Virus record (IMG/VR): IMGVR_UViG_3300033984_000473
Location: 1 to 64,000 of that record
Direction: 5' to 3' (one strand)
DNA length: 64,000 nucleotides
The notes beneath the pieces were generated by a model. That model did not search any database and was not told the DNA's origin. It saw only the letters and a list, made by a program, of their open reading frames with translations. The position numbers were made by a program, and so were the translations under genes. Shown here piece by piece: positions 1-64,000 of the stretch (within the stretch, counting starts at the first letter, position 1; every line of letters begins with the position of its first letter).

Positions 1-103
1 TGATGATAAAATGGCTGAATACCATAACTCAACTTTAGGTGAACTCTTAAAAATGGGTAATACTTTCGCAATAAAAAATGAAAAAATCAAAACTACAAAG
101 TAA
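1..103 (+). CDS. 3' end of a CDS entering from the left edge (…[33 protein letters not shown])
   Basis: Open frame from position 2 to TAA 101-103, which overlaps the next ATG (TAATG). Confidence 0.6.
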
Positions 104-684
104 TGTTTGATTTAGAATATATGCGAGAAAAAATATTTGAAATCGCTGACCCAGAAAATCCTTATACTCAAGAAGATTTTGATAAGGAATTTAGCTCAAC
201 AAATAGTACTATATCTGTTGATGAAAACGCTTACAAATTATTATTTCAATTCTCAAATAAATCAACCAATGAAGACCCAGAGTACGCAACTGCTGGGTCA
301 TCTGGTTTTGATTTAAGAGCTAACCTAGAAAACCCAATTACTATTCCAGTCGGACAACGAGCAATAGTACCTACTGGGTTATTCTTTAAAATACCAGAAA
401 ATTTCGAAATACAAATTAGACCTCGTAGTGGCTTAGCAGCCAAAAACGGTGTTACTGTATTGAATACACCTGGAACTATTGATGCCGATTATAGAGGTGA
501 AATACGAATAATCCTAATCAATTTAGGATACGAACCTTTCAATATCAACCATGGCGATAGAATTGCTCAAGCGGTTGTAGCATCTGTATTTGCTAAAAAT
601 ACAATAAACCTTTCAAAGGTAGAAGAAATAAGCAACGATACCGAACGTGGTGCTGGTGGTTTTGGTAGTACTGGAAAGAACTAA
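103..684 (+). CDS. dut: Trimeric dUTPase with an N-terminal extension
   Basis: Motifs [41 protein letters not shown]. Confidence 0.97.
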
Positions 685-1073
685 TGAAATTTAACGAAAA
701 ATATGATTCAATAATGGAAGATAATGGTCTAATTGATAAATGGACCAAAATTGGTATGTTAGAAAATGGCAACAAAACACTAGCTATTGCGTTTGAAATT
801 GCGGCAGTTTATTTGGTAGATTTAGATGATATGAATAGTTCGTTAAACACACTAGTTTTTCCAGCCATTCACAGAATCTTTAGAGATAGAACAGGGGACT
901 TCAATTTTGAAGAATTAAAATTTGAGGTAATAACTGTTATTCACTTACTAAGTGAAAAATTACATTTAATCGATGGTTTATCATGTGTGAATTTTATCGA
1001 TTGTGAAGCACAATTTTTAACAGCATTTGCTGACAAATATAAAGAACAAAAAGAAAAACAAAATGATAAATAA
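684..1073 (+). CDS. Small protein resembling two segments of the major capsid protein (mini-gp23 paralog)
   Basis: KWTKIGML…LAIAFEIAAVYL…NSSLNTLVFPAIHRIF and FIDCEAQFLTAF align by eye to gp23 KWDSLGFL…IAQLYENQASTL…NSSGSFETVVFPIVRRVF and NIDAEAELTAML. Confidence 0.65.
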   Translation: MKFNEKYDSIMEDNGLIDKWTKIGMLENGNKTLAIAFEIAAVYLVDLDDMNSSLNTLVFPAIHRIFRDRTGDFNFEELKFEVITVIHLLSEKLHLIDGLSCVNFIDCEAQFLTAFADKYKEQKEKQNDK

Positions 1074-2061
1074 ATTCGATTTTAACGACATTTTAATTAA
1101 ACCAGCAGCTGTTTCATACATTGAAAGCAGACAAGACATTAACCCATTTTACGATGGGTTTTTACCTTTGATAACAGCACCAATGGATACAGTAATCGAT
1201 AATGAAAATGAAAACCTATTTACTAGGGCAAATATAGTAACGTGTTTACCTAGAGGTGAAAAAAATAACTCTAAAGGTTTTGAATCTTATTCTTTAGATG
1301 AAATCCATAATAAACTATTGCTCAATAGTTTGGACCCTAATGGTATGTATCTTATTGATATAGCCAATGGTCACATGGAAAAACTTTTAATCATGACCAG
1401 AGCAATCAAGGAAAGACACCCAAACTTAAAACTTATGGTTGGTAACGTTGCTAACCCAGAAACCTATGTTGATTTATCTAACGCTGGTGCTGATTATATT
1501 AGAATCGGTATCGGAAATGGTGGTGGTTGTAGTACAACAGTACATACAGGTGTTGGATATCCAATGGGTTCTCTAGTTAGAGAATGTTACTTAGCTTCAA
1601 AGTTGTTGGGAAAACCAGCTAAGATTGTTGCCGATGGTGGAATGCAAAACTATAGTGATATTATTAAAGCTTTGGCTTTGGGTGCTGATTTTGTAATGGT
1701 TGGAAGCCTTTTTAATAAAGCCATGGATTCATGTGGTGATAACTACCTATGGAAATTCATTAGAGTACCGCAAGGCCTAGCTGAGATAGCATATCAATGT
1801 AAAATACCAGTTTACAAAAAGTTTAGAGGTATGAGTACCAAAGAAGTACAAAAAAAGTGGGGCAAGATAACCTTGACAAGTTCGGAAGGTGTGATTAGAT
1901 TTAGAAGAGTTAAATATTCATTAAATCAATGGGTAAATAACTTTGAAGATTATCTTCGTTCATCAATGAGCTACTCTAACGCTAATAACTTAGAGGAATT
2001 TATAGGAAACGCAGAAACAATAAGAATAACAGATAACGCATTTAATAGATACAACAAATAA
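1063..2061 (+). CDS. GMP reductase / IMP dehydrogenase family protein without CBS domains
   Basis: FDFNDILIKP, TAPMDTV, IDIANGH, catalytic loop GIGNGGGCSTT, ADGG, KALALGADFVMVGS, flap RGMST…SEG (more GMPR-like). ATG 1063 preferred over TTG 1027. Confidence 0.88.
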   Translation: MINKFDFNDILIKPAAVSYIESRQDINPFYDGFLPLITAPMDTVIDNENENLFTRANIVTCLPRGEKNNSKGFESYSLDEIHNKLLLNSLDPNGMYLIDIANGHMEKLLIMTRAIKERHPNLKLMVGNVANPETYVDLSNAGADYIRIGIGNGGGCSTTVHTGVGYPMGSLVRECYLASKLLGKPAKIVADGGMQNYSDIIKALALGADFVMVGSLFNKAMDSCGDNYLWKFIRVPQGLAEIAYQCKIPVYKKFRGMSTKEVQKKWGKITLTSSEGVIRFRRVKYSLNQWVNNFEDYLRSSMSYSNANNLEEFIGNAETIRITDNAFNRYNK

Positions 2062-3710
2062 TGGTAACAGTAGTATATTGTACAAGAGAAACAAACCCAA
2101 CACACAAAGAACATTTGATTAAGAGCTCTGGGCTTCATAATAACATCGAGGTTATTGAAATAATCAATAATGGTGAATCACTAACCAAAGCATATAATCG
2201 TGGCTTAAAACAAGCTAAAAACGATATTGTCATATTTTGTCATGACGATTTAACCATTGAAACTAAACAATGGGGTTCTAAGCTGCTTAAACAGTTTCAA
2301 AAGAATCCAGAATATGGTATCATTGGCGTTGCTGGTAGTAAACACATGCCAGTATCTGGTCAATGGTGGGAAAAGAAAAACAAAATGTATGGTCGTGTAC
2401 AACATACTCACGAAGGTAAGTCTTGGTTATCAGCATATAGTGATGATTTAGGACAGGAATTAGAAGAAGTTGTAATCGTTGATGGTCTTTGGTTTGCGGT
2501 TGATAAGACTAAAATCAAAAAAGAATTTAATGAAAACGTTGAAGGCTTTCATTTCTATGATGTAACTTTTGCTTTTGAAAACTATTTGGAAGGTGTTAAG
2601 GTTGGTGTAACAACAGCAATCAGAATAAACCATCAATCTATCGGTATGACCAACGAAGCATGGGAGAAAAATAGAGCTGACTTTTCAGAAGCCTACCAAG
2701 CCCATTTACCAGCTGACATCAAAAGAGTTTTGCGTAAAAATGAAAAATTAAATGTTCTAATTGGTTGTCTTAGCTTTGCTAACTACACTGGTTCAGAGTT
2801 ATATGTTTTTGAGTTAGCTAAACAATTAATCAAACAAGGTTGTGATGTTAGCATTTGTTCAAACATAGGTCAACCATTAGCTTCAGCGGCAAACAAGTTA
2901 GGTATTAAGATGTACAACTTACAAGAACCGCCTGGTTTTAAATTAGGTGATGGTAAATGGTTATTAAAATCTCCAACTGGTGATGTTGTTTCACAAGAGA
3001 ACACACTTTATAATGTGATACCAACAAACTTTGATGTCATTCATATGAATCATAAGCCAGTTACAGAACATTTATTAAGGTTATACCCAAACACACCAAT
3101 CATCTGTTCAATCCATTCTGAAGTTATTCCTTTGGAAGAACCAGTAATATCACCTTTGATTAAAAAATACATAGCGATTAGACCAGAGATTAAAGATTAT
3201 ATTGTTGATACTTTTGGAATTACTGAAGAAAACGTTAGTGTTATCTACAATCCGATTGATTCTGAAAAATTCAAACCAGTTAATAACACTGAAAAACGAG
3301 ATAAAAAAAGAATTCTTTTTGTTGGAACTATCGATTACTTAAGACGTGAAACAATTCAAGACTTGGTGAATACGACCAGAGAAAATAATCAAGAATTATG
3401 GATTGTTGGTAAAAAGAATGACACTTATTTAGACGATATGATTAATGGACAAACCCATGTATCGTATTTTGAACCAACATCAAGTATTGAGAAATATATC
3501 CATCAATGTGATGAAACTGCTGGTATACTTTTAGGTAGAACAACAATTGAAGGTTGGTTATGTGGTAAAAAAGGTTGGATTTATAACGTAGATTCTACAG
3601 GTGTAATCAAATCAAAAGAACTACATGATATTCCAGTAGATGTTGATAAATTTAACGCTACAAATATTACCAAAACAATAATTGAAGAATACAAATTGAT
3701 ACTAGAATAA
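2061..3710 (+). CDS. Two-domain glycosyltransferase (GT-A/GT2-like N-terminus, GT-B/GT4-like C-terminus)
   Basis: SLTKAYNRG, IFCHDDL, VDGLWF, FHFYD; then TGSELYVFELAKQL, VIYNPID, ILFVG. Confidence 0.85.
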   Translation: MVTVVYCTRETNPTHKEHLIKSSGLHNNIEVIEIINNGESLTKAYNRGLKQAKNDIVIFCHDDLTIETKQWGSKLLKQFQKNPEYGIIGVAGSKHMPVSGQWWEKKNKMYGRVQHTHEGKSWLSAYSDDLGQELEEVVIVDGLWFAVDKTKIKKEFNENVEGFHFYDVTFAFENYLEGVKVGVTTAIRINHQSIGMTNEAWEKNRADFSEAYQAHLPADIKRVLRKNEKLNVLIGCLSFANYTGSELYVFELAKQLIKQGCDVSICSNIGQPLASAANKLGIKMYNLQEPPGFKLGDGKWLLKSPTGDVVSQENTLYNVIPTNFDVIHMNHKPVTEHLLRLYPNTPIICSIHSEVIPLEEPVISPLIKKYIAIRPEIKDYIVDTFGITEENVSVIYNPIDSEKFKPVNNTEKRDKKRILFVGTIDYLRRETIQDLVNTTRENNQELWIVGKKNDTYLDDMINGQTHVSYFEPTSSIEKYIHQCDETAGILLGRTTIEGWLCGKKGWIYNVDSTGVIKSKELHDIPVDVDKFNATNITKTIIEEYKLILE

Positions 3711-4663
3711 TGAGTAAGATACAAGAATGGTTTAATAGAAAACTTGCGATATTATCAATCGCTCTTAGCAATGTTGAAAAAGGTGCTTTGGCACAAACAG
3801 GTGAGTCTTTAGGTACTGGTATAAACCAAAACCAAAGGCTTTCACAAGGTAAATTATCGGATTCATTAGTGAATGGGGAAATTACCCAAGAAGTGCTTAA
3901 TTTAAAATGGCGAACATATAAAATATTAAGAGCTAGCGAAGGCTTAACAGCCGAGATAGTAGGGTATGATGCCGATGGTATGCCAATCACAAAGGTTAAA
4001 AAAAGAAATTCTAAAAAAGGGTTAAAAAAGGTTGTGTTAGATAATAACGATAATTTTCCTTTAGAAATGGTTGTTGATAATAGTGAAATATCTACTGGTA
4101 GCAATGATGCTATGGATAATGATTATATCAGTATCCTAGACGAAGTATCTTTTAACCTAGATGCCGATGGCGGTGTTCTTAGTGCAACACATGGTAGTAT
4201 TAAAAGTACTGAATATTTTGCAACAAATAAAAACGAAAAACCAATTGTTGTTGAAAGAGAGTACATACCAAATTTTAAGATAGAAGACTACACTACAAAA
4301 CTTAATGTTAGAAAAATTAATAAAAAACAAAGACTATTGGAATTTTGTGTAAGCATTTACGCAGACGAGTACAACAGAACTAGTAGGTTATTTTTAAGTG
4401 CTATTAAAAAAGCGATGGAGAATCCAAGTCAAGCCAATATGTTATCGATAGATAAAGTTAGCTTTGTAACTTATAAAACAATGGGTGCTTCAGATTATTT
4501 GGAATACGAATACGAAATAACTTCATTTGATAAAATAATCGAATTTAACGGAAACTATGTTATAAAGTTTATTGGAGATATAAGTATCGATGGTAAAGAT
4601 ATCTTAGAAGAACATAGAGTCGAATCGTTAGATAAGAAATATGAAAATAAAGAAAAAAAATAA
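3710..4663 (+). CDS. Hypothetical phage protein
   Basis: 317-aa ORF translationally coupled (TAATG) at both ends; no recognised motif. Confidence 0.75.
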   Translation: MSKIQEWFNRKLAILSIALSNVEKGALAQTGESLGTGINQNQRLSQGKLSDSLVNGEITQEVLNLKWRTYKILRASEGLTAEIVGYDADGMPITKVKKRNSKKGLKKVVLDNNDNFPLEMVVDNSEISTGSNDAMDNDYISILDEVSFNLDADGGVLSATHGSIKSTEYFATNKNEKPIVVEREYIPNFKIEDYTTKLNVRKINKKQRLLEFCVSIYADEYNRTSRLFLSAIKKAMENPSQANMLSIDKVSFVTYKTMGASDYLEYEYEITSFDKIIEFNGNYVIKFIGDISIDGKDILEEHRVESLDKKYENKEKK

Positions 4664-5298
4664 TGAGTGTTTTAAGTAATCATTTTGATAAGGTATATTG
4701 TGTAAACCTTAATAGACGAGCAGATAGATGGGAAAAAGTTTGTAAAGAATTTAACCGATTGGGTATTGATGAAGTTGAACGCTACGAAGCAATTGATGGG
4801 AAAGAATTTGACTGGTCAACAATCAAATTCAACCCTAGTTTGTTGGTTGGTGAATTAGGGTTGATTGAAACTCACATCAACTTAATCAAAGAAGCCAAAG
4901 AAAAAGGTTATAAAAGTGTTTTGATATTTGAAGATGATGTGTATTTTACATCTGAATTCGATAAATTAGATGAATACATGGCAGCGTTGCCGACAAATTG
5001 GGATATGATATACTTAGGTGGTAACCATAGCTATGGTCCAACACCTGTAAATGTTAATGATAAAATATTAAAATTAACCAAGACATATACAACACATTGT
5101 ATTGCTATAAAAGATACCTTATACGATACAATTATTGCAATGACCGAAGGTAGAAAAAAACAAATAGATGTTTACTACGCTGATTTACAAAACTTATATA
5201 ACGTCTATGGTTTTACACCGAATATGGCACTACAAACTATTGATTTTAGTGACATACAAAATCGACAAGTAAACTATAACAATTATTTTAAACAATGA
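4663..5298 (+). CDS. Glycosyltransferase family 25-like
   Basis: YCVNLNRRADRW, EAIDG, LIFEDDV, WDMIYLG. Confidence 0.88.
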   Translation: MSVLSNHFDKVYCVNLNRRADRWEKVCKEFNRLGIDEVERYEAIDGKEFDWSTIKFNPSLLVGELGLIETHINLIKEAKEKGYKSVLIFEDDVYFTSEFDKLDEYMAALPTNWDMIYLGGNHSYGPTPVNVNDKILKLTKTYTTHCIAIKDTLYDTIIAMTEGRKKQIDVYYADLQNLYNVYGFTPNMALQTIDFSDIQNRQVNYNNYFKQ

Positions 5299-6095
5299 TA
5301 TGTTGTAATTTAAAAGGTGGTCTAGGTAATATGTTATTTCAGATTGCTGCGGCCAAGTCAATGGCTGTTGATACAAACAACAAATGTTGTTTTCCAAATC
5401 TAAATAGTCATTTACATTATTTAGATTCTGATATGATGTACAATCCAGTTTTAAGACATAGTTCTGAATATATGAAACTTTTAAAAAACTTGGAAGTATG
5501 TGGAATTGTTGATTATGGGAATACCATTAAATTTCCTTTTGAATACGTTGAAGTTCAACTTTCAAAATATAACACCTACATTGATGGGTTCTTTCAAAGT
5601 GAAAAGTATTTTAAACACAATAGAAAAGAAGTTTTAGAGTTTTTAGATTTTAGTTTTATTTCTCAAGAATATATTGATGAAAAATATGGGTTCTTTAGGG
5701 GTAATCACACAACATCAATACACGTTAGGCGTGGTGACTATCTAAGACACCCAAACCACCACCCACCGCAAACATTAGAATACTATATGGAAGGTGTTGA
5801 AATGTTAAAAGATAAAACTGATTTATTTGTCATCTTTAGTGATGATATTGAATGGTGTAAAGTAAACCTAGATTTAGATAATGCGGTTTACATTGAAAAC
5901 GAAAAAGATTATATTGAACTATATTTGATGAAAATTTGTAACAACAACATCACCTGTAATTCATCGTTTGGCTGGTGGGGAGCTTGGTTAAATGAAAATT
6001 CAGATAAGATAGTTATCGGACCCAAGATATGGTTCGGTTCAGCAATACAACATAACACAGGGGATATAATACCCGAAGATTGGATTAAAATTTAA
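5295..6095 (+). CDS. Alpha-1,2-fucosyltransferase (GT11 family)
   Basis: GGLGNMLFQ, DGFFQSEKYF, SIHVRRGDY, FSDDIEWC, NSSFGWWGAWL. Confidence 0.93.
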   Translation: MICCNLKGGLGNMLFQIAAAKSMAVDTNNKCCFPNLNSHLHYLDSDMMYNPVLRHSSEYMKLLKNLEVCGIVDYGNTIKFPFEYVEVQLSKYNTYIDGFFQSEKYFKHNRKEVLEFLDFSFISQEYIDEKYGFFRGNHTTSIHVRRGDYLRHPNHHPPQTLEYYMEGVEMLKDKTDLFVIFSDDIEWCKVNLDLDNAVYIENEKDYIELYLMKICNNNITCNSSFGWWGAWLNENSDKIVIGPKIWFGSAIQHNTGDIIPEDWIKI

Positions 6096-6096
6096 T

Positions 6097-6519
6097 ATGG
6101 AAAAAATTTACTCAAAAGTAGAAGAAGGAAAACTATTACACATAATCAATAGACTTAGCGAAATAGAAGGTAGAACCGAAGCGGTTCCAGAAGATAATTT
6201 CATTCAATGTGCTACATTGAAAATGGAAAAAGGAAAAACATTCCCACCACACAAACACATAACAAAAGATAGACACTATCCAGAACAAATAGCTCAAGAA
6301 TCATGGGTTGTAATCAAAGGAAGTGTTAAGTGTATCTTTTACGATATTGATGACACAATCATCGCCACTCCAACCTTAGAAGCTGGCGATGCTAGCTTTA
6401 CACTTTATGGTGGTCATACCTATGAAATATTAGAAGACGATACTATTGTTTATGAATATAAAACTGGACCTTATGAAGGTCAAAAACTGGACAAAACATT
6501 TATTAGCAATGACAAATAG
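6097..6519 (+). CDS. Cupin-fold protein (WbuC/sugar isomerase-like)
   Basis: PPHKH…QESWVVIKG…GGHTYEILED…EYKTGPY cupin pattern inside a sugar cluster. Confidence 0.75.
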   Translation: MEKIYSKVEEGKLLHIINRLSEIEGRTEAVPEDNFIQCATLKMEKGKTFPPHKHITKDRHYPEQIAQESWVVIKGSVKCIFYDIDDTIIATPTLEAGDASFTLYGGHTYEILEDDTIVYEYKTGPYEGQKLDKTFISNDK

Positions 6520-7111
6520 TGATGGGATAACAAAATGGTTTAGAGATAACGGTGATTATACTCATAATATAACCTATAGTTTAACTGAGGATTCGGTTAT
6601 AATGGATTTAGGTGGGTATACAGGTGTTTGGGCTCAACAGATGATTGACAAATATAACCCAAATGTTTATATCTTAGAACCAGTGGTTAAATTTCATGAT
6701 GGTATGGTTTCAAAATTTAAAAATAACTCCAAAGTACGTTTATTAAACGTTGGTGTTGGAACCGAAGATAAAGATGGTTTTATCTTTATAAGTGGTGATG
6801 CTACGTCATCTAATCTAGCCAATGGTGAATCAATTAGTGTTAAGTTTAATACGATTGATACAATATTAGAAAAATGGGGTTTAAATGAAGTTGATTTGAT
6901 TCAAATTAACATTGAAGGTGATGAATATCCGTTATTAGAACACATGATATCAACTGGTTCTATAAACAAATTTAAAAACATACAAGTTCAATTTCATTTA
7001 GGTATTGAAAACGATGTCGATAGACGAAATAAAATTCAAGAAGGTTTTATGGCCAATGGATTCAAAAATAATTTTGATTACCCATTTGTTTGGGAATCAT
7101 GGGGTAAATAA
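6509..7111 (+). CDS. FkbM-family SAM-dependent methyltransferase
   Basis: MDLGGYTG, ILEPV, DLIQINIEGDEY, QVQFH; ATG 6509 overlaps the upstream stop region. Confidence 0.85.
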   Translation: MTNSDGITKWFRDNGDYTHNITYSLTEDSVIMDLGGYTGVWAQQMIDKYNPNVYILEPVVKFHDGMVSKFKNNSKVRLLNVGVGTEDKDGFIFISGDATSSNLANGESISVKFNTIDTILEKWGLNEVDLIQINIEGDEYPLLEHMISTGSINKFKNIQVQFHLGIENDVDRRNKIQEGFMANGFKNNFDYPFVWESWGK

Positions 7112-7119
7112 TATTAATT

Positions 7120-7980
7120 ATGAAAGTTTTATTTAATTACGCAGATTTAAAGTTTTATAACTCACAAAAATTAAATACGGAAACTGGTTTAAGTATTGGT
7201 GGTTTTGATAAAGTATTTGACTTTAAAAAAGAAGATATAACCCAAGAGTTTTATCTGAAATATAAGAACATCCTAGACCAACCTAGAGGTGCTGGTTATT
7301 GGTTATGGAAATTTCATTTTGCTACGAGATTGTTAAATGACGAATCAATACCAGAAGATAGTTATATTTTCTACGCAGACTCTGGTTCAAAGTTTATTGG
7401 TTCTATTGATGAATTAATAAGCGTTTTTGAAAGAGATAATCTTTCGGTTATGACATTCAGACAAAACCATTTAAGTTATGTTTGGACCAAAAGAGATGCT
7501 TTTATTTTAACCGATACTGACTCACCAGAATATACACATACTGGTGCTAGGGTTGGTGGTTGGTTTTTATTAAAGAAGAATGATTTTAGTCGAGAATTTA
7601 TGGGTAAATGCCTTGAATATGGCTGCGACCATAGAATTATAACGGATTCACCCAACGAATTAGGTGTTCCAAATTATAATGGTTTTATTGAGAACCGTCA
7701 TGACGAAACAGTAATTACACTAGTTAGTAAAAAATATGGGTTATTTCCGTATCGAAACCCATCACAATGGGGTTATACTGGTGACGTTAACTTTACAGAC
7801 AATATGTATGGTGAAGAAGCCACTAAAAAAATGGTTGAGAAATTCGGAGAACTGTCAACATGGGGAAATAAATATGGTAACTATTTCCATGGCGAATCGT
7901 TAAATCAATACCCTCATTTTGAAATTGACGACAAATCCACCTACCCAACAATAATGGATTTACATAAAAGCCCACAATAA
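7120..7980 (+). CDS. Putative glycosyltransferase-like protein
   Basis: RGAGYWLWK, FYADSG, WTKRD, ENRHDET pattern suggests a GT-A-like protein; cluster context. Confidence 0.55.
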   Translation: MKVLFNYADLKFYNSQKLNTETGLSIGGFDKVFDFKKEDITQEFYLKYKNILDQPRGAGYWLWKFHFATRLLNDESIPEDSYIFYADSGSKFIGSIDELISVFERDNLSVMTFRQNHLSYVWTKRDAFILTDTDSPEYTHTGARVGGWFLLKKNDFSREFMGKCLEYGCDHRIITDSPNELGVPNYNGFIENRHDETVITLVSKKYGLFPYRNPSQWGYTGDVNFTDNMYGEEATKKMVEKFGELSTWGNKYGNYFHGESLNQYPHFEIDDKSTYPTIMDLHKSPQ

Positions 7981-7983
7981 TAT

Positions 7984-8523
7984 ATGATAAAAGCACTAGG
8001 TAGCGATATAATCGTTGATGACGATGTCGTTGTAAAACAAGAATTAACAATAAATGGTTCACACGTAGCGATAGATAAAGGATTTTATTGTACAACAAAT
8101 TCTACAATTGGTGATTATGTACATATTGGACCTTATGTTACAATTATAGGCGGTAAAGAAGGCAGCTTCAAAGCTGCTGGTTTTAACAATATAATGGCTG
8201 GTGCCAGAATTGTGTGTGGGTCTGATAGATTTGACGACAGCGGCTTATTTGGGGCCATGATTCCAAAAGAATTAAAAGGCACTCAAATAATCGAACCAGT
8301 AGTTATGGAAGAATTTTCTAATATCGGAACAAACGCTATTGTGTTGCCTGGTTCAACACTTAGACGAGGTGTTTTATTAACAGCTGGTAGTTTGTTAATG
8401 GGTGATACCGAAGAATGGGGTGTTTATAAAGGGAATCCAGCGGTCTTGGTTAAAAAAATCAACCCAACAAAAATAATCGAAAATGCTAAAAAATTAGGAT
8501 ATGATTTACATAATAGGGGATAG
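7984..8523 (+). CDS. Hexapeptide-repeat (left-handed beta-helix) sugar acetyltransferase
   Basis: IGDYVHIGPYVTI, NIGTNAIVLPGSTL, VYKGNPA. Confidence 0.88.
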   Translation: MIKALGSDIIVDDDVVVKQELTINGSHVAIDKGFYCTTNSTIGDYVHIGPYVTIIGGKEGSFKAAGFNNIMAGARIVCGSDRFDDSGLFGAMIPKELKGTQIIEPVVMEEFSNIGTNAIVLPGSTLRRGVLLTAGSLLMGDTEEWGVYKGNPAVLVKKINPTKIIENAKKLGYDLHNRG

Positions 8524-9187
8524 CCATGTATCAATCTTTTCGGGTGTTGATACCAAATCAGACGGGCAAATGCATATGCAACCAGAATTCGGTTATTGTT
8601 ATACATTATCACAAGGACAACTCCAACCTTTGATTAACCCTTTCGAACAAAAACTGTCTGAATTTTTAGCAATAAAAGCTGGTTCATATACAGCATATAA
8701 TTCATTTAATAAATTACACAAAATAGAACAAATTATATCCGAATACAATATCGGTGATAATGATTATGTTTTTTTATGTTTTGGTCAAATTGATATTCAA
8801 AACCATATAATACCAAATTCGACAAATGTTGGTGTTGTTGAAACTGTTAAGATTTGTGTTGATAGATACATTAAAACACTTAACTATTTAAAAACAAAAT
8901 ACCCAAATATTAATATCGGTGCTTATGGTGCACCAGCAACATCAATAGGTTGTGGTAATATACCTAAAATCAATAAAGAAGAAGCTATAAACTATAATAA
9001 TATTACATTATGGTTTAATGAATATCTTAAAATTAAGTGTGAAGAATTTAATATCGCATTTAAAGATATTTCTAAAAACTTATTAACTGATGACGGTTCA
9101 ACAAATAATAAATTTGTAATTGACGATATTCATTTGTCAATAAACGCAATACCCTTTTTACTAAATGAGTTTTCAGATATAATATGA
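8501..9187 (+). CDS. SGNH/GDSL-like hydrolase or O-acyltransferase
   Basis: IIGDSH block I, CFGQID, C-terminal DDIH. Confidence 0.72.
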   Translation: MIYIIGDSHVSIFSGVDTKSDGQMHMQPEFGYCYTLSQGQLQPLINPFEQKLSEFLAIKAGSYTAYNSFNKLHKIEQIISEYNIGDNDYVFLCFGQIDIQNHIIPNSTNVGVVETVKICVDRYIKTLNYLKTKYPNINIGAYGAPATSIGCGNIPKINKEEAINYNNITLWFNEYLKIKCEEFNIAFKDISKNLLTDDGSTNNKFVIDDIHLSINAIPFLLNEFSDII

Positions 9188-9819
9188 TACAATTTCATAC
9201 ATATGGCGATAGCCACGCATCAGAACATGGTAGTTGGACCAACATAAATATAAATGGTGTAAACATTGTTGTTAATTGGCTTGGACCTAGGTTAATGTAC
9301 AGTTTTGGTAGAGATAAAAACAAAATAGTACAAGATAACATGATAAATGATGGTGATTATATTTGTTTTTGTTTCGGAGAAATAGATTGCAGAGCCCACA
9401 TCAATAAATATGAACCAAATTGGTGTAAATCCATTGATAATATGGTTTCAGAATATTTTATTGCAATATCAAATAATGTGTCAAACTTAAACGTAAAGAC
9501 GTGTGTTTATAATGTTGTACCACAATTAGAAAGAGGGTTACCCGAAAATATGTGGATAGCCAAATGGGATGAGGAAAACTCTCACAATCCAAATGTTTTA
9601 CCAGCATTAGGAACCAATGAAGACAGGGTTAAATATAGTCTTTATATGAATGAAAAACTGAAAGAATATTGTGATTTATATGGGTACATATTTTTTGATA
9701 TTTACAACAAATACACCAACGATAAAGGATATTTAAACCCAACTTATTCAGATACTAACTGTCACATAAAAGACCCAATTTTTATAAAAGAAAGATTAGA
9801 AAAAATAATTTATGGATAG
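9184..9819 (+). CDS. SGNH/GDSL-like hydrolase (paralog of the preceding gene)
   Basis: YGDSH, CFGEIDCR, DTNCH. Confidence 0.72.
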   Translation: MIQFHTYGDSHASEHGSWTNININGVNIVVNWLGPRLMYSFGRDKNKIVQDNMINDGDYICFCFGEIDCRAHINKYEPNWCKSIDNMVSEYFIAISNNVSNLNVKTCVYNVVPQLERGLPENMWIAKWDEENSHNPNVLPALGTNEDRVKYSLYMNEKLKEYCDLYGYIFFDIYNKYTNDKGYLNPTYSDTNCHIKDPIFIKERLEKIIYG

Positions 9820-10627
9820 AGCAAAAATTAATATGATAGGCGGTGGCTTCCAGCACAGCGTGTCAACCAATGATATGAACCCAAGGTTAATCGAATGGGT
9901 AAAAGATGGTTCGGCACCAATATCGATTCACATTGATAACGGACTTCACATACCAATAAATCCAAACACTAAAAATTATGGTTGGTTGTGTGAATCAAAA
10001 ACTATTATTTCATCACATTATGTGTGGTGTCAAAGAAACATTGAAACTTTAAAAAACAATTTTATTAAAGTTTTCACACATGATGTTGAGTTAGCCAGCT
10101 TATCAGATATATTCCAACTAACACAATGTAGTGCCAAATCATATTTTGCTCATGGTGAAATGTATCCAAAAACAAAACTGGTATCAATGATTGCATCAAA
10201 TAAAACTATGTGTTCTGAACACGTTTACAGACAAGAAATGATTCAAAAGTACTCAAGTAAATGTGACCACTTTGGTCGAGGATACAGACAAATAGCGAAC
10301 AAAGAAGACGGGTTGAAAGATTATTGTTTCTCTATTGTAATGGAAAACGCTACATACGCAAATATGTTTACTGAAAAGATAACCGATTGTTTGATGACTG
10401 GAACAATACCAATTTATTACGGTATTTCAAATATTGGTGATTATTTTGATATTGATGGTATAATAACGTTAGATGATAACTTTAAGATTGAAGACTTATC
10501 TTTTGAATTATATGAATCAAAAATTGAATCAGTTAAAAAAAATCTACAATTAGCTATTGATTTATTGGTTGCAGAAGATTATATTTATGAGAACTTTATT
10601 GAAATCGATAACAAAATAAATAAATAA
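9812..10627 (+). CDS. Glycosyltransferase family 10 (alpha-1,3-fucosyltransferase)-like
   Basis: VSMIASN, YCFSIVMEN, TEKITDCLMTGTIPIYYG resembles the GT10 fucosyltransferase motif. Confidence 0.78.
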   Translation: MDRAKINMIGGGFQHSVSTNDMNPRLIEWVKDGSAPISIHIDNGLHIPINPNTKNYGWLCESKTIISSHYVWCQRNIETLKNNFIKVFTHDVELASLSDIFQLTQCSAKSYFAHGEMYPKTKLVSMIASNKTMCSEHVYRQEMIQKYSSKCDHFGRGYRQIANKEDGLKDYCFSIVMENATYANMFTEKITDCLMTGTIPIYYGISNIGDYFDIDGIITLDDNFKIEDLSFELYESKIESVKKNLQLAIDLLVAEDYIYENFIEIDNKINK

Positions 10628-10633
10628 AAAAAT

Positions 10634-11236
10634 ATGTCATTTGAAATTATTACTGAATTTGAAAAATCAATAGCTGAATTTTTTGGCTCACCCTATGCTG
10701 TGGCAGTAGATAGCTGCACACATGGTATTGAATTATGTTTAAGATATACCAAAGAAACAAAAATAAGTGTACCCAAAAGAACCTATTTGTCAGTACCATT
10801 TTTAGCTGAAAAAATGAATTTAGAAAGAGAATGGCGAGATGAAGAATGGGAAGACTATTATACGCTTAACTATGGCGATAAAAGAATAATAGACGCTGCT
10901 GTTCTTTGGAAAAAAGATAGCTACATACCAAACACTTTTATGTGTCTTAGTTTTCAATATCAAAAACACCTTTCGTTAGGTAGAGGTGGTATTATTTTAT
11001 TAGATAATGAAGAAGACTTTATCACACTTAAAAAAATGTCTTATGATGGAAGATTACCAAATATACCATGGAGAGAACAAAATATCAACACTGTTGGTTT
11101 TCATTATTATATGACACCAGAAACCGCAAAGTTAGGTTTAGAAAAATTAAAATTAGCTATTGAAACTGCACCTAAAAAATGGTTGGTTACCGATTGGCCA
11201 GATTTAACAAAAATGGAAATTTTTAATAAAAAATAA
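10634..11236 (+). CDS. Compact DegT/DnrJ/EryC1/StrS PLP-dependent sugar aminotransferase
   Basis: FEKSIAEFFG…AVAVDSCTHG, IDAA, SFQYQKHL..GRGG, GFHYYM; only 200 aa. Confidence 0.82.
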   Translation: MSFEIITEFEKSIAEFFGSPYAVAVDSCTHGIELCLRYTKETKISVPKRTYLSVPFLAEKMNLEREWRDEEWEDYYTLNYGDKRIIDAAVLWKKDSYIPNTFMCLSFQYQKHLSLGRGGIILLDNEEDFITLKKMSYDGRLPNIPWREQNINTVGFHYYMTPETAKLGLEKLKLAIETAPKKWLVTDWPDLTKMEIFNKK

Positions 11237-11253
11237 AAAATAAAAAAAGAAAC

Positions 11254-12225
11254 ATGAAAAAAGCATTTATCACAGGAATCAACGGACAAGATGGTTCATA
11301 TTTAGCCGAATACTTATTAGAATTAGGTTATGAAGTACATGGAATTATAAGAAGAAATTCTAGCGTTGAATCTCAGCAAAGTAGATTTTCTGATGAAGTT
11401 AGAAATAAAGTTAACATTCATTATGGTGACTTATTAGACCAAGGTGGTTTAGAAAAATTACTAGACCAAATCCAACCAGATGAAATTTATAACCTAGCTG
11501 CTCAAAGCCATGTAAGGATTAGCTTTGATATTCCACAATTTACGGTACAAACAAACGCAATAGGTATTCTAAATATTCTCGAAGCGTACAGACGTGCATG
11601 CCCAACAGCTAGATTCTACCAAGCTAGTTCTTCAGAAATGTTTGGTAACTCGGTAGATGCCGATGGATTCCAAAGAGAAACAACGCAAATGACACCAGTT
11701 AGCCCTTACGGATGTTCTAAGGTATTTGGATATAACATTACTAGAAACTATCGTAATGCTTATAAATTACACACATGTAATGGAATCCTATTCAACCATG
11801 AATCACCAAGAAGAGCTTCAAATTTTGTAACCAACAAAGTTGTTAAGACCGCTGTTGAAATCAAATTAGGTTTAACAGATAAATTGGTTCTAGGCAATAT
11901 GGATTCATACAGAGATTGGGGCCATTCTAAGGACTATGTTAAAGCTATGCACCTAATTATTAACCATGATACCCCAGATGATTTTGTTGTGTCTACAATG
12001 ACCACACATTCAGTTAGAGAAATGGTTGAATATGTGTTTAAAAAATTAGACTTAGATTACACACAATATGTTTCACAAGATGCCAAATTTCTTAGAGCTG
12101 AAGAATTAAAATATTTGAAAGGTGACTCAACTAAAATTAGAGAAACATTAGGTTGGAAACCAGAATACACGTTTGAAACCTTGATGGATGATATGATTGA
12201 GGGTTGGTTAGAAAAATTAACATAA
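11254..12225 (+). CDS. gmd: GDP-mannose 4,6-dehydratase
   Basis: ITGINGQDGSYLAEYLL, YNLAAQSHV, QASSSEMFG, SPYGCSK, LFNHESPRR, RDWGH. Confidence 0.97.
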   Translation: MKKAFITGINGQDGSYLAEYLLELGYEVHGIIRRNSSVESQQSRFSDEVRNKVNIHYGDLLDQGGLEKLLDQIQPDEIYNLAAQSHVRISFDIPQFTVQTNAIGILNILEAYRRACPTARFYQASSSEMFGNSVDADGFQRETTQMTPVSPYGCSKVFGYNITRNYRNAYKLHTCNGILFNHESPRRASNFVTNKVVKTAVEIKLGLTDKLVLGNMDSYRDWGHSKDYVKAMHLIINHDTPDDFVVSTMTTHSVREMVEYVFKKLDLDYTQYVSQDAKFLRAEELKYLKGDSTKIRETLGWKPEYTFETLMDDMIEGWLEKLT

Positions 12226-12234
12226 AATAATTAA

Positions 12235-12262
12235 AATATCCTAGCGTTTGCGTTAGGATATT
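12235..12262 (+). terminator. Stem-loop after gmd; its 3' arm contains the ATATTTAT promoter motif of phoH
   Basis: AATATCCTAGCG-TTTG-CGTTAGGATATT inverted repeat. Confidence 0.5.
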
Positions 12263-12266
12263 TATA
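12257..12266 (+). promoter_or_regulatory. Putative phage late promoter (GATATTTATA)
   Basis: Motif recurs on the sense strand upstream of about 20 genes in the window. Confidence 0.6.
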
Positions 12267-12290
12267 TTTATAATAAAACCTATTAAGCCT

Positions 12291-13148
12291 ATGCCTAGAA
12301 AAGTTTCAACCACGACAAAAACTCCAGCTGTAAGAACACCTAGAGTTAAGAAAGAAACTACGGCTGCCACATCGCAGCAAAAACCAAGTGTTGATTTATT
12401 ATCCTTGATTAAAATCGACCTAAAGCATAAAAACGAAGTACAAAAAAAATTGACACAAGCCATTAAAACTGGTGATGTAACAATTTGTACGGGACCAGCT
12501 GGAACTGGTAAAACACTTCTTAGTGTTGCCGAAGCTTTGCTACTTTTGAAAGCTCATCCAGACAAATATCATGAAATAAAATTAGTAAAATCTATTGTTC
12601 AACTTAAAGACGAAGATTTAGGAACGTTGCCTGGTGATGAAAAAGATAAATTGAAATTTATCATGATGTCATTCTTTGATGCTTTCTATAAATTAATCGG
12701 TGAAGAAACAACAAACAGATTACTAGATGCTGGCTATATCAAAATGGAAGTATTTGGTTCTATTCGTGGTAGGTCTTTATCTAACTGTATTATTTTATTT
12801 GATGAGTTCCAAAACGTTACCGATAACAATGGTAAAACACTTTTAACTAGGTTTTCTGAAAATACTAAAGTTATCGCTTTGGGTGATAGCAACCAAGTAG
12901 ATTTAAAAACACCAGAAAGTAGTTGTTTATTTGAGTTGGTTCGTATGGCTAAGTTACACCCAGAAGAAGGTGTAAATGTTGTCGAATTTACTGAAGATGA
13001 AGTTGTTAGACATAGACTTACAAAATACTTTATTCAAATCTTTGAACATAAAGACTACAAGAAAAAACCAAATATCGATAGGGTTAAAAAAATAGAACCG
13101 ATTATCAAAAAATCTTTTTTTACTAGATTTTTAGAATTATTTAGCTAA
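12291..13148 (+). CDS. phoH: PhoH-like ATPase
   Basis: GPAGTGKT, LGTLPG, RGRSL, DEFQN, LGDSNQVDL, VVRH. Confidence 0.93.
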   Translation: MPRKVSTTTKTPAVRTPRVKKETTAATSQQKPSVDLLSLIKIDLKHKNEVQKKLTQAIKTGDVTICTGPAGTGKTLLSVAEALLLLKAHPDKYHEIKLVKSIVQLKDEDLGTLPGDEKDKLKFIMMSFFDAFYKLIGEETTNRLLDAGYIKMEVFGSIRGRSLSNCIILFDEFQNVTDNNGKTLLTRFSENTKVIALGDSNQVDLKTPESSCLFELVRMAKLHPEEGVNVVEFTEDEVVRHRLTKYFIQIFEHKDYKKKPNIDRVKKIEPIIKKSFFTRFLELFS

Positions 13149-13198
13149 AAATCTAATTTTTACTTTACTTATTCGAAATTAATCGTTAGATTGGTGTC

Positions 13199-13801
13199 AT
13201 GAAAATAGGAATAAGTATTAACGAGGTTTTACGAGATTTTATTGGTCAATTGGCTTACACTTACGATAAATATATCGGGGAAACTGATATCACTGAAGGA
13301 GATGTAACCAATTTTAATTTAATTGAGTTCTTTAAGTTTGATGACATCAACAAACTTAACACGTTTCTTTATTTAGAAGCCCCTCTAGAGATTTTCGGCC
13401 ATGCCGACCAGATGTCAGATGGTTTGATGAACCATTTCAATAACTTCATCATGGATATGAATGACGATGGCGACCACGAGATTGAACTTGTAAGTCGTGA
13501 AATCGATAAAAGCATCCCATCAACTTACTTCTTTTTATCTAAAACTAGTTGCAGAATCGATAAGGTTAGATTCGTCAAACAATACCCACAAGAATGGGAT
13601 GGTGTTGACGTACTTATTACTGCCAACCCTTTTGCTTTAGAAAACAAACCTTCTGGTAAAATTAGTGTTAAGGTAAAAGCATCTTACAATACTGATACAC
13701 CAGCTGATTATGAAATTGACTCTATACTAGATTTCATTAACGATGAAGAATTAAGAACTAGAATATTAACAACAACCATAACAACTTACGAAGAAATTTA
13801 A
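13199..13801 (+). CDS. HAD/5'(3')-deoxyribonucleotidase-like protein with a degenerate motif I
   Basis: MKIGISINEVLRDF (cf. GIDIDGVL.D), C-terminal YN; first Asp absent. Confidence 0.5.
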   Translation: MKIGISINEVLRDFIGQLAYTYDKYIGETDITEGDVTNFNLIEFFKFDDINKLNTFLYLEAPLEIFGHADQMSDGLMNHFNNFIMDMNDDGDHEIELVSREIDKSIPSTYFFLSKTSCRIDKVRFVKQYPQEWDGVDVLITANPFALENKPSGKISVKVKASYNTDTPADYEIDSILDFINDEELRTRILTTTITTYEEI

Positions 13802-13806
13802 AAATT

Positions 13807-14166
13807 ATGATAGCATTCGGTGGAACAGTCTATGTATTAGACATGGACAAATTAACAAAAGCTGTATCAAGTGATGATACAAATGCATCTTCAGAAACTG
13901 TTGATACTGTAACTAAGGTTTACTTAGATGCCAATGGTGCCGAAAGTGCAAGTGAAGTTTTAAGCACTGTACGTGAAAGAGGTAGAGAAATTGACAGTAT
14001 AAAATATGATTTAATGCGAACACTAATTGAAGTCTTATTAGATGGAAATGAAGAAGCGGATGAATCGTTAGGTGTTGACAGAGCTTTAGACTCTGCTCCG
14101 CTATCATTTAAAATAGCCTTTAATACTTTACTTCAGTATGGTATTTTAAAAGAAATAGAAGAATAA
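13807..14166 (+). CDS. Hypothetical protein
   Basis: 119-aa ORF in operon. Confidence 0.7.
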   Translation: MIAFGGTVYVLDMDKLTKAVSSDDTNASSETVDTVTKVYLDANGAESASEVLSTVRERGREIDSIKYDLMRTLIEVLLDGNEEADESLGVDRALDSAPLSFKIAFNTLLQYGILKEIEE

Positions 14167-14189
14167 TAACCCAAAAACAAAAAAACAAA

Positions 14190-15338
14190 ATGGAAGAACA
14201 AAAAAACCAACTTGACGAACAAATTAAACAAGTTACGTCTGTTATCGAAAATTTAGAGAAGAAAGATTTTACTCTATATTTTTTCACATTGGATACGAAA
14301 GGTAATCCAACAGCTGGAATTGCTAATATCTACGAACATGTTAAAGTACTTAACGAATTAGGGTATAGAGCAACAATCCTTCACGAAAAAAACGAATATA
14401 AAATCAAAGGTGATGAAAACGGAAACGGTGCTGCCGATTGGTTAGGTGATGAATACGCTTTATTACCACACATCTCAATCGAAGCTCAAACCCTTAATAT
14501 CGGACCAGCTGATTTTATTATCATCCCAGAGATTTTCTCTAATATTATGGACCAAGTAAAAGGATTCCCATGTAAAAAAATTGTATTATCACAAAGCTAT
14601 GATTATCTATTGGAATTATTACCAATTGGTAAAAGATGGAACACAGATTATGGTTTCCACGATGTAATCACAACTAGCGAAAAACAAGCAACATATTTGA
14701 GAAATTTATTCCCATCTATCAACACTCACATCGTACCAGTAGCTATTCCAAGTTATTTTAAAGATAGTGACAAACCTAAAACACCAATCGTTGCAGTGCA
14801 TACTAGAAATTCTGGTGATGCCGCTAAGATTGCTAAATCATTCTATTTACAGTATCCAGTTTATAAATGGATTACGTTCAAAGAATTAAGAGGATTGTCT
14901 AGACCAGACTTTGCAACTCAATTAGGTAAAGCATGTGTCGCTGTTTGGATTGATGATACCGCTGGATTCGGAACATTCCCATTAGAAGCTATTGAGTCAA
15001 ATACAGCAGTTATCGGTAAAATGCCAAATCTTATTCCAGAATGGATGGAAACATCAGATGAAGAAGGAAACATGGTCATAAAAAATAACGGTGTTTGGAC
15101 TAACACCACGATGAATATCCCAGAATTAATCGCTACTTACTTAAAAGTATGGTTAGAAGATGCGGTTCCTTCAGATTTAACAGAAGGTATCAAAGCAAGT
15201 CAAGGATTATATACTTCTGAAAAACAACGTGAAGCTATGACTAATGTTTACGGTGGTTTATTAACAAATAGAATTGCAGAACTTAATAACACTTTAGATA
15301 CTTTAGAAAAATCTAAACTAACAACTAACGCTCAATAA
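14190..15338 (+). CDS. GT-B fold glycosyltransferase-like protein
   Basis: AGIANIYEHVKVLNELGY, DFIIIPE, GFGTFPLEA (GT4-like signature). Confidence 0.7.
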   Translation: MEEQKNQLDEQIKQVTSVIENLEKKDFTLYFFTLDTKGNPTAGIANIYEHVKVLNELGYRATILHEKNEYKIKGDENGNGAADWLGDEYALLPHISIEAQTLNIGPADFIIIPEIFSNIMDQVKGFPCKKIVLSQSYDYLLELLPIGKRWNTDYGFHDVITTSEKQATYLRNLFPSINTHIVPVAIPSYFKDSDKPKTPIVAVHTRNSGDAAKIAKSFYLQYPVYKWITFKELRGLSRPDFATQLGKACVAVWIDDTAGFGTFPLEAIESNTAVIGKMPNLIPEWMETSDEEGNMVIKNNGVWTNTTMNIPELIATYLKVWLEDAVPSDLTEGIKASQGLYTSEKQREAMTNVYGGLLTNRIAELNNTLDTLEKSKLTTNAQ

Positions 15339-15349
15339 AAAAACACAAA

Positions 15350-16147
15350 ATGGAAAAAACAAATATTTCAGTAATACTTCCAGTTCATGAATTGAACGAA
15401 GTAACAAAACCAATGTTCGATAACGCTGTAACCAGTATCAAAGAACAATCAGTAAGACCAGATGCTTTAATCATCGTTGTACCTAAAGGTAGTGAAGTTG
15501 CAAATTACATCAAAGGTTTAGATTTTGGTGACTATAAAGATTCAATCACTATTGCTGAAAACGAAGGTGAGACAGATTTTGCTTCACAAATCAATTATGG
15601 TGTTTCTGTTACCAAAACAGAATGGTTCAGTATCTTAGAATTCGATGATGAATTTGCTAAGATTTGGATTAAAAATGCTGTTGAATACAAAAAAGCACAC
15701 GCTAACGTTGAATTGTTTATGCCAATCATTATCGATGTAGATGCAATTGGAAATTTTATAGGATTCACAAACGAAGCAGTTTGGGCCAATAGTTTCTCTG
15801 ACGAATTAGGTATCTTAGACAACACAGCATTATTAGCTTATCAAAACTTTAATATTGATGGTATGGTAATTAAAAAATCAGTTTATGATGAATTTGGTGG
15901 GTTTAAACCTAGTATCAAATTAACATTCATTTATGAATTTTTACTACGTATGACATTCAAAGATGTTAAGGTTATGGTTATTCCTAGATTTGGATATAAA
16001 CATGTCAATCAAAGACAAGATTCATTGTTCTCAAACTACAAAGAAACACTTAACCCTGTAGAGGCTAGATGGTGGTTAGCAACAGCAAAAAGAGAATACT
16101 ATTTTCCAAATGATAGAAAAATAACGTATGAATCACAGAATGCGTAA
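15350..16147 (+). CDS. Glycosyltransferase family 2-like
   Basis: ISVILPVH, QINYGV, ILEFDDE, GGF, YEFLLR. Confidence 0.8.
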   Translation: MEKTNISVILPVHELNEVTKPMFDNAVTSIKEQSVRPDALIIVVPKGSEVANYIKGLDFGDYKDSITIAENEGETDFASQINYGVSVTKTEWFSILEFDDEFAKIWIKNAVEYKKAHANVELFMPIIIDVDAIGNFIGFTNEAVWANSFSDELGILDNTALLAYQNFNIDGMVIKKSVYDEFGGFKPSIKLTFIYEFLLRMTFKDVKVMVIPRFGYKHVNQRQDSLFSNYKETLNPVEARWWLATAKREYYFPNDRKITYESQNA

Positions 16148-16876
16148 ATGATTGCTAAACGAGGACGAAAAAGAACAAATGATATGTATTTTGGTCCAGA
16201 AGAAGAAGAAGCAGTTGTAAAATTCTTAGAATCAGAAAATGAAACTGAAAGAAACTTAATCTTTAATGAGTGGCTCAAAGCCCCCTTAGATAAGATGATA
16301 GAATCGATAATCAGACGATATAAATTATATAGAAAGGGTGAAACTTTTGAAGAACTTCATGGTGACACCGTTTCTTTTCTGATGACAAAGGTACATAAAT
16401 TTGAAACTGGTCGAGGCAAAAAAGCCTATTCCTATTTCGGAACAATAGCAAAAAATTATATTCTAGGTCTTTTAATTAAAGATGAAAAATACATGAAGCA
16501 AACAGCCTGTTATGAGGATATGGCTCAAAGTATTGAAGAACGTGATGACCTAGTATATGTTATTGATGGTGATGGTTTTATGATGGAAGAATTCATTAAA
16601 AAATTATCAGATGGTATCAAAGAAGAATTAAACGATGAAAATCATATCCCTAAAAAACGATTAAATGATAATGAGAAAAAAGTAGGTTTTGCTTTGATTG
16701 AAATTTTAGAAAATTGGGAAACAGCATTCGAATCTATGGATGGTGGTTCAAAATATAATAAGAACTCTGTCTTAGAAACCATGCGTAATTACACTAACTT
16801 ATCAACTAAAGATATTAGATTAGCCATGAAACGTTATAAAGAGCTATATGAGCTTTTAAAACAACATGGATTATAG
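16148..16876 (+). CDS. T4 gp55-like late-transcription sigma factor
   Basis: Sigma region-2-like LDKMIESIIRRY…KVHKFETGRGKKAYSYFGTIAKNY; next to structural genes. Confidence 0.72.
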   Translation: MIAKRGRKRTNDMYFGPEEEEAVVKFLESENETERNLIFNEWLKAPLDKMIESIIRRYKLYRKGETFEELHGDTVSFLMTKVHKFETGRGKKAYSYFGTIAKNYILGLLIKDEKYMKQTACYEDMAQSIEERDDLVYVIDGDGFMMEEFIKKLSDGIKEELNDENHIPKKRLNDNEKKVGFALIEILENWETAFESMDGGSKYNKNSVLETMRNYTNLSTKDIRLAMKRYKELYELLKQHGL

Positions 16877-16903
16877 AAAAATTGTAATAAAACCTTATCA
16901 ATA

Positions 16904-16913
16904 GGTATTTATA
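16904..16913 (+). promoter_or_regulatory. Putative late promoter (GGTATTTATA) for the 16.9-20.5 kb operon
   Basis: Matches the recurring TATTTAT motif, ~30 nt before ATG 16943. Confidence 0.55.
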
Positions 16914-16942
16914 GTAAATAACATTTAATAAAAACTATTAAA

Positions 16943-17332
16943 ATGCCAAGAAAAAGAAAACAAGACGTAAAAGTAAACAATACAGAATCCTTAGAAGGAC
17001 TTATGCAAGAAACTTATAATGATGCATGTTTACAAATAAATGATGCTCAAAAAGTTATTAATGAATTATCTACTGGTGTTACACCAGTGGACGTGGACGA
17101 ACATACTAAGATTGCCAAAGAAAAAGGTGGTCTTTTAAAAATTAAAGATTCTGCTATTAGACTTAAATTAGAGTTAGCTAAACTTCAAAGCGATATTATT
17201 AAAAGCCGTGGAGATGTTGAAACTGCTATTACTCAAAGAAGTAACGGTTCAGCTTCTCTTAGTGATTTTAAATCAATTAGAGAAATGTTAAAAAACGATA
17301 AGCAAAACGGGATAGAAAGCGAAGAAGAATAA
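16943..17332 (+). CDS. Hypothetical coiled-coil protein
   Basis: 129-aa helical ORF. Confidence 0.7.
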   Translation: MPRKRKQDVKVNNTESLEGLMQETYNDACLQINDAQKVINELSTGVTPVDVDEHTKIAKEKGGLLKIKDSAIRLKLELAKLQSDIIKSRGDVETAITQRSNGSASLSDFKSIREMLKNDKQNGIESEEE

Positions 17333-17334
17333 GT

Positions 17335-18774
17335 ATGTCAATAGTATCAAAAAAGAAACAAATTTTTGGGAAGATAGCTGCTGCTAGAACTTTAACCGAA
17401 GGCATGCCTAAGTTAAAACTAGGCTCTTCATTCCCATCAATTAACAATGCTGGAGACAGTATTACTTTTTTAACCGACCTAATCAAATCTTTGATTGGGT
17501 ATGACGCTTTAATTAAGAGCGTTGTAGACATCTTAACACATTCGATAGATGATATTGAGGTAGCGGTAAAACAAGCCCTTAAAATCGATTTAAAAAGCAT
17601 AGTTAGTTGCGGTATTGACCCTAGCTTACCTTCTTTTTTGAAACAACCAAGTGGTGCTGGTATTGTTATTGAACTTAAAAAGATAGATTTTGTTGATTTG
17701 ATGAAAACAGACCCAAATAGTGATTCTGGTAAATTGTTATTCAACAACATCACATCACCATTAACCAACTCTACTGATTTTAATACTTTTCTAGCTGGTG
17801 TAATCCAAGATGATGGAAATTTTAATACATGGAAAGACCACAATGGTGTTGGTATGTTAGATATAAAATTTGTTTCTAAGGATTTAAGTGGTATTAACCC
17901 AAATAATTCTTTGACGATATTGGCTAACCCAAACTATAACTCAAAAACGCTAAACGACTTAAACAATAATTACATTGACAGTCTTAAATTATTTGACACT
18001 AAACACTTGGTTAACAATATAATAGATTCAATATTTGGTTCAATTTCTACAAATTTGAAAAAAACTGTAAAACAACTAGATTTTGAAGGTCAAATAAATT
18101 CCGTTGTTGGTAAGATGATTAGCTCTGACGCTGGTAACACAGTAAACAATGACCCATTCAAAATGGCCAAAGGAGAGTTGTCTAAGATTCAAAGTGCTGC
18201 TAACGATAAACAAAAAGGTTTAACTAAACTAAGCACATCAACCAAATTTGACGCAAAAGTCCCTCAAGGCATGTTAACAACATTTAACAGTGCAATGGAT
18301 GGTGCCAGTTCACTTCAAGGTAAAAAAGATGCGTTGACTCAACATTTGAATTTTATGTCAACTAAATCTGCGTTAAATGCTAAGAACCCTATTGATGTAC
18401 CAGCGATAAAGTTAAATTTTATACAAGAAATAATAAACAACTTAATAAAATCAATTGTTGGTGTAATATTGTCACCAAAGGTTATTATGATTTTTGTGAT
18501 TAATTTTAAAATTGTTTATGGCCCTACTGCTGATTTCGGAAGCGGTGTTGATTTCATTAAGAAAAATAAACAACTAATCAATAGAATCATAAAAAAAATA
18601 ACGACTATGATAATTCAATACTTATTAAAAATAGCGTTGAAACGAATAGCTGAATTGGTAGGTCAAGCTCAAATCAAAAAAGAAATTGATAAGCAAAAAA
18701 ATAAAATAATACAATTGTTAAGTCTTACTGGTGTACCGCCAGAAGCACTTAGGATAATAAAAGGTTTAGGATAA
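17335..18774 (+). CDS. Hypothetical protein, probably virion/baseplate-associated
   Basis: 479-aa ORF in the operon leading to the spike gene. Confidence 0.6.
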   Translation: MSIVSKKKQIFGKIAAARTLTEGMPKLKLGSSFPSINNAGDSITFLTDLIKSLIGYDALIKSVVDILTHSIDDIEVAVKQALKIDLKSIVSCGIDPSLPSFLKQPSGAGIVIELKKIDFVDLMKTDPNSDSGKLLFNNITSPLTNSTDFNTFLAGVIQDDGNFNTWKDHNGVGMLDIKFVSKDLSGINPNNSLTILANPNYNSKTLNDLNNNYIDSLKLFDTKHLVNNIIDSIFGSISTNLKKTVKQLDFEGQINSVVGKMISSDAGNTVNNDPFKMAKGELSKIQSAANDKQKGLTKLSTSTKFDAKVPQGMLTTFNSAMDGASSLQGKKDALTQHLNFMSTKSALNAKNPIDVPAIKLNFIQEIINNLIKSIVGVILSPKVIMIFVINFKIVYGPTADFGSGVDFIKKNKQLINRIIKKITTMIIQYLLKIALKRIAELVGQAQIKKEIDKQKNKIIQLLSLTGVPPEALRIIKGLG

Positions 18775-19256
18775 TGGATAGTTGTAACGTAGATAAAAAT
18801 GATGATAATGCAACCAGCGGCTCTGGTAGTGTTGGTAGCAACGGTACTAATGGGTTTAACCTAGGTAGTATTAGTGGTGTTTTGAATTTAATATTATCAG
18901 CTTTTGCAATCCCAGAAGTTCCAGTGTTGCCTTTACCACCACCATTGATTATGATTGGTAGTAATTTAAGACCTGGTATTTCAGCACAAGCTATTGCTTC
19001 TAGAATTATTTCTAGACAATCAGAAGCTGGTCGACAAGTTGGTGATGTTTTTGCCGATGGACCAAATAATGAAGAAGCCATGGAAGCGATTAGAGTTGAA
19101 GAAATAGTAAACTCTTTATTAACTGAAATGGTTGTAAATGTGGTTATTCCGCCTGGTATTGCTGTGGCAACTGTAGGTGCTGGTAATCTTGGTGCTCCCG
19201 TTGTATCAATGGGTGCGACAACTACAATGGGTATTGGTAACGGTATCCCAAGATAA
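18774..19256 (+). CDS. Hypothetical protein, probably structural
   Basis: Gly/Pro/Val-rich 160-aa ORF coupled by TAATG. Confidence 0.6.
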   Translation: MDSCNVDKNDDNATSGSGSVGSNGTNGFNLGSISGVLNLILSAFAIPEVPVLPLPPPLIMIGSNLRPGISAQAIASRIISRQSEAGRQVGDVFADGPNNEEAMEAIRVEEIVNSLLTEMVVNVVIPPGIAVATVGAGNLGAPVVSMGATTTMGIGNGIPR

Positions 19257-19267
19257 AAATAGAAAAT

Positions 19268-19447
19268 ATGAATGAAGACTTAGAAGATAAATCAAACAAT
19301 GAGATTCTATTTGAAATAAAACAAATGGAAGCTGACCATGAAGCAATCAAAATGAAAATGCTTAAAGACTACGATAAAATGGTTGAATTAGAAAAAAGAT
19401 TTGACGTAGCTAATAAAATAATATTAAAAAGATTAAAAGGGGAATAA
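19268..19447 (+). CDS. Small coiled-coil protein (59 aa, not in the ORF track): MNEDLEDKSNNEILFEIKQMEADHEAIKMKMLKDYDKMVELEKRFDVANKIILKRLKGE
   Basis: ATG 19268 to TAA 19447 fills the gap between neighbouring genes. Confidence 0.7.
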   Translation: MNEDLEDKSNNEILFEIKQMEADHEAIKMKMLKDYDKMVELEKRFDVANKIILKRLKGE

Positions 19448-19448
19448 T

Positions 19449-20468
19449 ATGTATTTCACAGACGGTAATAATAAATTAACTAGAGGTGCTGGTAGTGGTG
19501 CTTATCAAAAACAAAATAGCTTTCAGTATCTAAAATATGGTCAAGTTGTTTCGGTTTATGATGACTATAGCTTAGGTAGAATACAAGTTAGAATCAAAGG
19601 TTCTCAATCAGCTGGTGGTGATGATGGGGTTCCTAACAATAAATTACCATTTTGTGTACCTATGATTCCAAAACATATCTCAATAACTCCAAAGGTTGGG
19701 GAATCTGTTTGGGTATTTGTTTTTGATAAAAATAGACAGCATGCTGATAGATTATATATTGGGCCAATAATTTCTCAATTAGACAAACTTAACCATGATG
19801 ATGGTAGAACATCAGCATTGGCTGGTTTCACATTTGGACCTGTGACACCAAAAGTTAATATGACCAACATACCACAACTTATAGGTGTTTTCCCAAACTC
19901 AGCTGACGTATCAATTCAAGGTAGGTATAACACAGACATTACTCAAAAAGTTAATGAAATTGTTATTAGAGCTGGTAAATTTGAGTCTTCTCCACAGACA
20001 TCCCAAAATCCATATCCATTCCAATTCAACACCAAAACACAGGCGTATATTCAAATTCAAAATGATGTTAAAATATACAGTGATGATATGTTAATGAAAA
20101 ATTTCTCTGACGGTGCAAATTTAGACGGTGCTTTTGGAACTATTACAAACATTGTTGCTAGTAAAATCAATTTAATAACACATAGAGATGGTACCCCTAG
20201 ATTTAACGTTACGGGTCAAGAAACACTTATCTCTGACGATGAAATGAATAGAATATTAAATGAAGCCCATCAATTACCATTTGGTGATGTATTGATAGAA
20301 TATTTAAAACTATTAAAAGAAGCTTTATTCGCACACGTTCACAACGGTAGTGGTAATCCAGCAACCGATTTAACCGCTTCTGGCAACAAACAACCATTGG
20401 CTGCTTTTAAAGCAAAAGCTGATGATTTAGAAAAATCAATGTTATCTAAAAACATTCGAATTAATTAA
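19449..20468 (+). CDS. Baseplate central spike / gp5-gpV-like protein
   Basis: N-terminal OB-fold pattern GQVVSVYD…GRIQVRI…PKVGESVWV; C-terminal HVH apex motif; no lysozyme domain seen. Confidence 0.72.
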   Translation: MYFTDGNNKLTRGAGSGAYQKQNSFQYLKYGQVVSVYDDYSLGRIQVRIKGSQSAGGDDGVPNNKLPFCVPMIPKHISITPKVGESVWVFVFDKNRQHADRLYIGPIISQLDKLNHDDGRTSALAGFTFGPVTPKVNMTNIPQLIGVFPNSADVSIQGRYNTDITQKVNEIVIRAGKFESSPQTSQNPYPFQFNTKTQAYIQIQNDVKIYSDDMLMKNFSDGANLDGAFGTITNIVASKINLITHRDGTPRFNVTGQETLISDDEMNRILNEAHQLPFGDVLIEYLKLLKEALFAHVHNGSGNPATDLTASGNKQPLAAFKAKADDLEKSMLSKNIRIN

Positions 20469-20476
20469 TCTTTTTA

Positions 20477-20486
20477 GATATTTATA
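20477..20486 (+). promoter_or_regulatory. Putative late promoter (GATATTTATA)
   Basis: Recurring motif, 12 nt before ATG 20499. Confidence 0.6.
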
Positions 20487-20498
20487 TAAAAAGATAAG

Positions 20499-21893
20499 AT
20501 GGTAGTACGCACATATTTCGACAAGAACAACACAATCGTTAGTAACCTAAACGTCAATACTGGTTTAAACCCAGTAACTGAATTGTTTTATGGTGGAGCT
20601 ATCGGTCAACAACAATATAGCAGATTTCTATTTCATTTCGATGAAACTAGATTAAAAGCAATGTATAATGATGGTACCTTTACTGATTTAAGTAAACTTA
20701 AACACACACTTAGACTTACAAATACTGGTTCTTTTGACAAAGAACTTTTAAACACAAATATGGGTTCAAAAGAAAGAACTACTTCATTTGATTTGATAGC
20801 TTTTAAAATACAACAACCATGGGACAATGGTGTTGGTTATGATTACGAAATACCAATATTAGCCTACGGTGATGCTGCATTTAGTAATGGAGTCTCTAAC
20901 TGGGTAAACGCTCAAACAGGTATTGAATGGGCTAACGGTACTGGAACATATTCTGGTTCACCATCTGGTATTACAGTGTCAACACAACATTTTGACAAAG
21001 GAAATGAAAACATTGAAATGGATATCACAGATTATGTAAATGGTGTTATTACTGGAAACACAAATAATGGTTTAGGTATTGCATATGCTAGACCATTTGA
21101 ACAAATGAATACTACAAGTCTTCAATATGTTGGGTTCTTTACAAACAATACACAAACCTTCTACGAACCATTTGTTGAAACAATTTATTCTAACCACATT
21201 ACAGACGATAGAAACAACTTTTTCCTAGATAAAGCTAACAAGTTATACCTATACGTTAATCTTGCTGGAAACCCTACTAATTTGGATTTTATACCTAGTG
21301 TAGATGTTTATGACGCTAGTGGTAATATGTTTATGACTTATTCGCCATCACAAGTTAACCATGTAACAAAAGGTGTTTACTCAATCGATATCCTTGTACC
21401 AACTTCTGGAAATGAAGGTGTTATGTACAATGACGTATGGACAAACATTAGTATCAACGGTGTAATTAGACCAGATATTTCCATGGATTTTGTAACGAAA
21501 GACTCCATGGGTTATTATGATTTAAGTAACGGTGATTCATTACCTAAAAAAGTTGCTGTATCAATATCTGGATTACAAAATAAAGAAAGAATTAAACGTG
21601 GTGATATTCGTAAGGTTTTGGTTTCGGCTAGAATACCTTATACTATTGAGCAATCGCAAGCAATTAGTGGTATAAAATATAGAATTTATGTTTCGGAAGG
21701 TTCTAGTGAATTAACTGTAGTTGATTTCCAACCAGTTGAAATGGCAATTAATAACTACTATTTCTTATTGGATACTGCTAGTCTTGTACCAAATACTTAT
21801 TATTTAGACGTATTGGTTACCTCTAACCTAGAAGTGACAACAATAAAAAGAGCGATTCAATTTGATATCGTAAACCAAGTAGAACTAAGATAA
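20499..21893 (+). CDS. Putative virion structural protein (beta-rich)
   Basis: Asn/Thr/Gly-rich, YSRFLFHFD…WDNGVG…IEMDITDYV pattern; late motif upstream. Confidence 0.6.
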   Translation: MVVRTYFDKNNTIVSNLNVNTGLNPVTELFYGGAIGQQQYSRFLFHFDETRLKAMYNDGTFTDLSKLKHTLRLTNTGSFDKELLNTNMGSKERTTSFDLIAFKIQQPWDNGVGYDYEIPILAYGDAAFSNGVSNWVNAQTGIEWANGTGTYSGSPSGITVSTQHFDKGNENIEMDITDYVNGVITGNTNNGLGIAYARPFEQMNTTSLQYVGFFTNNTQTFYEPFVETIYSNHITDDRNNFFLDKANKLYLYVNLAGNPTNLDFIPSVDVYDASGNMFMTYSPSQVNHVTKGVYSIDILVPTSGNEGVMYNDVWTNISINGVIRPDISMDFVTKDSMGYYDLSNGDSLPKKVAVSISGLQNKERIKRGDIRKVLVSARIPYTIEQSQAISGIKYRIYVSEGSSELTVVDFQPVEMAINNYYFLLDTASLVPNTYYLDVLVTSNLEVTTIKRAIQFDIVNQVELR

Positions 21894-21896
21894 ATT

Positions 21897-22235
21897 ATGA
21901 AAAACTTTATAAAAAGATTGCTTAGAGAACAAATGATTGATGGTCAAAACATGAACAAAGGAACACAATATGCGTGTAACAAAATGACTATCAATAGTTA
22001 TTCTGAAGCGTTGGAAAATGTTGAAAGAGCTTTGAAAGGTGCTAACCCAGAAACTAGAACACGTGTTATGCAAAAAATTCACGCACCTTTAGAAAATTTA
22101 AAGAACGAAGAAAGTAAAATTACTGACGAAGTTAAAACAGCACATATGTCTGGGGATTCAATACCAGATGAGGCTGACACGTACTGGCATCAAATCCAGA
22201 CAACACTTTGCGAGATGGGTCCAGAATTCCAATAA
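21897..22235 (+). CDS. Hypothetical protein with N-terminal IKRLLRE peptide
   Basis: MKNFIKRLLREQ. Confidence 0.65.
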   Translation: MKNFIKRLLREQMIDGQNMNKGTQYACNKMTINSYSEALENVERALKGANPETRTRVMQKIHAPLENLKNEESKITDEVKTAHMSGDSIPDEADTYWHQIQTTLCEMGPEFQ

Positions 22236-22253
22236 ATTATTTTTAAAAAAGAC

Positions 22254-22285
22254 TTGACAAATAAAGTATTTGTCGTATATTTATA
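22254..22285 (+). promoter_or_regulatory. Promoter for the 22391 gene (TTG-N19-TATATTTA; also contains TATATTTATA)
   Basis: TTG 22254-56 and TATATTTA 22276-83, Bacteroidota-type spacing. Confidence 0.55.
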
Positions 22286-22286
22286 T

Positions 22287-23325
22287 TTACGTTAACTCAA
22301 CGTATTAGTCCCGACCATTAAAACGGTTTAGAGTTTAGAGATAAACAAAGGTATTAGTACACTAATAACAAACATTAAAAGTTAAACAACATGAAAAAAC
22401 AAATGATTATTGAACCGTCAAAAGCGGTTCCGACAGCTAACATTGCTGTAAACAAAAGTAGAATTAAAATCTACGAAAATGATGGCAACATGCCAACTTA
22501 CTATCTTCAAAAAGGACAAGAGTTCCAAATTGAATTATACAATCCGACTCAAGGAACTGTATTAGCAAAAATTTCACTTAACAACACATCAATTTCTCAA
22601 GGTGGTTTGGTTTTAAAACCTGGCCAAAGAGTATTTTTAGACCGTTATCTAGACGTAGCTAAGAAATTCTTATTTGATACTTATGAAGTATCAAATTCTG
22701 AAGAAACTAAAAAAGCCATAGAAAAAAATGGTGATTTTAAAGTTGAATTCTTTAAAGAACTATTACCAGTACGTTTTATACCATCTAATTTAATTGTAGG
22801 TGGTTCTTATGGTGGTTCTTTCGGTGGACCAAGTTATGGTGGTGGATATGCTCATACAACACTATCAACCAACATACCTAATGGTGTGTGTTCAACCAAC
22901 GGGTTAATTGAAACATCATCATCAGCGTATTACAACGCTACTTCTACTAACATAACTAATTGTAGTAGCAGCTTTTCAACAAGCGTAACGACAGATGCAC
23001 TTGGTTCTTTTTCTGATGATGTATTATCAGCACCTAAAGGTGGAATACTTCGTTCTGCAAAAAAATCAAAATCAATTGAAACTGGTAGAGTTGAACAAGG
23101 TTCAGATTCTGACCAAAAATTCAAAACATCAAACAAAGATTTTGAATACTTTGCTTTCCACACAATCGAGTGTAAGATGCTTCCAGTATCTCAAAAAATT
23201 AACACAGCTGAAGACATCAACGTGAAAAGATATTGTACAAACTGTGGTGCTAAGTTAGGAAAAACAGATAAATTCTGTTCTAGCTGTGGTACAAAAGCCT
23301 AAATAAATTACAAGAGTTAACGTAA
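22287..23325. repeat. 12-bp perfect inverted repeat bracketing a single gene (TTACGTTAACTC 22287-22298 / GAGTTAACGTAA 23314-23325)
   Basis: Direct reading; arms lie just after the promoter and just before the terminator. Confidence 0.75.
22391..23302 (+). CDS. Hypothetical protein with Gly/Ser-rich linker and C-terminal zinc ribbon
   Basis: CTNCG…FCSSCG at the C-terminus; stand-alone transcription unit. Confidence 0.75.
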   Translation: MKKQMIIEPSKAVPTANIAVNKSRIKIYENDGNMPTYYLQKGQEFQIELYNPTQGTVLAKISLNNTSISQGGLVLKPGQRVFLDRYLDVAKKFLFDTYEVSNSEETKKAIEKNGDFKVEFFKELLPVRFIPSNLIVGGSYGGSFGGPSYGGGYAHTTLSTNIPNGVCSTNGLIETSSSAYYNATSTNITNCSSSFSTSVTTDALGSFSDDVLSAPKGGILRSAKKSKSIETGRVEQGSDSDQKFKTSNKDFEYFAFHTIECKMLPVSQKINTAEDINVKRYCTNCGAKLGKTDKFCSSCGTKA

Positions 23326-23326
23326 T

Positions 23327-23359
23327 AAAAAAAGCCGAGGATTATTCTTCGGCTTTTTT
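23327..23359. terminator. Bidirectional intrinsic terminator between convergent genes
   Basis: AAAAAAAGCCGAGGA-TTAT-TCTTCGGCTTTTTT. Confidence 0.85.
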
Positions 23360-23361
23360 AT

Positions 23362-23820
23362 TTAATATGATGTCAGAATACAGCAGTTATAATCTTCTAT
23401 TGTTGAAATTCCTATATGTGTAAAATTAGGGTTATCTAATATTGCTTTATGTGGTGGCGAACCCAAATAAGCCGTAAGCATTGATAATGGAGTTTGATAA
23501 TTATAAGCTACTATTTCACCGACCCTTTCAGCGTGGCTTAAGTTTGCCCTAATGCTAAAATAATCATGCGAAAGAACACCTTTATCTATCATGTATAATA
23601 CATGACCAGCAGCTAGTTCTGTTGTTAACGAATCTATTTTTAAGACACTTAAACCATGGTCTACTCTATAATTATTAATTATTAAAAATAAAGTGTCATC
23701 ACTTTCAGATAAAACAATATTTTCATTTGGAATATAAATATCATTAACATGTTCTTTAGAACATGTTAATGATATTAGAATCATTATAAATAATAATAAG
23801 TAAGTGAATATCTGTTTCAT
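23362..23820 (-). CDS. CAP/SCP-domain secreted or lipoprotein
   Basis: Hydrophobic N-terminus with Cys; INNYR…GL, H..YM, LSH, GEIVA, SPPHKAIL, THIGI. Confidence 0.82.
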   Translation of the reverse strand: MKQIFTYLLLFIMILISLTCSKEHVNDIYIPNENIVLSESDDTLFLIINNYRVDHGLSVLKIDSLTTELAAGHVLYMIDKGVLSHDYFSIRANLSHAERVGEIVAYNYQTPLSMLTAYLGSPPHKAILDNPNFTHIGISTIEDYNCCILTSY

Positions 23821-23822
23821 AG

Positions 23823-24467
23823 TTAGTTTATTTTTAAGTTCATTTTATTTATCTGAAACAATTCATTTAAGTCTTTTATTGTTATTGGAATTATCTCACC
23901 ATTAACGTTTGAGCCAATCCAACAATACCTACGTTTGTCAATATATAGGATTTTAAAATATGAAATCGGTATTGGAATCTTGCTTTTTGGTAAATATTGT
24001 TTTTTTTGACCTTCATAAATGACTCCTGTGATGATAACTGTATCACGTTTATACTTGTATATCGAATCTTCAACACTTCCCTCTAATTGAGCCCATTTGC
24101 CTCTATTAAAGGCTGCTAGTTGTGGAGCTTGATTAAATAAGCTGAAAGACTCATGATTTAATACATTATCATAAGAAGTTATATGTGATGGGGTTAAGTG
24201 ACCTAAGTCGTAACCAGTGTGTAAATATAAATCTTTTTTATATTTTCCTTTGTACGTATCTTGAAACCAACGATTATCCCTTTCTTTATCTAACTTCAAA
24301 AAATTACCATACGAAATAGTATGTTTAGAAACCATTGCACATGTATCTTTTGTTAGATATAATGTGATATCACCGTAAGAGATGATTAATTTGTTGTTGG
24401 TTGTAACTGTTTGTGTGTAGCTGTTCATACTAATGAACAATACTAATAATAAAAACATTTTTGCCAT
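23823..24467 (-). CDS. Secreted DNA/RNA non-specific endonuclease (NucA/Serratia-type)
   Basis: Signal peptide; GYDLGHL, NQAPQLAAFNRGKWAQLE, IPIPISYFKI. Confidence 0.88.
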   Translation of the reverse strand: MAKMFLLLVLFISMNSYTQTVTTNNKLIISYGDITLYLTKDTCAMVSKHTISYGNFLKLDKERDNRWFQDTYKGKYKKDLYLHTGYDLGHLTPSHITSYDNVLNHESFSLFNQAPQLAAFNRGKWAQLEGSVEDSIYKYKRDTVIITGVIYEGQKKQYLPKSKIPIPISYFKILYIDKRRYCWIGSNVNGEIIPITIKDLNELFQINKMNLKIN

Positions 24468-24469
24468 AT

Positions 24470-25009
24470 CTATAATTGTATTTGAGTGAAATCGGAATCA
24501 TAAAACGGTATATTCCCTAATTTTTCTTTAAATGTAGAAAAAAAATCTGGTTCACTTATTTTAAAATCTTCTATTGTTCCACTTGCTGGTGTAAATCTAA
24601 TCCCCAGTAAATATTTAGATATTGGTTCTAATGTACCAATAAAAAATTCTTCACTTTCATTGTAATCACTTCTACTAGTATCCGCTTTTGTTTTGCTTCC
24701 AAATTGAGCAAAATAATCATGTGGTACTAATCTTTTACCAAAATCACGTTTTATCGCATCGCCATCTAGTATTAATTGTATATCACTAAAAATTAAATTA
24801 ACGTTTCTAGTTAGAGAAACACCATTATAATCTTTACTCTCACCATTAAATTTTGTTAATATTTTTTGGGTTGTTTTAGGTTCTATTTTATTATCACTAA
24901 TAATCTTTAATACTCTATCGATAAAAGTACTATGGTATAATATATTTTTACCCTTAAATGGTGATTTTAAAATTGATTCTCTAAGTAACTTTTGTATAAA
25001 TTCTTTCAT
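24470..25009 (-). CDS. Putative ADP-ribosyltransferase-fold protein with N-terminal LLRE peptide
   Basis: LYHST…GVSLTR…ESEE (H-S-ExE arrangement of ART folds); starts MKEFIQKLLRES. Confidence 0.55.
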   Translation of the reverse strand: MKEFIQKLLRESILKSPFKGKNILYHSTFIDRVLKIISDNKIEPKTTQKILTKFNGESKDYNGVSLTRNVNLIFSDIQLILDGDAIKRDFGKRLVPHDYFAQFGSKTKADTSRSDYNESEEFFIGTLEPISKYLLGIRFTPASGTIEDFKISEPDFFSTFKEKLGNIPFYDSDFTQIQL

Positions 25010-25012
25010 AAC

Positions 25013-25022
25013 TATAAATATC
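25013..25022 (-). promoter_or_regulatory. Putative late promoter GATATTTATA, 3 nt before the ATG
   Basis: Minus strand reads GATATTTATA-GTT-ATG. Confidence 0.55.
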
Positions 25023-25031
25023 CATATAAAT

Positions 25032-25061
25032 AAAAAAGGCCACCGTATGGTAGCCTTTTTT
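25032..25061 (-). terminator. Intrinsic terminator after the major capsid gene
   Basis: Minus strand AAAAAAGGCTACC-ATAC-GGTGGCCTTTTTT. Confidence 0.8.
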
Positions 25062-25079
25062 AATTTATAAAGATTATGA

Positions 25080-26921
25080 TTATCTTAATTCGTTGATATC
25101 AAATGTTGGAATACCATCAACTCTTACGTGACCGTAGAATCTGTTATTAACAACTTTTTTAGCGTAACGTGTCATAATACCTTTAACTGGAGCAAAGTTG
25201 AATGGGTTGTACATTGTTGGAGTTAATTGTAATGGAACGTATGGTGCATAGATATAACCAGTATCAAGTAATGATTTACCTTTGTGTCCGATGATTACTG
25301 AGTAAGGTGGAGCATAAGGGTCACGGTACACTTGGTAACGTCCGCTTAATGAACCGATTCTTTCAATACCCATGTTGTATTGGTCTTGCTCTGGGTTAGC
25401 ATCACTTACGTGGAAGTATTCTAAATCATCAAAAATAGCTGAGATTTCAGAAGAAACTACGATAAAGTTAGCACCACCTCTAAGAGTAGATTTGTGTATT
25501 TGAGCAGAAACTTGGTTTAATCTAGTGATTAAAGTTTGGTTCCAGTCTTTTTGAGTATATGGACTTGCAGCAGAAGAAGCTTTTCTCCAACCATTGTAAT
25601 CCCATCTCAATTGCCATGCAGCAGCTTTACGGATATCTCTAAGGATTTCACGGTCAATCTCAGCAGCAACTTGTTCAGATAACATAGCTGTTAATTCAGC
25701 TTCTGCATCAATGTTGTGGAATGCACTAACGTCTTGAGCAAGCTCTGGAGACCAAGTAGCACGTAATTTTCTTTCTTCAACAGCAACAACAACTTCGTCT
25801 AATTTGAAAGATACTTCTCCCATTTCAGTTTCAAGCTCTAATGTTGCGTATTCAGCCCATGCAGATGCAAATGTGAACGCTGTTACAGTAGTTGCAGAAG
25901 CACCAACATAACCATCATAAGTTGCAGTACCAGCACCACCAGCACCATTAGCTGTTGTTCCTACTGGGTGACGTAAGTCTAATTCTAAGTAAAGTGTACC
26001 AGTACCATCAGTCAATGCTTTTGAACCAGAAACAATTCCTTTACCATATTGTTGAGTAACTAATCTGAAAGGGATTTCTTTACCAGCAGCGATAATTGTG
26101 TTACCGTCACGGTCTAAGATACCTGTTACAGCAGAGTTAATAACGTGTAATGAAGCTAAGAATGACTCAGTATCCATGTTGTTACCATCAGCACCTGTCA
26201 TAACTTCTCTACCACCAGTTGTTACACCAGCAGAGAAACCAGAAATTCCTAAGATAATACCTCTTAATGAACCGTCAGTTGCAGTAGGTCCAGCAGACAT
26301 ACTTCCTGTAGCGATAGTGTAGTTACCATCAACTCCTAAAGTGAAAACAGCGTTAACACCAGGTTGGATAGTAAGAGTACCTTTAGAGTTATCAAATAAA
26401 CCATCATTGTAGAATGCATCGTAAAGATTTTTTCCAGCGAATGAAGTTACTGCACAATTAGCTTGGTTGATACAAGATGGAACACCACCGTTCATAGCTG
26501 TGTGAGCAGAGTAAGTAGTACCGTAAGCACCGTTACCACCATTAGCAGCGTAGTCAGAACCTGGTAAACCAGCAGCGTCAACACGTTGAGATGTAACTGG
26601 AACGAAGAAGAACAATTTACCGATTGGCATGTTCATAGCTTGTACAGATACGATATCATTAGCTAATAATTTAGAGAATACTCTACGTACAATTGGGAAT
26701 ACAACTGTTTCGAAAGAACCAGAAGAGTTAGTAGTAGTGTTTTCAGTTAATAATGTAGACGCTTGGTTTTCATATAACTGAGCGATGTTTTCTTTAACGT
26801 GTCCTTTTAGACCGTCTAGGAATCCTAATGAATCCCATTTAGATTGTGTTTCTTTACGGATAGCCTTCATGTGGTTTAATCCGATATTTCCAACCTGTCC
26901 AGATGTTAATAAATGTGACAT
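25080..26921 (-). CDS. Major capsid protein (T4 gp23-like) with a large Gly/Thr/Ala-rich insertion
   Basis: LYENQ, LLTE cleavage site, FPIVRRVF, VSVQAM..PIG, RKLRATWSPELAQD, IDAEAEL, YAPYVPL, GIMTRY. Confidence 0.96.
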   Translation of the reverse strand: MSHLLTSGQVGNIGLNHMKAIRKETQSKWDSLGFLDGLKGHVKENIAQLYENQASTLLTENTTTNSSGSFETVVFPIVRRVFSKLLANDIVSVQAMNMPIGKLFFFVPVTSQRVDAAGLPGSDYAANGGNGAYGTTYSAHTAMNGGVPSCINQANCAVTSFAGKNLYDAFYNDGLFDNSKGTLTIQPGVNAVFTLGVDGNYTIATGSMSAGPTATDGSLRGIILGISGFSAGVTTGGREVMTGADGNNMDTESFLASLHVINSAVTGILDRDGNTIIAAGKEIPFRLVTQQYGKGIVSGSKALTDGTGTLYLELDLRHPVGTTANGAGGAGTATYDGYVGASATTVTAFTFASAWAEYATLELETEMGEVSFKLDEVVVAVEERKLRATWSPELAQDVSAFHNIDAEAELTAMLSEQVAAEIDREILRDIRKAAAWQLRWDYNGWRKASSAASPYTQKDWNQTLITRLNQVSAQIHKSTLRGGANFIVVSSEISAIFDDLEYFHVSDANPEQDQYNMGIERIGSLSGRYQVYRDPYAPPYSVIIGHKGKSLLDTGYIYAPYVPLQLTPTMYNPFNFAPVKGIMTRYAKKVVNNRFYGHVRVDGIPTFDINELR

Positions 26922-26955
26922 AATTTGTTTGTTTTATTTTTTGGGTTATTTTATT

Positions 26956-28170
26956 TTATCTTTTTTCAACTCTGTTCATCAAATCAATGATTCTTTTTGT
27001 TGAAGGGTCAACATATGCTGTACTTTCGTTTAATTGTTTTGAAGTACTAGTAGATGCTTCTTTAATAATTTTACGTTCTACTGATTCGTTAATTGGTTTT
27101 CTTGAATCCAATTCGTTAGTAATAGTTTTGTAAAGTTTTTTTGATTCTACAAGGTTAGAAACTTCTCCATCAAATCTTTTGATGATATTTTGTTTCTCAG
27201 CTTTTGTAGTTGAATGCTCAGTTAATAATCTAGTTACATAAGTAAGATTACTATTGAACACTACAGTTTCAACTAATTTGCTTCTAAATTCTCTAAGAGC
27301 AGTTCTGAACTCGTCATTTTCAGCTTTTAGTTTAGTTGCTTCAGTTAGTAAACTGTTATATTTTTTAGTTGTTTCAGAAACTAATTTTTTTGCTGCGATA
27401 GATTCAGTTTTGATTTTACCAGCACCGCCAGTATTTGTCAAATCAGAATAAGATTTTCCATTTTGAGCTAAACCGATAACTAATTTTTCGTCTAGTTCTT
27501 CAACTTCTTCTTCTTCACCTTCTTCTTCACCTTCTTCTTCATCACCAACAGGTACTAAGTCATCTGGAATATCACTTCCTTCTTCTTCGTCATCCATTTC
27601 GATTTCATATTCCACATCGTCTTCTGCACCTTCTTCATCTTCCATACCCATATCGGCCATGTCTAAATCTAAATCCTCAGCTCCCGCTTCTGGTGTATTA
27701 CCATCTAATTTTACAACGTACTCACCTGGTTCTGAGATGTTCAAGTGAATTTCGTCACCCACGATTTCGATTTCGTCTTCGCCACTTAATTTTTTGTAGA
27801 TTGCGATTACGTCATCATCAGATGCTGCGGTCATATCCATTTCTTCTCCACCTAACGTATCAACGTCCATTCCCATTTCTGGTTCCATTTCTGGTCCCAC
27901 TTCTTCAGAGTCTTCCATGTCGCCTAAGCCACCTTCGATTGAATCATCTTCAGTACCTTCTTCATCAGACATTGTATCCAAGTCTAATTCTTCTGGTGCC
28001 TCTAAGTCTTCTTCTTCATAAATCTCTTTAACTAGAGATTCTTTCACTACACTATCAATTTCTTCTTTAGCTACGCTACGAAGTATTTCTTTTGTGTTAG
28101 CATTAAGAGCACTTTGAATATTTTTGATATCCAATAATGCTTCTTCAAGTATTGATTTGTTTTCTGCCAT
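26956..28170 (-). CDS. Prohead core/scaffolding protein (gp22-like role)
   Basis: Very acidic centre, coiled-coil C-terminus, many L/I-x-E sites; between protease and capsid genes. Confidence 0.8.
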   Translation of the reverse strand: MAENKSILEEALLDIKNIQSALNANTKEILRSVAKEEIDSVVKESLVKEIYEEEDLEAPEELDLDTMSDEEGTEDDSIEGGLGDMEDSEEVGPEMEPEMGMDVDTLGGEEMDMTAASDDDVIAIYKKLSGEDEIEIVGDEIHLNISEPGEYVVKLDGNTPEAGAEDLDLDMADMGMEDEEGAEDDVEYEIEMDDEEEGSDIPDDLVPVGDEEEGEEEGEEEEVEELDEKLVIGLAQNGKSYSDLTNTGGAGKIKTESIAAKKLVSETTKKYNSLLTEATKLKAENDEFRTALREFRSKLVETVVFNSNLTYVTRLLTEHSTTKAEKQNIIKRFDGEVSNLVESKKLYKTITNELDSRKPINESVERKIIKEASTSTSKQLNESTAYVDPSTKRIIDLMNRVEKR

Positions 28171-28240
28171 TTTAGTTTTTTGTTTTTTGTATTTATTTAT
28201 TTTATTTCAATTAAATAAACAATGAGATATACTCATTTGT

Positions 28241-28251
28241 TAATAAATATG
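28241..28251 (-). promoter_or_regulatory. Putative late promoter (CATATTTATTA) for scaffold-capsid
   Basis: Recurring motif in the intergenic region upstream of 28170. Confidence 0.55.
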
Positions 28252-28301
28252 TGTAATTTTATCAAAAATCGTTTTAACCTTAAAAAAATTAAAAAAAAAT
28301 A

Positions 28302-29027
28302 CTATTCAGATAAAAATTTATCTAAATTATTTAATAGGTTTTCTTTTAATATTGGTTTTTTAATTTCTACGTTTTCAACATATGGTGCCATTTCTTCTCT
28401 ACTTCTTCCAATCCACGCATCTGGTGTAGATGGTGCTGTAACAACATCCCAACAAATAATCTCGAAATCGTCTTGAACAATTTGCTCACCGTTTTTACCT
28501 TCTTTAAGTGAACCAACACCTCTAGAAGATACACCTATCTTAATTCTATTTCTTAGTAAGTTAGCAACTTCATCACCTTTGGTTGATACGATACCATAGT
28601 TAATAAAACCAGGTGTCATTAAGATTTCCATCTTACCCATAAGTGTATGACCTTCCCACCATGTTTCAACAATGTTGTGTGATATTCTATCACCAGCAAT
28701 AATTGAAGACTCTGGGTGGTCTAATTCACCAACAGCTCTACGTTCACGTATTGCTTCTTGATATAGTCTGTCTTGATGTTTAAGGATAGCTTCTGGATAG
28801 ATTCTACCATTACGATTAAGTATACCGTATTTCTGTAATACCACGTAAACTATAAGTGGTTCAACTATTGCTAGTTTCCCACCAGTATCTAGTTTTTTAA
28901 TTTCATTAATGAATGGTTGATTTCTAGGCTCTTCTGGAGATATATAACCAGCATCATGCTCGATTAATCCACCCCAACCGCTTTCACCACGTTTTAATAC
29001 TCTAAAGTCTTTATAATTTATGTCCAT
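28302..29027 (-). CDS. Prohead protease (T4 gp21-like)
   Basis: NRNGRIYP, GELDHP, SH, GVSSRGVGSL, DVVTAPSTPDA. Confidence 0.95.
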   Translation of the reverse strand: MDINYKDFRVLKRGESGWGGLIEHDAGYISPEEPRNQPFINEIKKLDTGGKLAIVEPLIVYVVLQKYGILNRNGRIYPEAILKHQDRLYQEAIRERRAVGELDHPESSIIAGDRISHNIVETWWEGHTLMGKMEILMTPGFINYGIVSTKGDEVANLLRNRIKIGVSSRGVGSLKEGKNGEQIVQDDFEIICWDVVTAPSTPDAWIGRSREEMAPYVENVEIKKPILKENLLNNLDKFLSE

Positions 29028-29045
29028 GTTTACTATCTATATAGA

Positions 29046-29055
29046 TATAAATATC
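29046..29055 (-). promoter_or_regulatory. Putative late promoter GATATTTATA
   Basis: 18 nt upstream of the protease ATG. Confidence 0.6.
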
Positions 29056-29065
29056 GACAATAAAT

Positions 29066-29097
29066 AAAAAAACCCCCAATATCACTATCGAGGGTTT
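29066..29097 (-). terminator. Intrinsic terminator
   Basis: Minus strand AAACCCTCGATA-GTGA-TATTGGGGG followed by a T run. Confidence 0.65.
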
Positions 29098-29110
29098 AAA
29101 TTTTATTATT

Positions 29111-29554
29111 TTATATTTTTTTCTTGTGGAATTTGAATGTTTTATTTTCATCAAATACCGATTTAATAACCATAGGTGTAATCCTATCTAAGTTATAACT
29201 CATCTTATCCGAGTTTACTGGTAATTCTGTGTGTAAGAATAATGTTATCTCACAATTCATAAAGCTACGCTTGCCGTATCTTATTCCAGACTCTCTTATG
29301 TCTAAGTCAACTATTGTATCGTTTCGAACAAAATCACTATCTGATTCTGAATAAAAATGATTAAACAATACATTTTTTATTTTCTTGTTAATGTCTTTTA
29401 TACTTCTTGTGTAATTGACACCTTCTTCCTCTAAGGGTTCGGCCCATGCCGAGATGTTAATATAAACCGCTTTTGGGTTTTTGTTGTTAACACTACCAAA
29501 AACTACATTATAGTTTTTGAAGTTGTTATTCTTGATTTCTTTTCCTGTTTTCAT
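29111..29554 (-). CDS. Hypothetical conserved phage protein
   Basis: ATG 29554 (MKTGKEIK) sits downstream of a Bacteroidota-type promoter. Confidence 0.7.
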   Translation of the reverse strand: MKTGKEIKNNNFKNYNVVFGSVNNKNPKAVYINISAWAEPLEEEGVNYTRSIKDINKKIKNVLFNHFYSESDSDFVRNDTIVDLDIRESGIRYGKRSFMNCEITLFLHTELPVNSDKMSYNLDRITPMVIKSVFDENKTFKFHKKKI

Positions 29555-29572
29555 ATACCTGGTATTTTTATA

Positions 29573-29603
29573 CAAATATACGCATTTTTCCAGGAAAGTC
29601 AAA
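29573..29603 (-). promoter_or_regulatory. Bacteroidota primary-sigma-type promoter TTTG-N19-TATATTTG
   Basis: Fits the -33/-7 consensus TTTG/TAnnTTTG. Confidence 0.7.
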
Positions 29604-29608
29604 TCTGG

Positions 29609-29950
29609 TTAGTGACCCATTTTACCCCAAATAGAAATCGCAATTCCGATTATGATTTGGATAAATGCAACTATTGCAATAGCAGCACCTAACAATGTTT
29701 TTTGTTTATAAAGTTCATCCTTAGCTTCTTTCATTTGACTAGGTGACCAAACTTCATTTACTTTTTCAATCCATGCTGAATTTGTACTAACACTTTTTTC
29801 GATGCTCTTAACATCGTTTAATTTAAGGTTCATTTCGTTTAGCTTTCCATCAAAGTCTGAACGCATTTTTTCGTGGTTATCATTTAAACGCTCCAATTCC
29901 TTTAGAACTAATTTACTGTAATCTCCCCAACTATCTTTTTCTTCTGCCAT
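29609..29950 (-). CDS. Coiled-coil protein with one C-terminal transmembrane helix (holin-like candidate)
   Basis: LLGAAIAIVAFIQIIIGIAISIW. Confidence 0.55.
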   Translation of the reverse strand: MAEEKDSWGDYSKLVLKELERLNDNHEKMRSDFDGKLNEMNLKLNDVKSIEKSVSTNSAWIEKVNEVWSPSQMKEAKDELYKQKTLLGAAIAIVAFIQIIIGIAISIWGKMGH

Positions 29951-29952
29951 GG

Positions 29953-30183
29953 TTATATAATATTAATTTTATTTAATATATTAGTTACTGCAATGCACAT
30001 TGACTCGTAACATTTAATTTTTATTTTCGCTGTTTTAGCATCGTCAATTTCTTCTTTTCCGATGTCGACAACTTCTTTTAATTGTTTGACAACTTCTTTA
30101 TATGAGTTGTCGGTATTTTGTGAACATATCTTATCAGTCAAGACTCTTAACTGTAGAATATTTTCACTTGGAACGCTTTTCAT
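29953..30183 (-). CDS. Hypothetical protein
   Basis: 76-aa ORF in operon. Confidence 0.6.
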   Translation of the reverse strand: MKSVPSENILQLRVLTDKICSQNTDNSYKEVVKQLKEVVDIGKEEIDDAKTAKIKIKCYESMCIAVTNILNKINII

Positions 30184-30205
30184 GGTATTAATGTTTAATT
30201 ATTTA

Positions 30206-30973
30206 TTATTTTAAACTAGTTCTCAATTCTACCAATTTTGATATGTTTTTGAAAAAATCTTCATTGATTTCTAATTTGTCATTTAATAATTTGTCTTTAA
30301 CACGCAATAGTTTATCTTTTGCGTTTAAATCCGCACCTTCAAGTTTCAAGTTTATCATATCGATACACTCTCTAACTGTTGCTGTATATACTTCAGATTT
30401 TTTAACATCATCTGAATCAATCAAAGCTTTAAGAATTTGTTTTTCAGATTCATCTAACATTGAATATTTTTCATTGTATTTTTCAACCATGATAGTTGAA
30501 ATCATACTGTTAGGTAAATCGATTGATTCTTTAACTTCTTTTGGTTTATTTGTTTTCATGAAATTGATAATACTAGCAGTAGCCTCAACGATTGCGTCAA
30601 TGTTGCCAGTTGTTTTATCCGTAAATATTAATTTTGAAATATTTTCGTGTAACTCTTCATTTGTATATTCACCTTTAGCTTGTTCAAACAAGATTGGGTT
30701 AGCTAAAGCGAAATTAGCCTCAACTATATCGTTTTTTGAAAACTTTTTAAGTAGAGCAATATTTTCTTGTAAAAACAAATTTGCTTTAAATTCATTTTCC
30801 TCTATCTTATTTTCAATATTATTATAAACTAAAAATTGAGTTCTTAAAATATCACTCTCTTTAATAGTTTTTATGTATTTTTTGAACAATTGTTTGCTAT
30901 CGTTGTTTTTATCAACAAGCCCTTCAGCCAAAATTCCATTAAACGCATTTTTTATTTTACCAAAATTTTGCAT
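30206..30973 (-). CDS. Hypothetical head-module protein
   Basis: 255 aa, between portal and protease; AATATTTATTA motif upstream (~30988). Confidence 0.7.
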   Translation of the reverse strand: MQNFGKIKNAFNGILAEGLVDKNNDSKQLFKKYIKTIKESDILRTQFLVYNNIENKIEENEFKANLFLQENIALLKKFSKNDIVEANFALANPILFEQAKGEYTNEELHENISKLIFTDKTTGNIDAIVEATASIINFMKTNKPKEVKESIDLPNSMISTIMVEKYNEKYSMLDESEKQILKALIDSDDVKKSEVYTATVRECIDMINLKLEGADLNAKDKLLRVKDKLLNDKLEINEDFFKNISKLVELRTSLK

Positions 30974-31019
30974 ATGTTTTTATTTATTAATAAATATTAT
31001 AATTTACTCGAAAAAATCA

Positions 31020-33050
31020 TTATTCTTCCAACATTTTGTCAATACCACTAATCATGTCATCGATGTTTTCATTTATCTTAACATTCTTATCGTAAATCTT
31101 AACTTTTTCCTCTTTGTTTGTTTCAGTCGGTTTCACTGATTCTATTAGCAAATCAACAAATCTACCCTCGTATTTTTTATTTCTAGCATTAAGTTTTTCA
31201 CTCAAAATACTTTTTTCTTCTTTAAGTAATTTTTTTAATTTATTTACGGATTCAGCTACAGTTTCTGGGGCTTCTTCAGTTGCCGCAGCACCTTCTTCAC
31301 CACCAGCTTCAGTTGCCGCTGCACCTTCTTCACCTTCAGCACCACCTTCAGTGTCACCAAAGTCTAAATCTTCACCAGCACCGCCACCGCCACCGAATGA
31401 ACCACCTAGACCACCGCCACCACCAGCGGCACCATCTTCACCTTCTTCACCACCAGCAGCACCACCACCAGTTAATGCAAGTTGATAATCACCATAGATT
31501 CTATCTACAACATCAAACATACCAGTATGTTTAATAACATTACCAGAATTAGCCAATTCAGCTGAAGCGGCTTTTTCCATTCTTTGCTCAAGTAAATCTT
31601 GTTTGATTTCATCATCAGACCATCCTAGGATATCTCTATGTGCTTTAGTCATCGACATAGCACCAAATCCATTACCAGCATCGGCCACAGCATCTTTATA
31701 AAGAGTAATCTTCAATTGTAAATGCTCAATTTTAAGCATTTCAGCCTGTGTAGATGGGTTGTTAAGTGTAAGTGTAAAATTATCTAAGTCTTCTTCAAAA
31801 CCTAGAATGTATAAATGTATAATCGCAATCTTATTAAGCTCTTGAAGCATAGATTGTTGGATACGGTTGATTGTTCTAGAGAAACGAATATCTTGTAGAG
31901 CTAAGTTTTTACCCTCACCTGTAGCTTCCTCAAAACCTAAGAAAGGCTTAGGAACACGCAATGCTGTGAATAAATTTCTTTGTAAGTATTCAATATCTGC
32001 AATCTGGTCCAAGTTTTCAGCACCAGGCAATGTATCAATAGGGTTAGGTGCACCTTCAGTTCTCATAGGGATAAAGAAATCTTGGTCATTGGCCAATTGG
32101 TTATAACGTAAATCGATTTGACCAGTTTGTGGGTCAGTAATTGGCATACGTTTAAATCTGTCAGCAATTTGGTTTACGTAAGCTTCAACATCGGCATCAT
32201 CAATATTACCAACATAGATTTTATATACTCTACGTTCTGGAGCTCTAGTAACACGGTAAACAAGCATTGAATCCTCAGAAAGGATAAGTTGTTTCCAAAT
32301 ACGTCTTGCTTTCTCTAAAACTGATGTTCCGTAAGGTAAACGTCTATCATCACCTAGAAGTCTAAAGTGAGCAATTTGCCATGAATTGAATTCAACATCA
32401 CGACCTCTCCAGAAGAATTTTACTTTATCTGTACTACTAACTTCTTCGTTAGGTAATTCTCTACCAGAAATCATATCAAACAATCCACTTTCTCTACGTT
32501 CCATTTCATAGTTAGGCATTTGTTTACCACCTAACACACCATGAGTATCATCTATATTCAAATAAACAAAGTTATCACCGTATTTACATGTATTTCTAGT
32601 CCACATCGGTAATGATGTGTGCAAATCAAGTCTATTGAAGAATAAATCTTCTAGGATACCTTTTACACGTTTACTATCAGAATAGATATTCATTACCCTA
32701 CCGTTATCATTTACTGTTGTAGATTCTTCCATCATTACGTCTAATGCAGCCGCAATTGTTGGGTAAAACTCCATAGCTTCGAAATCGGAATAAGAACCGA
32801 TACGAGTTGTTTCATAGTTGATTGATTGTTGGAACAATCCACTCTCAACTTTTTTCCAAGTATTTCCTAATAACTTGTTTTGTTGTGCTTGTAACTTTGC
32901 TGCGTCAAACTCAGCTTTGTCAGTAGTTCTAAGTAATTCACCTTTACCCAAGTTGTAACGTTGAGTTGGTTGTTTTTGAGTATGCTTAACAGCATCTGGA
33001 CTAATTACTTGACCTAATCTTTGAAATAATGTTAAATTTTTATTTGCCAT
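31020..33050 (-). CDS. Portal protein (T4 gp20-like) with a Gly/Glu/Ala-rich C-terminal extension
   Basis: YGTSVLEKARRIWKQL…YRVTRAPERRVYKIYVGN, DFFIP, IDTLPG, ALRVP, DIRFSRTINRIQ. Confidence 0.95.
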   Translation of the reverse strand: MANKNLTLFQRLGQVISPDAVKHTQKQPTQRYNLGKGELLRTTDKAEFDAAKLQAQQNKLLGNTWKKVESGLFQQSINYETTRIGSYSDFEAMEFYPTIAAALDVMMEESTTVNDNGRVMNIYSDSKRVKGILEDLFFNRLDLHTSLPMWTRNTCKYGDNFVYLNIDDTHGVLGGKQMPNYEMERRESGLFDMISGRELPNEEVSSTDKVKFFWRGRDVEFNSWQIAHFRLLGDDRRLPYGTSVLEKARRIWKQLILSEDSMLVYRVTRAPERRVYKIYVGNIDDADVEAYVNQIADRFKRMPITDPQTGQIDLRYNQLANDQDFFIPMRTEGAPNPIDTLPGAENLDQIADIEYLQRNLFTALRVPKPFLGFEEATGEGKNLALQDIRFSRTINRIQQSMLQELNKIAIIHLYILGFEEDLDNFTLTLNNPSTQAEMLKIEHLQLKITLYKDAVADAGNGFGAMSMTKAHRDILGWSDDEIKQDLLEQRMEKAASAELANSGNVIKHTGMFDVVDRIYGDYQLALTGGGAAGGEEGEDGAAGGGGGLGGSFGGGGGAGEDLDFGDTEGGAEGEEGAAATEAGGEEGAAATEEAPETVAESVNKLKKLLKEEKSILSEKLNARNKKYEGRFVDLLIESVKPTETNKEEKVKIYDKNVKINENIDDMISGIDKMLEE
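31275..31333 (-). repeat. Imperfect tandem repeat encoding GEEGAAATE twice in the portal tail
   Basis: TTCAGTTGCCGC(A/T)GCACCTTCTTCACC occurs twice. Confidence 0.75.
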
Positions 33051-33095
33051 AACTTTTTTATTAAATTATAATGTTTTTTTTAGAAAATTAAAGAG

Positions 33096-33350
33096 TTATT
33101 GAACATAATCACACTCTACGTATGCTAAATGGGCTTGTTTATTCTCAACAATCCCCAAACTATATACGTAAGTTGTTATCCAATCTTGCCCTTGTGAGTT
33201 AGGTAATGCAGAACAATAATAAGGCTTAGCGTTATTATTCAAAGAATTGCTTGCCGTTCTCTTTGTTAAATCATTAGGTAATGGTGACCATTTATATAAT
33301 TGAGCCCCACTAGATTTTAATGTAAATACTTTTTTTCCTACAAATGCCAT
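33096..33350 (-). CDS. Hypothetical protein
   Basis: 84-aa ORF between terminase and portal. Confidence 0.6.
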   Translation of the reverse strand: MAFVGKKVFTLKSSGAQLYKWSPLPNDLTKRTASNSLNNNAKPYYCSALPNSQGQDWITTYVYSLGIVENKQAHLAYVECDYVQ

Positions 33351-33354
33351 TGTT

Positions 33355-35133
33355 TTATCTTTGTTTATTCATCCCACCAAATAACCACATATATTCACCT
33401 CTAGGGTCTTGAACATTTTTGTATGCGACATGTTGTGGGTTTATTTTAGTTACTTCTTTACCAGTAACTGTATCTACTGATGTTGTAGTCGCTGGCCCTT
33501 GTGCTGAATTAGCACTAGATAACCAACTATTCAACATAGCTTTGTTTTGTTTTTCAAGTCTTTCTAATTTTTTGAAAGCGTGCTCGATTACCCATAAAGC
33601 CATACCCATAGCCATAAGTAAATCATCATGGTAACCTTCCATGTGGTCTGGTCTACCATTTTTGTAAATAAATGTTTTCATTTCAGATACCATTCTAGAA
33701 GAACGAATCTTAACCCCGTTGGTTCTAATTTGATATTCTAAATTTGAAATCATAGGTAAACGTACCGAAGTAGCGTGGAACCCTGGAATTTTATTGTCTT
33801 TATCGTAAGATGTTAATTCTCTTTGTCTAGCCGAAAGTATCTTACCATTAGCATTATCATAGTGAAGTAATTTGTAATCAAATTCTAGTAATTTTAAAAC
33901 TGTAGAAACACCCATACCACCAGTCACATCGACTACTGTATAAGCTTTATATAATTCACCGTATTCTTCTACGATTTGAGCTAGTAAATCTGGTTGTATC
34001 TTACCTTGATACTCCATAACCTGTTCCATCGTTGTAAAGTCTAATATAATGATTGTAGAAGCATCTTCACCATCACCCCTAGATACATCGACACCCATGA
34101 TATATTGGTGGTCTTCTCTAGGTTGGTCCCAAATCCAAATCTCACCTTCAGCACCATAGGTTAATAATGGTTTCATTACGTTTGTCTTTTCTTGGAAAGC
34201 TATGTGTTCTTCATTGATTACGTTACCACCAGACCCAATAAAGGATACATCAAGCTCTTGTGCAATCATCTTGGCATCGTTGTTCATACCTAAACACATT
34301 TCTTCATACCATGATGAAGTCGGTTTCCAACCATCATCAAGTCTTCTATTGTATGAATCAAATGTAAATTCAGTTTCTACTTCTAATTCATCACCCTTGA
34401 ACCATCGTAAGTCTTTGTTGTAACGTAAATCTTCATACCATTTCATTTCAACGATATTGAAGTTGTTTTTACCATTCTTAGCTTGGTCATATGTTTTGTA
34501 GTACAAAGCATCCATACCTTTAGGAGTTGAAATAAGCGTTGCTTTTCCCCCAGTACCTAAAGCAGTAAGAGCAGCACCAAATACTTCGGCACCGTTATCG
34601 ATATAGGCAGCCTCATCCATGATAAGGTAAGTCGGTGTAAATCCACGCAAGGCATCTTTAGATGTTGCAACCGCTTTAACACGGCTACCATTAGGAAGTC
34701 TAATCTCTTTCTTAGAATCGGTAATAAAAATTGATTTAGCTTCGTTCTTAGCGTTACCGTAATATTCGTCACCCCAAATCCATCTAGGTAGTTGAGATAA
34801 GAAATCTTTAATCTTAGCTAAGAACTCAAAAGCAAGTTCTTGTTTATTCGCAATAATTAGAATGTTTTCTGGATTGTCAGCATCGGCCCAGCCGACCTTG
34901 ATTGACATATAAGCAGCAGTTGTAGTTGATACACCAGCCTGTCTAGGTTTAGTTACTAGATTAAATCTGTGTTTTTCGTAAGCGAGAATAATTTCCTTTT
35001 GTCTAGGAAATAACTTAAAGGGTACAAAACCCTCTTGCGTTTTATCAAATGTTTCCAAATACGTTTCAATAGCGTAAGATGGGTTCATCAGACATTTCGT
35101 ATATTCTTTAAATATTTCGTGTGTCGTTAGCAT
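33355..35133 (-). CDS. Terminase large subunit (T4 gp17-like)
   Basis: KPRQAGVSTT Walker A, LIMDEAA Walker B, ISTP, GVDVSRG nuclease motif, HDDL; ATG 35133 follows CATATTTATA. Confidence 0.95.
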   Translation of the reverse strand: MLTTHEIFKEYTKCLMNPSYAIETYLETFDKTQEGFVPFKLFPRQKEIILAYEKHRFNLVTKPRQAGVSTTTAAYMSIKVGWADADNPENILIIANKQELAFEFLAKIKDFLSQLPRWIWGDEYYGNAKNEAKSIFITDSKKEIRLPNGSRVKAVATSKDALRGFTPTYLIMDEAAYIDNGAEVFGAALTALGTGGKATLISTPKGMDALYYKTYDQAKNGKNNFNIVEMKWYEDLRYNKDLRWFKGDELEVETEFTFDSYNRRLDDGWKPTSSWYEEMCLGMNNDAKMIAQELDVSFIGSGGNVINEEHIAFQEKTNVMKPLLTYGAEGEIWIWDQPREDHQYIMGVDVSRGDGEDASTIIILDFTTMEQVMEYQGKIQPDLLAQIVEEYGELYKAYTVVDVTGGMGVSTVLKLLEFDYKLLHYDNANGKILSARQRELTSYDKDNKIPGFHATSVRLPMISNLEYQIRTNGVKIRSSRMVSEMKTFIYKNGRPDHMEGYHDDLLMAMGMALWVIEHAFKKLERLEKQNKAMLNSWLSSANSAQGPATTTSVDTVTGKEVTKINPQHVAYKNVQDPRGEYMWLFGGMNKQR

Positions 35134-35145
35134 ATTCTTTTTAGT

Positions 35146-35155
35146 TATAAATATG
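35146..35155 (-). promoter_or_regulatory. Putative late promoter CATATTTATA
   Basis: 12 nt upstream of the terminase ATG. Confidence 0.6.
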
Positions 35156-35186
35156 CTAAAATATAGTAAAATCAATAATACCAAAT

Positions 35187-35213
35187 GATAAAGGCCCCAA
35201 ACGGAGCCTTTAT
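35187..35213 (-). terminator. Intrinsic terminator
   Basis: Minus strand AATAAAGGCTCCG-TT-TGGGGCCTTTAT. Confidence 0.7.
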
Positions 35214-35236
35214 TTATAATAATCTAGTATTTTTTG

Positions 35237-36535
35237 TTAGAATAATTCACCAATATCGAACCCATCATCTTCAGTGGAATCATCTTCGGATTCACCCATG
35301 TGTTTACCACCCATAAGTTCTTCTAAATCAAATCCTTCGTCCTCAACTTCTTGTGGGTTAACACCAGAGATTTCAGTCATAGCCTCGTTGAATTCGTCTT
35401 CATGTAATCCATTTCTAACTTCTTCTACGATAGTCTTTATGATTTTCTTACCTTCTTTGGTTCCAGCAACGATTTCTCTCATCTTTTGATTAAACTCTCT
35501 AACTGGTAAAGCGGCTATTTCACTATATATGTGATGTTTCAAGTCAAAATCATCTGGGTCAATAGCTTCAGTAAATCTATTCCATAACGCTGGACCTATT
35601 CTCATATCCCATGGTTCGGCAGCCAAGTAATCAGCTTTGTTTATTACATATTCACCGACTTTTTTGTTCTGTGGTAATCCATGTGCTGATAATAATTCCA
35701 TAACGCCTTTTACTAACTCATGTATAAGAACTGGGAAGACCATAGCTTGTACATGTATCACAGGTTTTGGATTATCTTTGGTTGGAAACATAACTCTAAC
35801 AACACCGCCATTTACACCGTTTTCCATCTTAGGGATAACATAATACATATAGTCAGCCGCAGCCATCATCTTAGCATATTTGTTTGGTAATCTAGGGTCC
35901 ATTTCACTTAATTCATCATCAACCATATGGAACATATGACTACATTTTTTAGCAGCACCCTGTGTCATTGCATTAAGGAATCTTCTTTTATGAACTTCTT
36001 CATTAGCATTAACCATTGATTCATGGTCTTTGAATTCTATTTCTTTTGTAATTGGTTTAGGGTTTTTCTTAGTACCAACCATATTGATATTTGGAGTTAG
36101 TTCTGCGTGTATTTCAACAATATCTTCACCCATATCATATTCTTCACGAATCATTTTGATAGCTAATTTCTCTAATTTTCTTTTGTGTTTAGACTCTAAA
36201 GCCATACTATCGTGAACCAAAGGCATCATCTCACTAATAAGCTTAGAATTATCAATTGAATCACAATCAAAAGCTCTTTTGTAGCGTTTAGCAACCTCGT
36301 TGAATCTTTCACCCATAATCTTTTGTTCAAAAGAACTTTCATCACCAGATGGTAATATTGGGTTCTTTTCCAAAGAGTGTTTCCCTTCTGCTAATTCCAA
36401 CTCTAATATAGGGTCCATTCTTTCAGAAAGTCCTTCTGGATAAACAACACCTTCATTAAGCATTTTTCCTTTGTTCTCTTTAGCTAATTTAGCCTTTCTT
36501 AAAGCTTCTTCAGCTATTTTTTTGTAGTCTGCCAT
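35237..36535 (-). CDS. Conserved phage head-region protein with a zincin-like HELxK segment
   Basis: FPVLIHELVKGVMEL; N-terminal MLNE site; acidic tail. Confidence 0.65.
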   Translation of the reverse strand: MADYKKIAEEALRKAKLAKENKGKMLNEGVVYPEGLSERMDPILELELAEGKHSLEKNPILPSGDESSFEQKIMGERFNEVAKRYKRAFDCDSIDNSKLISEMMPLVHDSMALESKHKRKLEKLAIKMIREEYDMGEDIVEIHAELTPNINMVGTKKNPKPITKEIEFKDHESMVNANEEVHKRRFLNAMTQGAAKKCSHMFHMVDDELSEMDPRLPNKYAKMMAAADYMYYVIPKMENGVNGGVVRVMFPTKDNPKPVIHVQAMVFPVLIHELVKGVMELLSAHGLPQNKKVGEYVINKADYLAAEPWDMRIGPALWNRFTEAIDPDDFDLKHHIYSEIAALPVREFNQKMREIVAGTKEGKKIIKTIVEEVRNGLHEDEFNEAMTEISGVNPQEVEDEGFDLEELMGGKHMGESEDDSTEDDGFDIGELF

Positions 36536-37575
36536 TATTTTATATCTTTAACTTTTATAGTTTTTATTACGGTTTTCGGTTTAATAGATTCTAATAATTG
36601 ATTTTTAGTTATAAGCTTAGATTCAGCTACCGCTGGAGCTGCTGGTGCAGCCGAATCAGTTTGAGCAATATCTTTAAATGAAGTCATTAAACTACTTAAT
36701 TTATTCAATGGAACACCAATTTCAGCAGCCATAGCTGTAAGGAATTGTACTTGTTCGATTGGTTTGTTCAACTTAGATAATGCAACGCTAAATTTATCTT
36801 TTATTAGTTTACCTAGTTTTTTAACATCAGTTTGAAGTGATTTGACATCAACACCACCAGTGTTACTATCTTCTTCATTGATGTCTGATTTAAAATAATC
36901 ACCAAATCTAAATTTCTTAAGAGTTTTAGCATCCATGTAATCTTCATCTGAACCTAACTTGATACCAGATTTAATCATTTCTTTTGTTGTTTTAAACTTA
37001 GCTGTAACCTTACCGTTTCTGATATTTACAAAAAAATGTTTGTAACCAGGTAAATCAGATAAATTCAAATAATCGATAAACCCTTCTTTGTCATTGTAAG
37101 ACCTTTCTTCAGTGGCATAATCATCTTCTTTTATCGGTAAACTTTTACCTTCTTTTTCCAACATAGGCAACGCTATTGTTTTTTCAAAGTGTTCAACAGC
37201 GTGAATAAGATTATTACCAATTTCGTCTTTCTCATCATGACAATATACCGCCATTACAATTTGTTTATCAGCTGTCATACCTCTAACCATTTGGTATTTT
37301 TGAGCACCTATGGTAAATGGTTTCGAAACTTCACCAGTTTTATCATCTTTAACATTAGAAAGATATTTGATAGTTGCATCATCTTGTGGTGCAATCACCG
37401 CTTCTGGCTCCAATACATCATCATCTTCTTCTAAGGTTAAACTAGCTTTAGCTGTTGCGTTCTTATCAACAACCACCGTATCAGTCTTTTGTAATTTATT
37501 GGTACTAGCAAGTGTTACAGCAGCATTTGGGTCACCAACTACAAATTTCGCTTCTTGTATTTTATTTTTGTTCAT
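36535..37575 (-). CDS. Putative prohead core/internal protein
   Basis: Multiple I/L-x-E sites (IQEA, IKED, INEE, VAES, LLES). Confidence 0.6.
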   Translation of the reverse strand: MNKNKIQEAKFVVGDPNAAVTLASTNKLQKTDTVVVDKNATAKASLTLEEDDDVLEPEAVIAPQDDATIKYLSNVKDDKTGEVSKPFTIGAQKYQMVRGMTADKQIVMAVYCHDEKDEIGNNLIHAVEHFEKTIALPMLEKEGKSLPIKEDDYATEERSYNDKEGFIDYLNLSDLPGYKHFFVNIRNGKVTAKFKTTKEMIKSGIKLGSDEDYMDAKTLKKFRFGDYFKSDINEEDSNTGGVDVKSLQTDVKKLGKLIKDKFSVALSKLNKPIEQVQFLTAMAAEIGVPLNKLSSLMTSFKDIAQTDSAAPAAPAVAESKLITKNQLLESIKPKTVIKTIKVKDIK

Positions 37576-37972
37576 GTTTTTTTATATTATAATTAAGTAT
37601 TAGGTCTTTTTCGTATAACTTTTCTTCTACTTCCTCTATCGGTAAACCAAAGTGGAAATGAAGTCTTTTTTCTGGGTAAGCATCATAAGCATTTATATTT
37701 TCCCATGCTAACGGAAGTACACCATCAACAGAATCCCATACAGCAAACTCTGAACTTTCTTGAATTAAATCTAATTTTAATTCTGATTCAAGTCTACCAA
37801 CATTTTTAATAAAATTGTCGTGGGGAGCCTCTGGTCGCCCAGCAGCTGGGTATGTATCCCATTCCTCACCATCAATATTTTCAGTTGTATCTGAAAAGAT
37901 AAATTCATACACATAGTTTCCTTTGTAATCTTTACCTATTTTATTGACATATATTAAAAATAAATCTTTCAT
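37562..37972 (-). CDS. Hypothetical acidic protein
   Basis: 136-aa ORF in operon. Confidence 0.7.
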   Translation of the reverse strand: MKDLFLIYVNKIGKDYKGNYVYEFIFSDTTENIDGEEWDTYPAAGRPEAPHDNFIKNVGRLESELKLDLIQESSEFAVWDSVDGVLPLAWENINAYDAYPEKRLHFHFGLPIEEVEEKLYEKDLILNYNIKKHEQK

Positions 37973-39723
37973 TAGTTAACATACATATTTAATTCATAAG
38001 TTCCACTATCCATACGGTATATCTGAATATGTAACTCTTTTCGTTGTAATTTACCGTCAACGGTTAATTCTTTATTATATCGTTGTGTTTGCCCATAAGC
38101 AACATGTTGTGGGTCAGATAATTCAAATTGAATTGGGTCATAACCTCTTTTTGTAGTATAAACTTCAGCTTCGTTAAAACAACTAGCAAGTGTTTTATGG
38201 TAAGTTTCAAAATCGAATTTACCTTCTTTTAATGCTTTAGGGGCTGGTTGAACAGCTGGTTGAACCGTAAAAGGTTTATTTCTTCTACTAGGTTGTACAG
38301 GTGTTTCAACTGGTTTGGTTGTTGGTTTAGTTACTGGCTGTGGAGCAATAGCTGGTTCTGAATTTGTCATATCATTTTGATTAAAACTTTCTTGTAATTT
38401 TAAAGTTAAATAACTTTTATCAAAGATACTAATTTTTTTTGGATTAATCAAGTTTTCAGCCACCATTTTTGATACAGGTGTGTTAGACCACATTTTACAT
38501 GACCAATATTTTGGCGTAGTTCTATCTTTAGCTTGGGCACAGTTATGTCTTGCTCTAAAAGATTTTTTTCTTTCTGGGTTATCTCTTTTGATTTCCATGT
38601 TTGCGTCACCAAAATTAACCTTTACAACTTTACCTTTTTTATTTTTAACATAAACCTTAAACTTTTTATTTTTAACATCACCAGAACTTGGTTTACCCAA
38701 TGTAACAGTTTTACCTTCATACTCTGCTTCGTTTAAATTAACATTTTCAACACTACCATATTCATCTTGGTAACCACCTTCAGTTTCACCATCATAGTCC
38801 ATGGAATCATCTTCAATGTTAGATTCAAAGAAGTGATATACTTCTTCTATATCATCAGCAGAACTAGCAACATGGTCAACAGCCCATGCATGCCCATTGG
38901 CACACATTTCATCGATTTGTTGTTGATTCATTTCTAATAACTCACCAGCAGCGTGATGTATAGTTTTAAGGTTTTGCCAGAACATATAGTTCAAAGACTC
39001 ACCACCTTGATGGTTTTCGTTAACTGGTACGCAGTTAGGAACTTCTTTCCCACCTTTTTCTTTCATACCAACTTGTTTATACCCTTTCCAACATGGTTTA
39101 ATCTCATCTAACCTGTTTTCTTCCATGAATTCTTCGCTACCTTCTGGTGCGAATATACTCATTCTTTTACCGTGACCAGGAAGTATGAAATTTTCGTTTT
39201 CATAGATAGTGTATTCTTCAAGGTCTTCAGAATCATCTTCAGTACCAAAACCACTGTCACCACTATCGCTGTCATTGGTTCCATCATTATTATCCTCTCC
39301 ACTATCGGTATCATCTTGAGTACCCATATCAGAATCTTTCGAATCATCGTTTCCAGCTGTATTAACTTTTTTAATTATATCTTTTTTGTCTTCTTCATCC
39401 ATCTCAGAAGTGTGAGTTGCAGACAATAAAGAATTGATAGCAAACTTCTCTAATTCGAAATCTGGCTGACCTTGTTCTTCGTTGTATTTTCTTAAGGATT
39501 GTCCTAACTTTCCAGTTAGTTGTTCAATGTATTTTTTTGGGTCTGTTTCTTCATCAGCCGCAACACCAGCATCAAACGGTTCGTCATCAAATGGCTTATC
39601 ATCAGCTGCGGGAGCAGCATCAGTTGTATCAGCACCAGTGTCGCCAAAACCAGAAGTTTCAGTATCGGCAGCAACAGGTTGAGCTGGAGCGGCTACTGCT
39701 GGGGTAGCAGTAGCCATCTTCAA
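37972..39723 (-). CDS. Modular acidic internal-head-type protein; probably the C-terminal part of a -1 frameshift fusion with 39744-40562
   Basis: Modules PCWKGY…VPNCVP, YMFWQNL…, KFKVYVKN…SFRARHNC…YWSC, Pro-rich, separated by x-x-E sites; frame stays open upstream to the A10 run at 39762-39771. Confidence 0.7.
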   Translation of the reverse strand: MKMATATPAVAAPAQPVAADTETSGFGDTGADTTDAAPAADDKPFDDEPFDAGVAADEETDPKKYIEQLTGKLGQSLRKYNEEQGQPDFELEKFAINSLLSATHTSEMDEEDKKDIIKKVNTAGNDDSKDSDMGTQDDTDSGEDNNDGTNDSDSGDSGFGTEDDSEDLEEYTIYENENFILPGHGKRMSIFAPEGSEEFMEENRLDEIKPCWKGYKQVGMKEKGGKEVPNCVPVNENHQGGESLNYMFWQNLKTIHHAAGELLEMNQQQIDEMCANGHAWAVDHVASSADDIEEVYHFFESNIEDDSMDYDGETEGGYQDEYGSVENVNLNEAEYEGKTVTLGKPSSGDVKNKKFKVYVKNKKGKVVKVNFGDANMEIKRDNPERKKSFRARHNCAQAKDRTTPKYWSCKMWSNTPVSKMVAENLINPKKISIFDKSYLTLKLQESFNQNDMTNSEPAIAPQPVTKPTTKPVETPVQPSRRNKPFTVQPAVQPAPKALKEGKFDFETYHKTLASCFNEAEVYTTKRGYDPIQFELSDPQHVAYGQTQRYNKELTVDGKLQRKELHIQIYRMDSGTYELNMYVN

Positions 39724-39743
39724 CTTATATTTTGTTTCTTCGT

Positions 39744-40562
39744 TTACTTTAGAGTGTATACTTTTTTTTTTAAAGTCCCTTCAGTTAAACTATCAATGAT
39801 TGAATCCATGTTTTCCATAGCTCTAATTATTGAAAGTTTATGAGATTCTTTGATAGCTCCGTCTTTTGGGTCTTTATCAGCACCATTTGGAACACCATCA
39901 CCATCATCATCAATACCTAATTTCTCTTTGTCGTTTCCAGTATATTTTCCTGGGTTTTTAATCATTTCATCTATAGCTTGTTCAGCTTCAGTTAAATCTT
40001 CTTCTTTATTTTTTTTTATTCTATAATCAGCATCGTTATCTTCATCTTCTTCCTCTTTATCATAATCTTTTTCATCTTCTGGATTTGGACCATCTTCCCA
40101 TTCAAATAATGGTGTATTGTGTTCCATGTTTCCTTCATTAGAAAATCCATTACCACCATATTGTGAGAACCCAGCAACATTTTCAGTTAATAGGTTATCA
40201 TTTTTGAATACGTTGATGTCACCACCTTGTCCGTAAGCTTCAGCCAAAGATTTAAAATTAAGATTTAAGTGCTTGATTGCTTTAGCATATGAGCCATAAG
40301 CTTCTGATTTTTTGTTTTGTAAACCACCGATGTATTTAAAGTCTTCAGCTAAAATGCTAGAAACTTTATTTGTTACTTTGATATAGTATTCGTGGTTTTC
40401 TCTTACGATAGCATAAGATTTACCGTCTGGACCAACTTTTGTTAATTCCACAACAGAATTTGAATGATTTTCATTGATAGAAGAAATACCCATCAATTCT
40501 TTCATACGCTCATTAATTTCGTTACCTTTTAGGCCAACAGGGTTTATTTTATTGTTTTTCAT
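39744..40562 (-). CDS. Putative prohead core/internal protein (N-terminal part of possible frameshift fusion)
   Basis: RMKELMG, INEN, LLTEN, IKES; ends …LKKKVYTLK* over TTT-A10. Confidence 0.72.
   Translation of the reverse strand: MKNNKINPVGLKGNEINERMKELMGISSINENHSNSVVELTKVGPDGKSYAIVRENHEYYIKVTNKVSSILAEDFKYIGGLQNKKSEAYGSYAKAIKHLNLNFKSLAEAYGQGGDINVFKNDNLLTENVAGFSQYGGNGFSNEGNMEHNTPLFEWEDGPNPEDEKDYDKEEEDEDNDADYRIKKNKEEDLTEAEQAIDEMIKNPGKYTGNDKEKLGIDDDGDGVPNGADKDPKDGAIKESHKLSIIRAMENMDSIIDSLTEGTLKKKVYTLK
39762..39774 (-). other. Slippery site T TTA AAA AAA AAA (candidate -1 frameshift or transcriptional slippage)
   Basis: The -1 frame opens two codons before this site and the 0 frame closes five codons after it. 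Confidence 0.6.
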
Positions 40563-40592
40563 ATCGTGTATTGTTTGTTTTTCTTATTTTTA

Positions 40593-40602
40593 TATAAATA
40601 TC
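40593..40602 (-). promoter_or_regulatory. Putative late promoter GATATTTATA
   Basis: 30 nt upstream of ATG 40562. Confidence 0.6.
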
Positions 40603-40621
40603 TAACTTTAATTCAAAGTTA

Positions 40622-40873
40622 TTAATTATAATTAGGACTACCTAATAGAACATCTTTATTTTCGCCAAGTAAATAACACCCAGTACCTGTACCGCTACCA
40701 ACACTTCTAACCCATACTGATATGTTAGAAGATGATGCTACAGCTACTGAAACACCATTTAAAGTTATTGTACAACCAGATGTACCACCATAAATTTCAG
40801 TATATGTATGTGCAGTAAAGTTTGGTGACTGTGCTGGAACTATAATGCTATGTATATCATTAATTTTTGCCAT
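40622..40873 (-). CDS. Small beta-rich protein, possibly virion decoration
   Basis: ATG 40873 (MAKINDIH) follows AATATTTATTA; Gly/Ser/Thr-rich. Confidence 0.6.
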   Translation of the reverse strand: MAKINDIHSIIVPAQSPNFTAHTYTEIYGGTSGCTITLNGVSVAVASSSNISVWVRSVGSGTGTGCYLLGENKDVLLGSPNYN

Positions 40874-40907
40874 AATATTTTCTTTTCTAATAAATATTAA
40901 GAAAAAC

Positions 40908-40932
40908 AAAAAAAAGTACCAATTGGTACTTT
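40908..40932 (-). terminator. Intrinsic terminator
   Basis: Minus strand AAAGTACC-AATT-GGTACTTTTTTTT. Confidence 0.75.
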
Positions 40933-40945
40933 ATTTGTTTAAATC

Positions 40946-41263
40946 TTATAATAATCCTAGAAGTAAATAGGATAATTTATAACCTATAAATGCACCTAGT
41001 GCCGAAGGTATCGGAAAGATTATAAGTTTTCCTAAGTCTGTGACATATTTTGGCCTATTGACAATCTTTCCCATAAAAATGTAATAAACTATATAACCCA
41101 ACAAAACAGCTATATCAGTCTTAGTTGCAATAAACACCACCAGCGTGGCACCAATAAACCCAAACAAAAAGTTATCTCTAACACCTTCCCAGATTTCTTG
41201 GTTGGTCGCATTGTTGTATTCTCTAACTAACTTTCTAACCTTAGCCTTATTCCTCATTTCCAT
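40946..41263 (-). CDS. Small membrane protein (about three hydrophobic helices)
   Basis: FLFGFIGATLVVFIA, IAVLLGYIVYYIF, LIIFPIPSALGAFIGY. Confidence 0.75.
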   Translation of the reverse strand: MEMRNKAKVRKLVREYNNATNQEIWEGVRDNFLFGFIGATLVVFIATKTDIAVLLGYIVYYIFMGKIVNRPKYVTDLGKLIIFPIPSALGAFIGYKLSYLLLGLL

Positions 41264-41384
41264 TTTTGTTCGTTTTTAAAGTTTTAATATATCTCTCTAG
41301 ATATATTATTTTTCTACGTATTCCAATATTAGCGTTAGCGATTAATATTAGTTGTTCGTTTAAAGAATCCATTTGTGTCTTCAT
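41247..41384 (-). CDS. Possible 45-aa ORF (MKTQMDSLNEQLILIANANIGIRRKIIYLERYIKTLKTNKNGNEE)
   Basis: Fills the gap between thyA and the membrane gene; below the track cut-off. Confidence 0.4.
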   Translation of the reverse strand: MKTQMDSLNEQLILIANANIGIRRKIIYLERYIKTLKTNKNGNEE

Positions 41385-41386
41385 AA

Positions 41387-43666
41387 CTAATTGCTTAAAG
41401 GTGCCTTGATTGTAGCGTGCGATTGATAATCCTCTAATTGAAAATCTTCTACCTGTACATCTCTGTATGACTTATCACTTTCATGACCACAATTTTTAGC
41501 CCAAAATTCGGTGTTAATTCTTACGCTTGGCAAAGGAAAAGGCTCTCTTGTTCTTGTCGGTATTTCCCTAGTTTTTAATTTAGCATCCATCCAGTGGTCA
41601 TCGTTTGCTACCATTCCAGGTGCGTACTCATCATAATACATTTTAATCCTTTCTTCTCTGTTGTATTCTACCCCAATTTGTTCTTTAGCAGCATCCAAAT
41701 GGTTTGAATACAAATGAACATCACCCAAGTTCCCAATCAATTGGTCTGGAATCATATTGGCTTCTTCGGCTAATATCATCAACAACAATCCATAAGAGGC
41801 AATGTTGAATGGTAACCCTAAGAATGTATCTACACTTCGTTGATTCCACATTAAAGAGATTGCTCTTCGAGGTATGTTTTCAATATCCAGATATTCGTGT
41901 TTATGTGTAATTGCAAAAATAAGGTGAGATACTTTTAGTCCATCAGATTCACGTTTCTTAATTACTAGGTAGTTCTGTCTTTCTTCCAAACTCAACTCTC
42001 TTGTATAAACTTGAAATCCATAATGACAATTATGGTTAACCAAATTAAAAACATTATAAGTATGGTTATTTTCTGTTGAAATATTATATACATATCCATT
42101 ATAATTAGTTTTTTCAATATCTTTAACAAGTAACCATAAATAATCATTATCAAAAATATAATTTTTTGATTTATTTTTTTGTTGGTAAACATTTATTGAA
42201 TAAGTATTTTTTTGATTAACTTCACGACCTTCTATAATTTTTTTATTAGGTCTTTTTTGATAATATACTGACGCTTTTATATTTAATTTAGCGTATAATA
42301 ATTGTAATCCGTAGGCTATATTATCAGATACCGTAGTATAACTAATACCATCTTTAGTAATACAACCATCAGCCCTTTGATAACCTTTAATAAATTCTTC
42401 GATTAAATGCTTAGGTCCGTTATGTATAAATTGTGGTATCATTTTACCATCTGCGTATTTTCCAAACTCAGTTAATATTTTAAATAATTGCTGCTTTCTT
42501 CCAACATATTTTTTACAATTTACTCCAGAATTATTTAATCTAGCAAGACCAATAATATTTGTTAATCTAGGTAATACTTCTTCTATTTGGTTGTCATTAA
42601 TAGTAAAATAAATTTCTTTTTTAGAATTAATTAACCAACCATCACCTAAAAAATAACCCATTAAATACCAATAATCTTTATCATCTAATTTTGTAGATAT
42701 TAATTTTTCAGAATATTGGTTATCTTCGATAATAGTCTCAAATGTTGGTATAATCTCTTCTTTATTTATAGGCATACCTATATAGTCATTCTTAGTTATT
42801 TCATCGGCATTTATATAACCTTTATCTTTCACTAAAAATGGGTGATTTGGTGTTACACCAATAAATTTAGAGTTTCCATAAACCCTTATATGTAATAAAT
42901 CATTATTATATTTTGTTTCATGTAATTCATAAACCTTTTGGTAAGACCCATCTTCTGTTAATACTAAATCATTAATGGTTATTTCAGATATTTTTCGATA
43001 CCCATCAATACACGCAACTAACATATCTGAACTAAAACAAGGTGGAAGAACCATTTGGTCCAGCTCTCCAACATTCCAAGCATTAACCATTAATCGTCTT
43101 GAGTCTGGATTTGTTTTAAGGTCGTTGATTAGATTTTGGATTTGGTCTATTTGACCTTCCAATACATATTGACTAACAGGTATCTTTCCCTCTTCTTTTA
43201 TTCTTTTCAAAACTCGTTTACCACCACAGCTTCTCCATTGTTTACCATAAATAGGGCCTAATTCACCCCACTTCTTAGCAAACTCATCATCTGTTTTGAT
43301 TCTTCTAATAAATTCATCATTATCTGCAACTCTTTCTGTTCCATCATCTAACCGAATACCAGCAACATTGCCTTTATTAAATTCGTTACAATACTTCTTA
43401 TAAGCATCACCATCCCAAATATGACAATTAGCATCAACCAACGGTTTAATATTTGTTTCCCCTCGTAAGAACCATAATAGTTCTGTTACGATTGTTTTCC
43501 ATGGCATCTTCTTCGTAGTAAGTAAAGGAAAACCATCTTTCATATCGTGACGTATTTGTCTTCCAAATACGCTAATGGTCCCAGTCCCAGTACGGTCTTT
43601 CTTTTCTACTCCATTATCTAAGATATCATGAAGTAAGTCTGTATATTGTTTGTCTAATTTATTCAT
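41387..43666 (-). CDS. thyA: Thymidylate synthase interrupted by an intein
   Basis: [44 protein letters not shown]|C…N|[28 protein letters not shown]. Confidence 0.96.
42029..43039 (-). mobile_element. Intein (337 aa) with LAGLIDADG homing endonuclease, inserted just before the catalytic Cys of ThyA
   Basis: Block A CFSSDMLV, block [17 protein letters not shown] and [10 protein letters not shown], block [12 protein letters not shown], block G NHN followed by +1 Cys. Confidence 0.95.
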
Positions 43667-44060
43667 AAGTCTCTATTGTTTTTCCTTTATATTTTATTGT
43701 AATAATGTGTTTAGGTACGCAAATATCTATATCAGTATTATATACTTTTTTGTATGAGTCAAACCATTCATGAGCTGGTAAAGACATTCTATCCCATGGC
43801 ATAACCCAACCGTTAACATTTGAAATTTTAGCTAACCATTTATAACGTTCTGCATTTGTCAACCCTATTCGTTCAACAGTAATCCCCCATTGCATGGTAA
43901 AACCATTAGCTCTAGGGTGATTTTCTAGTATTGATTTTTCAAACCATTTTCTATTCATAGGTAAATAAAAATCTGGTTGAACATCATATGTTTCTGGACA
44001 TATGGGTTCTATGAAATTATCCAAATAATTTTGATATGCTTCATCGATAAGTTCATTCAT
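43659..44060 (-). CDS. Hypothetical protein
   Basis: 133-aa ORF overlapping the thyA start. Confidence 0.65.
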
Positions 44061-44061
44061 A

Positions 44062-44484
44062 TTACTTTTTCTTTTTAGGGTAATACATATCTACAAAATC
44101 TTTACCTGTAGTATCTTCATCACCATTATCTGAAATAAAGAAGAAAGCATCGTCAACAGCTTTTATTAGTTGTTTTCTAGTAAATTCTTTCTTTTCTTTT
44201 TTAGGTTTATCTAATATCAAAGCCATGAACTCATCAATCTGTTCTTGCCTTGGCTTTGCATTTTCATGCTCATTGGCATAGTTGAATGTCTTGTTATAAC
44301 TGGTCGTCAACTCAAGTTTTCCATCAAAGAATTTTTGTAATTTCTTTTTTGATAAGGATTCAATAAAATTCCCATGGTCATCAAAGATAAAAAATTTATC
44401 TGAAGTTGGTTTATAATATGCTTTTAAAACATCACCCTCGAAGTTTAAAAGTCCTAATTTTTTGTCATTTTTGTTTTTTATCAT
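44062..44484 (-). CDS. Hypothetical protein
   Basis: 140-aa ORF in operon. Confidence 0.65.
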   Translation of the reverse strand: MIKNKNDKKLGLLNFEGDVLKAYYKPTSDKFFIFDDHGNFIESLSKKKLQKFFDGKLELTTSYNKTFNYANEHENAKPRQEQIDEFMALILDKPKKEKKEFTRKQLIKAVDDAFFFISDNGDEDTTGKDFVDMYYPKKKK

Positions 44485-44897
44485 CTTCTAATAAGTAAGT
44501 ATTGGTAATTGTTATCGTTTATTGTTTCTTCTGGTGTTTTAATGTCGTTTAACATATGTTCTCTTTCTTCTGGTGTAATCGCAATCGCTGCCATTCTAAC
44601 ACTTCTAATCGGTGCGAAGTTATCTGAATCATAAGTTATTGAACTAAAAACGCTATTCTCATCACTTGCAAGTATGAAAAATTTAACCAATTTCATATGT
44701 GATGGATGGTTAATATATTCTACAATGTTATCTATTCGATGTGTTTTAACCTCTATAGTTCTTTCTCTAACTGCATGACCATTGCTAATATATGTTCTAA
44801 ACAATGGATAATCAATAAACTCTACAAGAGGGTTTTCATCTAAAACCTTTCTCTCATAGAGTCTATTATCATTTCCTTTTATTATTTTAAAATACAT
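44481..44897 (-). CDS. Hypothetical protein
   Basis: 138-aa ORF, coupled at both ends. Confidence 0.65.
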   Translation of the reverse strand: MYFKIIKGNDNRLYERKVLDENPLVEFIDYPLFRTYISNGHAVRERTIEVKTHRIDNIVEYINHPSHMKLVKFFILASDENSVFSSITYDSDNFAPIRSVRMAAIAITPEEREHMLNDIKTPEETINDNNYQYLLIRR

Positions 44898-45361
44898 TAT
44901 CCGTTTACGGTGTCTAACTTAGAAGCGATTGCTGTTTCATACTCAGCGATAGCAGCTTTAGCTTTTGCGAATTGACCACTTTCTAAAGTTTGTGTGTTGT
45001 CGTAGTAAACGATGATATCTCTCATTTTTTCAACCATTGATTTAACTGCGTGATTGATAACTGCGTTATCTTCATCTTGTTTAATTGTTGCCACTTCTGA
45101 AAGAATGTCTCTAACATCTACCTTACCCAAGTTTTGGAAAGAGTGTTTTTTGATGTGAGAATTAAAGATAGAACCTTGACTATCTGCGATTTCGAATCTA
45201 GTATAATCGGTTGCTGATACACCTTCGTAAAGATATTGTCCACCGTTATTGAAGATAATGGTCAAAGCTTGAGTGTCTTTGTCGTAAGTAGAAGCACAAA
45301 TATTCGAAGATGAATACATTGCTTTGACTTTGTTGTCTTTTTCTTGTTTTTTTAAAATCAT
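44897..45361 (-). CDS. KTSC-domain protein with a helical C-terminal extension
   Basis: SSNICASTYD…LTIIFNNGGQYLYEGV…F..ADSQGSIFNSHIK. Confidence 0.82.
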   Translation of the reverse strand: MILKKQEKDNKVKAMYSSSNICASTYDKDTQALTIIFNNGGQYLYEGVSATDYTRFEIADSQGSIFNSHIKKHSFQNLGKVDVRDILSEVATIKQDEDNAVINHAVKSMVEKMRDIIVYYDNTQTLESGQFAKAKAAIAEYETAIASKLDTVNG

Positions 45362-45382
45362 TTTGTTTTTTTTATGTAATTG

Positions 45383-45622
45383 TTATTGTGCATGCGTTTT
45401 ATAAGCAGATACTTCATTCAAATGAAATATTTTACCAGTACTAGTTAGCGTATCGTTGATTTCATCTTTTTCATCGATGGTTATAATAATATAATCCCCA
45501 GTTATCATTAAACCACAATCGAAAAATTCAATTTTTGTAATTGAAGTTAAGTCGTTGGTCTTTAATGTGTTCTTTAATAATAGCTCAACTTTACCGAATT
45601 TTGGTGCTCTGTTTGTATTCAT
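45383..45622 (-). CDS. Hypothetical protein
   Basis: 79-aa first gene behind a Bacteroidota-type promoter. Confidence 0.65.
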   Translation of the reverse strand: MNTNRAPKFGKVELLLKNTLKTNDLTSITKIEFFDCGLMITGDYIIITIDEKDEINDTLTSTGKIFHLNEVSAYKTHAQ

Positions 45623-45637
45623 TATTTACTTTTTATA

Positions 45638-45668
45638 CAAAGATACGAATATTTATCTTTAGATGCAA
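45638..45668 (-). promoter_or_regulatory. Bacteroidota-type promoter TTG-N20-TATCTTTG (leftward, toward thyA)
   Basis: Plus strand CAAAGATA 45638-45, CAA 45666-68. Confidence 0.7.
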
Positions 45669-45669
45669 G

Positions 45670-45700
45670 TTGCATTTATAATAATTTTTTAGTACCTTTG
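45670..45700 (+). promoter_or_regulatory. Bacteroidota-type promoter TTG-N20-TACCTTTG (rightward, clpC)
   Basis: TTG 45670-72, TACCTTTG 45693-700; back-to-back with the leftward promoter. Confidence 0.7.
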
Positions 45701-45727
45701 CTAAAGAAATATAAACCTACAAAAAAT

Positions 45728-48229
45728 ATGAATAGAGAGATTTATCCGAAAGTTAAAATTATCATGAACCATGCGATAAAAGAGGCAAAATCTTTCGATG
45801 ATGTTAAGGTCAGACCAGAGCATGTAATTCTATCAATGTTGATTGATAATGACAATGAATGTACGAAAGTACTTAATGTTTTAAACATTGACACAATAGA
45901 ATTATATGACAAGATTTCTGATTTCTTAAGAAAAAGTGATTTAACACCTAGAGTTGGTAGTTCTAGAAAAACCCTACCATTTTCAGATGAAACCAAAGCC
46001 ATTATCAAAACTTTGGACGATGAATGTGAAAAATTAAATGATAATATGATTGATACGACTCACGTTATGTTAGGAATATTATTTGCTAAGCTTCCAGTAA
46101 GCGAAGTTTTAACCAAGTTAGGAATAACTTATAACCGTTTTAAAAAAACAATGAAAGACATGGATAATCCAAAGAATAGTGCACCAAGTAGTGGTGATGA
46201 ACAGGACGAAAACGAAGCGTTCAAAAGAAGACAAAAACCAGTAGATGCTAAATCAAAAACTCCAGTATTGGATAATTTTTGTAGAGATGTATCTAAAGCA
46301 GCTGAAAAGGGTGAAATTGACCCAGTTGTTGGTCGTGAAAAAGAAATCAAACGTGTTTCTCAAATTCTTTCTCGTAGAAAGAAAAACAATCCAATCCTTA
46401 TTGGTGAGCCTGGTGTTGGTAAAACTTCTATCGTAGAAGGGCTTGCTCAGCTTATCAAAGATGGTGAAGCTCCAAGAACCCTTAATGGTAAAAGACTTTT
46501 CACGTTAGACCTAGCTTCAATTGTTGCTGGTACAAAATATCGTGGACAATTTGAGGAAAGAATGAAAGCAATCCTTGAAGAATGTAAAGCCAACCCAGAT
46601 GTTGTGTTATTTATTGATGAGTTACACACTATCATCGGTGCTGGTAATGCCTCTGGTTCACTAGATGCTAGTAATATCTTCAAGCCAGCTTTGGCTCGTG
46701 GTGAACTACAAGTAATCGGAGCGACAACTCTTGACGAATACCGTGAGAATATTGAGAAAGATGGTGCGTTGACCAGACGTTTCCAACAAGTATTGGTTGA
46801 AGAACCAACGCTAGAAGAAACAAAAACAATCCTTATGAATATCAAGGATAAATACGAAAAACACCACAAGGTAAAATACACTGATGAAGCTATCGATGAG
46901 TGCGTTAAATTATCTGCTCGTTACATTATGGAAAGAAGTATGCCAGACAAAGCTATCGATGTGATGGATGAAGCTGGTGCTAGTACCAATGTTAGTGTTG
47001 AAAAACCAGAAAACATCAAAGAACTTGAAAATAAAAAACGAGAAATAAACATCGTTAAAAAAGAAGTTGTTCAAAAACAAAAATACGAAGAAGCGGCTAA
47101 GCTTAGAGATGAAGAAAAAAATATCATCGAAGAATTAGAAAAAGCTACAGCTATTTGGCAAGAATCTTTAGATAGCAAACAAACCATCGTTGGTGTTGAT
47201 ATGATTTCAGAAGTTGTATCTATGATGACTGGAATTCCACTGAACAAAATCTCAACCCAAGAAGGGAAAAGACTTATCAATATGGATAAAGACCTTATGG
47301 GTAAAGTTATTGGTCAAGATTCAGCAGTAACCAAAGTTGTTAAAGCCATAAAGCGTAACCGTATTGGAATAAAAGATAAAAACAAACCAGTTGGTTCATT
47401 TATATTTTTAGGTCCAACAGGTGTAGGTAAAACACTCTTGGCTAAATTGTTGGCTGAACAAGTATTTGGTGATGCAGAAGCTCTTGTAAGAATGGATATG
47501 TCAGAATACATGGAAAAACATTCAGTATCTAGACTTATCGGCCCACCACCAGGATATGTCGGTTACGACCAAGGTGGTCAGTTAACTGAAAAAGTAAGAA
47601 GAAAACCACACTGTGTTATCTTATTTGATGAAATCGAAAAGGCCCACGAAGATGTATTCAACGTTCTATTGCAATTATTAGATGAAGGTCAATTAACAGA
47701 TGGGTTAGGTCGAAAGGTTAACTTTAAAAATGCTTTGATTATCTTGACTTCAAACATTGGTGTAAGAGAAGTTAATTCATTTGGTAAAACAATGGGGTTT
47801 GAAACTGAATCTAATGTAATCAATGAAGAAAATAAAGCTCGTGCTATCATTGAGAAAGCTTTAAAGAAAAAATTTAAACCAGAATTCCTTAATCGTATCG
47901 ATGAAGCTATCGTGTTTAATGCTCTTAAAGAAGAAGATATCCATAAGATTATCTACATTGAAATTGAGAAACTATCTGAAAGAATCAATGAAATGAATTA
48001 TAAGTTAGAAATAACCAAAGATGCTATTGAATTTTTAGCTAGACAAGGTTATGATGAAGCTTATGGTGCTAGACCATTAACCAGAGCAATTCAACACTAT
48101 GTTGAGGACCCAGTTGCCGATGAAATACTTAACGGTAACATTTTAGAAGGTGAAACGATTGAAATTACTTTTGATAAAACAAAAGAAGAAATCGTAGTCC
48201 AAGCAAAAAAAACTAAAAAAACTAAATAA
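45728..48229 (+). CDS. clpC: ClpC-type AAA+ unfoldase (Clp N domain, two AAA modules, UVR-like middle domain)
   Basis: GEPGVGKT, FIDELH, GPTGVGKT, RMDMSEYMEKHSVSRLIG, LFDEIEKAH, QKYEEAAKLRD, MGF ClpP-docking-like loop. Confidence 0.93.
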   Translation: MNREIYPKVKIIMNHAIKEAKSFDDVKVRPEHVILSMLIDNDNECTKVLNVLNIDTIELYDKISDFLRKSDLTPRVGSSRKTLPFSDETKAIIKTLDDECEKLNDNMIDTTHVMLGILFAKLPVSEVLTKLGITYNRFKKTMKDMDNPKNSAPSSGDEQDENEAFKRRQKPVDAKSKTPVLDNFCRDVSKAAEKGEIDPVVGREKEIKRVSQILSRRKKNNPILIGEPGVGKTSIVEGLAQLIKDGEAPRTLNGKRLFTLDLASIVAGTKYRGQFEERMKAILEECKANPDVVLFIDELHTIIGAGNASGSLDASNIFKPALARGELQVIGATTLDEYRENIEKDGALTRRFQQVLVEEPTLEETKTILMNIKDKYEKHHKVKYTDEAIDECVKLSARYIMERSMPDKAIDVMDEAGASTNVSVEKPENIKELENKKREINIVKKEVVQKQKYEEAAKLRDEEKNIIEELEKATAIWQESLDSKQTIVGVDMISEVVSMMTGIPLNKISTQEGKRLINMDKDLMGKVIGQDSAVTKVVKAIKRNRIGIKDKNKPVGSFIFLGPTGVGKTLLAKLLAEQVFGDAEALVRMDMSEYMEKHSVSRLIGPPPGYVGYDQGGQLTEKVRRKPHCVILFDEIEKAHEDVFNVLLQLLDEGQLTDGLGRKVNFKNALIILTSNIGVREVNSFGKTMGFETESNVINEENKARAIIEKALKKKFKPEFLNRIDEAIVFNALKEEDIHKIIYIEIEKLSERINEMNYKLEITKDAIEFLARQGYDEAYGARPLTRAIQHYVEDPVADEILNGNILEGETIEITFDKTKEEIVVQAKKTKKTK

Positions 48230-48235
48230 TTAATC

Positions 48236-48263
48236 AAACCCACATTTTTTTGTGGGTTTTTTT
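48236..48263 (+). terminator. Intrinsic terminator after clpC, followed at once by a TATATTTATC motif
   Basis: AAACCCACA-TTTTTT-TGTGGGTTTTTTT. Confidence 0.8.
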
Positions 48264-48275
48264 ATATTTATCAAT

Positions 48276-49145
48276 ATGATAGAAGACATATTACAAAATA
48301 AATACGGAGAAAGCCTTAAAGCTTTAGACATATACGAAACAAACACTAGCCTCAAGCTTACTAGGATTATCGTTAATCCAGAAACTAGAGATACAGGCGT
48401 GGGTAGCAACGTTATGCAAGATTTAGTTAAGTATGCTGATGACAAAGGTAAAATAGTTACTTTAACACCATCTAAAGATTTTGGTGGAAATGTTAACAGA
48501 CTGGTTCAATTCTACAAAAGATTCGGTTTTAAAATGAATAAAGGACACAATAAAAACTTCCAGTTTATGGATACTATGATTCGATACCCAAAATTAGCTG
48601 GAATGAAAGAAAACTTTAAACCATTGATTAAAAATCTTCTTAGAGAAGCCATCGATAAAACAATCAAATGTAAAAAATGTGGATGGAAATGGAAATTAAA
48701 AGATGGCGGGGACGACCCATACGTTTGTCATAAATGCCATCCAGAGAATATACCAAAAAAGAAACCAATTAAAGAAGCTTTATTAAATAAAACAGATGCT
48801 GATATTTTAAAAGTAACTGACTTTGTTAATTTTGCTAAAGATTACCTAGAAATCAACGATGATATTAAAATAAGTTTAGCTTTTGAAAAAACACCAGACA
48901 TAAGAACTACAGCCTATTACAATAATGAAGGTTTCATAAAGGTTTATGTTAAAGATAGAGCAATAATTGATGTTTGTAGAAGTATCGCTCACGAGCTGGT
49001 ACACCATAAACAAAATCTAGATGGAAGATTTGAAGATGCTGTTGACCCAGGTGAAGATGGTAGTGAATTTGAAAATGAAGCTAACTCAGTAGCTGGAGTA
49101 CTAATAAGAAAATGGGGTAGAATACACCCAGAAATATACACTTAA
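48276..49145 (+). CDS. Modular protein: GNAT-like domain + Cys4 zinc ribbon + HExxH metallopeptidase-like domain
   Basis: VNPETRDTGVGS…RLVQFYKRFGF; CKKC…CHKC; RSIAHELVHH…ENEAN; linkers IKNLLREA and PIKEA. Confidence 0.7.
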   Translation: MIEDILQNKYGESLKALDIYETNTSLKLTRIIVNPETRDTGVGSNVMQDLVKYADDKGKIVTLTPSKDFGGNVNRLVQFYKRFGFKMNKGHNKNFQFMDTMIRYPKLAGMKENFKPLIKNLLREAIDKTIKCKKCGWKWKLKDGGDDPYVCHKCHPENIPKKKPIKEALLNKTDADILKVTDFVNFAKDYLEINDDIKISLAFEKTPDIRTTAYYNNEGFIKVYVKDRAIIDVCRSIAHELVHHKQNLDGRFEDAVDPGEDGSEFENEANSVAGVLIRKWGRIHPEIYT

Positions 49146-49148
49146 GAT

Positions 49149-49454
49149 ATGGAAAATAAATTAAAAGGCGGTAAATCAGATACTTTATCTTTAAAAGATA
49201 TAGCTGATAAGTTTGATGTGCCAGTTACCACCATCAAAAAACAAATTGAAAAAGGAATCAAAGTCGAAATGGAACATACTAGCGATAAAGAAAAAGCTAG
49301 AGAAATCGCAACTGACCACGTTTCCGAATTTGCTGACTACTACGATAGATTAGGGAAGATGGAAAATAAAGCTTCTAAGGACTTGAAAGTTAAAGGTGTG
49401 ACCGAGAATACCAAAACACTAATTAAACGTCTTATACGTGAGAATATTAAATAA
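49149..49454 (+). CDS. Small phage protein (GIKVEMEHT…IATDH..E..DYY family, DUF5661-like) with C-terminal IKRLIRE
   Basis: Motif recognised by eye. Confidence 0.65.
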   Translation: MENKLKGGKSDTLSLKDIADKFDVPVTTIKKQIEKGIKVEMEHTSDKEKAREIATDHVSEFADYYDRLGKMENKASKDLKVKGVTENTKTLIKRLIRENIK

Positions 49455-49482
49455 AAAAAGCCTGTTATTAACAGGCTTCTTT
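49453..49482. terminator. Bidirectional terminator
   Basis: AAAAAAAGCCTGTT-ATT-AACAGGCTTCTTT between convergent genes. Confidence 0.8.
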
Positions 49483-49489
49483 GTTTTAA

Positions 49490-50026
49490 TTAATTAATAT
49501 CTCTATTCCAAGTATATTCATCACTAACTTTAGCAAATCTACTATCTTTTTCATAATCAATCCTACCAAGTTTAGGGTCAAAATACCCAACCAAATCAGC
49601 GTATAGATATATTTTATATTTATTTGTATCTTCGTTATATATAGTACCTAATGCTGGGTTTGAATCGATAAATGTTTTAAAATCATTTTTGTTTACCAAC
49701 CTAACACTGCTAAAACCATTTGATTCTTCTCTTATTGTTCCTTGATTAGCTAATTGAAATTCAAAATCATTCGCATGGAATCTTCTAGTTCCAAACTCAA
49801 CGACCCATTCACCACTACTTTCTCTACCGATATATTCACCTTTCATATTTGGCGTAACCATCTCACCTGTATTATCATCAATTTTTCTAGCATCTCCGAC
49901 CCAAACAATTTCATCACCTCTTTTTGCTTCCAAGTTTTCGGTAATAATCCCTTTAGATTCTAAGTATCTTTGTTCAGCCAATATGTTAGTCTTAGCTATA
50001 TTTAATTTTTTATCTGATTTTCTCAT
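49490..50026 (-). CDS. Hypothetical protein with N-terminal ILAE/YLES/ITEN sites
   Basis: GATATTTATA at 50040-50049 upstream. Confidence 0.65.
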   Translation of the reverse strand: MRKSDKKLNIAKTNILAEQRYLESKGIITENLEAKRGDEIVWVGDARKIDDNTGEMVTPNMKGEYIGRESSGEWVVEFGTRRFHANDFEFQLANQGTIREESNGFSSVRLVNKNDFKTFIDSNPALGTIYNEDTNKYKIYLYADLVGYFDPKLGRIDYEKDSRFAKVSDEYTWNRDIN

Positions 50027-50065
50027 AGTGTATTTTTAATATAAATATCTTAGGTTTTTTAAAAG

Positions 50066-50593
50066 TTAGCCAATATACTCATGGCTAAAACAAATTCTTT
50101 TGTTGTCAAAGTAATGTTCTTTGTACATATTTTCAATTGAAACGTCTTTTCTCAATTTCTTATTCTTGCTAGTTGGTTTCCAAAGACTTGAATTTTCTCT
50201 GTAATAACCCATTCTAGGGTGTGCAGTTCTAGAGAAATACCTATGACCTTCATCTATGTGTATTTGAGCAATAGCATCTGAAAATCTAACACCTAATCCC
50301 ATTCCTTGATAATCTGGAAGAATAACTGTGCGGTGACCACGCCACGCATTTTTAAGGGTTCCACTTGGCATTGTTATGGCTGCACCGAACGCAACTACAT
50401 TTCCTTCCCATACTCCAATGTAACATCTGGAAGCTTTGTTTACATTTCCATCTAAATAGTGATGGTCCTTAAACATTCCCCAACTATCATAGTTTGTGCG
50501 ATATACGTCAATTTTGATTTCTGGTCGGGCAAAAAAAAACCGTCTAGCAATTCGCCTGTGTCGGTATCTAATACCCAATCTGGTTCTAACCAT
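50066..50593 (-). CDS. GNAT/Mom-like acetyltransferase domain; probably the C-terminal half of an ABC-ATPase fusion reached by -1 frameshift
   Basis: RPEIKI…WGMFKDHHYL…RTVILPDYQGMGLG; no plausible own start, the N-terminus before the T9 run looks non-coding. Confidence 0.75.
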   Translation of the reverse strand: MVRTRLGIRYRHRRIARRFFFARPEIKIDVYRTNYDSWGMFKDHHYLDGNVNKASRCYIGVWEGNVVAFGAAITMPSGTLKNAWRGHRTVILPDYQGMGLGVRFSDAIAQIHIDEGHRYFSRTAHPRMGYYRENSSLWKPTSKNKKLRKDVSIENMYKEHYFDNKRICFSHEYIG

Positions 50594-51141
50594 TCTAATA
50601 TGTCCCTATGACACGTTGATAATACTATGTTTTCCAAGTCGTTGTTTCTTATATACCTAGACAAAGATACACTAGCAGCCTTGGCCACCGCCCTATCAAC
50701 AACACTAGTAAACTCATCTATAACAACGTTAGATTTAATCTTACGAGCCAAGTCAGCTCTGAATTTTTCACCGTTGGATAGCACATGATATGGTTTATAC
50801 CACGATGGTACGGAATTCAACCCAACACTACCCAATTTATTTATAGCCTCGTCTGGACTAGCAAAATGTGATACAATAGATTTGTTTGATTCCCATACAG
50901 GATTTTCTTCAGTTCCGAATTGTTTTAAAAGAGTAGATTTACCAGAACCACTTGAACCAACGATTACTCCTAGTTTAAATTTTTTTGGTAGATTTGTGGG
51001 TAATTTCCACTGGTAGAATTTTGACGTACCATCGAAAGCACAATCAAAAGCTTTTTCACTGGCCGTGATAAAATCATCTCGGTCAACACTAGACACCAAG
51101 GGTTCGGTATCTTTAATTAATTTTTGGATAACTTTTTCCAT
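50452..51141 (-). CDS. Soluble ABC-type ATPase domain
   Basis: GSSGSGKSTLL, LSNGEKFRADLAR, VIDEFTSVVDR, STCH; no transmembrane partner nearby. Confidence 0.85.
   Translation of the reverse strand: MEKVIQKLIKDTEPLVSSVDRDDFITASEKAFDCAFDGTSKFYQWKLPTNLPKKFKLGVIVGSSGSGKSTLLKQFGTEENPVWESNKSIVSHFASPDEAINKLGSVGLNSVPSWYKPYHVLSNGEKFRADLARKIKSNVVIDEFTSVVDRAVAKAASVSLSRYIRNNDLENIVLSTCHRDILEWLEPDWVLDTDTGELLDGFFLPDQKSKLTYIAQTMIVGECLRTITI
50531..50541 (-). other. Slippery site GG-T9 joining the ATPase (0 frame) and acetyltransferase (-1 frame)
   Basis: 0 frame GGT TTT TTT TTG CCC; -1 frame CGG TTT TTT TTT GCC CGA CCA GAA. Confidence 0.6.
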
Positions 51142-51158
51142 GAAACTTTTTTTAAATA

Positions 51159-51197
51159 AAATAGCTAGGGATGCATAAAATAATGTCCCTAGCTATT
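51159..51197 (-). terminator. Stem-loop, probable terminator
   Basis: AATAGCTAGGGA…TCCCTAGCTATT inverted repeat. Confidence 0.6.
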
Positions 51198-51215
51198 AAT
51201 ATTTTTTGATAAAAA

Positions 51216-51422
51216 TTACTTTTTACCTTCAGTTAATTGTTGGAATTTAGCCTCTAACGCAGCAATTTTACCTTCTAAAACAGCAGTTTTATTGTTGGTT
51301 TTTTTAGCTTGTTCGTTAATCCATTCTTGTTTTTTCACAGCAACTGCTTCATTTACAATATTGTCGATTAAATCAACTAAATGGTTTTCTTTAATTTTAA
51401 CTGTTTTTTTTACGTTTGACAT
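51216..51422 (-). CDS. Small protein made mostly of head-targeting-like peptide plus coiled coil
   Basis: VKIKENHLVDLIDNIVNEA…INEQ…VLEG…LTEG; late motif at ~51457. Confidence 0.65.
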   Translation of the reverse strand: MSNVKKTVKIKENHLVDLIDNIVNEAVAVKKQEWINEQAKKTNNKTAVLEGKIAALEAKFQQLTEGKK

Positions 51423-51490
51423 ATGTTCTAAGTGTTAAATAAAATCTTATTTTCTATAATAAATATATTGAAATAATAGAAAAGTTTAAT

Positions 51491-51646
51491 TTATCTAACA
51501 AAAATATCTACATTGAATATTTTTAATAGGTCAATTAACGTTAAATTTTTTAAAGTTGCAAAATTTTTAGCAGCTCCATGTAAATCATTAGCTGAAGTGG
51601 TGTTTATAACTTCACCTTTTTTTGTTTTTAATGCGAATTTTATCAT
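51491..51646 (-). CDS. 51-aa ORF not in the track (MIKFALKTKKGEVINTTSANDLHGAAKNFATLKNLTLIDLLKIFNVDIFVR)
   Basis: ATG 51646 to TAA 51491; ATATTTATT motif just upstream. Confidence 0.55.
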   Translation of the reverse strand: MIKFALKTKKGEVINTTSANDLHGAAKNFATLKNLTLIDLLKIFNVDIFVR

Positions 51647-51696
51647 AGGGTTTTCTTTTTAAATAAATATAAAAGAAAACCCTACAAAGTAAAATT

Positions 51697-52227
51697 TTAA
51701 CACTTTCTGTCAGCCGCAGTTGAAGCCGCCCATGCATCTGGTTTTATCTTGAAATCGTAACCCATACCTAAGATGTAACCAACGGCAGATTGTAACGCTT
51801 TGTTAGAATCGTGTTTAGGGTCTGGGTTAATATCTGCGTGAATTTCCATCTTGATTTCGTATAAGTCTAATAACTCAGCAATTTCAGTGGCAACTTCAAT
51901 AGATTTCCCTACCTCAAATACCATTCTTTCATTTACTAGTTCTTTGTCTCTTTTTTTTCCATCTAAGTCTTTTTTCTTAAAGTCATGATTATAAGTAGCC
52001 GAAATAATCATACCACCACGGCCCCAAATAACACCACCACCCAAATCCTCGGTAGCGGTAATAAGGATAACTGTCGCAAATCTATAAAGCGTTTTGCTTA
52101 TTTTTTGCGAGTCAGTACCAATAGATACTTTAAGTATTTTATTTTTTGCTAATTCTTCGTCAAAAAGGTTAGCTAAGTAATCTACTATAGATTCTTCAAT
52201 TACTTTGTCATTTCTTTTCCATTTCAT
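51697..52227 (-). CDS. RNase H-like YkuK-family protein
   Basis: IGTDSQ, ERMVFEVGKS, EIHADIN, KPDAWAASTAADR. Confidence 0.82.
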   Translation of the reverse strand: MKWKRNDKVIEESIVDYLANLFDEELAKNKILKVSIGTDSQKISKTLYRFATVILITATEDLGGGVIWGRGGMIISATYNHDFKKKDLDGKKRDKELVNERMVFEVGKSIEVATEIAELLDLYEIKMEIHADINPDPKHDSNKALQSAVGYILGMGYDFKIKPDAWAASTAADRKC

Positions 52228-52264
52228 GTTTTCTACTTTTTTGTTTATTTTATTGTTTAAAACA

Positions 52265-52291
52265 AAAAAAGGCTCCAAATTGGAGCCTTTT
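52265..52291 (-). terminator. Intrinsic terminator
   Basis: AAAAGGCTCCAA-TTTGGAGCCTTTTTTT on the minus strand. Confidence 0.8.
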
Positions 52292-52296
52292 ATCGT

Positions 52297-53712
52297 TTAA
52301 CTTATATAAGTTGTTGGTAACAACTTCTTTAATTTTTGATAATTCTCTGCTCCTATGTCTTCTTCACGTACCCCTACTCTATGTAGCGACCCACCATTAC
52401 TTTTATCCAAATAGGCAATCTCAGACGGTATGTCTATTATCGGATTACCAATGATATTTAAAAACTGAAGATTTTTTAACGCACCTATTTCTTTTGGTAA
52501 TTCTTTGATACGGTTTTCCGTTAGAACCAACATTTCTAAATTCGTTAATTTACCGATAGATGGATGTAACTCAACCATCTTAGCATTTGTAATGATAAGT
52601 TGGTCAAGTGATTTAAACTTGCTAATATCTGGCAATCTCGGTATTTCTCTAGTCATAAATCTTATTGTTGGTGTGTCTTCTTCTAATAATTCAAATAAGC
52701 TCTCTGCGAACCCAAATTGAATTAAGTAATCTAAATATCTGTTATTCTCTAATCCTTTGCTATGGTTTTTAGCCATACCCATTAACTCTTCATAAAAAAA
52801 GTTACTAATACCCTCACTTTGGTTAATTACATCTTCAAAAATGCTAACATTCTGACCATTTCTACTATCTTTAAGCTGATTGGTTTCAAAGTGTATTTGA
52901 TATAACTCTTTTGAAGTCCCTTCAAAGAACTTATTGTTAATTATTATATAAATATCAGACTTTTTACCATTAGGCTTTTTATGACCTTCAGTATAGCTCT
53001 TGAACATACCATTTCCAGCTCTAGCTGTACACCAGTTAGCAAAGTTATCAAAAACCGTACTAGCTTCAGTGGTTTTAGGTATAAACAACGTAAACTTTCT
53101 ATCTTTTACTGGCATCTCTGCTTGTCCAGAATCTACAAATTTTTGTAGAGTTCTCTCAATAGCACTTGCATCTTTTTCGATAAACGGGTCTACCGAATCA
53201 AATAATTGCGATAAAGATTTGTATTGGTTAATATCCGTTGGGTCTGTTAAACCTTTAAGACTGTAGCTTCCTTTACATAAATCTTTAAATTTTTTCTTAC
53301 GTTTATTATCTTCAAATAAAACCAAATACTTATTTGCCTGTGGTAAATCTTCATCAACGAAACGAATTGCAGCGTCAACGCTAGATTGTTTACCATCTTT
53401 AATTAAACGTGTAAACATGTTCAACATCCATTGTATAAAAACCTTATTTTCTGTTGGGTCAGCAACAATCATTGAAGCAAACACGTCCGAACAGATACTA
53501 ACTTTTTTAAGTATTCTATCCTTTCCATTTGGTTTAACCGAAAGAATAGCCAACATGTTACCACTATGAGTCGTTATCAATGAAGACATGTATTGATTAT
53601 TTGTTAGTTCTTCCATTTTGCTCTCTAATTGAGAGTTCTCGGAACCACATTCAAACACATCAAATGTCTCAGCCAAAAATGTTAATCTATCGGTAATATT
53701 CTTTTCTTTCAT
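52297..53712 (-). CDS. Protein with a central WCTA-motif phage domain and C-terminal leucine-rich repeats
   Basis: TEAS…NWCTA…YIII…YQIHF; LRRs LTNLEMLVLTENRIKELPKEIGALKNLQFLNIIGNPI. Confidence 0.8.
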   Translation of the reverse strand: MKEKNITDRLTFLAETFDVFECGSENSQLESKMEELTNNQYMSSLITTHSGNMLAILSVKPNGKDRILKKVSICSDVFASMIVADPTENKVFIQWMLNMFTRLIKDGKQSSVDAAIRFVDEDLPQANKYLVLFEDNKRKKKFKDLCKGSYSLKGLTDPTDINQYKSLSQLFDSVDPFIEKDASAIERTLQKFVDSGQAEMPVKDRKFTLFIPKTTEASTVFDNFANWCTARAGNGMFKSYTEGHKKPNGKKSDIYIIINNKFFEGTSKELYQIHFETNQLKDSRNGQNVSIFEDVINQSEGISNFFYEELMGMAKNHSKGLENNRYLDYLIQFGFAESLFELLEEDTPTIRFMTREIPRLPDISKFKSLDQLIITNAKMVELHPSIGKLTNLEMLVLTENRIKELPKEIGALKNLQFLNIIGNPIIDIPSEIAYLDKSNGGSLHRVGVREEDIGAENYQKLKKLLPTTYIS

Positions 53713-53730
53713 GTTTATTCGTTTTATGAA

Positions 53731-53761
53731 CAAAGATACACAAAAAAAACGGATAAGGCAA
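53731..53761 (-). promoter_or_regulatory. Bacteroidota-type promoter TTG-N20-TATCTTTG
   Basis: Plus strand CAAAGATA 53731-38, CAA 53759-61. Confidence 0.7.
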
Positions 53762-53764
53762 GTA

Positions 53765-54106
53765 TTAGATTAAAAATTTGCTAAAATAATCGTCTTCTAT
53801 ATATTCTTCGATTCTTCTCTTTAAAAACCATATCAACCCATCTACTTCATCTATCTCTCTTTCGATGATATCTAGTATCACTTTGCTTGGGTCTTCACCA
53901 TCGGTTAATCGATATTTAATCTCCTTGAAATACTCCCCCTTATTTTGACTCATCAATTGTTGAATCACTAAATTATACGTTTCCCATCTGTTTTCTTTTT
54001 CTTCATCTAGTGTTTCTAAGATACAAATAACGTGTTTGTTATATGCTTTGTCCAAGGTAGTTCTTTTACTTCTTCCAGCTTTTAATAAAAAATTTTTAGC
54101 TTCCAT
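53765..54106 (-). CDS. Hypothetical protein (paralog of 54220-54540)
   Basis: WETYNLVIQQL…EIKYRLTDGEDPSKVILDII. Confidence 0.7.
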   Translation of the reverse strand: MEAKNFLLKAGRSKRTTLDKAYNKHVICILETLDEEKENRWETYNLVIQQLMSQNKGEYFKEIKYRLTDGEDPSKVILDIIEREIDEVDGLIWFLKRRIEEYIEDDYFSKFLI

Positions 54107-54219
54107 AAGTGTCGATTAAATTAAATGTTATTTAATAATAAATATCACAATATCTCTAATCAGAACATAAATTTTTTGTTAATAATCCCTATACCCGCTG
54201 AGCCTCAGCGTTATAAATT

Positions 54220-54540
54220 TTAGAAATTTTTGATTTTATTATACAACCTATCTAGCTCTGGACTCTGGTGTCTAATTTGCCCGATTACTTCAATACACAC
54301 TTCATTAGGGTCAGAATTTTCTGTCAATTTATATTGAAGTTCTTTCACTTTCAAGGTGTCTTTTAAGGTATTCTTAAGTTCTAAAATGACTTGGTTATAA
54401 GTAACCCATGCTTGTTTGTTTTCGATGTCACCTAAAATAAGATTTTCAGTTAGCATGTCTTCATACTCGTGCTCTAAATATGTGTCAAAAGCACCGTAAT
54501 GCTCCCTTAATACTAGTCTTATTTTATCTTTAAGGTCCAT
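54220..54540 (-). CDS. Hypothetical protein with N-terminal IRLVLRE peptide (paralog of 53765-54106)
   Basis: WVTYNQVILEL…ELQYKLTENSDPNEVCIEVI. Confidence 0.7.
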   Translation of the reverse strand: MDLKDKIRLVLREHYGAFDTYLEHEYEDMLTENLILGDIENKQAWVTYNQVILELKNTLKDTLKVKELQYKLTENSDPNEVCIEVIGQIRHQSPELDRLYNKIKNF

Positions 54541-54551
54541 CTAATTCGCAG

Positions 54552-54893
54552 TTATCTATGTGAAACATTTTTAGATAACTGGAAGTCGTCAGTTATCTTT
54601 CCAAACATCCAATCTTTAATTACCTGTTTGGTGAAATCTTCCTTGGTCTTATATTTGAATTGCATGTAATCAAATAAATCTTTCGGTGAAATAACTTCAT
54701 CATCAAGGTTGACCTTAACCATTTTCATTGGTTTATAATCACCACCTTCACGTGCAAAATTTTCTGTGGGTGTATAGTTTGCATCCAACTCATCTTTCAT
54801 TTGTTTAACAATAGATGAATGTGCAGTTGACTCACTGATAAAATGTTTTAAGCGTGTTAATTGGCTTTCCGTTATGATTAATTTATTTTTCAT
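54552..54893 (-). CDS. Hypothetical protein with N-terminal LIITESQL peptide
   Basis: MKNKLIITESQLTRLKHFISES; GATATTTATA 3 nt upstream (54897-54906). Confidence 0.7.
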   Translation of the reverse strand: MKNKLIITESQLTRLKHFISESTAHSSIVKQMKDELDANYTPTENFAREGGDYKPMKMVKVNLDDEVISPKDLFDYMQFKYKTKEDFTKQVIKDWMFGKITDDFQLSKNVSHR

Positions 54894-54915
54894 ATCTATA
54901 AATATCTTTAGAAAT

Positions 54916-54941
54916 AAAAAAGGCCCCAAATGGGACCTTTT
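54916..54941 (-). terminator. Intrinsic terminator after thioredoxin
   Basis: Minus strand AAAAGGTCCCA-TT-TGGGGCCTTTTTT. Confidence 0.7.
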
Positions 54942-54964
54942 ATTTTTAAGAATGTAGAATTATA

Positions 54965-55291
54965 TTATAAACTATCGATAATAGCTTGTAATTCAGTTTG
55001 GCTCTTAGCACCAGCACTTCTTTTACCTACAATTTCTTCACCATCTTTAAAGAAGATAACTGTTGGAATCCCTCTAACATTATACTTTTGTGCTAGCTCT
55101 TGGTTTCCTTCACCATCAACATTCACTTTTCCAATTGTGATACCCTTATTTTTTTCGTCCACTGATAGAGCCTCAATTACTGGGCCTAACATTTTGCATG
55201 GGCCACACCACGGTGCCCAAAAATCTAAAACAGTTATGTTTTTTTGTTTGAAAACATCTTGTACGTTTTCTTTTGTTACTTCTAATGCCAT
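54965..55291 (-). CDS. trxA: Thioredoxin
   Basis: DFWAPWCGPCK, KVNVD, RGIPT. Confidence 0.95.
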   Translation of the reverse strand: MALEVTKENVQDVFKQKNITVLDFWAPWCGPCKMLGPVIEALSVDEKNKGITIGKVNVDGEGNQELAQKYNVRGIPTVIFFKDGEEIVGKRSAGAKSQTELQAIIDSL

Positions 55292-55350
55292 TTACTTAAA
55301 TTTTATTTTTTGTTATAGTTATAAATATATTAAATCAAATACAAAAATCA

Positions 55351-55602
55351 ATGACAGATTCAGCAATGATATGGAAATTTTTAGCTCGTGAGTTCCCAGA
55401 TGACCATCCAGTTATCTATATGTACGTCTGTGGCAACGTTAGAAGCCCTAAAACCGCAATAGATAAAGCTATGATAATCACTAAAAAAATATTCTGCCCA
55501 CCATTCGAAATTAGCTTTGTTCAAGCTATACTAAAAGGATTCCTAGATATGAAAAAAGACCAATACACCAAAGCCTTGATAAAGGTTAAACCCCTATATT
55601 AA
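55351..55602 (+). CDS. Hypothetical protein
   Basis: 83-aa ORF. Confidence 0.55.
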   Translation: MTDSAMIWKFLAREFPDDHPVIYMYVCGNVRSPKTAIDKAMIITKKIFCPPFEISFVQAILKGFLDMKKDQYTKALIKVKPLY

Positions 55603-55913
55603 TTCAAAGACATAGGGTAAAATTCTAGTGTTCCTCTAACGATACTTTCGAAATCTGTAAATCTAGTAACATCTAAATTAAAAAATATTGCAATATAATG
55701 ACCGCTTTCGTCAAATGTAAAACCATATATCTTTTCTAGCATAATCGCCACCTCGCTTAAATCAACACGCTCTCTAGAAGATGGGTTACCACCTCTAATA
55801 GCATAACCCAACCCATGACAATAGTTAGGGAATGAGGAATAGTTAGATTTCTTAAATTGTCTAAAAGAAACTTCACATATCGTGAGCATTACAAAGTTAT
55901 CAAATTTATTCAT
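55599..55913 (-). CDS. Hypothetical protein
   Basis: 104-aa ORF; TATATTTG -7-like element at 55922-29. Confidence 0.55.
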   Translation of the reverse strand: MNKFDNFVMLTICEVSFRQFKKSNYSSFPNYCHGLGYAIRGGNPSSRERVDLSEVAIMLEKIYGFTFDESGHYIAIFFNLDVTRFTDFESIVRGTLEFYPMSLN

Positions 55914-55973
55914 TTATTATACAAATATACGATTTATTATTCAATTATAAAATATTTATAGTAAATATCTTTT

Positions 55974-56219
55974 ATGTTAGACGAAAAAGACGAAGAAATG
56001 ATTCTAAAGTTCATTCAACGAAATTATCCAGTTGCCAGAATAAAACACAATATGCGTTTTAGACGTGCTATTGTTATCGATGGTAAAACACCACACATAC
56101 TTAGTGATGCAAAATCTACTCTACCAATCAAAATAGAGCTAAGTAACATCATCAAAAAGATATTTGATTGCAACTATATTACAGCTGAAAAACTTATCAC
56201 CAAAGCCCTTAATATCTAA
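55974..56219 (+). CDS. Hypothetical protein
   Basis: 81-aa ORF; AATATTTATA at 55951-60. Confidence 0.6.
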   Translation: MLDEKDEEMILKFIQRNYPVARIKHNMRFRRAIVIDGKTPHILSDAKSTLPIKIELSNIIKKIFDCNYITAEKLITKALNI

Positions 56220-56813
56220 TTACCACGAAGCAACCTTTTGAAAGGTTAACTCAGACCAATAATGACAATTATACCCATTGATACTTCCTTCCATTTCTTG
56301 GATTTGTATTCTAATTATCCCATTGGCATAATCAACAGTTTGACCACTAAATGGTCTGGAAGAACCACCCATCAACACATTACCAGTGTAAATCGGGTCC
56401 TCAACAATTGTTTTATTGGAACCAACAAAATAAACAGCGTAGCGTTTTGTCGGGTCATCATTTAATACAAATTTTCCATATCCTGGATAAGACATTGGTT
56501 GGTAAAAAGAATAAGTAGTAACATTTTCCTCTATGTTTTCAATATCAAATAAACTTCCACCCCATCTAAGACTAGATACATGTTTTGTAGAATTGAAATG
56601 ATTGAAAACTAAACGCTCATTCGTTTCACGATTATCAACATACATAACACCACTAATCAATTTAAAACGACCCCACATGCTAACAGTCGGCCCAGAATCA
56701 ACAGCAGTCATCGAACCTAACCCAGTTGGATAAGTATCAGTCGGTAATACAGCATCTGGTTGACACGATGTCAGCAACAATAAAAATGTTCCTATAAATA
56801 AAAAATTTCTCAT
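56220..56813 (-). CDS. Lipoprotein, beta-rich
   Basis: Lipobox LLLLTSC; TACCTTTG -7 element at 56833-40. Confidence 0.72.
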   Translation of the reverse strand: MRNFLFIGTFLLLLTSCQPDAVLPTDTYPTGLGSMTAVDSGPTVSMWGRFKLISGVMYVDNRETNERLVFNHFNSTKHVSSLRWGGSLFDIENIEENVTTYSFYQPMSYPGYGKFVLNDDPTKRYAVYFVGSNKTIVEDPIYTGNVLMGGSSRPFSGQTVDYANGIIRIQIQEMEGSINGYNCHYWSELTFQKVASW

Positions 56814-56880
56814 ACTTTATATCTTTAAGGTACAAAGGTATGAAAAATTTTTAAATTATCCTAATGTTTTTAACTATTTT

Positions 56881-57348
56881 TTACAATCCAAAAACAATCA
56901 ACATCATATCATCTACGATTAAATTGCCTTGGTCATCGCTAAGTAGTTGAACCTCAAGTGTATCGTCAATAGTTATGATACCTTCACCAGTACGAGTCTC
57001 AACCTTAAGTCTATCCCAATCCAATTTTAAGTCTAGAGTAGCGGTATCTGTGTTGTCCTCGTTAACAAAATAATCAACTTCAATTTCGATATCAGTCGGC
57101 CCAGCAATGTTATAAAGAGAAATCCCTCTAACACCCCATTGTTTAGCGTCTAGTTCAATTTCAAATGCTACTGTAATCTTATGTGTTATTACGTCATTTA
57201 TCTCATGACCTTTTAATTTTGCATTTCTATAAGTAAAATCAACTCCAATTTCTCTCTGATAGGAATTGCTTCCAGATTTATCTTTAGAACCTTCGGTTAA
57301 CTTACCTTTAAGTCGTTCAAGTTGTGCTTCAGTTATTTTTAATTTCAT
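56881..57348 (-). CDS. Hypothetical protein with N-terminal LKITEAQL peptide
   Basis: MKLKITEAQLERLKGKLTEG; GATATTTATA at 57361-70. Confidence 0.7.
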   Translation of the reverse strand: MKLKITEAQLERLKGKLTEGSKDKSGSNSYQREIGVDFTYRNAKLKGHEINDVITHKITVAFEIELDAKQWGVRGISLYNIAGPTDIEIEVDYFVNEDNTDTATLDLKLDWDRLKVETRTGEGIITIDDTLEVQLLSDDQGNLIVDDMMLIVFGL

Positions 57349-57405
57349 AATCTTTTTTATTATAAATATCATTGATTATTAATAAAATTTGTAGTATATT
57401 TAAAC

Positions 57406-57858
57406 ATGGCAAATTTAGAATTTAATAGCGATTTGAAATTAGGTAATGATGGTGAAAAAACTATCATAGATTTCTTGGAATCCAAAGGTAGCAAATACAT
57501 TAGTTCAAACAATGATAATCAATATGATATCAAAATGTTAAAGAACGGGAAAGTAATAACTTATGAAATTAAAACCGATGTAACATGTGCACCACTATTT
57601 GATACTGGGAACATTTTTATCGAATTCAAATCCAGAGGAAAACAATCTGGGATTACAGTAACCAAAGCTGATTGGTTCGTAACATATTTCAAATACCTAA
57701 ACGAAGTTTGGTTTATCAAAAGTGAAAACTTAAAACAACTTATACTCGATAATGAATTCAGAGTCTTTATGGATGCTGGAGATATCGGAAGTGAAACTCA
57801 TGGCTACTTGATAAAACGAAAAGATTTTAAAGAACATTTCCATACCTATAAACTATAA
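57406..57858 (+). CDS. PD-(D/E)xK nuclease-like protein
   Basis: GE…YDIKM…YEIKTD…TGNIFIEF.SRGK.SGI..TKADW. Confidence 0.72.
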   Translation: MANLEFNSDLKLGNDGEKTIIDFLESKGSKYISSNNDNQYDIKMLKNGKVITYEIKTDVTCAPLFDTGNIFIEFKSRGKQSGITVTKADWFVTYFKYLNEVWFIKSENLKQLILDNEFRVFMDAGDIGSETHGYLIKRKDFKEHFHTYKL

Positions 57859-57879
57859 TATTTATCAATAAAACAAATT

Positions 57880-58512
57880 ATGTCAGTAAAACCAAAACAA
57901 CCAAAATTATCTGTGGAATTAATACCATCAACCTGTCACTTCTCAAATGTTAGAACAACTGTTAAGTCATCAGAATGGGACAAGATTCGTTTCATCTCAT
58001 ACGAAGCTGCCGATAATAAATGTGAAATATGTAAAGACACAGGTAAAGCCCAAGGATATAAACATAACGTAGAGTGCCACGAAATCTGGGATTATGATGA
58101 TGAAAAACACGAACAAAAACTTGTTGGTCTGATTTCTTTGTGTCCAACATGTCACCAAGTTAAACATATCGGTAGAGCAATCGCCATCGGAAAACAATCA
58201 GCATGCTTCCTTCAATTAGCAAAGGTAAATAAATGGACACCTAAACAAGTACAAGAACACGTTATAGCTTCTTTTGAGCTCCATAAAGAACGTTCTAGAT
58301 ACAAGTGGACACTTGACCTATCTCTACTTACAAAAGAACCTTACAACATAAAATTAAAGGATACGAAAGAACGAATTTTCGAGGTAAAAAAATACAAAAA
58401 GAAACCCAAGAAGAAAGCTACAACTGGTGTGAAAAAAGTTCACCCTAAAGCCAAGCTGGCAGCGGTTCTTAAACCAAAAGAACCAAAAAATAAAAGACCA
58501 CCAAAAAAATAA
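57880..58512 (+). CDS. HNH-type (Cys-rich) nuclease-like protein with basic tail
   Basis: CEIC…VECHEIW…LISLCPTCHQVKH. Confidence 0.75.
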   Translation: MSVKPKQPKLSVELIPSTCHFSNVRTTVKSSEWDKIRFISYEAADNKCEICKDTGKAQGYKHNVECHEIWDYDDEKHEQKLVGLISLCPTCHQVKHIGRAIAIGKQSACFLQLAKVNKWTPKQVQEHVIASFELHKERSRYKWTLDLSLLTKEPYNIKLKDTKERIFEVKKYKKKPKKKATTGVKKVHPKAKLAAVLKPKEPKNKRPPKK

Positions 58513-58566
58513 TCTTAACTTAACACTATTGTTGAATTTTCCTATATTTATATGGAAAAAAGATAA

Positions 58567-58890
58567 GTGAATATAGTACATGTAAAACCTAATGGCCAAG
58601 ACATCGAAACTTGGATTGCCTTGCTAGAAGGTGAAGTTGTTGGTCACATTTTTATGAAAATTGAAAGTAACGATAAAATTAAATTTTTAGACGCATGGGT
58701 GCATGATGAACATAGACGAAAAGGTATCTATCGAAATCTATGGGAAACCAGATGGGAATATGTAAACCAAAACTATAAAGGACATACAATATATGCGTGG
58801 TGTAAAAACTCTAGCCTACCTTTGCTACTGGAAAAAGGGTTTATTGAAGGTGAAATATGTACCTATGTAGAAATTAAGATACATGAATAA
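58567..58890 (+). CDS. GNAT acetyltransferase
   Basis: AWVHDEHRRKGIY, SLPLLLEKGF; GTG start. Confidence 0.8.
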   Translation: MNIVHVKPNGQDIETWIALLEGEVVGHIFMKIESNDKIKFLDAWVHDEHRRKGIYRNLWETRWEYVNQNYKGHTIYAWCKNSSLPLLLEKGFIEGEICTYVEIKIHE

Positions 58891-58912
58891 AAAAAGACCC
58901 ATACGGGTCTTT
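58889..58912. terminator. Terminator between convergent genes
   Basis: AAAAAAAGACCC-ATAC-GGGTCTTT. Confidence 0.75.
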
Positions 58913-59303
58913 ATTTGTCATATGGACATCTGGTTAAACATAACCTAAAATACTTCATGTCTTTTTCATCAGAATAATAATAAAAATCTAAATAATTTGA
59001 ATATTCATCACCTTTGTCTATCTTTATTCTAATTATCTCATCTCTCCAATCATAAGCACTATATAAATAACTACCCACTTTAATAAATTGTTGTTTAGAA
59101 AGAATATTGTAAACAAATACAAAATTAGGTGTGATAAATGTTATTTCCTTACACTTATCGTCTATGTGTATTTCTCCAGATATTTTTCGGATTTCCCAAC
59201 CATCTGGTGTTCTCATATCCAGTGTGTCAAATTCATATATCTTTACTTGTGACCACATTGTAGTTACAAATAAAAAACATACTAGTGTTGCTGCTCTTAC
59301 CAT
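58911..59303 (-). CDS. Hypothetical secreted protein
   Basis: Signal-like MVRAATLVCFLFVTTMWSQ. Confidence 0.6.
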   Translation of the reverse strand: MVRAATLVCFLFVTTMWSQVKIYEFDTLDMRTPDGWEIRKISGEIHIDDKCKEITFITPNFVFVYNILSKQQFIKVGSYLYSAYDWRDEIIRIKIDKGDEYSNYLDFYYYSDEKDMKYFRLCLTRCPYDK

Positions 59304-60109
59304 AGTAATATCGGTACCAACCAAATTGGTGAAATATAGTACGGGTCGTAGTATGGGTCAAAATAATCGTAGCCATATGTCGGCATCTCCACAACGTCAA
59401 CATATTCTTCAGTTACCGTTGTAGTTTCTTCAACTACTTCGTTTTCTGGCAACGCTGTCCACGTTCCTTCAGCTTCAATATTTTCTTCAGCTTCTTTGAT
59501 TAATTGCATAGCAATATCAGTTCCTTTTATGATTACATCTTCCAATACATTATCTTGTTTAAGATAATCCACATCCACAGCAGTGTTACAAATATCTAAC
59601 ATTTCATCCCAGATAAACATATCAGTAAGATTATACTGCCATCTTGGTGCCGATAAATCAAATCGACCTTCAGTTAAGAATGACATGAAAACAATTTCCA
59701 TTGGATTTAAGCCCTTGAAATCCGCAACAGCAACTCTTACATCACTGAACCTCTCATTGCTCATATAATCAATCCAATCAGCTTCATAAAGTGATGGGTC
59801 AAACATCCTAGAGAATGCAAAGTCGCCTAGCTCTAAATCCACAGCACAGAAAATATCAAATATTTTTAAATACTCATAATACTTGTCATAGAAGTCTATG
59901 ATAACCTTACGACCAATCGGTGTTGGGTGATACTCACCATCTTTTACTTCCAAAGCACCAGTTTCAACTAACTTGTCTAAGTATTGGCTTAAGAAAATAT
60001 CTTCACCAGTTAAATTTACTGGAAAATATACTTGGAAATTTATAATCTCGTTAAGAAGAACAATACAAATGTAATTGATTCTATCCTTTTCTAATAATTG
60101 ATATCTCAT
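59297..60109 (-). CDS. Hypothetical acidic protein with Tyr/Pro-rich hydrophobic C-terminus
   Basis: 270 aa; winged-helix-like LDKLVETGAL…TPIGR near the N-terminus; ends YDPYYISPIWLVPILLW. Confidence 0.65.
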   Translation of the reverse strand: MRYQLLEKDRINYICIVLLNEIINFQVYFPVNLTGEDIFLSQYLDKLVETGALEVKDGEYHPTPIGRKVIIDFYDKYYEYLKIFDIFCAVDLELGDFAFSRMFDPSLYEADWIDYMSNERFSDVRVAVADFKGLNPMEIVFMSFLTEGRFDLSAPRWQYNLTDMFIWDEMLDICNTAVDVDYLKQDNVLEDVIIKGTDIAMQLIKEAEENIEAEGTWTALPENEVVEETTTVTEEYVDVVEMPTYGYDYFDPYYDPYYISPIWLVPILLW

Positions 60110-60114
60110 AATGA

Positions 60115-61053
60115 TTAACGTCTACGTGATGAACTTCTTGAGCTAGACCCAAATGAACGACTCCCAGAACTTCTAGAACTTGACCCAAATGAACTACGAC
60201 TTCTACTTGAACTGCTAGCAGAACTAGATGAATTTCTAGAGCGTGAACCAAACCCACTTGTAGTTGGTCTAGAACGGTTGGCCGATGTACTGGTAAATGC
60301 TTTTTGTGAACGAGTAGGTGCAGCCATGCTTTTTGACCTTGCCGATACCGCACTCGATACTTTGTTGGCGTTAGGACTACTAATCCTAGAAGATGTTTGT
60401 GATGGTCTAGTTGTTCTTGTTATTGTACTGGTTCTTGTAGTGGTAGATACTCTAGAACGGTAAGAGTTCATCGGTACACTTCTATAAGAATGGTAAGACC
60501 TAGGGTAATATCCGTAATGATAAGGACTGTAGTATGGTCTGTGATATGTGAATAAATAATTCATAATCATCAAATCCCCTAAGCTGTAATGTGATTGGTA
60601 ATTGTTGTTGCTACCATAAAGTTGTTGATTACCTTGAATGTTCATTTGAGCACCACCTTCACCTCTTGCGATTTGAATAGTTGCAACCTCTTGAGTTTCA
60701 TTGTTAGGTAAATCTACAGTAAAAGAAAATCCTTTGTCATTTCCTTCACCATATTCAGTCACTTTGATATAGTCTACACTACCATCTCCGTTTAAATCTA
60801 AATTGTTGATTGAACCATCGGAATTCAATTTGCTCTCAATCTCTTGAGCTGTTCGTGATGTTTTAACCAACTCACCCAATCCTTGTAAATCTAAATTGTC
60901 ACCGATAGACGTACTAGTCGGAGTTACACTAATTGTAGAGGGTGCTGGGTCATTCACATAAACCTGTGAATCATTGTAACGATTATCATTTTGAGATTGG
61001 CGACAGCTAACCAAGGTAAAGATTAAACCTAATGTTAATAGAAAATTTTTCAT
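60115..61053 (-). CDS. Lipoprotein with EF-hand-like DLNGDGSVD loop and Ser/Arg-rich tail
   Basis: Lipobox FTLVSC; NNLDLNGDGSVDYIKV; C-terminal SRSSFGSSSRSS…RRR. Confidence 0.78.
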   Translation of the reverse strand: MKNFLLTLGLIFTLVSCRQSQNDNRYNDSQVYVNDPAPSTISVTPTSTSIGDNLDLQGLGELVKTSRTAQEIESKLNSDGSINNLDLNGDGSVDYIKVTEYGEGNDKGFSFTVDLPNNETQEVATIQIARGEGGAQMNIQGNQQLYGSNNNYQSHYSLGDLMIMNYLFTYHRPYYSPYHYGYYPRSYHSYRSVPMNSYRSRVSTTTRTSTITRTTRPSQTSSRISSPNANKVSSAVSARSKSMAAPTRSQKAFTSTSANRSRPTTSGFGSRSRNSSSSASSSSRSRSSFGSSSRSSGSRSFGSSSRSSSRRR

Positions 61054-61085
61054 GTTGTTAATTTAAAGTTAATACTATTGAAGTA

Positions 61086-61117
61086 CAAAGGTATGTATAA
61101 TAAATGACATTTCCAAA
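61086..61117 (-). promoter_or_regulatory. Bacteroidota-type promoter TTTG-N20-TACCTTTG
   Basis: Plus strand CAAAGGTA 61086-93, CAAA 61114-17. Confidence 0.75.
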
Positions 61118-61134
61118 TTTATTTATCTTTTTAT

Positions 61135-61590
61135 TTAAAGTCGATTAATATTATCAATATCAAGCCATTCTCTTTGATGCAGATTTTGTCTATCCAATAG
61201 TTTTTTGGCATCGTTGATTTCTTTTTGCTCTTTAATCCTTTTCATCAACGCATCCATATCAGCCGTGGGTGCAACCGTTACCTTGTACCTATCCGTTCTC
61301 TCACCAGTTTCCGAGTGCCATCCAATTTGACATGACTCACACTGATAATAACCATCAACACCATTGGCCTCAACATCACCATCAGATAACTCAATAAAGT
61401 TTAAGTTGCTTATCTTTACAGGATTATCTTCAGTCCAATCATGATGCTCTTTCGCATATTTTATAGCTTGCTCCCTAGTTCTATAGTCACCAGTCAACGT
61501 ATCAATCAAATCAGCTTTGAACCAATCGTGACCACATTCTGGACATTTATCGCAATGGTTTTTGTCGGTAATCTTATAAATTTCTGTCAT
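61135..61590 (-). CDS. Hypothetical Zn-binding protein
   Basis: CPECGHDW…YQCESC; ATG 61590. Confidence 0.65.
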   Translation of the reverse strand: MTEIYKITDKNHCDKCPECGHDWFKADLIDTLTGDYRTREQAIKYAKEHHDWTEDNPVKISNLNFIELSDGDVEANGVDGYYQCESCQIGWHSETGERTDRYKVTVAPTADMDALMKRIKEQKEINDAKKLLDRQNLHQREWLDIDNINRL

Positions 61591-61606
61591 ATTTAATGTT
61601 TTTATA

Positions 61607-61637
61607 CAAAGATACGAAGCTTTAATCAAAAGTCAAA
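61607..61637 (-). promoter_or_regulatory. Bacteroidota-type promoter TTTG-N19-TATCTTTG
   Basis: Plus strand CAAAGATA 61607-14, CAAA 61634-37; abuts a divergent AATATTTATA motif (61637-46). Confidence 0.72.
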
Positions 61638-61663
61638 ATATTTATATAAAAATCTTATAACAA

Positions 61664-63307
61664 ATGAAATTATTTTTACATAGAAATATAATACTAGAAA
61701 ACTATTCAGTTCCAACCGATAAACAACCTATCGATGAAATTGATGATATAGCCAATAGTATTTCTGATAACATATCCAAAGAAGTTAGAATACCTAAAGA
61801 TGTTCTAGATAGCTTCCAAATCAAAGATACCCTTAACCCAGATATCTGGGACAACGATACTCTTAACCCACAAGTAAGTACCAAGCTTAACAAAATAGCC
61901 ATGGACTTCTTTAAAAAGCTTAACCTTCCAGCTGAAGTTAAAATGAAAGACATAATCTTTACAGGTAGCCTCGCTAACTATAACTGGTCAAAGTTTTCCG
62001 ATATCGATGTACATATCGTACTAGACTTCTCACAATTAGAAGGTGGTGAACAATTTAAAGAAGATTTCTTCTATGCTCAAAAAGCCCTATGGAATCAAGA
62101 ACATGATATTACAATACATAGCTACCCAATCGAACTATACGTTCAAGACGTTAAAGCTAAGCTAACAGCAACAGCAGTTTATTCTGTAAAGAATAACAAA
62201 TGGATTCTTAAGCCAAAGCGTGAAGAATTCAAGGTAAATAAAAGCGTAATCAAAAACAAAGCCGATAAATTTATCGCAACCCTTAAAGATATAAAAAAAT
62301 CATACGAAGAAAATGACTTTCAAGCAGTTGTAGATAAGGTAGAAGTTATCAAAGATAAAATCAAAAAATATAGAACAGCTGGTCTTGAAAAAGGTGGTGA
62401 GTTCTCAATAGAAAACATGGTATTTAAGGTGCTTAGAAGAACATCGTTTATGGATATCCTAGATAGCTACAAAGCCAAAGCCTACGATACTCTTATGAGC
62501 GTGAAAGAAGCAATAACCGAAACCAGAAAATTAATCAAACAAAGACTTGATGAGATTTCTTATGGAAGTATGTACGCAACTAAAAGCGACCTAGCAAGAA
62601 CCATGGCCAGAGTTACAAACGCATACCAATTCGTTCAATCAAGACCCAAACCAGAACTAGTTAACTATTGGAACATAATCACACACAACCCAACAGAACA
62701 AGGATTTATAGCTTCAGCTGTTATTGATATTCGTGGTGATGTGCAAATTAGAACATACAACGCTGCCGCTGGTGATGTTAGACAAAATAGATTCGACCTA
62801 AGAGGTGAAGATTCAGAACATCTAGTTCTTCCAATCTCAGCCCACCCAGGTATCGACCACCCTAACGCAAAACAAAGAACAGGTTACGCTGTTACAAAAG
62901 GTGGTATAAACAACCCAACAGCTGTGGGGCAAGGTGACTTCGGTTCCCCAGCATCAGACGCTCAAATAAAAGCATACTTCAAATATGGTGAAGTCATTAT
63001 AGATTTCGTTAAGTCTAAGATGGAAGAAAAAACAAAATCATATACAGACGGTAGTGGTGCCGAAGTTTCAGCACAAGCAATGGCCAACAACCCAGCACTG
63101 CAAAAAAAGAAAACCAAAAAGGATTTGGAAATGGAACTAGGTAGAAGAATTACTGACGCACAATTTCAAACATACTTAGATACAAACGAAAAACCAGAAG
63201 GTAGAAAAGCTACAAGCATCGAACCAGACAAAGCTGCCGAATTCGAAAAAAGACAAGCCGATGCCATCGCAAGAAGAAATCAAGCCATGGCAAGAAGAAA
63301 TAAATAA
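61664..63307 (+). CDS. Pol-beta-superfamily nucleotidyltransferase fused to an unknown C-terminal domain
   Basis: GSLANYNWSKFSDIDVHI, IELYVQ, R..GL…GEFSIENMVFKVLRR; linker VKEAITETRKLIKQRLDE. Confidence 0.8.
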   Translation: MKLFLHRNIILENYSVPTDKQPIDEIDDIANSISDNISKEVRIPKDVLDSFQIKDTLNPDIWDNDTLNPQVSTKLNKIAMDFFKKLNLPAEVKMKDIIFTGSLANYNWSKFSDIDVHIVLDFSQLEGGEQFKEDFFYAQKALWNQEHDITIHSYPIELYVQDVKAKLTATAVYSVKNNKWILKPKREEFKVNKSVIKNKADKFIATLKDIKKSYEENDFQAVVDKVEVIKDKIKKYRTAGLEKGGEFSIENMVFKVLRRTSFMDILDSYKAKAYDTLMSVKEAITETRKLIKQRLDEISYGSMYATKSDLARTMARVTNAYQFVQSRPKPELVNYWNIITHNPTEQGFIASAVIDIRGDVQIRTYNAAAGDVRQNRFDLRGEDSEHLVLPISAHPGIDHPNAKQRTGYAVTKGGINNPTAVGQGDFGSPASDAQIKAYFKYGEVIIDFVKSKMEEKTKSYTDGSGAEVSAQAMANNPALQKKKTKKDLEMELGRRITDAQFQTYLDTNEKPEGRKATSIEPDKAAEFEKRQADAIARRNQAMARRNK

Positions 63308-63310
63308 TCA

Positions 63311-63333
63311 AGGGACCACACGGTCCCTTTTTT
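63311..63333. terminator. Intrinsic terminator
   Basis: AGGGACC-ACAC-GGTCCCTTTTTT. Confidence 0.8.
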
Positions 63334-63848
63334 TAATACTCATAAACCCCAGCTTGCCGCTGCAAGATTCCATAGCTATCCATGATAACCTTGCCGTTGT
63401 ATAACACAGGAACTTGTATGAACCCAGACTTGCAACTGCAATCTTTTCCAATATGCGATGGACACACTTCTTCCACAACCAAATATATCTCGTTCGTATC
63501 AGCAAACGTTACCCTATCCAAAAATCCTTGCATGTGCAAGTCTTCCACATATGCACCATTCCATATTGAATTATGGTCGTGTGGTGGCCCTTCATTATAA
63601 ACATACCCCATGTCGTTTGGCTTTGCAATAACCTTCATGGAATCAAGACCAAATTCAAAAGATAAGGTACTATCCAATTTATACTTAAAGGTTCCAGCTT
63701 TTCTATCTATCGAATCCACTCTCATGATACCATCTGGAGTATAAGCATAATCGTTAACAAATAACTTTTCATCTGAAAGGATAATGGGAGCAATACCACC
63801 ATCGCCATTAACTATAAACTTTAACTCGTATTTTTTTATTTCTATCAT
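63333..63848 (-). CDS. Hypothetical protein
   Basis: ATG 63848 (MIEIKKY); C-terminal CPSH…CSC. Confidence 0.65.
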   Translation of the reverse strand: MIEIKKYELKFIVNGDGGIAPIILSDEKLFVNDYAYTPDGIMRVDSIDRKAGTFKYKLDSTLSFEFGLDSMKVIAKPNDMGYVYNEGPPHDHNSIWNGAYVEDLHMQGFLDRVTFADTNEIYLVVEEVCPSHIGKDCSCKSGFIQVPVLYNGKVIMDSYGILQRQAGVYEY

Positions 63849-63850
63849 AT

Positions 63851-64000
63851 CTAAAACTTTATTATTAAACCACACCTATACGTATAATCACTAACTTGAA
63901 TCCCAGCAGCAACCATCTGACAAACAAATCTAATATCCCTACTCAAATAAACCCTTACACGAACATCATACTTGCCAATACTTAAATAATCTTCAGCTTC
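63851..64000 (-). CDS. 3' end of a CDS entering from the right edge
   Basis: Open frame EAEDYLSIGKYDVRV…IIKF* ending TAG at 63851. Confidence 0.55.
   Translation of the reverse strand, partial: EAEDYLSIGKYDVRVRVYLSRDIRFVCQMVAAGIQVSDYTYRCGLIIKF

What the first reader, a model, noticed from the sequence alone, without database searches (positions are those of the whole stretch)
684..1073. A 129-aa 'mini-capsid' paralog joining two distant parts of gp23, outside the head module
Seen: the ORF aligns by eye to the N-terminal arm of this phage's own capsid protein (IDKWTKIGMLE/QSKWDSLGFLD; LAIAFEIAAVYL/IAQLYENQASTL; NSSLNTLVFPAIHRIF/NSSGSFETVVFPIVRRVF). After a ~35-aa linker it aligns to the segment at the start of the long backbone helix (FIDCEAQFLTAFAD/NIDAEAELTAMLSE), which lies more than 300 residues further on in gp23. 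The gp23 LLTE maturation site is replaced by YLVD, and the gene is coupled between dut and the GMP reductase gene rather than with late genes. Inference: it cannot build a shell, but it may keep a capsid surface and act as a decoy for capsid-sensing host defences, an assembly regulator, or an inhibitor of competing phages.
Basis: partly seen in the sequence, partly recalled or inferred. Interest (0 to 1): 0.85.

Follow-up and report, generated by a model that had tools for sequence, protein, structure and literature searches.

The report
Stand-alone fragment paralog of capsid protein
A small conserved phage gene encodes a free-standing copy of the inward-facing N-terminal piece, plus the start of the backbone helix, of the phage's own major capsid protein; it belongs to an undescribed family of capsid-fragment genes that cannot build a shell and probably imitate unassembled capsid protein.

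Summary
ORF 684-1073 (129 aa) is a real gene under purifying selection (dN/dS 0.16). It belongs to a family of at least 34 clusters of 109-147 aa proteins from uncultured T4-like phages.

A profile of the family matches gp23 residues 24-88 (end of the propeptide, presumed maturation site, first N-arm helix). The hhalign E-value is 3e-12, against at least 0.15 for reversed and shuffled controls. gp23 is the only non-family hit among all window ORFs (E 5e-14).

The second join is also real. The C-terminal half alone lands on the start of the spine helix (P 1e-4; best of 149 shuffles 0.049). A 297-aa bridge protein (P0158) carries the family domain and runs straight on into clear gp23 spine helix and A-domain (E 1e-19).

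AlphaFold2 predicts a compact six-helix domain (pLDDT 88) with no structural neighbour. It is not an HK97 fold.

The gene is an insertion between dut and guaC, which are adjacent in most relatives. It is patchy, changes position, is sometimes tandemly duplicated, and evolves 2-3 times faster than its neighbours.

Function is not shown. My leading reading is a soluble mimic of the N-terminal module of unassembled gp23, most likely a decoy for a host sensor. Binding to the scaffolding core is the main rival.

The parts
684..1073 (+). The 129-aa gene: a stand-alone paralog of the gp23 N-terminal module plus the start of the spine helix (stop codon included)
   Evidence: ORF. Family of 34 clusters. 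dN/dS 0.16 against the L001 ortholog. AF2 pLDDT 88, six helices.
726..899 (+). Residues 15-72: homolog of gp23 residues 24-88 (end of the propeptide, presumed LLTE maturation site, N-fist, first N-arm helix). Holds the near-invariant W20, G24, F59, P60.
   Evidence: hhalign E 3e-12; controls; HMM domain 1; conserved columns
900..965 (+). Residues 73-94: variable amphipathic helix or linker. It aligns only weakly to gp23 372-396.
   Evidence: AF2 helix 75-95; low conservation in A1; hhalign C-half alignment extends into it at low confidence
966..1040 (+). Residues 95-119: homolog of the segment just before and at the start of the gp23 spine helix (gp23 393-417). Holds the near-invariant D106 and E108.
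   Evidence: hhalign C-half P 1.1e-4 against shuffles at 0.049 or worse; HMM domain 2; bridge protein P0158
25080..26921 (-). gp23 major capsid protein (613 aa), the parent of the paralog
   Evidence: PF07068 E 2e-71, phrog_138; matches T4 gp23 chains in the PDB
26658..26852 (-). gp23 residues 24-88: the segment copied in the N-part of the small protein. It is almost invariant across 25 gp23 relatives.
   Evidence: Its FP (75-76) aligns with T4 gp23 M96-G97, next to the T4 head-length mutations A94V and G97S (PMC9546572).
25671..25745 (-). gp23 residues 393-417 (ELAQDVSAFHNIDAEAELTAMLSEQ): the segment copied in the C-part
103..684 (+). dUTPase gene. Its stop overlaps the ORF start by 1 nt (upstream flank of the insertion).
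   Evidence: PF00692 E 1e-29; dut and guaC are directly adjacent in about 30 related loci
1063..2061 (+). GMP-reductase/IMPDH-family gene. Its start lies 11 nt inside the ORF end (downstream flank of the insertion).
   Evidence: PF00478 E 1.5e-41
26956..28170 (-). Acidic 404-aa protein in the scaffold (gp22) position. Candidate partner of the gp23 N-terminal module (context; inferred only).
   Evidence: Position between the prohead protease and gp23. Contact between scaffold and the MCP N-terminus is inferred for T4 in PMC9546572.

Best explanation
**What it is (shown).** The gene encodes a free-standing, independently folding copy of two parts of this phage clade's own gp23. The first part is the N-terminal module that faces the capsid interior before maturation: the end of the propeptide, the maturation site and the first N-arm helix. 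The second part is the start of the spine helix. It arose from a gp23 copy that lost the roughly 310 residues between those parts (E-loop, insertion domain, part of the P-domain) and everything after the start of the spine helix. It cannot form a shell. It is a non-core accessory gene that was inserted between dut and guaC and is translationally coupled to them.

**How it most likely works (inferred).** It acts as a soluble mimic of the N-terminal module of newly made, unassembled gp23. It would occupy a protein that recognises that module. My leading candidate for the target is a host factor that senses capsid protein. In that case the protein is an inert decoy, made from a metabolic operon that by analogy with T4 may be transcribed before the late genes.

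**Confidence.** About 0.95 that it is a functional gp23-derived non-shell protein. About 0.5 that it works by mimicry or competition. About 0.3 that the target is a host sensor.
For: **Homology**
- Profile and HMM matches to gp23, with controls.
- The bridge protein P0158 ties both segments to gp23.
- The family HMM scores 48 bits on this clade's gp23, but 23 and 20 bits on the Mel-JY01 and immuto capsid proteins, with the same two-part layout. It has no hit to T4 gp23 in the PDB. This points to an origin inside this clade.

**Real and folded**
- dN/dS is 0.16.
- There are 34 clusters at 25-41% identity with conserved motifs.
- The AF2 model has pLDDT 88 and pTM 0.84.

**Accessory and mobile**
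- dut and guaC abut in most of the roughly 40 related loci where both are found.
- Only 2 of 80 guaC loci and 2 of 80 loci of the '382-aa gene' carry a member within 6-8 kb.
- Members sit in different slots in L005, L006, L033 and L170.
- L006 has a tandem duplication plus a third copy.

**Fast evolution against a frozen parent**
- dN is 0.10 for the ORF against 0.03-0.045 for its neighbours.
- gp23 24-88 is nearly invariant across relatives.
- So the copy is not held by the partners that constrain gp23. This favours a host-directed or arms-race role over scaffold binding.

**Precedents**
- Capsid proteins are frequent triggers of bacterial immunity (PMC13728456, PMC9712102).
- Lit/Gol senses a segment in the first quarter of T4 gp23. 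That this is precisely the N-arm region (residues 93-122) is my recollection; the review gives no residue numbers (PMC3014915).

**A wider pattern.** A second family of stand-alone gp23 A-domain fragments lies among replication genes and small accessory genes. Different capsid pieces have therefore been recruited repeatedly outside head modules.
Against: - No binding, expression-timing or phenotype data exist. No cultured phage carries the gene.
- No capsid-fragment decoy has been described, so the prior is low.
- The residues shared with gp23 are mostly hydrophobic (W, F, P, I, L, A). They may only be the core of a shared fold rather than a shared binding surface.
- Only about the first 10 of the 29 Gol-equivalent residues are retained. 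A Lit/EF-Tu type of interaction is therefore not supported.
- Early expression is inferred only from the operon neighbours. No promoter class could be assigned.
- The published inference for T4 is that this gp23 region contacts the scaffolding core (PMC9546572). That points to the rival explanation.
Confidence: 0.35

Rival explanations
1. **Prohead-core binder.** The gp23-like module binds the scaffolding core, as the gp23 N-terminus is thought to do. The protein is then either built into the prohead as a minor internal protein (possibly injected) or tunes scaffold-shell co-assembly and head size.
For: - The T4 gp23 N-terminus lies inside the unexpanded head and is inferred to contact gp22. 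The length mutations A94V and G97S map there (PMC9546572).
- The family's near-invariant F59-P60 aligns with gp23 F75-P76, which corresponds to T4 M96-G97.
- T4 internal proteins are small, non-essential, encoded outside the head module and targeted by N-terminal propeptides (PMC9958956, PMC5694885).
- The window clade starts with MK...IME, which looks like a capsid-targeting sequence.
Against: - That N-terminal leader is not conserved in the family.
- An L/I-x-E site at the aligned maturation position occurs in only 5 of 34 members, and two members have no such site anywhere.
- The protein evolves much faster than the gp23 module that supposedly binds the same partner.
- It is patchy, so it is not needed for assembly.
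- There is no payload domain: the whole protein is the 'targeting' module.
Confidence: 0.2
2. **Interference with other phages.** This is a dominant-negative capsid fragment. It poisons capsid assembly of co-infecting or superinfecting relatives while sparing its own phage.
For: - It is an accessory, fast-evolving gene of variable copy number.
- The bridge form P0158 and the A-domain fragments keep pieces that contact other subunits.
- Analogy, from memory only: Gag-derived restriction factors such as Fv1, and capsid homologs encoded by satellites.
Against: - The gp23 N-terminal segment is almost invariant across the clade. It is therefore hard to see how the phage's own assembly would be spared.
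- The model is a closed bundle with the shared hydrophobic residues probably buried.
Confidence: 0.1
3. **Pseudo-substrate regulator of the prohead protease.** The copy spans the gp23 maturation site but usually carries L-x-D instead of L-x-E. It would bind the protease without being cut and so delay maturation.
For: - The homologous region straddles the presumed LLTE site.
- 13 of 34 members have [LI]-x-D there and 5 of 34 have [LI]-x-E.
- T4 encodes a protease inhibitor, Inh (from memory).
Against: - The motif is not conserved, and 16 of 34 members have neither form.
- The cleavage specificity of this phage's protease is unknown.
- A patchy gene is an unlikely regulator of a core step.
Confidence: 0.05
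4. **Neo-functionalised or decaying leftover.** This is a by-product of recombination driven by homing endonucleases that copied pieces of gene 23 to other sites. The fold is now reused for something unrelated to capsid mimicry, or it is drifting.
For: - A LAGLIDADG gene lies next to a member in L010.
- A GIY-YIG gene overlaps the end of an A-domain fragment gene in L176. Its own N-terminus reads KKWGELAFLDGL, like gp23 SKWDSLGFLDGL.
- L006 carries a broken third copy.
Against: - Purifying selection, a deep family with conserved motifs and a confident fold argue against decay.
- Endonuclease adjacency was seen in only 2 loci.
Confidence: 0.2

Closest known systems
T4 gp24 (head vertex protein), the classical gp23 paralog
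   Same: It arose by duplication of the major capsid gene, and both proteins coexist in one genome.
   Different: gp24 keeps the whole HK97 fold, is a shell subunit, sits in the head module and is matched by gp23 searches. The ORF keeps only about 85 homologous residues from two distant parts, is all-helical in the model, fails PF07068, lies among metabolic genes and is patchy.
N-terminal propeptide and N-arm region of gp23 (T4 delta piece, N-fist, N-arm), and by analogy the HK97 gp5 delta domain
   Same: There is direct sequence homology to this region of the clade's own gp23. In T4 this region faces the scaffolding core before expansion (PMC9546572).
   Different: Here it is a separate gene product. 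It is fused to the start of the spine helix, has no conserved cleavage site and evolves fast.
T4 internal proteins IPI-III and Alt, with a capsid-targeting sequence
   Same: They are small, non-essential, variable proteins encoded outside the head module. Their targeting into the prohead depends on an N-terminal propeptide (PMC9958956, PMC5694885).
   Different: There is no sequence relation. The CTS-like leader occurs only in the window's sub-clade. Presence in the virion cannot be tested.
Gol peptide of T4 gp23, the trigger of the Lit protease through EF-Tu
   Same: Gol lies in the most conserved stretch of gp23, in its first quarter (PMC3014915). From memory it is residues 93-122. The family's FP-x-I-x-R-I-F motif aligns with the start of that stretch.
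   Different: Only about the first 10 of the 29 residues are retained, and the rest diverges. No Lit-like system is known for this phage's unknown host.
Capsid-derived antiviral or assembly-redirecting proteins (retroviral Gag-derived Fv1; capsid or scaffold homologs encoded by satellites) - from memory, analogy only
   Same: A fragment or copy of a capsid protein is used to interfere with a capsid-dependent process.
   Different: Those are encoded by hosts or satellites and act against the virus. This one is encoded by the phage itself.

Membership tests
Gp23 major capsid protein family (PF07068, HK97 fold) | Significant match to the Pfam Gp23 model | tested here: not met
   The ORF has no Pfam family at E up to 1. 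One of 34 family members reaches E 0.05.
Gp23 major capsid protein family (PF07068, HK97 fold) | Complete HK97 core (E-loop, P-domain sheet, A-domain) able to form capsomers | tested here: not met
   The protein is 129 aa and the AF2 model has six helices and no strands. The roughly 310-residue middle part of gp23 and everything after about residue 425 are absent.
Gp23 major capsid protein family (PF07068, HK97 fold) | Common descent with gp23 (homology of the retained segments) | tested here: met
   hhalign E 3e-12 with controls; HMM E 5e-14; bridge protein P0158
T4-type internal head proteins with a capsid-targeting sequence | Conserved N-terminal leader of about 10-20 aa ending in L/I-x-E | tested here: not met
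   IME/IIE at residues 10-12 occurs only in the window and P0003. Most members start 3-10 residues before the KW motif.
T4-type internal head proteins with a capsid-targeting sequence | Presence in proheads or virions and processing by the prohead protease | not testable with these tools
   No cultured phage carries the gene.
Gol-type Lit/EF-Tu activating segment | Retention of the 29-residue Gol region (20-residue core) | tested here: not met
   The alignment to gp23 ends at gp23 residue 88. This covers about the first 10-14 residues of the stretch equivalent to T4 93-122. The Gol definition is from PMC3014915; the residue numbers are from memory.
Known anti-defence or defence protein families | Match to a curated model | tested here: not met
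   PADLOC, NCBIfam and PHROGs give no meaningful hit. ESM Atlas and Foldseek give nothing above noise.

The most novel reading that the evidence does not exclude
Uncultured T4-like phages carry a toolkit of soluble 'capsid-fragment' genes. It includes the N-terminal-module family described here, an A-domain family, and a fused 297-aa form. In this reading they are expressed ahead of the real capsid protein and blind host immune sensors that recognise unassembled major capsid protein. This would be the first trigger-mimic decoy against capsid-sensing immunity. As a by-product, the confident six-helix model would show the precursor-state fold of the gp23 propeptide/N-arm module, which has not been resolved in any T4-type prohead structure.
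Probability: 0.25. Interest if true: 0.9.

Novelty: new variant of a known kind. Interest (0 to 1): 0.7.

Why it matters
**New kind of capsid paralog.** Known capsid paralogs such as gp24 are complete shell subunits. Here, selected pieces of the capsid protein survive as small independent genes that fold on their own, lie outside the head module and are under purifying selection. They spread through an abundant clade of uncultured phages.

**If they mimic unassembled capsid protein.** They would be a new class of counter-defence or assembly modulator. They would also provide handles for finding the host or phage factors that read the gp23 N-terminus.

**Structural lead.** The family gives a tractable 129-aa domain for the precursor conformation of the gp23 propeptide/N-arm. 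That conformation has not been resolved in T4-type proheads.

**Evolutionary route.** The data document how such fragments may arise: internal deletion, truncation, possibly gene fission, and association with homing endonucleases.

Tried and rejected
- **Plus-strand translation of 25080-26921.** It gives 46 stops; gp23 is on the minus strand.
- **Single-sequence searches of the ORF.** Pfam, PHROGs, PADLOC, NCBIfam and tblastn against 50,697 phage records gave nothing. Two further family members also gave nothing by tblastn.
- **ESM Atlas.** Only noise.
- **Family profile against PDB sequences.** No capsid hit; T4 gp23 is too distant in this region.
- **Foldseek of the model against PDB and BFVD.** No match below E 0.5.
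- **AF2 of gp23 with the shallow alignment A2.** It failed (pLDDT 36), so no comparison of the two models was possible. Only the helix positions agree roughly.
- **One shuffle.** It appeared to reproduce the real C-half score. This was a stale output file. A clean rerun gave a best shuffle of 0.049.
- **T4 late-promoter TATAAATA.** No informative placement. Expression timing could not be assigned.
- **A suspected A-domain fragment at the right edge of the window (63854-64000).** It proved to be an unrelated 136-aa ORF.
- **The 107-aa ORF at 58567-58890.** Its weak hit was not followed and is judged chance.
- **The nuclease two genes from gp23.** It is a non-specific endonuclease, not a homing enzyme.
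- **CTS-like leader and protease pseudo-substrate ideas.** Both were checked across the family and neither motif is conserved.
Full report
**What is there**

The window is the first 64 kb of IMG/VR contig IMGVR_UViG_3300033984_000473, which is 232,931 bp long. It comes from an uncultured T4-like phage.
- Its head module lies on the minus strand: portal 31020-33050, prohead protease 28302-29027, an acidic 404-aa protein in the scaffold position 26956-28170, and gp23 25080-26921.
- The closest cultured capsid proteins are those of Flavobacterium phage immuto and Microcystis phage Mel-JY01. They reach about 41-42% identity over the C-terminal 39% only.
- The finding's ORF is at 684-1073 on the plus strand and encodes 129 aa. 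Its ATG shares one base with the dUTPase stop. The ATG of the IMPDH/GMP-reductase-family gene (1063) lies 11 nt inside its end.

**The gene is real**
- Near-identical and 79%-identical orthologs sit in the same dut-ORF-guaC-glycosyltransferase context on independent metagenome contigs. A 41% ortholog sits there as well.
- Against the L001 ortholog, dN/dS is 0.16. dN is 0.10, compared with 0.03-0.045 for dut, guaC and the glycosyltransferase.
- An exhaustive phmmer search of 1.8 billion representative proteins found 34 clusters. One hit (P0035) is a spurious repeat protein. One (P0010) is a tandem double domain. The rest are 109-147 aa.
- In the alignment A1, W20 is invariant. G24, F59, P60, D106 and E108 are conserved in at least 90% of members. 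The consensus reads KW..GFLE, NK.N.A.A.E..A..L, T..FP.I.RIF and D.EAEF...F...YK.

**The N-terminal match to gp23 is homology, not chance**
- Pairwise BLASTP sees only 16 residues (E 0.008).
- Smith-Waterman gives a collinear alignment with score 55. Shuffles give 31.5 +/- 4.5, and none of 1000 reaches 55.
- With profiles the signal is unambiguous. hhalign of A1 against a gp23 alignment (A2) gives probability 97.6% and E 3e-12, aligning family 14-74 to gp23 24-88.
- A reversed query gives E 0.76. The best of 40 column shuffles gives 0.15. The 30 members outside the window's sub-clade alone give 1.6e-12.
- The family HMM, searched against every six-frame ORF of the window and the first loci, finds gp23 as the only non-family hit (E 5e-14, 48 bits). 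The next hit is an antisense ORF inside the L005 family gene (E 0.11); the next in the window is 1.3.
- In the reciprocal search, a gp23 1-100 HMM picks the ORF as best non-self hit in the window. It scores other members up to 44.7 bits (P0017, which even keeps LITE where gp23 has LLTE).
- The window's ORF is therefore a diverged member of a family that is clearly derived from gp23.

**The join to the spine helix is also real**
- The C-terminal half of the family alone (60 columns) has its best hit in the 613-residue gp23 profile at residues 372-423, P 1.1e-4. The best of 149 column shuffles is 0.049.
- The HMM's second domain falls on gp23 393-417, ELAQDVSAFHNIDAEAELTAMLSEQ. The same two-part layout recurs on the immuto and Mel-JY01 capsid proteins.
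- The decisive evidence is a bridge protein, P0158 (L170:6122-7012, 297 aa, seen on 8 contigs up to 343 kb long).
  - The family HMM covers its residues 18-138, including FHKDVDVEANLIKLF in the family's D.EAEF columns (E 1.2e-12).
  - BLASTP aligns its residues 109-214 to gp23 397-504 at 36% identity (E 1e-19). The alignment runs through the spine helix into the A-domain motif YTQ.DWNQTLIT.INQISAQIHK.
- P0158 has the same roughly 35-residue linker between the two parts as the short family. The architecture is therefore gp23 minus about residues 89-390 (E-loop, insertion domain, part of the P-domain). In the 129-aa form there is an additional truncation just after the start of the spine helix.

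**Structure**
- AlphaFold2 with A1 gives a confident compact domain of six helices: 3-12, 16-22, 31-47, 53-66, 75-95 and 107-128 (pLDDT 88, pTM 0.84).
- Foldseek finds nothing similar in the PDB or BFVD (best E 1.9 and 0.5).
- This is not the extended N-arm of mature capsids. A model of gp23 itself failed (pLDDT 36), so I could not test whether the precursor adopts the same bundle. This remains an inference.

**Where the copied segment sits in gp23 biology**
- The phmmer alignment to T4 gp23* places window gp23 V73-P76 opposite T4 A94-G97 (adding the 65-residue propeptide).
- In T4 the N-terminus up to L106 is disordered and points into the unexpanded head. It is inferred to contact the gp22 scaffolding core. 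It carries the head-length mutations A66D, A94V and G97S (PMC9546572).
- The same stretch begins what I recall to be the Gol region (residues 93-122, from memory). Gol is described as the most conserved part of gp23, binds EF-Tu and activates the Lit protease (PMC3014915).
- The small protein keeps only about the first 10 residues of that region.

**Distribution and dynamics**
- In most of the roughly 40 related viral contigs where both genes are found, dut and guaC abut or overlap with nothing between them. Three others carry an unrelated gene of about 55 aa in that slot. The ORF is therefore an insertion into a hot spot.
- Only 2 of 80 guaC loci carry a family member within 6 kb (the window itself and L033). 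Only 2 of 80 loci around the conserved 382-aa gene carry one within 8 kb (L142 and L170, both P0158).
- Elsewhere, members lie after the 382-aa gene (L005), as a tandem pair plus a broken third copy (L006), or next to a LAGLIDADG endonuclease (L010).
- Meanwhile gp23 residues 24-88 are almost invariant across relatives that are 80-90% identical overall.
- A patchy, mobile gene with variable copy number that evolves faster than its parent is the signature of an accessory gene, not of a core assembly factor.

**A second fragment family**
- The search with P0158 also returned complete 170-240 aa proteins on long contigs. They consist of the gp23 A-domain stretch (gp23 about 431-511; E 1e-17 to 1e-26) followed by unrelated sequence.
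- One lies among gp32, exonuclease, DnaB and RNR genes. Another lies directly upstream of a GIY-YIG endonuclease. The N-terminus of that endonuclease reads KKWGELAFLDGL, like gp23.
- The N-module family ends where the A-domain family begins. Fission of a P0158-like gene is one possible origin of both, but this was not tested. None of the A-domain type is in the window.

**Mechanism**

*Shown:* descent from gp23, the architecture, purifying selection, accessory status, and the fact that it is not a shell protein.

*Inferred:* how it works. The options are below.
- **Mimicry in general.** Because the whole protein is a copy of the module that unassembled or prohead gp23 presents, the simplest mechanism is mimicry or competition for something that reads that module.
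- **(a) Host capsid sensor (decoy).** This is favoured by patchiness, fast evolution against an invariant parent, position in a metabolic operon, and the abundance of capsid-triggered immunity (PMC13728456, PMC9712102). There is no precedent for such a decoy and no data.
- **(b) The scaffolding core.** This is favoured by the T4 literature on this segment. It is disfavoured by the lack of constraint, the absence of a conserved leader or cleavage site (5 of 34 members with L/I-x-E), and non-essentiality.
- **(c) Protease pseudo-substrate, (d) interference with competing phages, (e) a reused or decaying recombination by-product.** These are less likely.
- **My estimates.** (a) 0.3, (b) 0.2, (d) 0.1, (c) 0.05, (e) 0.2, with the remainder unassigned.

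**Comparison with known families and novelty**
- It is homologous to gp23 but fails the tests for family membership (no PF07068 match, no HK97 core).
- It is not a gp24-type paralog. It is not a CTS-type internal protein by sequence criteria. It matches no curated family.
- I found no paper describing stand-alone capsid-fragment paralogs in phages.
- I rate it a radical new variant of a known kind (a capsid paralog). It has a moderate chance of being a new functional class.

Noticed in passing
L170:6122-7015 (+) (same gene in L142); protein P0158: A 297-aa gp23 derivative that lacks the E-loop and insertion domain but keeps the N-module, spine helix and part of the A-domain. It is the bridge between the small family and gp23. 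It lies upstream of homologs of the window's 200-aa, 119-aa and 382-aa genes.
   Followed up: yes
Proteins P0159, P0161, P0171, P0176, P0177, P0182, P0195; loci L175:6001-6531 and L176:6001-6597: A second family of complete 170-240 aa genes made of the gp23 A-domain stretch (W-D-Y-x-G-W ... YTQKDWNQTLITKINQISAQIHK) plus unrelated tails. They lie among replication genes or small accessory genes, far from any head module.
   Followed up: partly
L176:6578-7048 (+): A GIY-YIG homing-endonuclease gene overlaps the end of an A-domain fragment gene. Its own N-terminus carries a gp23-like KKWGELAFLDGL motif (family HMM E 0.07). A LAGLIDADG gene also flanks a family member in L010:1000-1854. Homing endonucleases may move the gp23 pieces.
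   Followed up: partly
L006:59-1163 (+); protein P0010: Two family domains are fused in tandem (229 aa). They are followed by a third copy that gene callers split into 49-aa and 46-aa pieces, so it is possibly decaying.
   Followed up: partly
dut-guaC junction in L015:2359-2535, L019:5796-6005, L025:5841-6005; L017:1513-2236, L048:5154-5929: The junction is an insertion hot spot. Three relatives carry an unrelated gene of about 55 aa (R.KWL..EL.H..YLDGY...) there. Two others carry 0.7-kb repetitive, probably non-coding inserts.
   Followed up: partly
window 12257, 20477 (+); 23733, 25013, 29046, 40593, 50040, 52947, 54897, 57361 (-): GATATTTATA occurs 10 times against 0.6 expected (0 of 100 shuffles), always in the orientation of the local genes. 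It usually lies 15-40 nt upstream of a start codon and often just after a terminator-like hairpin (PhoH, protease, the 179-aa gene). It is a candidate phage promoter motif of unknown class.
   Followed up: partly
window 2061-11236 (+): A long run of glycosyltransferase and sugar-modification genes lies directly downstream of guaC (GT2, GT4 and Glyco_tranf_2_5 in orthologous loci; an epimerase in L002). This is an unusually large sugar-modification block for a phage.
   Followed up: no
window 25080-26921 (-), gp23 residues about 105-340: gp23 is 613 aa, against 521 in T4. The extra length is a Gly/Thr/Ala-rich region between the N-arm and the conserved core. It is the most variable part among relatives (alignment A2) and presumably an enlarged insertion domain.
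   Followed up: no
window 23362-24467 (-): Two genes lie near gp23: a DNA/RNA non-specific endonuclease (PF01223, E 1e-24) and a CAP/SCP-family protein (PF00188, E 7e-9).
   Followed up: no
window 63854-64000 (-), continued in L172:4065-4475: The ORF cut by the window's end is a 136-aa protein with a hydrophobic, signal-like N-terminus. Its weak similarity to an A-domain fragment (E 3e-4 in a small database) is probably chance.
   Followed up: yes

What the first reader, a model, noticed from the sequence alone, without database searches (positions are those of the whole stretch)
2061..16147. Phage-encoded glycan pathway of about 14 genes centred on GDP-deoxysugars
Seen: at least six glycosyltransferase-like genes (GT2+GT4 fusion, GT25, GT11, GT10-like, GT-B, GT2) plus Gmd, a DegT aminotransferase, acetyltransferase, FkbM methyltransferase, cupin and two SGNH proteins, mostly translationally coupled. 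Known: the Gmd product leads to GDP-fucose (with Fcl, not seen here) or to GDP-perosamine (with a DegT-type enzyme, then N-acylation). No flippase or polymerase is visible. Inference: the glycan is built in the cytoplasm on a phage substrate (virion proteins or DNA) rather than exported as O-antigen. Two fucosyltransferase families together suggest a branched, decorated glycan.
Basis: partly seen in the sequence, partly recalled or inferred. Interest (0 to 1): 0.7.

Follow-up and report, generated by a model that had tools for sequence, protein, structure and literature searches.

The report
Jumbo-phage glycan cassette without export genes
An uncultured freshwater jumbo phage carries a real, tightly packed set of about 14 soluble sugar-building genes in a spot where its relatives carry different sugar genes, but the sequence cannot say whether the sugar ends up on the phage particle or on the host cell surface.

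Summary
Window 2061-16147 encodes 19 same-strand ORFs, and 14 of them have glycan-related assignments. These are a GT2+GT4 fusion, GT25, GT11, a probable GT-A, GT10-like, a GT-B, GT2, Gmd, an LbH acetyltransferase, FkbM, a cupin, two SGNH paralogues and a DegT-like protein.

- The "DegT" is a conserved 200-aa mini-form, not a normal aminotransferase.
- The cupin and SGNH calls rest on weak evidence.
- PhoH and three proteins of unknown function interrupt the set.

The window is the start of a 233-kb IMG/VR contig (64% complete). It belongs to an uncultured lake jumbo-phage clade with complete genomes of 345-363 kb and T4-like morphogenesis genes.

Across relatives, three glycosyltransferase genes are clade-core. 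The genes between them form a hypervariable cassette. A complete relative carries UDP-GlcNAc-epimerase chemistry there instead of Gmd.

No cluster protein has a membrane helix. No ORF in this contig or in the complete relative has more than 4 predicted helices, so no Wzx/Wzy/WaaL/WecA-type protein is encoded.

Cytoplasmic assembly is supported, but the acceptor is unresolved: virion protein about 0.4, host envelope via host export about 0.35, DNA about 0.05.

Comparable GDP-fucose-centred clusters are already described in cyanomyoviruses, so this is a new member of a known kind.

The parts
2061..3710 (+). Clade-core fusion glycosyltransferase: GT2-like domain (residues 28-212) plus GT4 N-terminal domain (residues 243-402), 549 aa, no TM segment
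   Evidence: Pfam. 44-82% identical copies in 19 IMG/VR loci. 61% identical in complete relative G003. No homologue in 50,697 GenBank phage records.
3710..4663 (+). Clade-specific 317-aa protein of unknown function. It sits between the core GT fusion and the cassette here, and on the far side of the cassette in G003. There is a weak hint of a tail-tube/Hcp/Dit-like C-terminal domain.
   Evidence: 404 homologues, no Pfam family. AF2 pLDDT 69. Best structural matches reach only Z 5-6 or E>0.01, but they are enriched in phage tube and baseplate proteins. One uncharacterised myovirus homologue in BFVD.
4663..5298 (+). GT25-family glycosyltransferase (LOS-type galactosyltransferase family), EDD at residue 90
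   Evidence: Pfam 6.8e-12. Motif. Present in only some relatives.
5295..6095 (+). GT11-family (alpha-1,2-fucosyltransferase family) protein with HVRRGDY
   Evidence: Pfam 4.8e-24. Motif at residue 143.
6097..6519 (+). 140-aa cupin-like protein; possible sugar keto-isomerase or epimerase (WbuC/QdtA-like)
   Evidence: Pfam E is only 0.17. Atlas: virus-only cupin clusters, with structural neighbours named QdtA-like and DUF6016/WbuC. 88-92% identical in L004, L007 and L020, where it occurs together with Gmd, mini-DegT and LbH.
6509..7111 (+). FkbM-family methyltransferase. The ORF could start at TTG 6446; ATG 6509 is more likely.
   Evidence: Pfam 5.7e-7. FkbM is one of the two commonest families in relatives' cassettes, 10 of 93 ORFs.
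7120..7980 (+). 286-aa probable GT-A (nucleotide-diphospho-sugar transferase-like) protein of a virus-restricted family, DTD at residue 132
   Evidence: No Pfam or PDB sequence hit. Atlas features score 0.98 to virus-only clusters and 0.93-0.96 to GT34, DUF1647, TOD1/MUCI70 and PF03407 clusters.
7984..8523 (+). Left-handed beta-helix (hexapeptide) acetyltransferase, NeuD/PglB/VioB-like
   Evidence: NCBIfam TIGR03570 1.4e-11; Pfam Hexapep.
8501..9187 (+). SGNH/GDSL-like protein 1 (GDSH at 6, DDIH at 208), cytoplasmic. It is a presence/absence polymorphism among close strains.
   Evidence: Pfam 4e-4, below the cut-off. Atlas. A contig about 94% identical in run X4 skips exactly 8490-9184.
9184..9819 (+). 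SGNH-like protein 2, a distant paralogue of SGNH1 (25% identity), GDSH at 8
   Evidence: tblastn self-comparison. Motif. No Pfam hit.
9812..10627 (+). GT10-like (alpha-1,3/4-fucosyltransferase family) protein, 271 aa. Only the C-terminal nucleotide-sugar domain is recognisable.
   Evidence: Pfam 8.1e-9. ENATYANMFTEK motif.
10634..11236 (+). Mini-DegT: a 200-aa DegT/DnrJ/EryC1-like protein. It keeps the PLP lysine (K111), D87 and S106. It lacks about 40 residues of the large domain and the whole C-terminal domain.
   Evidence: Pfam 3e-14. Alignment to perosamine synthetase 3bn1. Thousands of ~200-aa homologues, the best 120 at 85-100% identity, on contigs up to 330 kb. Invariant residues. 476 clusters at 50% identity with E<=1e-10, mostly 190-260 aa.
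11254..12225 (+). GDP-mannose 4,6-dehydratase (GINGQDG, S-S-E at 126, YGCSK at 152)
   Evidence: Pfam 3e-116; TIGR01472 8e-117. Motifs. It is the only SDR in the contig. The nearest cellular homologue is 72% identical, in a Sediminibacterium MAG.
12234..12272 (+). Terminator-like hairpin (13-bp stem, 12234-12263) directly after Gmd. It overlaps two copies of the promoter-like motif ATATTTATA (12258-12272) ahead of PhoH.
12291..14166 (+). PhoH-like ATPase (12291-13148) and two clade-conserved unknowns (13199-13801 and 13807-14166). They are part of the conserved frame and have no evident glycan role.
   Evidence: Pfam PhoH 1e-49. No hits for the two unknowns. Synteny in relatives.
14190..15338 (+). 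Clade-core GT-B (GT4-like) glycosyltransferase, 382 aa
   Evidence: AF2 pLDDT 85, pTM 0.81. Foldseek top hits are 8xsg/8xsh (E 4e-14, TMq 0.63), then GtfA, SdgB, TarM, MshA and PimA. 2192 homologues, with the best 120 at 74-99% identity. None in GenBank phages.
15350..16147 (+). Clade-core GT2-family glycosyltransferase, 265 aa
   Evidence: Pfam 7e-7. Found in 21 related loci at 43-80% identity. 61% identical in G003.

Best explanation
The region is a cytoplasmic glycan-building system of an uncultured freshwater jumbo myovirus. It has two layers.

Layer 1 is a conserved frame of three glycosyltransferase genes that the clade shares: the GT2+GT4 fusion at 2061, the GT-B at 14190 and the GT2 at 15350.

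Layer 2 is a hypervariable cassette, here 4663-12225, that differs from relative to relative.

Inferred pathway in this phage:
- Host GDP-mannose is converted by Gmd to GDP-4-keto-6-deoxymannose.
- A co-inherited module (cupin, mini-DegT, LbH acetyltransferase) probably turns this into a GDP-acetamido-dideoxyhexose. Possible products are N-acetylperosamine, a 3-amino isomer, or an L-configured fucose analogue.
- GT25, GT11, the GT-A-like protein and GT10 extend and branch an oligosaccharide with 6-deoxyhexoses.
- FkbM adds O-methyl groups and the SGNH proteins add or remove O-acetyl groups.

Shown: the gene families, their motifs, solubility, absence of export genes, and the core-versus-variable pattern.

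Inferred: the order of the steps, the sugar products, and the acceptor. My preferred acceptor is a phage-intrinsic one, namely virion proteins. The conserved frame would prime them and the cassette would supply a strain-specific outer glycan, as in chlorovirus capsid glycosylation.
For: - Families and motifs.
- Solubility: no cluster protein has a TM segment. No ORF has more than 4 predicted TM segments in the 233-kb contig or in the complete 345-kb relative G003. The same predictor finds an 11-TM protein in a bacterial polysaccharide locus.
- Frame versus cassette: the GT fusion, the GT-B and the GT2 are 61-66% identical in G003. That is as conserved as, or more conserved than, the neighbouring baseplate-region proteins (47-55%). 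The GT-B has 2192 homologues, most of the listed ones above 74% identity.
- Variability: the cassette differs in every relative examined. Across 93 ORFs from 9 loci it holds GT2, FkbM, GT11, GT10, GT25, NodZ, GT17, GT61, RmlC, an RfbH-like protein, HAD-nucleotidyltransferase fusions and a UDP-GlcNAc 2-epimerase.
- Module: cupin, LbH, mini-DegT and a high-identity Gmd (84-96%) occur together in the window, L004, L007 and L020. The first three are absent from L002, L005 and L019, whose Gmd is only 55-59% identical.
- Mosaicism: Gmd is 96% identical to L004 while the adjacent core fusion is 76%. A strain about 94% identical lacks exactly SGNH1.
- Virus-restricted families: three cassette proteins (the GT-A-like protein, the cupin and SGNH1) fall in clusters shared by tailed phages and giant viruses.
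- Precedent: giant viruses use soluble virus-encoded transferases to glycosylate their capsid in the cytoplasm. Some have fucose on the capsid without encoding gmd/gmer (PMC5408694).
- Location: the GT-B and GT2 lie in a unit that runs into the sigma-like and baseplate genes. That unit is preceded by a promoter-like motif also found ahead of TerL and head genes.
Against: - No data show a glycan on any virion protein, and no acceptor is identified.
- GT25 in this cassette, and a weak WavE-like match (E 3e-4) in the G003 cassette, belong to LPS/LOS core families. Cyanophage clusters of similar content are conventionally read as cell-envelope genes (PMC9602691).
- The cassette is packed directly behind the dUTPase and GMP-reductase genes, which are nucleotide-metabolism genes. 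If it is transcribed with them it may be expressed early. Early expression also fits host-surface remodelling, although chlorovirus transferases are early too.
- No Fcl is encoded in the 233 kb held, so the donor for the GT10 and GT11 proteins is unknown.
- The mini-DegT lacks a whole domain and may not be an aminotransferase at all.
- The contig is only 64% complete.
Confidence: 0.4

Rival explanations
1. Host-envelope remodelling. The soluble phage transferases work at the inner face of the host membrane on host lipid-linked intermediates (lipid A-core, undecaprenyl-linked O-units or capsule units, or the Bacteroidota O-glycan precursor). The host's own flippase or ABC transporter and ligase export the altered glycan. 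The result would change the cell surface during infection, for superinfection exclusion, to stop progeny adsorbing to lysing cells, or to avoid grazers.
For: - GT25, GT10 and GT11 in this cassette, and a weak WavE-like match (E 3e-4) in G003, are families typical of LPS/LOS and O-antigen synthesis.
- The nearest cellular Gmd (72%) sits in a polysaccharide locus of a freshwater Bacteroidota MAG. That locus has cupins, an LbH protein, a full-length DegT, GT4s and an 11-TM protein.
- A similar jumbo-phage lineage is predicted to infect Bacteroidota (PMC12619734).
- Cyanophage clusters with Gmd, Fcl and three fucosyltransferase families are interpreted this way (PMC9602691).
- Hypervariability is what one expects of loci that track host surface types.
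- The lack of a phage flippase does not argue against this, because the host supplies one.
Against: - The three frame transferases are strongly conserved across a clade whose cassettes, and presumably hosts, differ. A host acceptor would have to be equally conserved.
- Several cassette proteins belong to virus-only families rather than being recent host acquisitions.
- The cassette's GC content (30-33%) equals that of the phage.
- No priming transferase is encoded.
- No experiment has demonstrated this role even for the cyanophage clusters.
Confidence: 0.35
2. DNA hypermodification. The transferases decorate a modified base in phage DNA with an oligosaccharide to evade restriction, as in T-even phages and in the more recently described phages with glycosylated 5hmC or 5-hydroxycytosine.
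For: - Phage GT-B and GT-A enzymes are known to glycosylate DNA with diverse glycans (titles and abstracts of 10.1101/2023.12.21.572611 and PMC13326640).
- dUTPase and ThyA genes are present in the window.
- The core GT-B has no cellular-type annotation.
Against: - There is only one ThyA-family gene per genome, and it has the uracil-specific PFNIASY motif of true thymidylate synthases.
- No Tet/JBP dioxygenase occurs in this contig or in the complete relative.
- Fucosyltransferase families, methylation and acetylation have no precedent on DNA.
- Short-read assemblies of the locus are clean and deep in several runs.
Confidence: 0.05
3. Another target. The glycan is put on host cytoplasmic proteins or small molecules as part of host take-over, or it is released on lysis as a soluble decoy. 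A further possibility is that part of the cassette (mini-DegT, SGNH2) is inactive baggage.
For: - Everything is soluble and cytoplasmic.
- The best structural matches of the core GT-B include enzymes that glycosylate proteins (GtfA, SdgB) and small glucosides (AmGGT, PMC12159676).
- SGNH1 is dispensable in a close strain.
Against: - The mini-DegT is under strong purifying selection: 85-100% identity over the best 120 homologue clusters.
- A multi-enzyme branched and decorated glycan is an expensive way to modify an intracellular target.
- There is no precedent.
Confidence: 0.1

Closest known systems
Cell-envelope/'LPS' gene clusters of T4-like cyanomyoviruses, e.g. Synechococcus phage S-SCSM1 (PMC9602691)
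   Same: - A large T4-like phage carrying Gmd.
- Several fucosyltransferase families (alpha-1,2-FucT, NodZ, POFUT-like) and about five further glycosyltransferases, clustered together.
- Function inferred only, never demonstrated.
- The phage Gmd proteins are 47-48% identical to this one.
   Different: - S-SCSM1 also encodes GDP-L-fucose synthase and GDP-mannose 3,5-epimerase. This phage has neither. It has a mini-DegT, LbH and cupin module instead.
- The core transferases here have no homologue in any GenBank phage.
- The probable host is Bacteroidota, not a cyanobacterium.
Chlorovirus (PBCV-1) capsid glycosylation machinery (PMC5408694)
   Same: - Virus-encoded GMD and soluble transferases without TM or signal sequences.
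- A methyltransferase domain that decorates deoxyhexoses.
- Cytoplasmic assembly of a fucose- and rhamnose-rich glycan on the major capsid protein.
- Strain-specific glycans.
- Some strains have fucose without encoding gmd/gmer.
- Three cassette proteins here fall in Atlas clusters shared with Nucleocytoviricota.
   Different: - Eukaryotic host and an unrelated capsid lineage.
- Glycosylation is experimentally proven there, whereas nothing is proven here.
- No sequence-level orthology of the transferases was shown.
Mycobacteriophage virion glycosylation (Freeman et al. 2023, as cited in PMC12619734)
   Same: Phage-encoded transferases put glycans on capsid and tail-tube subunits of a tailed phage. 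This proves the concept for bacteriophages.
   Different: - The gene sets there are small and lie next to capsid and tail genes, and the host is an actinobacterium.
- No nucleotide-sugar pathway of this size is involved.
- That paper could not be read here.
'Moraphages', a freshwater jumbo-phage lineage (PMC12619734)
   Same: - Freshwater, over 200 kb, with T4-like structural genes.
- Core dUTPase, PhoH, ClpA-like ATPase and sigma factor.
- Four core glycosyltransferase orthogroups.
- Variable genomic islands noted but not analysed.
- Bacteroidota hosts predicted.
   Different: - Reported genomes are 200-307 kb, whereas complete relatives of this phage are 345-363 kb.
- Membership was not tested because no moraphage sequence was available.
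Bacterial Wzx/Wzy- or ABC-dependent O-antigen/capsule loci (example: Sediminibacterium MAG locus L129)
   Same: - Gmd, cupins, LbH acetyltransferase, a DegT-family enzyme, methyltransferase and several transferases in one co-oriented cluster.
- Hypervariable between strains.
   Different: - The bacterial locus has an 11-TM protein and a full-length 368-aa DegT.
- The phage has no multi-TM protein anywhere and has a 200-aa DegT.

Membership tests
GDP-mannose 4,6-dehydratase (Gmd) | Full-length match to the family profile | tested here: met
   PF16363 3.1e-116 over positions 1-332 of 332. TIGR01472 8e-117, but 390 bits lies just under the equivalog cut-off of 415.
GDP-mannose 4,6-dehydratase (Gmd) | SDR cofactor motif GxxGxxG and the catalytic Ser/Thr-Glu and YxxxK | tested here: met
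   GINGQDG at 8, SSE at 126, YGCSK at 152. The comparison with E. coli Gmd residues is from memory.
DegT/DnrJ/EryC1 sugar aminotransferase | PLP-binding lysine in the SF...K motif, and the Asp that binds the pyridine nitrogen | tested here: met
   K111 aligns with the active-site lysine of perosamine synthetase 3bn1. D87, S106 and K111 are invariant across family members down to 35% identity.
DegT/DnrJ/EryC1 sugar aminotransferase | Two-domain architecture of about 360-400 aa (complete large domain plus C-terminal domain) | tested here: not met
   The protein has 200 aa. Residues 52-104 replace positions 89-181 of 3bn1, and the alignment ends near position 264-273 of 373. The short form is the norm in this family. 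I therefore do not file it as a standard DegT aminotransferase.
GT11 alpha-1,2-fucosyltransferase family | Profile match above threshold, plus the HxRRGDY donor-binding motif | tested here: met
   PF01531 85.6 bits against a cut-off of 23.9. HVRRGDY at 143. Donor and acceptor specificity cannot be tested here.
GT10 alpha-1,3/4-fucosyltransferase family | C-terminal catalytic domain with the EN...Y/F.TEK motif | tested here: met
   PF00852 35.8 bits against a cut-off of 23.9. ENATYANMFTEK at 178.
GT10 alpha-1,3/4-fucosyltransferase family | Recognisable N-terminal acceptor domain | tested here: inconclusive
   Only profile positions 3-119 of the C-terminal domain match. Residues 1-118 have no hit.
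SGNH/GDSL hydrolase | Block I GDS(x) near the N-terminus, a C-terminal DxxH, and a profile match above threshold | tested here: inconclusive
   SGNH1 has GDSH at 6 and DDIH at 208, but PF13472 scores 21.2 bits against a cut-off of 32.9. SGNH2 has GDSH at 8, DTNCH (one extra residue) and no profile hit. Atlas neighbours carry Lipase_GDSL.
GT-B (GT4-like) glycosyltransferase, for the ORF at 14190 | Two Rossmann-like domains matching solved GT4 enzymes | tested here: met
   pLDDT 85. 467 PDB matches with E<=1e-3, all of the top 50 being GT-B enzymes, best 3.9e-14 with TMq 0.63. No sequence-profile hit.
Export-type surface-polysaccharide locus (Wzx/Wzy, ABC or synthase dependent) | Polyprenyl-phosphate priming transferase, flippase or ABC transporter, and polymerase or ligase (all multi-TM proteins) | tested here: not met
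   No TM segment in any cluster protein. The maximum is 4 predicted TM segments in any ORF of the contig or of complete relative G003. The positive control found 11 TM segments in bacterial locus L129.
Seroconverting-phage Gtr/Oac modules | GtrA flippase, GtrB, and a membrane GtrC or Oac acyltransferase | tested here: not met
   No multi-TM proteins. The phage shows lytic T4-like architecture rather than that of a temperate phage.
Phage DNA-glycosylation system | An enzyme that makes the hydroxylated or hydroxymethylated base (dCMP hydroxymethylase, or 5mC methyltransferase plus TET) | tested here: not met
   Single ThyA with the uracil-type PFNIASY motif. No Tet_JBP. A dUMP hydroxymethylase activity of that ThyA cannot be excluded from sequence.
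Virus-encoded virion glycosylation (chlorovirus/mycobacteriophage type) | Soluble virus-encoded transferases, with or without nucleotide-sugar enzymes | tested here: met
Virus-encoded virion glycosylation (chlorovirus/mycobacteriophage type) | Glycan demonstrably attached to capsid or tail proteins | not testable with these tools
   This needs purified virions. The clade has no cultured member.

The most novel reading that the evidence does not exclude
A widespread clade of freshwater jumbo phages glycosylates its own virions through three conserved priming or extending transferases. It also swaps a hypervariable 'serotype cassette' among strains, so that phage particles have exchangeable glycan coats in the way bacteria have O-antigens. 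One building block would be made by a previously unrecognised 200-aa minimal DegT-type PLP enzyme family.
Probability: 0.3. Interest if true: 0.75.

Novelty: new member of a known kind. Interest (0 to 1): 0.5.

Why it matters
If the glycan coats the virion, tailed phages of Gram-negative hosts would join chloroviruses, mimiviruses and mycobacteriophages as viruses that build their own particle glycans. The cassette turnover seen here would then point to strong diversifying selection on phage surfaces, for example from grazers, host receptors or defence systems.

If the glycan instead remodels the host envelope, it is a large and fast-evolving superinfection-exclusion or camouflage system in an abundant lake phage.

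In either case the clade gives a natural library of soluble fucosyltransferase-family, methyl- and acetyl-transferases. It also gives a compact DegT-like family whose activity is unknown.

The gene content itself is not surprising, because similar clusters are annotated in cyanomyoviruses.

Tried and rejected
- Megablast of the region against GenBank phages found no match.
- tblastn of the two core transferases against the same collection found no match. No cultured relative could be used.
- PDB sequence searches found nothing useful for the cupin, SGNH1, the 286-aa protein or the GT fusion.
- Fold searches for the 317-aa protein gave no significant match: Foldseek PDB E>=0.019, Atlas TM<=0.34, VIA-align Z<=6.2. 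BFVD gave only one uncharacterised homologue. The tail-tube resemblance stays a lead.
- Complex prediction of a mini-DegT dimer with PLP was not folded by the tool. It gives no evidence either way.
- Metatranscriptome libraries hold short contigs 96-99% identical to Gmd, the 200-aa unknown and the GT-B. DNA carry-over cannot be excluded and coverage is fragmentary, so expression is not shown.
- The T4 late-promoter consensus TATAAATA is enriched (25 against 13 expected), but it lies on the wrong strand relative to genes. Its complement, ATATTTATA, is the gene-proximal motif. In G003 that motif heads the whole gene array, so it does not give expression timing.
- The sigma-70 promoter scan was uninformative: 113 found against 105 expected.
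- The upstream 344-aa gene was considered as a missing Fcl and rejected. It belongs to the GMP reductase/IMPDH family.
- The idea that DegT is a recent pseudogene was rejected because the short form is strongly conserved.

Full report
**What the window is.** The window is the first 64 kb of a single 232,931-bp IMG/VR virus contig. The contig is linear, and CheckV estimates it 64% complete.

The window encodes a T4-like major head protein, portal and large terminase at 25-35 kb on the minus strand. It also encodes a gp5-like baseplate hub, dUTPase, an intein-containing ThyA and a ClpA/B-like ATPase. GC content is 33%.

The large terminase is at most 30% identical to any GenBank phage. The major head protein, by contrast, has at least 598 relatives in IMG/VR, the 80 kept at 54-88% identity. 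Among them are complete genomes of 345 and 363 kb.

The sequence recurs in lake, river and wastewater metagenomes. The phage is therefore an abundant, uncultured freshwater jumbo myovirus.

A recently described freshwater lineage, the 'moraphages', has a very similar core: dUTPase, PhoH, ClpA, a sigma factor and four core glycosyltransferase orthogroups. Its predicted hosts are Bacteroidota (PMC12619734). I could not test whether this phage belongs to that lineage.

Profile searches confirm:
- a GT2-like plus GT4 fusion (2061-3710);
- GT25 (4663-5298);
- GT11 (5295-6095);
- an FkbM methyltransferase;
- a hexapeptide acetyltransferase of the NeuD/PglB/VioB type;
- a GT10 C-terminal domain (9812-10627);
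- a DegT-family protein (10634-11236);
- Gmd (11254-12225);
- a GT2 (15350-16147).

Signature motifs are intact: HVRRGDY in GT11, ENATYANMFTEK in GT10, and GINGQDG, SSE and YGCSK in Gmd.

The 382-aa ORF at 14190 has no profile hit. Its AlphaFold model (pLDDT 85) is nevertheless a clear GT-B/GT4 fold, with a best PDB match at E 4e-14.

The unassigned 286-aa ORF at 7120 looks like a virus-restricted GT-A family. That would bring the count to eight transferase domains in seven genes.

The cupin and the two SGNH proteins rest on weaker evidence: Atlas neighbours, motifs and one sub-threshold Pfam hit.

All junctions from 1027 to 12225 lie between -23 and +17 nt. A 13-bp-stem terminator-like hairpin follows Gmd directly.

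**A correction on DegT.** The DegT-like protein has only 200 residues.
- Compared with perosamine synthetase, it lacks about 40 residues of the large domain and the whole C-terminal domain.
- It keeps the Schiff-base lysine (K111), the aspartate (D87) and the SF...K and GG motifs.
- It is not a pseudogene. The best 120 homologue clusters are about 200 aa long and 85-100% identical, and they lie on contigs of up to 330 kb.
- An exhaustive search finds 476 clusters at 50% identity with E<=1e-10. Nearly all are 190-260 aa, and a few are domains of larger proteins.

I file it as a distinct mini-DegT family of untested activity, not as a standard aminotransferase.

**Frame and cassette.** Nineteen related loci, plus one complete relative, show one architecture.

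The order in the window and its closer relatives is dUTPase, sometimes GMP reductase, the GT fusion, the 317-aa protein, a variable block, PhoH, two unknowns, the GT-B, the GT2 and then a sigma-like gene. The complete relative is G003 (345,454 bp, with terminal repeats). Its variable block instead lies between the GT fusion and the 317-aa protein.

The three frame transferases are 61-66% identical between the window and G003. That matches or exceeds the neighbouring baseplate-region proteins, at 47-55%. The GT-B has 2192 database homologues.

The block between them is different in every relative. A census of 93 ORFs from nine loci gives:
- GT2 in 10 ORFs and FkbM in 10;
- GT11 in 8, GT10 in 7 and GT25 in 6;
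- Gmd in 5, plus further SDRs;
- DegT in 3, one of them full length;
- NodZ, GT17, GT61, RmlC and HAD hydrolases.

Individual loci add an RfbH-like dehydrase, an RmlD-GT2 fusion and a phosphomutase-nucleotidyltransferase fusion. G003 has no Gmd at all. It carries UDP-GlcNAc 2-epimerase, a HAD-nucleotidyltransferase fusion, FkbM and three other transferase-like genes.

So 'centred on GDP-deoxysugars' describes this genome, not the locus.

Exchange is recent and fine-grained. Gmd is 96% identical to L004 while the adjacent core fusion is 76% identical. A strain about 94% identical in another lake lacks exactly the SGNH1 gene. Fragments identical to the window's island occur in two further studies, which rules out a chimeric assembly.

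**A co-inherited module.** The cupin, the LbH acetyltransferase, the mini-DegT and a high-identity Gmd (84-96%) occur together in the window, L004, L007 and L020. The first three are absent from L002, L005 and L019, whose Gmd is only 55-59% identical.

The closest cellular Gmd (72%; all others are at most 55%) lies in a polysaccharide locus of a Sediminibacterium MAG, a freshwater Bacteroidota. That locus also has cupins, an LbH protein and a full-length DegT.

This supports, but does not prove, the following pathway: Gmd, then an optional cupin isomerase or epimerase, then transamination, then N-acetylation.

No Fcl, no other SDR and no nucleotidyltransferase is present in the 233 kb held. 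The donor for the GT10 and GT11 proteins could therefore be:
- host GDP-fucose, since some chloroviruses with fucosylated capsids also lack gmd/gmer (PMC5408694);
- a reductase activity of Gmd itself, as in PBCV-1 (same source);
- the module's own product.

All three are inference.

**Where the glycan goes.** No protein of the cluster has a predicted membrane helix. No ORF in the contig or in the complete relative has more than four. The same predictor finds an 11-helix protein in the bacterial locus. Assembly in the cytoplasm without phage-encoded export is therefore well supported.

That alone does not identify the acceptor, because soluble transferases could act on host lipid-linked intermediates that the host then exports.

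Points favouring a phage-intrinsic acceptor:
- the strong conservation of the three frame transferases across a clade with different cassettes;
- their position in a unit that runs into the sigma-like and baseplate genes;
- the membership of three cassette proteins in virus-only families shared with giant viruses;
- the chlorovirus and mycobacteriophage precedents.

Points favouring host-envelope remodelling:
- the LPS/LOS-type families;
- the Bacteroidota link;
- the standard reading of the very similar cyanophage clusters (PMC9602691).

DNA is unlikely. The single ThyA is uracil-type, and no Tet/JBP enzyme exists in this contig or in the complete relative.

My estimates are 0.4 for virion protein, 0.35 for host envelope, 0.05 for DNA and 0.1 for other targets. 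The remainder is unassigned.

**Novelty.** Clusters that combine Gmd, several fucosyltransferase families and further transferases are already annotated in cultured cyanomyoviruses. Core glycosyltransferases and unexplored variable islands are noted for a similar freshwater jumbo lineage. As stated, the finding is therefore a new member of a known kind.

What this analysis adds:
- the frame-plus-cassette architecture and its turnover;
- the absence of export genes checked in a complete relative genome;
- the mini-DegT family.

No function has been demonstrated for any of these phage clusters, so the acceptor question is open and testable.

Noticed in passing
window 41387-43666 (-): The thymidylate synthase (ThyA family) is interrupted by an intein with a LAGLIDADG homing-endonuclease domain. 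The intein sits immediately before the catalytic cysteine (…VLPP | intein … HN | CH…). The exteins keep the uracil-type PFNIASY motif. The relative G003 has an uninterrupted 345-aa open frame for ThyA.
   Followed up: partly
window 12258-12272, 20478, 25013, 29046, 35146, 40593 and others; whole contig: The motif ATATTTATA occurs 38 times in the 233-kb contig. In 23 cases it lies within 60 nt upstream of a gene start on the same strand, including PhoH, TerL and head-region genes. It often follows a terminator-like hairpin directly. It is probably a clade-specific promoter element. In G003 it sits in the divergent region that heads the whole gene array.
   Followed up: partly
window 10634-11236 and homologues P0241-P0510: There is a large family of DegT-like proteins of about 200 aa. 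It has 476 clusters at 50% identity with E<=1e-10. They retain the PLP lysine but lack the C-terminal domain, and some are fused into 400-870-aa proteins. Their activity is unknown.
   Followed up: partly
window 1027-2061 (+): A GMP reductase/IMPDH-family gene lies directly upstream of the glycan genes and is present in only some relatives. In a phage with 33% GC it more plausibly shifts guanine nucleotides towards adenine nucleotides than serves GDP-sugar supply.
   Followed up: no
window 8490-9184, seen in run X4: A 9.9-kb contig about 94% identical, from another freshwater study, lacks exactly the SGNH1 gene. Twenty-six unrelated bases stand in its place. This is a single-gene presence/absence polymorphism inside the cassette.
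   Followed up: yes
L129 (Sediminibacterium MAG contig CAZTDV010000025.1, positions 3592-20539): A bacterial polysaccharide locus of 30.7% GC holds the closest cellular Gmd (72%). It also has three small cupins, an LbH protein, a full-length DegT, a C-methyltransferase, two GT4s and an 11-TM protein. It is a possible donor or recipient lineage and a hint at the host.
   Followed up: partly
window 45698-48229 (+) and 48252-49145 (+): An 843-aa ClpA/ClpB-like AAA+ ATPase (PHROG 4871, E 1.7e-257) is followed by a GNAT acetyltransferase. The ClpA-like gene is also a core gene of the moraphage lineage.
   Followed up: no
window 16148-16876 (+): A 242-aa protein with a weak Sigma70 region 2 match (3.7e-5) starts 1 nt after the core GT2 gene. 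It is conserved in 25 related loci and is probably a phage sigma factor.
   Followed up: no
L020 (IMGVR_UViG_3300040786_000030): In this relative, most genes of the locus align in several frame-shifted pieces. This suggests an error-rich (long-read) assembly rather than real pseudogenes.
   Followed up: no

What the first reader, a model, noticed from the sequence alone, without database searches (positions are those of the whole stretch)
12257..61646. Phage-specific late promoter ATATTTAT(A), the reverse complement of the T4 late box
Seen: (G/C/A)ATATTTAT(A/T/C), or a one-mismatch variant, lies on the sense strand upstream of about 20 genes on both strands (e.g. 12257, 16904, 20477, 25013, 28241, 29046, 30988, 35146, 40593, 40888, 48263, 50040, 51457, 54136, 54897, 55320, 55951, 57361, 57857, 61637), including scaffold/capsid, protease and terminase. 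It often sits right after a terminator. Known: T4 gp55 reads TATAAATA on the sense strand. Here the sense strand shows TATTTATA, which also resembles the host -7 box TAnnTTTG. Inference: it is the target of the gp55-like sigma at 16148.
Basis: partly seen in the sequence, partly recalled or inferred. Interest (0 to 1): 0.65.

Follow-up and report, generated by a model that had tools for sequence, protein, structure and literature searches.

The report
Late promoter of T4-related jumbo phage
An 8-base box, ATATTTAT (core TATTTATA), precedes the head, packaging and homing-endonuclease genes of this freshwater jumbo phage and is most likely its late promoter, a two-base variant of the phage T4 late box read by a distant relative of the T4 late sigma factor gp55.

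Summary
ATATTTAT occurs 32 times in the window against 14 expected. It occurs 76 times in the 233-kb genome, and half of those lie 4-45 nt before an ORF start, against 13% for composition-matched 8-mers. The full element is TTTT-N13-ATATTTAT(A/T)-N3-AAA. Its box is identical in all 170 distinct orthologous upstream regions from related metagenomic phages, although the flanks and the distance to ATG vary.

It is a separate class from about 145 host-type Bacteroidota promoters (TTG-N20-TAnnTTTG), which are densest in another part of the genome.

The same box precedes terminase, portal, sheath and tube genes in Flavobacterium phage immuto and in Microcystis phage Mel-JY01. Those hosts belong to different phyla. 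Both phages encode one homologue of the 16148 protein and no other detectable sigma factor. The best structural match of that protein among 48,161 PDB chains is T4 gp55 (Z 11.0).

The "reverse complement" framing misleads. In the same orientation TATTTATA matches TATAAATA at 6 of 8 positions and keeps the two adenines that gp55 buries in deep pockets.

Transcription starts, late timing and sigma dependence were not measured. This is a new variant of a known kind.

The parts
16148..16876 (+). Gene for the 242-aa diverged sigma-70-family protein, proposed reader of the box. It has a gp55-like sigma-2 domain (residues about 13-113) and a possible sigma-4-like C-terminal domain (about 141-242).
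   Evidence: Pfam Sigma70_r2 scores 23.9-25.9 bits against a cut-off of 24. hhalign against a gp55-family alignment gives P 83.8%, E 8e-6. AlphaFold2 (AF2) model pLDDT 91. Top structural hit is 7d7d_F, T4 gp55, Z 11.0. C-terminal domain: sigma28 region 4, Z 5.8.
12258..12271 (+). Two overlapping boxes (ATATTTATATTTAT), 19-25 nt before the PhoH-like gene 12291-13148.
   Evidence: 16.0 bits
16905..16913 (+). Variant G-TATTTATA, 29 nt before gene 16943-17332. No T-run. Weak candidate.
   Evidence: PWM under 10 bits
20478..20485 (+). Box 13 nt before gene 20499-21893 (464 aa, unknown function).
   Evidence: 22.0 bits
25014..25021 (-). Box directly after the terminator that follows the major capsid gene. 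The ATG of gene 24470-25009 lies at box position 12, which looks leaderless.
   Evidence: (23.1 bits)
25031..25062 (-). Terminator hairpin ending the scaffold-like/major capsid unit. Its T-tract doubles as the T-run of the box at 25014.
   Evidence: RNA contigs stop near 25.0 kb.
28243..28250 (-). Box 72 nt before the 404-aa scaffold-like gene (26956-28170), which is followed by the T4-type major capsid gene (25080-26921).
   Evidence: 20.8 bits. Exact in 36/36 orthologous regions. Metatranscriptome contigs cover 25.0-28.2 kb and fall off beyond.
29047..29054 (-). Box 19 nt before the prohead protease gene 28302-29027.
   Evidence: 20.8 bits. Exact in 53/53 orthologous regions.
29070..29097 (-). 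Terminator hairpin whose T-tract is the T-run of the protease box.
30990..30997 (-). Box 16 nt before gene 30206-30973 (255 aa). The T-run directly follows the portal stop codon, with no hairpin.
   Evidence: 22.5 bits; 52/52 exact
35147..35154 (-). Box 13 nt before the large terminase gene (ATG 35133), heading terminase, an 84-aa ORF and portal (31020-33050).
   Evidence: 24.2 bits; 29/29 exact
35188..35213 (-). Terminator hairpin upstream of the terminase box. It is separate from that box's T-run.
40594..40601 (-). Box 31 nt before gene 39744-40562 (272 aa).
   Evidence: 21.5 bits
40890..40897 (-). Box 16 nt before an 83-aa gene (ATG 40873), directly after hairpin 40913-40932.
   Evidence: (24.3 bits)
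45649..45656 (+). Box upstream of the 843-aa ATP-dependent protease-like gene (45698-48229). A host-type promoter at 45693 also precedes this gene.
   Evidence: (15.5 bits)
48264..48271 (+). Box after a terminator. The ATG at 48276 lies at box position 12, which looks leaderless.
   Evidence: (19.9 bits)
50041..50048 (-). Box 14 nt before gene 49490-50026.
   Evidence: 22.6 bits
51459..51466 (-). Box 36 nt before gene 51216-51422.
   Evidence: 22.7 bits
51663..51670 (-). Box 16 nt before small gene 51491-51646.
   Evidence: 17.5 bits
54138..54145 (-). Box 31 nt before gene 53765-54106.
   Evidence: 19.1 bits
54898..54905 (-). Box after a terminator. The ATG at 54893 lies at box position 12, which looks leaderless.
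   Evidence: (21.5 bits)
55321..55328 (-). Box 29 nt before gene 54965-55291. It is the only recognisable promoter at this divergent junction.
   Evidence: (21.3 bits)
55952..55959 (+). Box 14 nt before gene 55974-56219, in a 60-bp divergent gap. The opposite gene has a host-type promoter.
   Evidence: (18.2 bits)
57362..57369 (-). Box 13 nt before gene 56881-57348. It is the only promoter candidate at this divergent junction.
   Evidence: (23.8 bits)
57858..57865 (+). Box 14 nt before an HNH homing-endonuclease gene, 57880-58512.
   Evidence: (16.8 bits)
58544..58551 (+). Box 15 nt before ORF 58567-58890, which has a GTG start.
   Evidence: 20.3 bits
61638..61645 (+). Box 18 nt before gene 61664-63307 (547 aa, nucleotidyltransferase-like), inside a 34-bp divergent gap.
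   Evidence: (20.7 bits)

Best explanation
ATATTTAT (core TATTTATA) is the -10-like element of the late promoters of this T4-related jumbo phage. The phage most likely infects a Bacteroidota host.

Proposed mechanism. Host core RNA polymerase, carrying the phage's own gp55-like sigma (the 16148 gene), melts the box and starts at the conserved A 4 nt downstream (box position 12 +/- 1). A T-run 13 nt upstream is an accessory element specific to this clade. These promoters head the units for terminase and portal, prohead protease, scaffold-like protein and major capsid protein, many unknown genes that may be virion proteins, and self-contained homing-endonuclease cassettes. Each unit is often insulated by a terminator whose T-tract doubles as the T-run. 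About 145 host-type promoters (TTG-N20-TAnnTTTG) presumably serve the early genes.

What is shown: enrichment, orientation, position, conservation, separation from the host-type class, co-occurrence of box and sigma homologue across host phyla, and fold similarity to gp55.

What is inferred: the start site, late timing, which sigma reads the box, and the role of the T-run.
For: 1. Statistics: as given in the observation check.

2. Architecture. The element is TTTT (positions -17..-14), then N13, then ATATTTAT, then A/T, then N3, then A (42/44), A, A. The downstream A keeps its distance from the box, not from the ATG. The gap from box to ATG ranges from 4 to 72 nt. It equals 4 at four sites, which puts the ATG exactly at position 12, and is never 5-11. 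That pattern fits a start at position 12, giving either a leaderless mRNA or a leader of at least 8 nt.

3. Phylogenetic footprint. The box is exact in 53/53, 52/52, 36/36 and 29/29 distinct orthologous upstream regions whose flanks have diverged.

4. Nine gene heads at divergent junctions have this box as their only promoter candidate.

5. Gene content. Downstream genes include terminase, protease, the scaffold-like/capsid unit and at least six homing endonucleases. Ten genes driven by host-type promoters gave NAMPT, a nucleotidyltransferase and a polymerase, and no structural hit. Host-type sites number 62 in 70-110 kb, where there is no late box. In 20-30 kb there are 0 host-type sites and 4 late boxes.

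6. The same box precedes terminase, portal, sheath, tube and baseplate-hub genes in Flavobacterium phage immuto. It also precedes terminase, tube and other genes in Microcystis phage Mel-JY01.

7. Both of those complete genomes lack any Pfam sigma-70 region 2 hit. Each has one full-length homologue of the 16148 protein (E 2e-36 and 5e-31). No phage RNA polymerase was found in any of the three genomes.

8. The 16148 protein resembles gp55: hhalign P 83.8%, E 8e-6, and top structural hit 7d7d_F, Z 11.0, rmsd 2.5 A over 96 residues.

9. gp55 buries A-12 and A-8 in deep pockets and A-9 in a shallow one (PMC7892883). TATTTATA keeps the first two adenines. Tyr96 of the 16148 protein aligns with gp55 Tyr97, which stacks on A-12.

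10. Contigs from four freshwater metatranscriptomes cover 25.0-28.2 kb at depth 10-870. The conserved protease gene next door shows depth 1-7.
Against: - No transcription start, time course or binding data exist. The metatranscriptome contigs cannot resolve 5' ends, and the leader at 28170-28222 was skipped as a repeat.
- Homology to gp55 is remote. BLASTP finds nothing. The PDB profile search gives SigA E 0.004 and gp55 E 0.086. Foldseek E-values are all at least 0.1. Other sigma-2 domains score within 1-2 Z units of gp55.
- The box also precedes PhoH-like, ClpB/Lon-like and small unknown genes, so 'late' rests on analogy.
- The genome carries a second, complete sigma factor.
- In this fragment the 16148 gene has no recognisable host-type promoter within 16 kb upstream and lies downstream of the box at 12258. 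How it is first expressed is unknown, because the contig starts inside that operon.
- No gp45-type clamp was detected, so the T4 activation mechanism cannot be assumed. gp33 was not searched for.
- The 10-kb bin counts of the two promoter classes are not significantly anticorrelated genome-wide (Spearman -0.15, p 0.5).
Confidence: 0.72

Rival explanations
1. The box is read by the phage's other sigma factor, the complete RpoS/RpoD-like 294-aa protein at 118.4-119.3 kb (regions 1.2, 2 and 4). The T-run would be its -35 element.
For: This protein is a confident, full-length sigma: Pfam region 2 at 59 bits, region 4 at 43 bits, and an RpoS model at 204 bits. A host-type promoter precedes it, as expected for an early gene that redirects transcription. 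The late element is bipartite in this clade.
Against: Immuto and Mel-JY01 show the same box before late genes but have no Pfam sigma-70 region 2 hit anywhere in their complete genomes. The box does not resemble TATAAT. E. coli-type promoter matches are not enriched in the structural region (70 found against 86.5 expected). The T-run is 13-14 bp from the box, shorter than the usual 17 bp.
Confidence: 0.07
2. The box is a weak variant of the host sigma-A -7 element. Host holoenzyme reads it, perhaps with a phage activator, and no phage sigma is involved.
For: If the start is at position 12, the box occupies -12..-5, the same span as the F. johnsoniae -7 element (PMC6847099). The T-run then falls near -28, where that paper reports an AT-rich host motif. 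TATTTATA shares T, A, T and T with TAnnTTTG.
Against: The G and one T that are nearly invariant in the host element are absent at every site. The -33 TTG, strong in the phage's 145 host-type promoters, is absent too. The same box is used by a Microcystis phage, whose cyanobacterial host is not expected to share the Bacteroidota consensus (the host's promoter preference is general knowledge, not tested here). The core is far more invariant than the host-type boxes (46/51 exact).
Confidence: 0.08
3. The box acts at the RNA level, as an AU-rich processing site or a translation-enhancing leader element, and is not a promoter.
For: It is AU-rich, sense-oriented and close to start codons. Bacteroidota lack Shine-Dalgarno sequences and use A-rich leaders (PMC6847099).
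Against: The distance to the ATG varies from 4 to 72 nt, while the downstream A keeps its distance from the box. Many sites lie directly after terminators or in divergent gaps of 34-60 bp, where no upstream transcript on that strand is expected. In Mel-JY01 a separate GGAG-type ribosome site lies between the box and the ATG.
Confidence: 0.04
4. The box is a promoter read by another phage factor, not by the 16148 protein. Candidates are an unrecognised, highly diverged phage RNA polymerase or a DNA-binding activator.
For: The link between sigma and box is by co-occurrence only. Most genes of these phages have unknown function. The genome record is only about 64% complete.
Against: No T7-like or multisubunit polymerase domains were found in three genomes, two of them complete. 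A diverged sigma with a gp55-like DNA-melting domain is present and highly conserved, with more than 7,700 homologues, the listed best hits 82-95% identical.
Confidence: 0.09

Closest known systems
Phage T4 late promoters (TATAAATA at -13..-6) read by gp55, with co-activator gp33 and sliding clamp gp45
   Same: Both use a simple, tightly conserved 8-bp AT-rich -10-like box a few bases before the start, on either strand. Both place it upstream of head, packaging and homing-endonuclease genes. Six of the 8 bases are identical in the same orientation, including the two adenines gp55 buries in deep pockets. The phage encodes a small, diverged sigma whose sigma-2 domain is closest in fold to gp55. 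The phage also has T4-type capsid, portal, terminase and protease genes.
   Different: Bases 4-5 are TT instead of AA. The inferred start is about 2 nt closer to the box. This clade has a conserved upstream T-run, which T4 lacks. The sigma is 242 aa against 185, with an extra C-terminal helical domain that weakly resembles sigma region 4, and no evident clamp-binding tail. No gp45-type clamp was detected by Pfam models in this fragment or in two complete relatives; gp33 was not searched for.
In-silico late promoter variants of other T4-related phages (KVP40, 44RR, S-PM2; Aeh1 with a/gC at -13/-12), reviewed in PMC2988020
   Same: A lineage-specific variant of the late box inferred from upstream-region alignment, together with a gp55 homologue.
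   Different: Those variants change the first two bases or none. Here the central AA changes to TT, and the sigma is too diverged for BLAST to find gp55. No paper in the searched library links ATATTTAT or TATTTATA to a phage promoter.
Bacteroidota housekeeping promoter (-33 TTTG / -7 TAnnTTTG, sigma-ABfr)
   Same: Possibly the same span relative to the start (-12..-5), and an AT/T-rich tract near -28. The phage uses about 145 true copies of this host promoter for other genes.
   Different: The late box lacks the host element's G and one T, and lacks the -33 TTG. It also occurs unchanged in a cyanobacterial phage.
Two-domain sigma factors with bipartite promoters and a long -10 element (sigma28/FliA; ECF sigmas)
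   Same: A compact sigma-2 plus sigma-4 layout is suggested by full-length structural alignments and by region-4 hits for the C-terminal domain. The element combines a 4-bp upstream part with an 8-bp downstream box.
   Different: Region-4 similarity is weak (Z no more than 5.8). The T-run is absent in immuto, so it is not a defining part of the promoter.

Membership tests
T4-type late transcription system (gp55 / late box) | Promoter-specificity factor homologous to gp55 (a diverged sigma-70 region 2 domain) | tested here: met
   hhalign of the family alignment against a gp55-family alignment gives P 83.8%, E 7.9e-6 over 117 columns. The top hit among 48,161 PDB representatives is 7d7d_F (gp55), Z 11.0, rmsd 2.5 A, 96 residues. 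The homology is remote: BLASTP finds nothing, and other sigma-2 domains score Z 8-10.
T4-type late transcription system (gp55 / late box) | Consensus TATAAATA on the non-template strand at about -13..-6 | tested here: not met
   The consensus here is (A/C)TATTTAT(A). It matches at 6 of 8 positions, with TT replacing AA at bases 4-5. The position relative to the start is inferred only, at roughly -11..-4 to -13..-6.
T4-type late transcription system (gp55 / late box) | No conserved -35-like element | tested here: inconclusive
   A T-run at positions -17..-14 is conserved in this genome and its close relatives but not in immuto.
T4-type late transcription system (gp55 / late box) | gp45 sliding clamp and gp33 co-activator present, and a clamp-binding tail on the sigma | tested here: not met
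   PF09116 finds nothing in G000 (about 64% complete), immuto or Mel-JY01. PF02916 finds nothing in G000 or immuto and was not run on Mel-JY01. gp33 was not searched for. The sigma's C-terminus shows no conserved hydrophobic tail (consensus). Diverged clamps could escape these models.
T4-type late transcription system (gp55 / late box) | Late, replication-coupled timing | not testable with these tools
   Gene content is the only evidence: terminase, protease, the scaffold-like/capsid unit and homing endonucleases. Metatranscriptome contigs carry no time axis.
Sigma-70 family | Region 2 (core binding and -10 recognition) | tested here: met
   Pfam PF04542 scores 23.9 bits in hmmscan and 25.9 bits in the genome search, against a cut-off of 24. 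Structural hits to many sigma-2 domains score Z 8-11.
Sigma-70 family | Region 4 (helix-turn-helix, -35 recognition) | tested here: inconclusive
   The C-terminal domain model has pLDDT 82. Its top hit is sigma28 region 4 (Z 5.8). About ten region-4 domains appear among the top 50, all under Z 6, which is within the noise range for helical domains. There is no Pfam region 4 hit.
Bacteroidota sigma-A promoter | -7 element TAnnTTTG together with -33 TTG about 19-20 bp upstream | tested here: not met
   The late sites have A where the host element has G, and they show no TTG at the host spacing. The phage's true host-type class shows both features.

The most novel reading that the evidence does not exclude
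The 16148-type protein represents a large, previously uncharacterised sigma family (over 7,700 metagenomic homologues) that sits between ordinary two-domain sigma factors and T4 gp55. It would combine a gp55-like melting domain with a retained sigma-4-like domain and work without a sliding clamp. It would impose one promoter, TATTTATA, on the core RNA polymerases of hosts as distant as Bacteroidota and Cyanobacteria. That would make it a portable late-gene switch and a view of how clamp-dependent T4 late transcription evolved.
Probability: 0.3. Interest if true: 0.7.

Novelty: new variant of a known kind. Interest (0 to 1): 0.57.

Why it matters
This gives a concrete, testable late-promoter consensus and a candidate sigma for a very abundant group of T4-related freshwater phages that has no cultured member. 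Two cultured relatives are available for experiments: Flavobacterium phage immuto and Microcystis phage Mel-JY01.

The box, together with the host-type promoter class, allows transcription units and likely temporal classes to be annotated in hundreds of metagenomic genomes. It also supports assigning a Bacteroidota host.

The same box and sigma family occur in phages of two bacterial phyla. That shows the specificity travels with the phage, which is useful for understanding how gp55-type late transcription evolved and possibly as an orthogonal expression switch.

Tried and rejected
- DNA search of the phage collection with 8 kb of the window found nothing. Relatives were reached only through proteins.
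- PHROGs gave no hit for the 16148 protein. phmmer against the PDB gave only noise.
- Iterating the position weight matrix drifted into the host-type class. I went back to a matrix built from exact sites only.
- I first aligned the box to the host element as nATATTTA against TAnnTTTG. That would put the start at position 11. The conserved A's at 12-14 and the four ATGs at position 12 do not favour it.
- E. coli-type TTGACA-N16-18-TAnnnT sites, tried as a possible third class for the RpoS-like sigma: 26 found against 11-22 in simulations, not convincing. The consensus scan was not enriched either.
- Metatranscriptome contigs fitted the unit boundaries but cannot show 5' ends. The leader region was skipped as repetitive.
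- The 'terminator-coupled promoter' idea accounts for only a minority of sites.
- tRNA and Rfam scans of the window found nothing, so the box at 22277 has no known RNA gene downstream.
- Complex prediction was not used, because the host RNA polymerase is unknown.

Full report
WHAT THE WINDOW IS

The window is the first 64 kb of a single 232,931-bp viral contig with 33% G+C. CheckV rates the record about 64% complete. The sample is a lake-water metagenome, and close relatives occur in many freshwater, river and wastewater runs.

The window encodes a T4-type major capsid protein, portal, large terminase and prohead protease. The nearest named phages by protein are Flavobacterium phage vB_FspM_immuto, Microcystis phage Mel-JY01 and Rhodothermus phage RM378.

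THE OBSERVATION

ATATTTAT occurs 32 times in the window, against 14.3 +/- 3.9 in shuffles. The 20th, 16904, is G-TATTTATA.

Genome-wide, 39 of 76 copies are followed within 3-45 nt by an ATG that opens a long ORF. The reverse complement gives 11 of 76 (p = 2e-6). Composition-matched A3T5 8-mers average 13% +/- 9%.

An unbiased ranking of all 8-mers by 'followed by an ORF start' recovers the motif.

The aligned sites show a longer element:
- TTTT at positions -17..-14
- 13 bp of spacer
- ATATTTAT
- A or T
- 3 bp
- A (42 of 44 sites), then A, then A

A matrix built from these sites finds 51 genome sites at 14 bits or more, against 2.1 in simulated genomes. Forty-six of the 51 carry the exact core.

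A SECOND, LARGER PROMOTER CLASS

The same 8-mer ranking put TACCTTTG/TATATTTG words even higher. Aligned, they give TTG-N20-TAnnTTTG(TA). This is the Bacteroidota housekeeping promoter, -33 TTTG / -7 TAnnTTTG (PMC2483708; PMC6847099).

There are 145 such sites at 14 bits or more, against 0 expected. They are densest at 60-120 kb, in front of small genes. Late boxes lie at 10-64 kb and 160-230 kb. In 70-110 kb there are 62 host-type sites and no late box. In 20-30 kb there are none of the former and four of the latter.

Over the whole genome the 10-kb bin counts are not significantly anticorrelated, because both classes mix at 160-230 kb.

The late sites lack the -33 TTG and the terminal G. The two classes are therefore distinct, and the host is very probably a member of the Bacteroidota.

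WHY THE BOX IS A PROMOTER

First, position. The distance from box to ATG ranges from 4 to 72 nt, while the downstream A stays fixed relative to the box.

Second, obligatory promoter sites. At 16 divergent gene junctions, nine gene heads have this box as their only recognisable promoter. Some of those gaps are only 34-60 bp.

Third, terminators. Several boxes lie directly after terminator hairpins: 25031-25062, 29070-29097 and 40913-40932.

Fourth, conservation. In 80 related IMG/VR loci the box is exact in 53/53 (protease), 52/52 (255-aa gene), 36/36 (scaffold-like gene) and 29/29 (terminase) distinct upstream sequences. The surrounding intergenic sequence has diverged.

Fifth, the gap distribution. 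The gap equals 4 at four sites, which puts the ATG exactly at box position 12. It is never 5-11, and it is 12 or more elsewhere. A start at position 12 would produce this pattern, giving either a leaderless mRNA or a leader of at least 8 nt.

Sixth, RNA. Contigs from four freshwater metatranscriptomes cover 25.0-28.2 kb (scaffold-like and capsid genes) at depth 10-870. They fall to about 1-7 over the well-conserved protease gene and to 0 below 25.0 kb. This fits a unit running from the box at 28243 to the terminator at 25031-25062. Contigs cannot show 5' ends, and the leader was skipped as a repeat.

WHY 'LATE'

Boxes head these units:
- terminase, an 84-aa ORF, then portal
- prohead protease
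- scaffold-like protein, then major capsid protein
- several unknown genes in the head module
- at least six HNH or GIY-YIG homing-endonuclease genes; T4 is also known to express some of its homing-endonuclease genes late (general knowledge, not checked here)

Ten genes driven by host-type promoters gave NAMPT, a nucleotidyltransferase, a polymerase and unknowns, with no structural hit. The box also precedes PhoH-like and ClpB/Lon-like genes. Late timing is an inference from gene content only.

WHICH FACTOR READS IT

The 242-aa product of 16148-16876 reaches Pfam Sigma70_r2 at the threshold. It has more than 7,700 metagenomic homologues (the listed best hits are 82-95% identical), on contigs up to about 360 kb.

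Its family profile aligns to a gp55-family profile with P 83.8%, E 8e-6. A confident model (pLDDT 91) has T4 gp55 in the clamp-dependent activation complex as its best match among 48,161 PDB representatives. That match is 7d7d_F, Z 11.0, rmsd 2.5 A over 96 residues. Many other sigma-2 domains follow at Z 8-10.

The C-terminal 100 residues, modelled alone (pLDDT 82), hit sigma region-4 domains repeatedly, but at Z no higher than 5.8. That is suggestive only.

The genome also holds a complete RpoS/RpoD-like sigma of 294 aa at 118.4-119.3 kb, behind a host-type promoter.

The comparative test separates the two sigmas:
- Immuto (160 kb, complete, Flavobacterium host) carries (A/C)TATTTAT(A) before terminase, portal, PhoH, virion protein, sheath, tube and baseplate-hub genes.
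- Mel-JY01 (190 kb, complete, Microcystis host) carries ATATTTAT(A/G) before terminase, the gene after it, tube and others. TATTTAT is the most frequent 7-mer in its upstream regions, present in 9 of 22.
- Neither genome has any Pfam sigma-70 region 2 hit.
- Each has exactly one full-length homologue of the 16148 protein, with E 2e-36 and 5e-31.
- In both, no TATTTAT lies within 1.5 kb upstream of that gene.
- None of the three genomes shows a T7-like or multisubunit RNA polymerase.

The box therefore travels with this sigma family across two host phyla. That argues against the RpoS-like sigma and against a host sigma-A variant.

RELATION TO THE T4 LATE BOX

T4 late promoters are TATAAATA at -13..-6 (PMC2988020). 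gp55 inserts A-12 and A-8 into deep pockets and A-9 into a shallow one (PMC7892883).

In the same orientation TATTTATA matches TATAAATA at 6 of 8 bases. It keeps the adenines at box positions 2 and 6, the ones that go into the deep pockets. It changes positions 4 and 5 to T.

In the profile alignment Tyr96 of the 16148 protein lies opposite gp55 Tyr97, which stacks on A-12. gp55 His95, part of the A-9 pocket, lies opposite a Tyr.

The inferred start, about 3-5 nt after the box, is slightly closer than in T4. It resembles the host's -7 element geometry of -12..-5.

THE T-RUN

The T-run is conserved in this genome and its close relatives even where no hairpin precedes it, as at the terminase, 255-aa and scaffold-like genes. 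It is not conserved in immuto. It is therefore a clade-specific accessory.

Three roles are possible, and none was tested:
- contact by the putative sigma-4-like domain
- the generic AT-rich tract near -28 seen in Flavobacterium promoters
- a shared terminator/promoter T-tract

No gp45-type clamp was detected. Clamp-dependent activation as in T4 cannot be assumed.

VERDICT

It is corrected on three points: the orientation argument, the host-box resemblance and the overlooked second sigma.

No paper in the searched library links this box to a phage promoter.

I rate it a new variant of a known kind: a T4-type late promoter and gp55-type sigma. Interest is moderate to good, because the family is very abundant, spans two host phyla and is experimentally tractable in two cultured phages.

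Unresolved: the exact start site, timing, direct sigma dependence, the T-run's role, and how the sigma gene itself is first transcribed. In this fragment there is no host-type promoter within 16 kb upstream, and the contig begins inside that operon.

Noticed in passing
window 38421(-), 40614(-), 45638(-), 45693(+), 53731(-), 55922(-), 56833(-), 61086(-), 61607(-); genome-wide 145 sites, densest at 60-120 kb: Host-type Bacteroidota promoters, TTG-N20-TAnnTTTG. Many have a long conserved downstream extension (TACCTTTGTACTCTAATCA, about 30-50 copies). They point to a Bacteroidota host and an early gene class. The purpose of the conserved extension after the -7 box is unexplained.
   Followed up: partly
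G000 118,387-119,271 (-) = L011:979-1863:-: A phage-encoded complete sigma factor (294 aa, regions 1.2, 2 and 4; best models RpoS/RpoD). A host-type TACCTTTG promoter precedes it. Its target promoters are unknown, and no third motif class was found.
   Followed up: partly
G000 about 119,340-119,783 (-) = L011:1932-2375:-: A phage-encoded SmpB homologue, the tmRNA-binding protein (Pfam 178 bits), lies next to the RpoS-like sigma gene.
   Followed up: no
window 41387-43666 (-): A 759-aa thymidylate synthase whose two halves (residues 1-211 and 601-758) are separated by about 340 residues. The insert matches unrelated phage families. It looks like an intein or an inserted endonuclease domain.
   Followed up: no
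G000 167537, 182089, 184272, 211611 (all -): A repeated 45-bp module, GTACCTTTGTATAACTTTTAAGAATAAGAGTATATTTATAAACAAAC. It places a host-type -7 box 22 nt upstream of a late box with the correct T-run. This looks like tandem early and late promoters for the same genes.
   Followed up: no
window 57880-58512; G000 141 kb, 181 kb, 198 kb, 210 kb: At least six HNH or GIY-YIG homing-endonuclease genes each carry their own late box. Two (near 181 kb and 208.7 kb) lie directly after what look like tRNA 3' ends (no tRNA scan was run there).
   Followed up: partly
window 22254-22284 (+): This ATATTTAT copy has no T-run and no downstream A's. It forms a near-perfect E. coli-type promoter, TTGACA-N16-TATATT, 106 nt before gene 22391. 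No tRNA or Rfam RNA lies in between.
   Followed up: partly
window 25001-28200: Relatives of this phage are strongly represented in four independent freshwater metatranscriptomes, mainly over the capsid and scaffold-like genes. This suggests active infections in the environment.
   Followed up: partly
window 40586/40594, 61638/61646; G000 212957/212966, 218061/218073: Weak opposite-strand matrix hits lie next to true boxes. They are by-products of the AT-rich, partly palindromic sequence after the box (ATATTTATATAAAAAT) and are not separate promoters.
   Followed up: yes
window 1-12250 (+): A 12-kb run of about 16 tightly packed plus-strand genes has neither promoter class. The operon, which continues to the sigma gene, must start beyond the contig's first base.
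   Followed up: no
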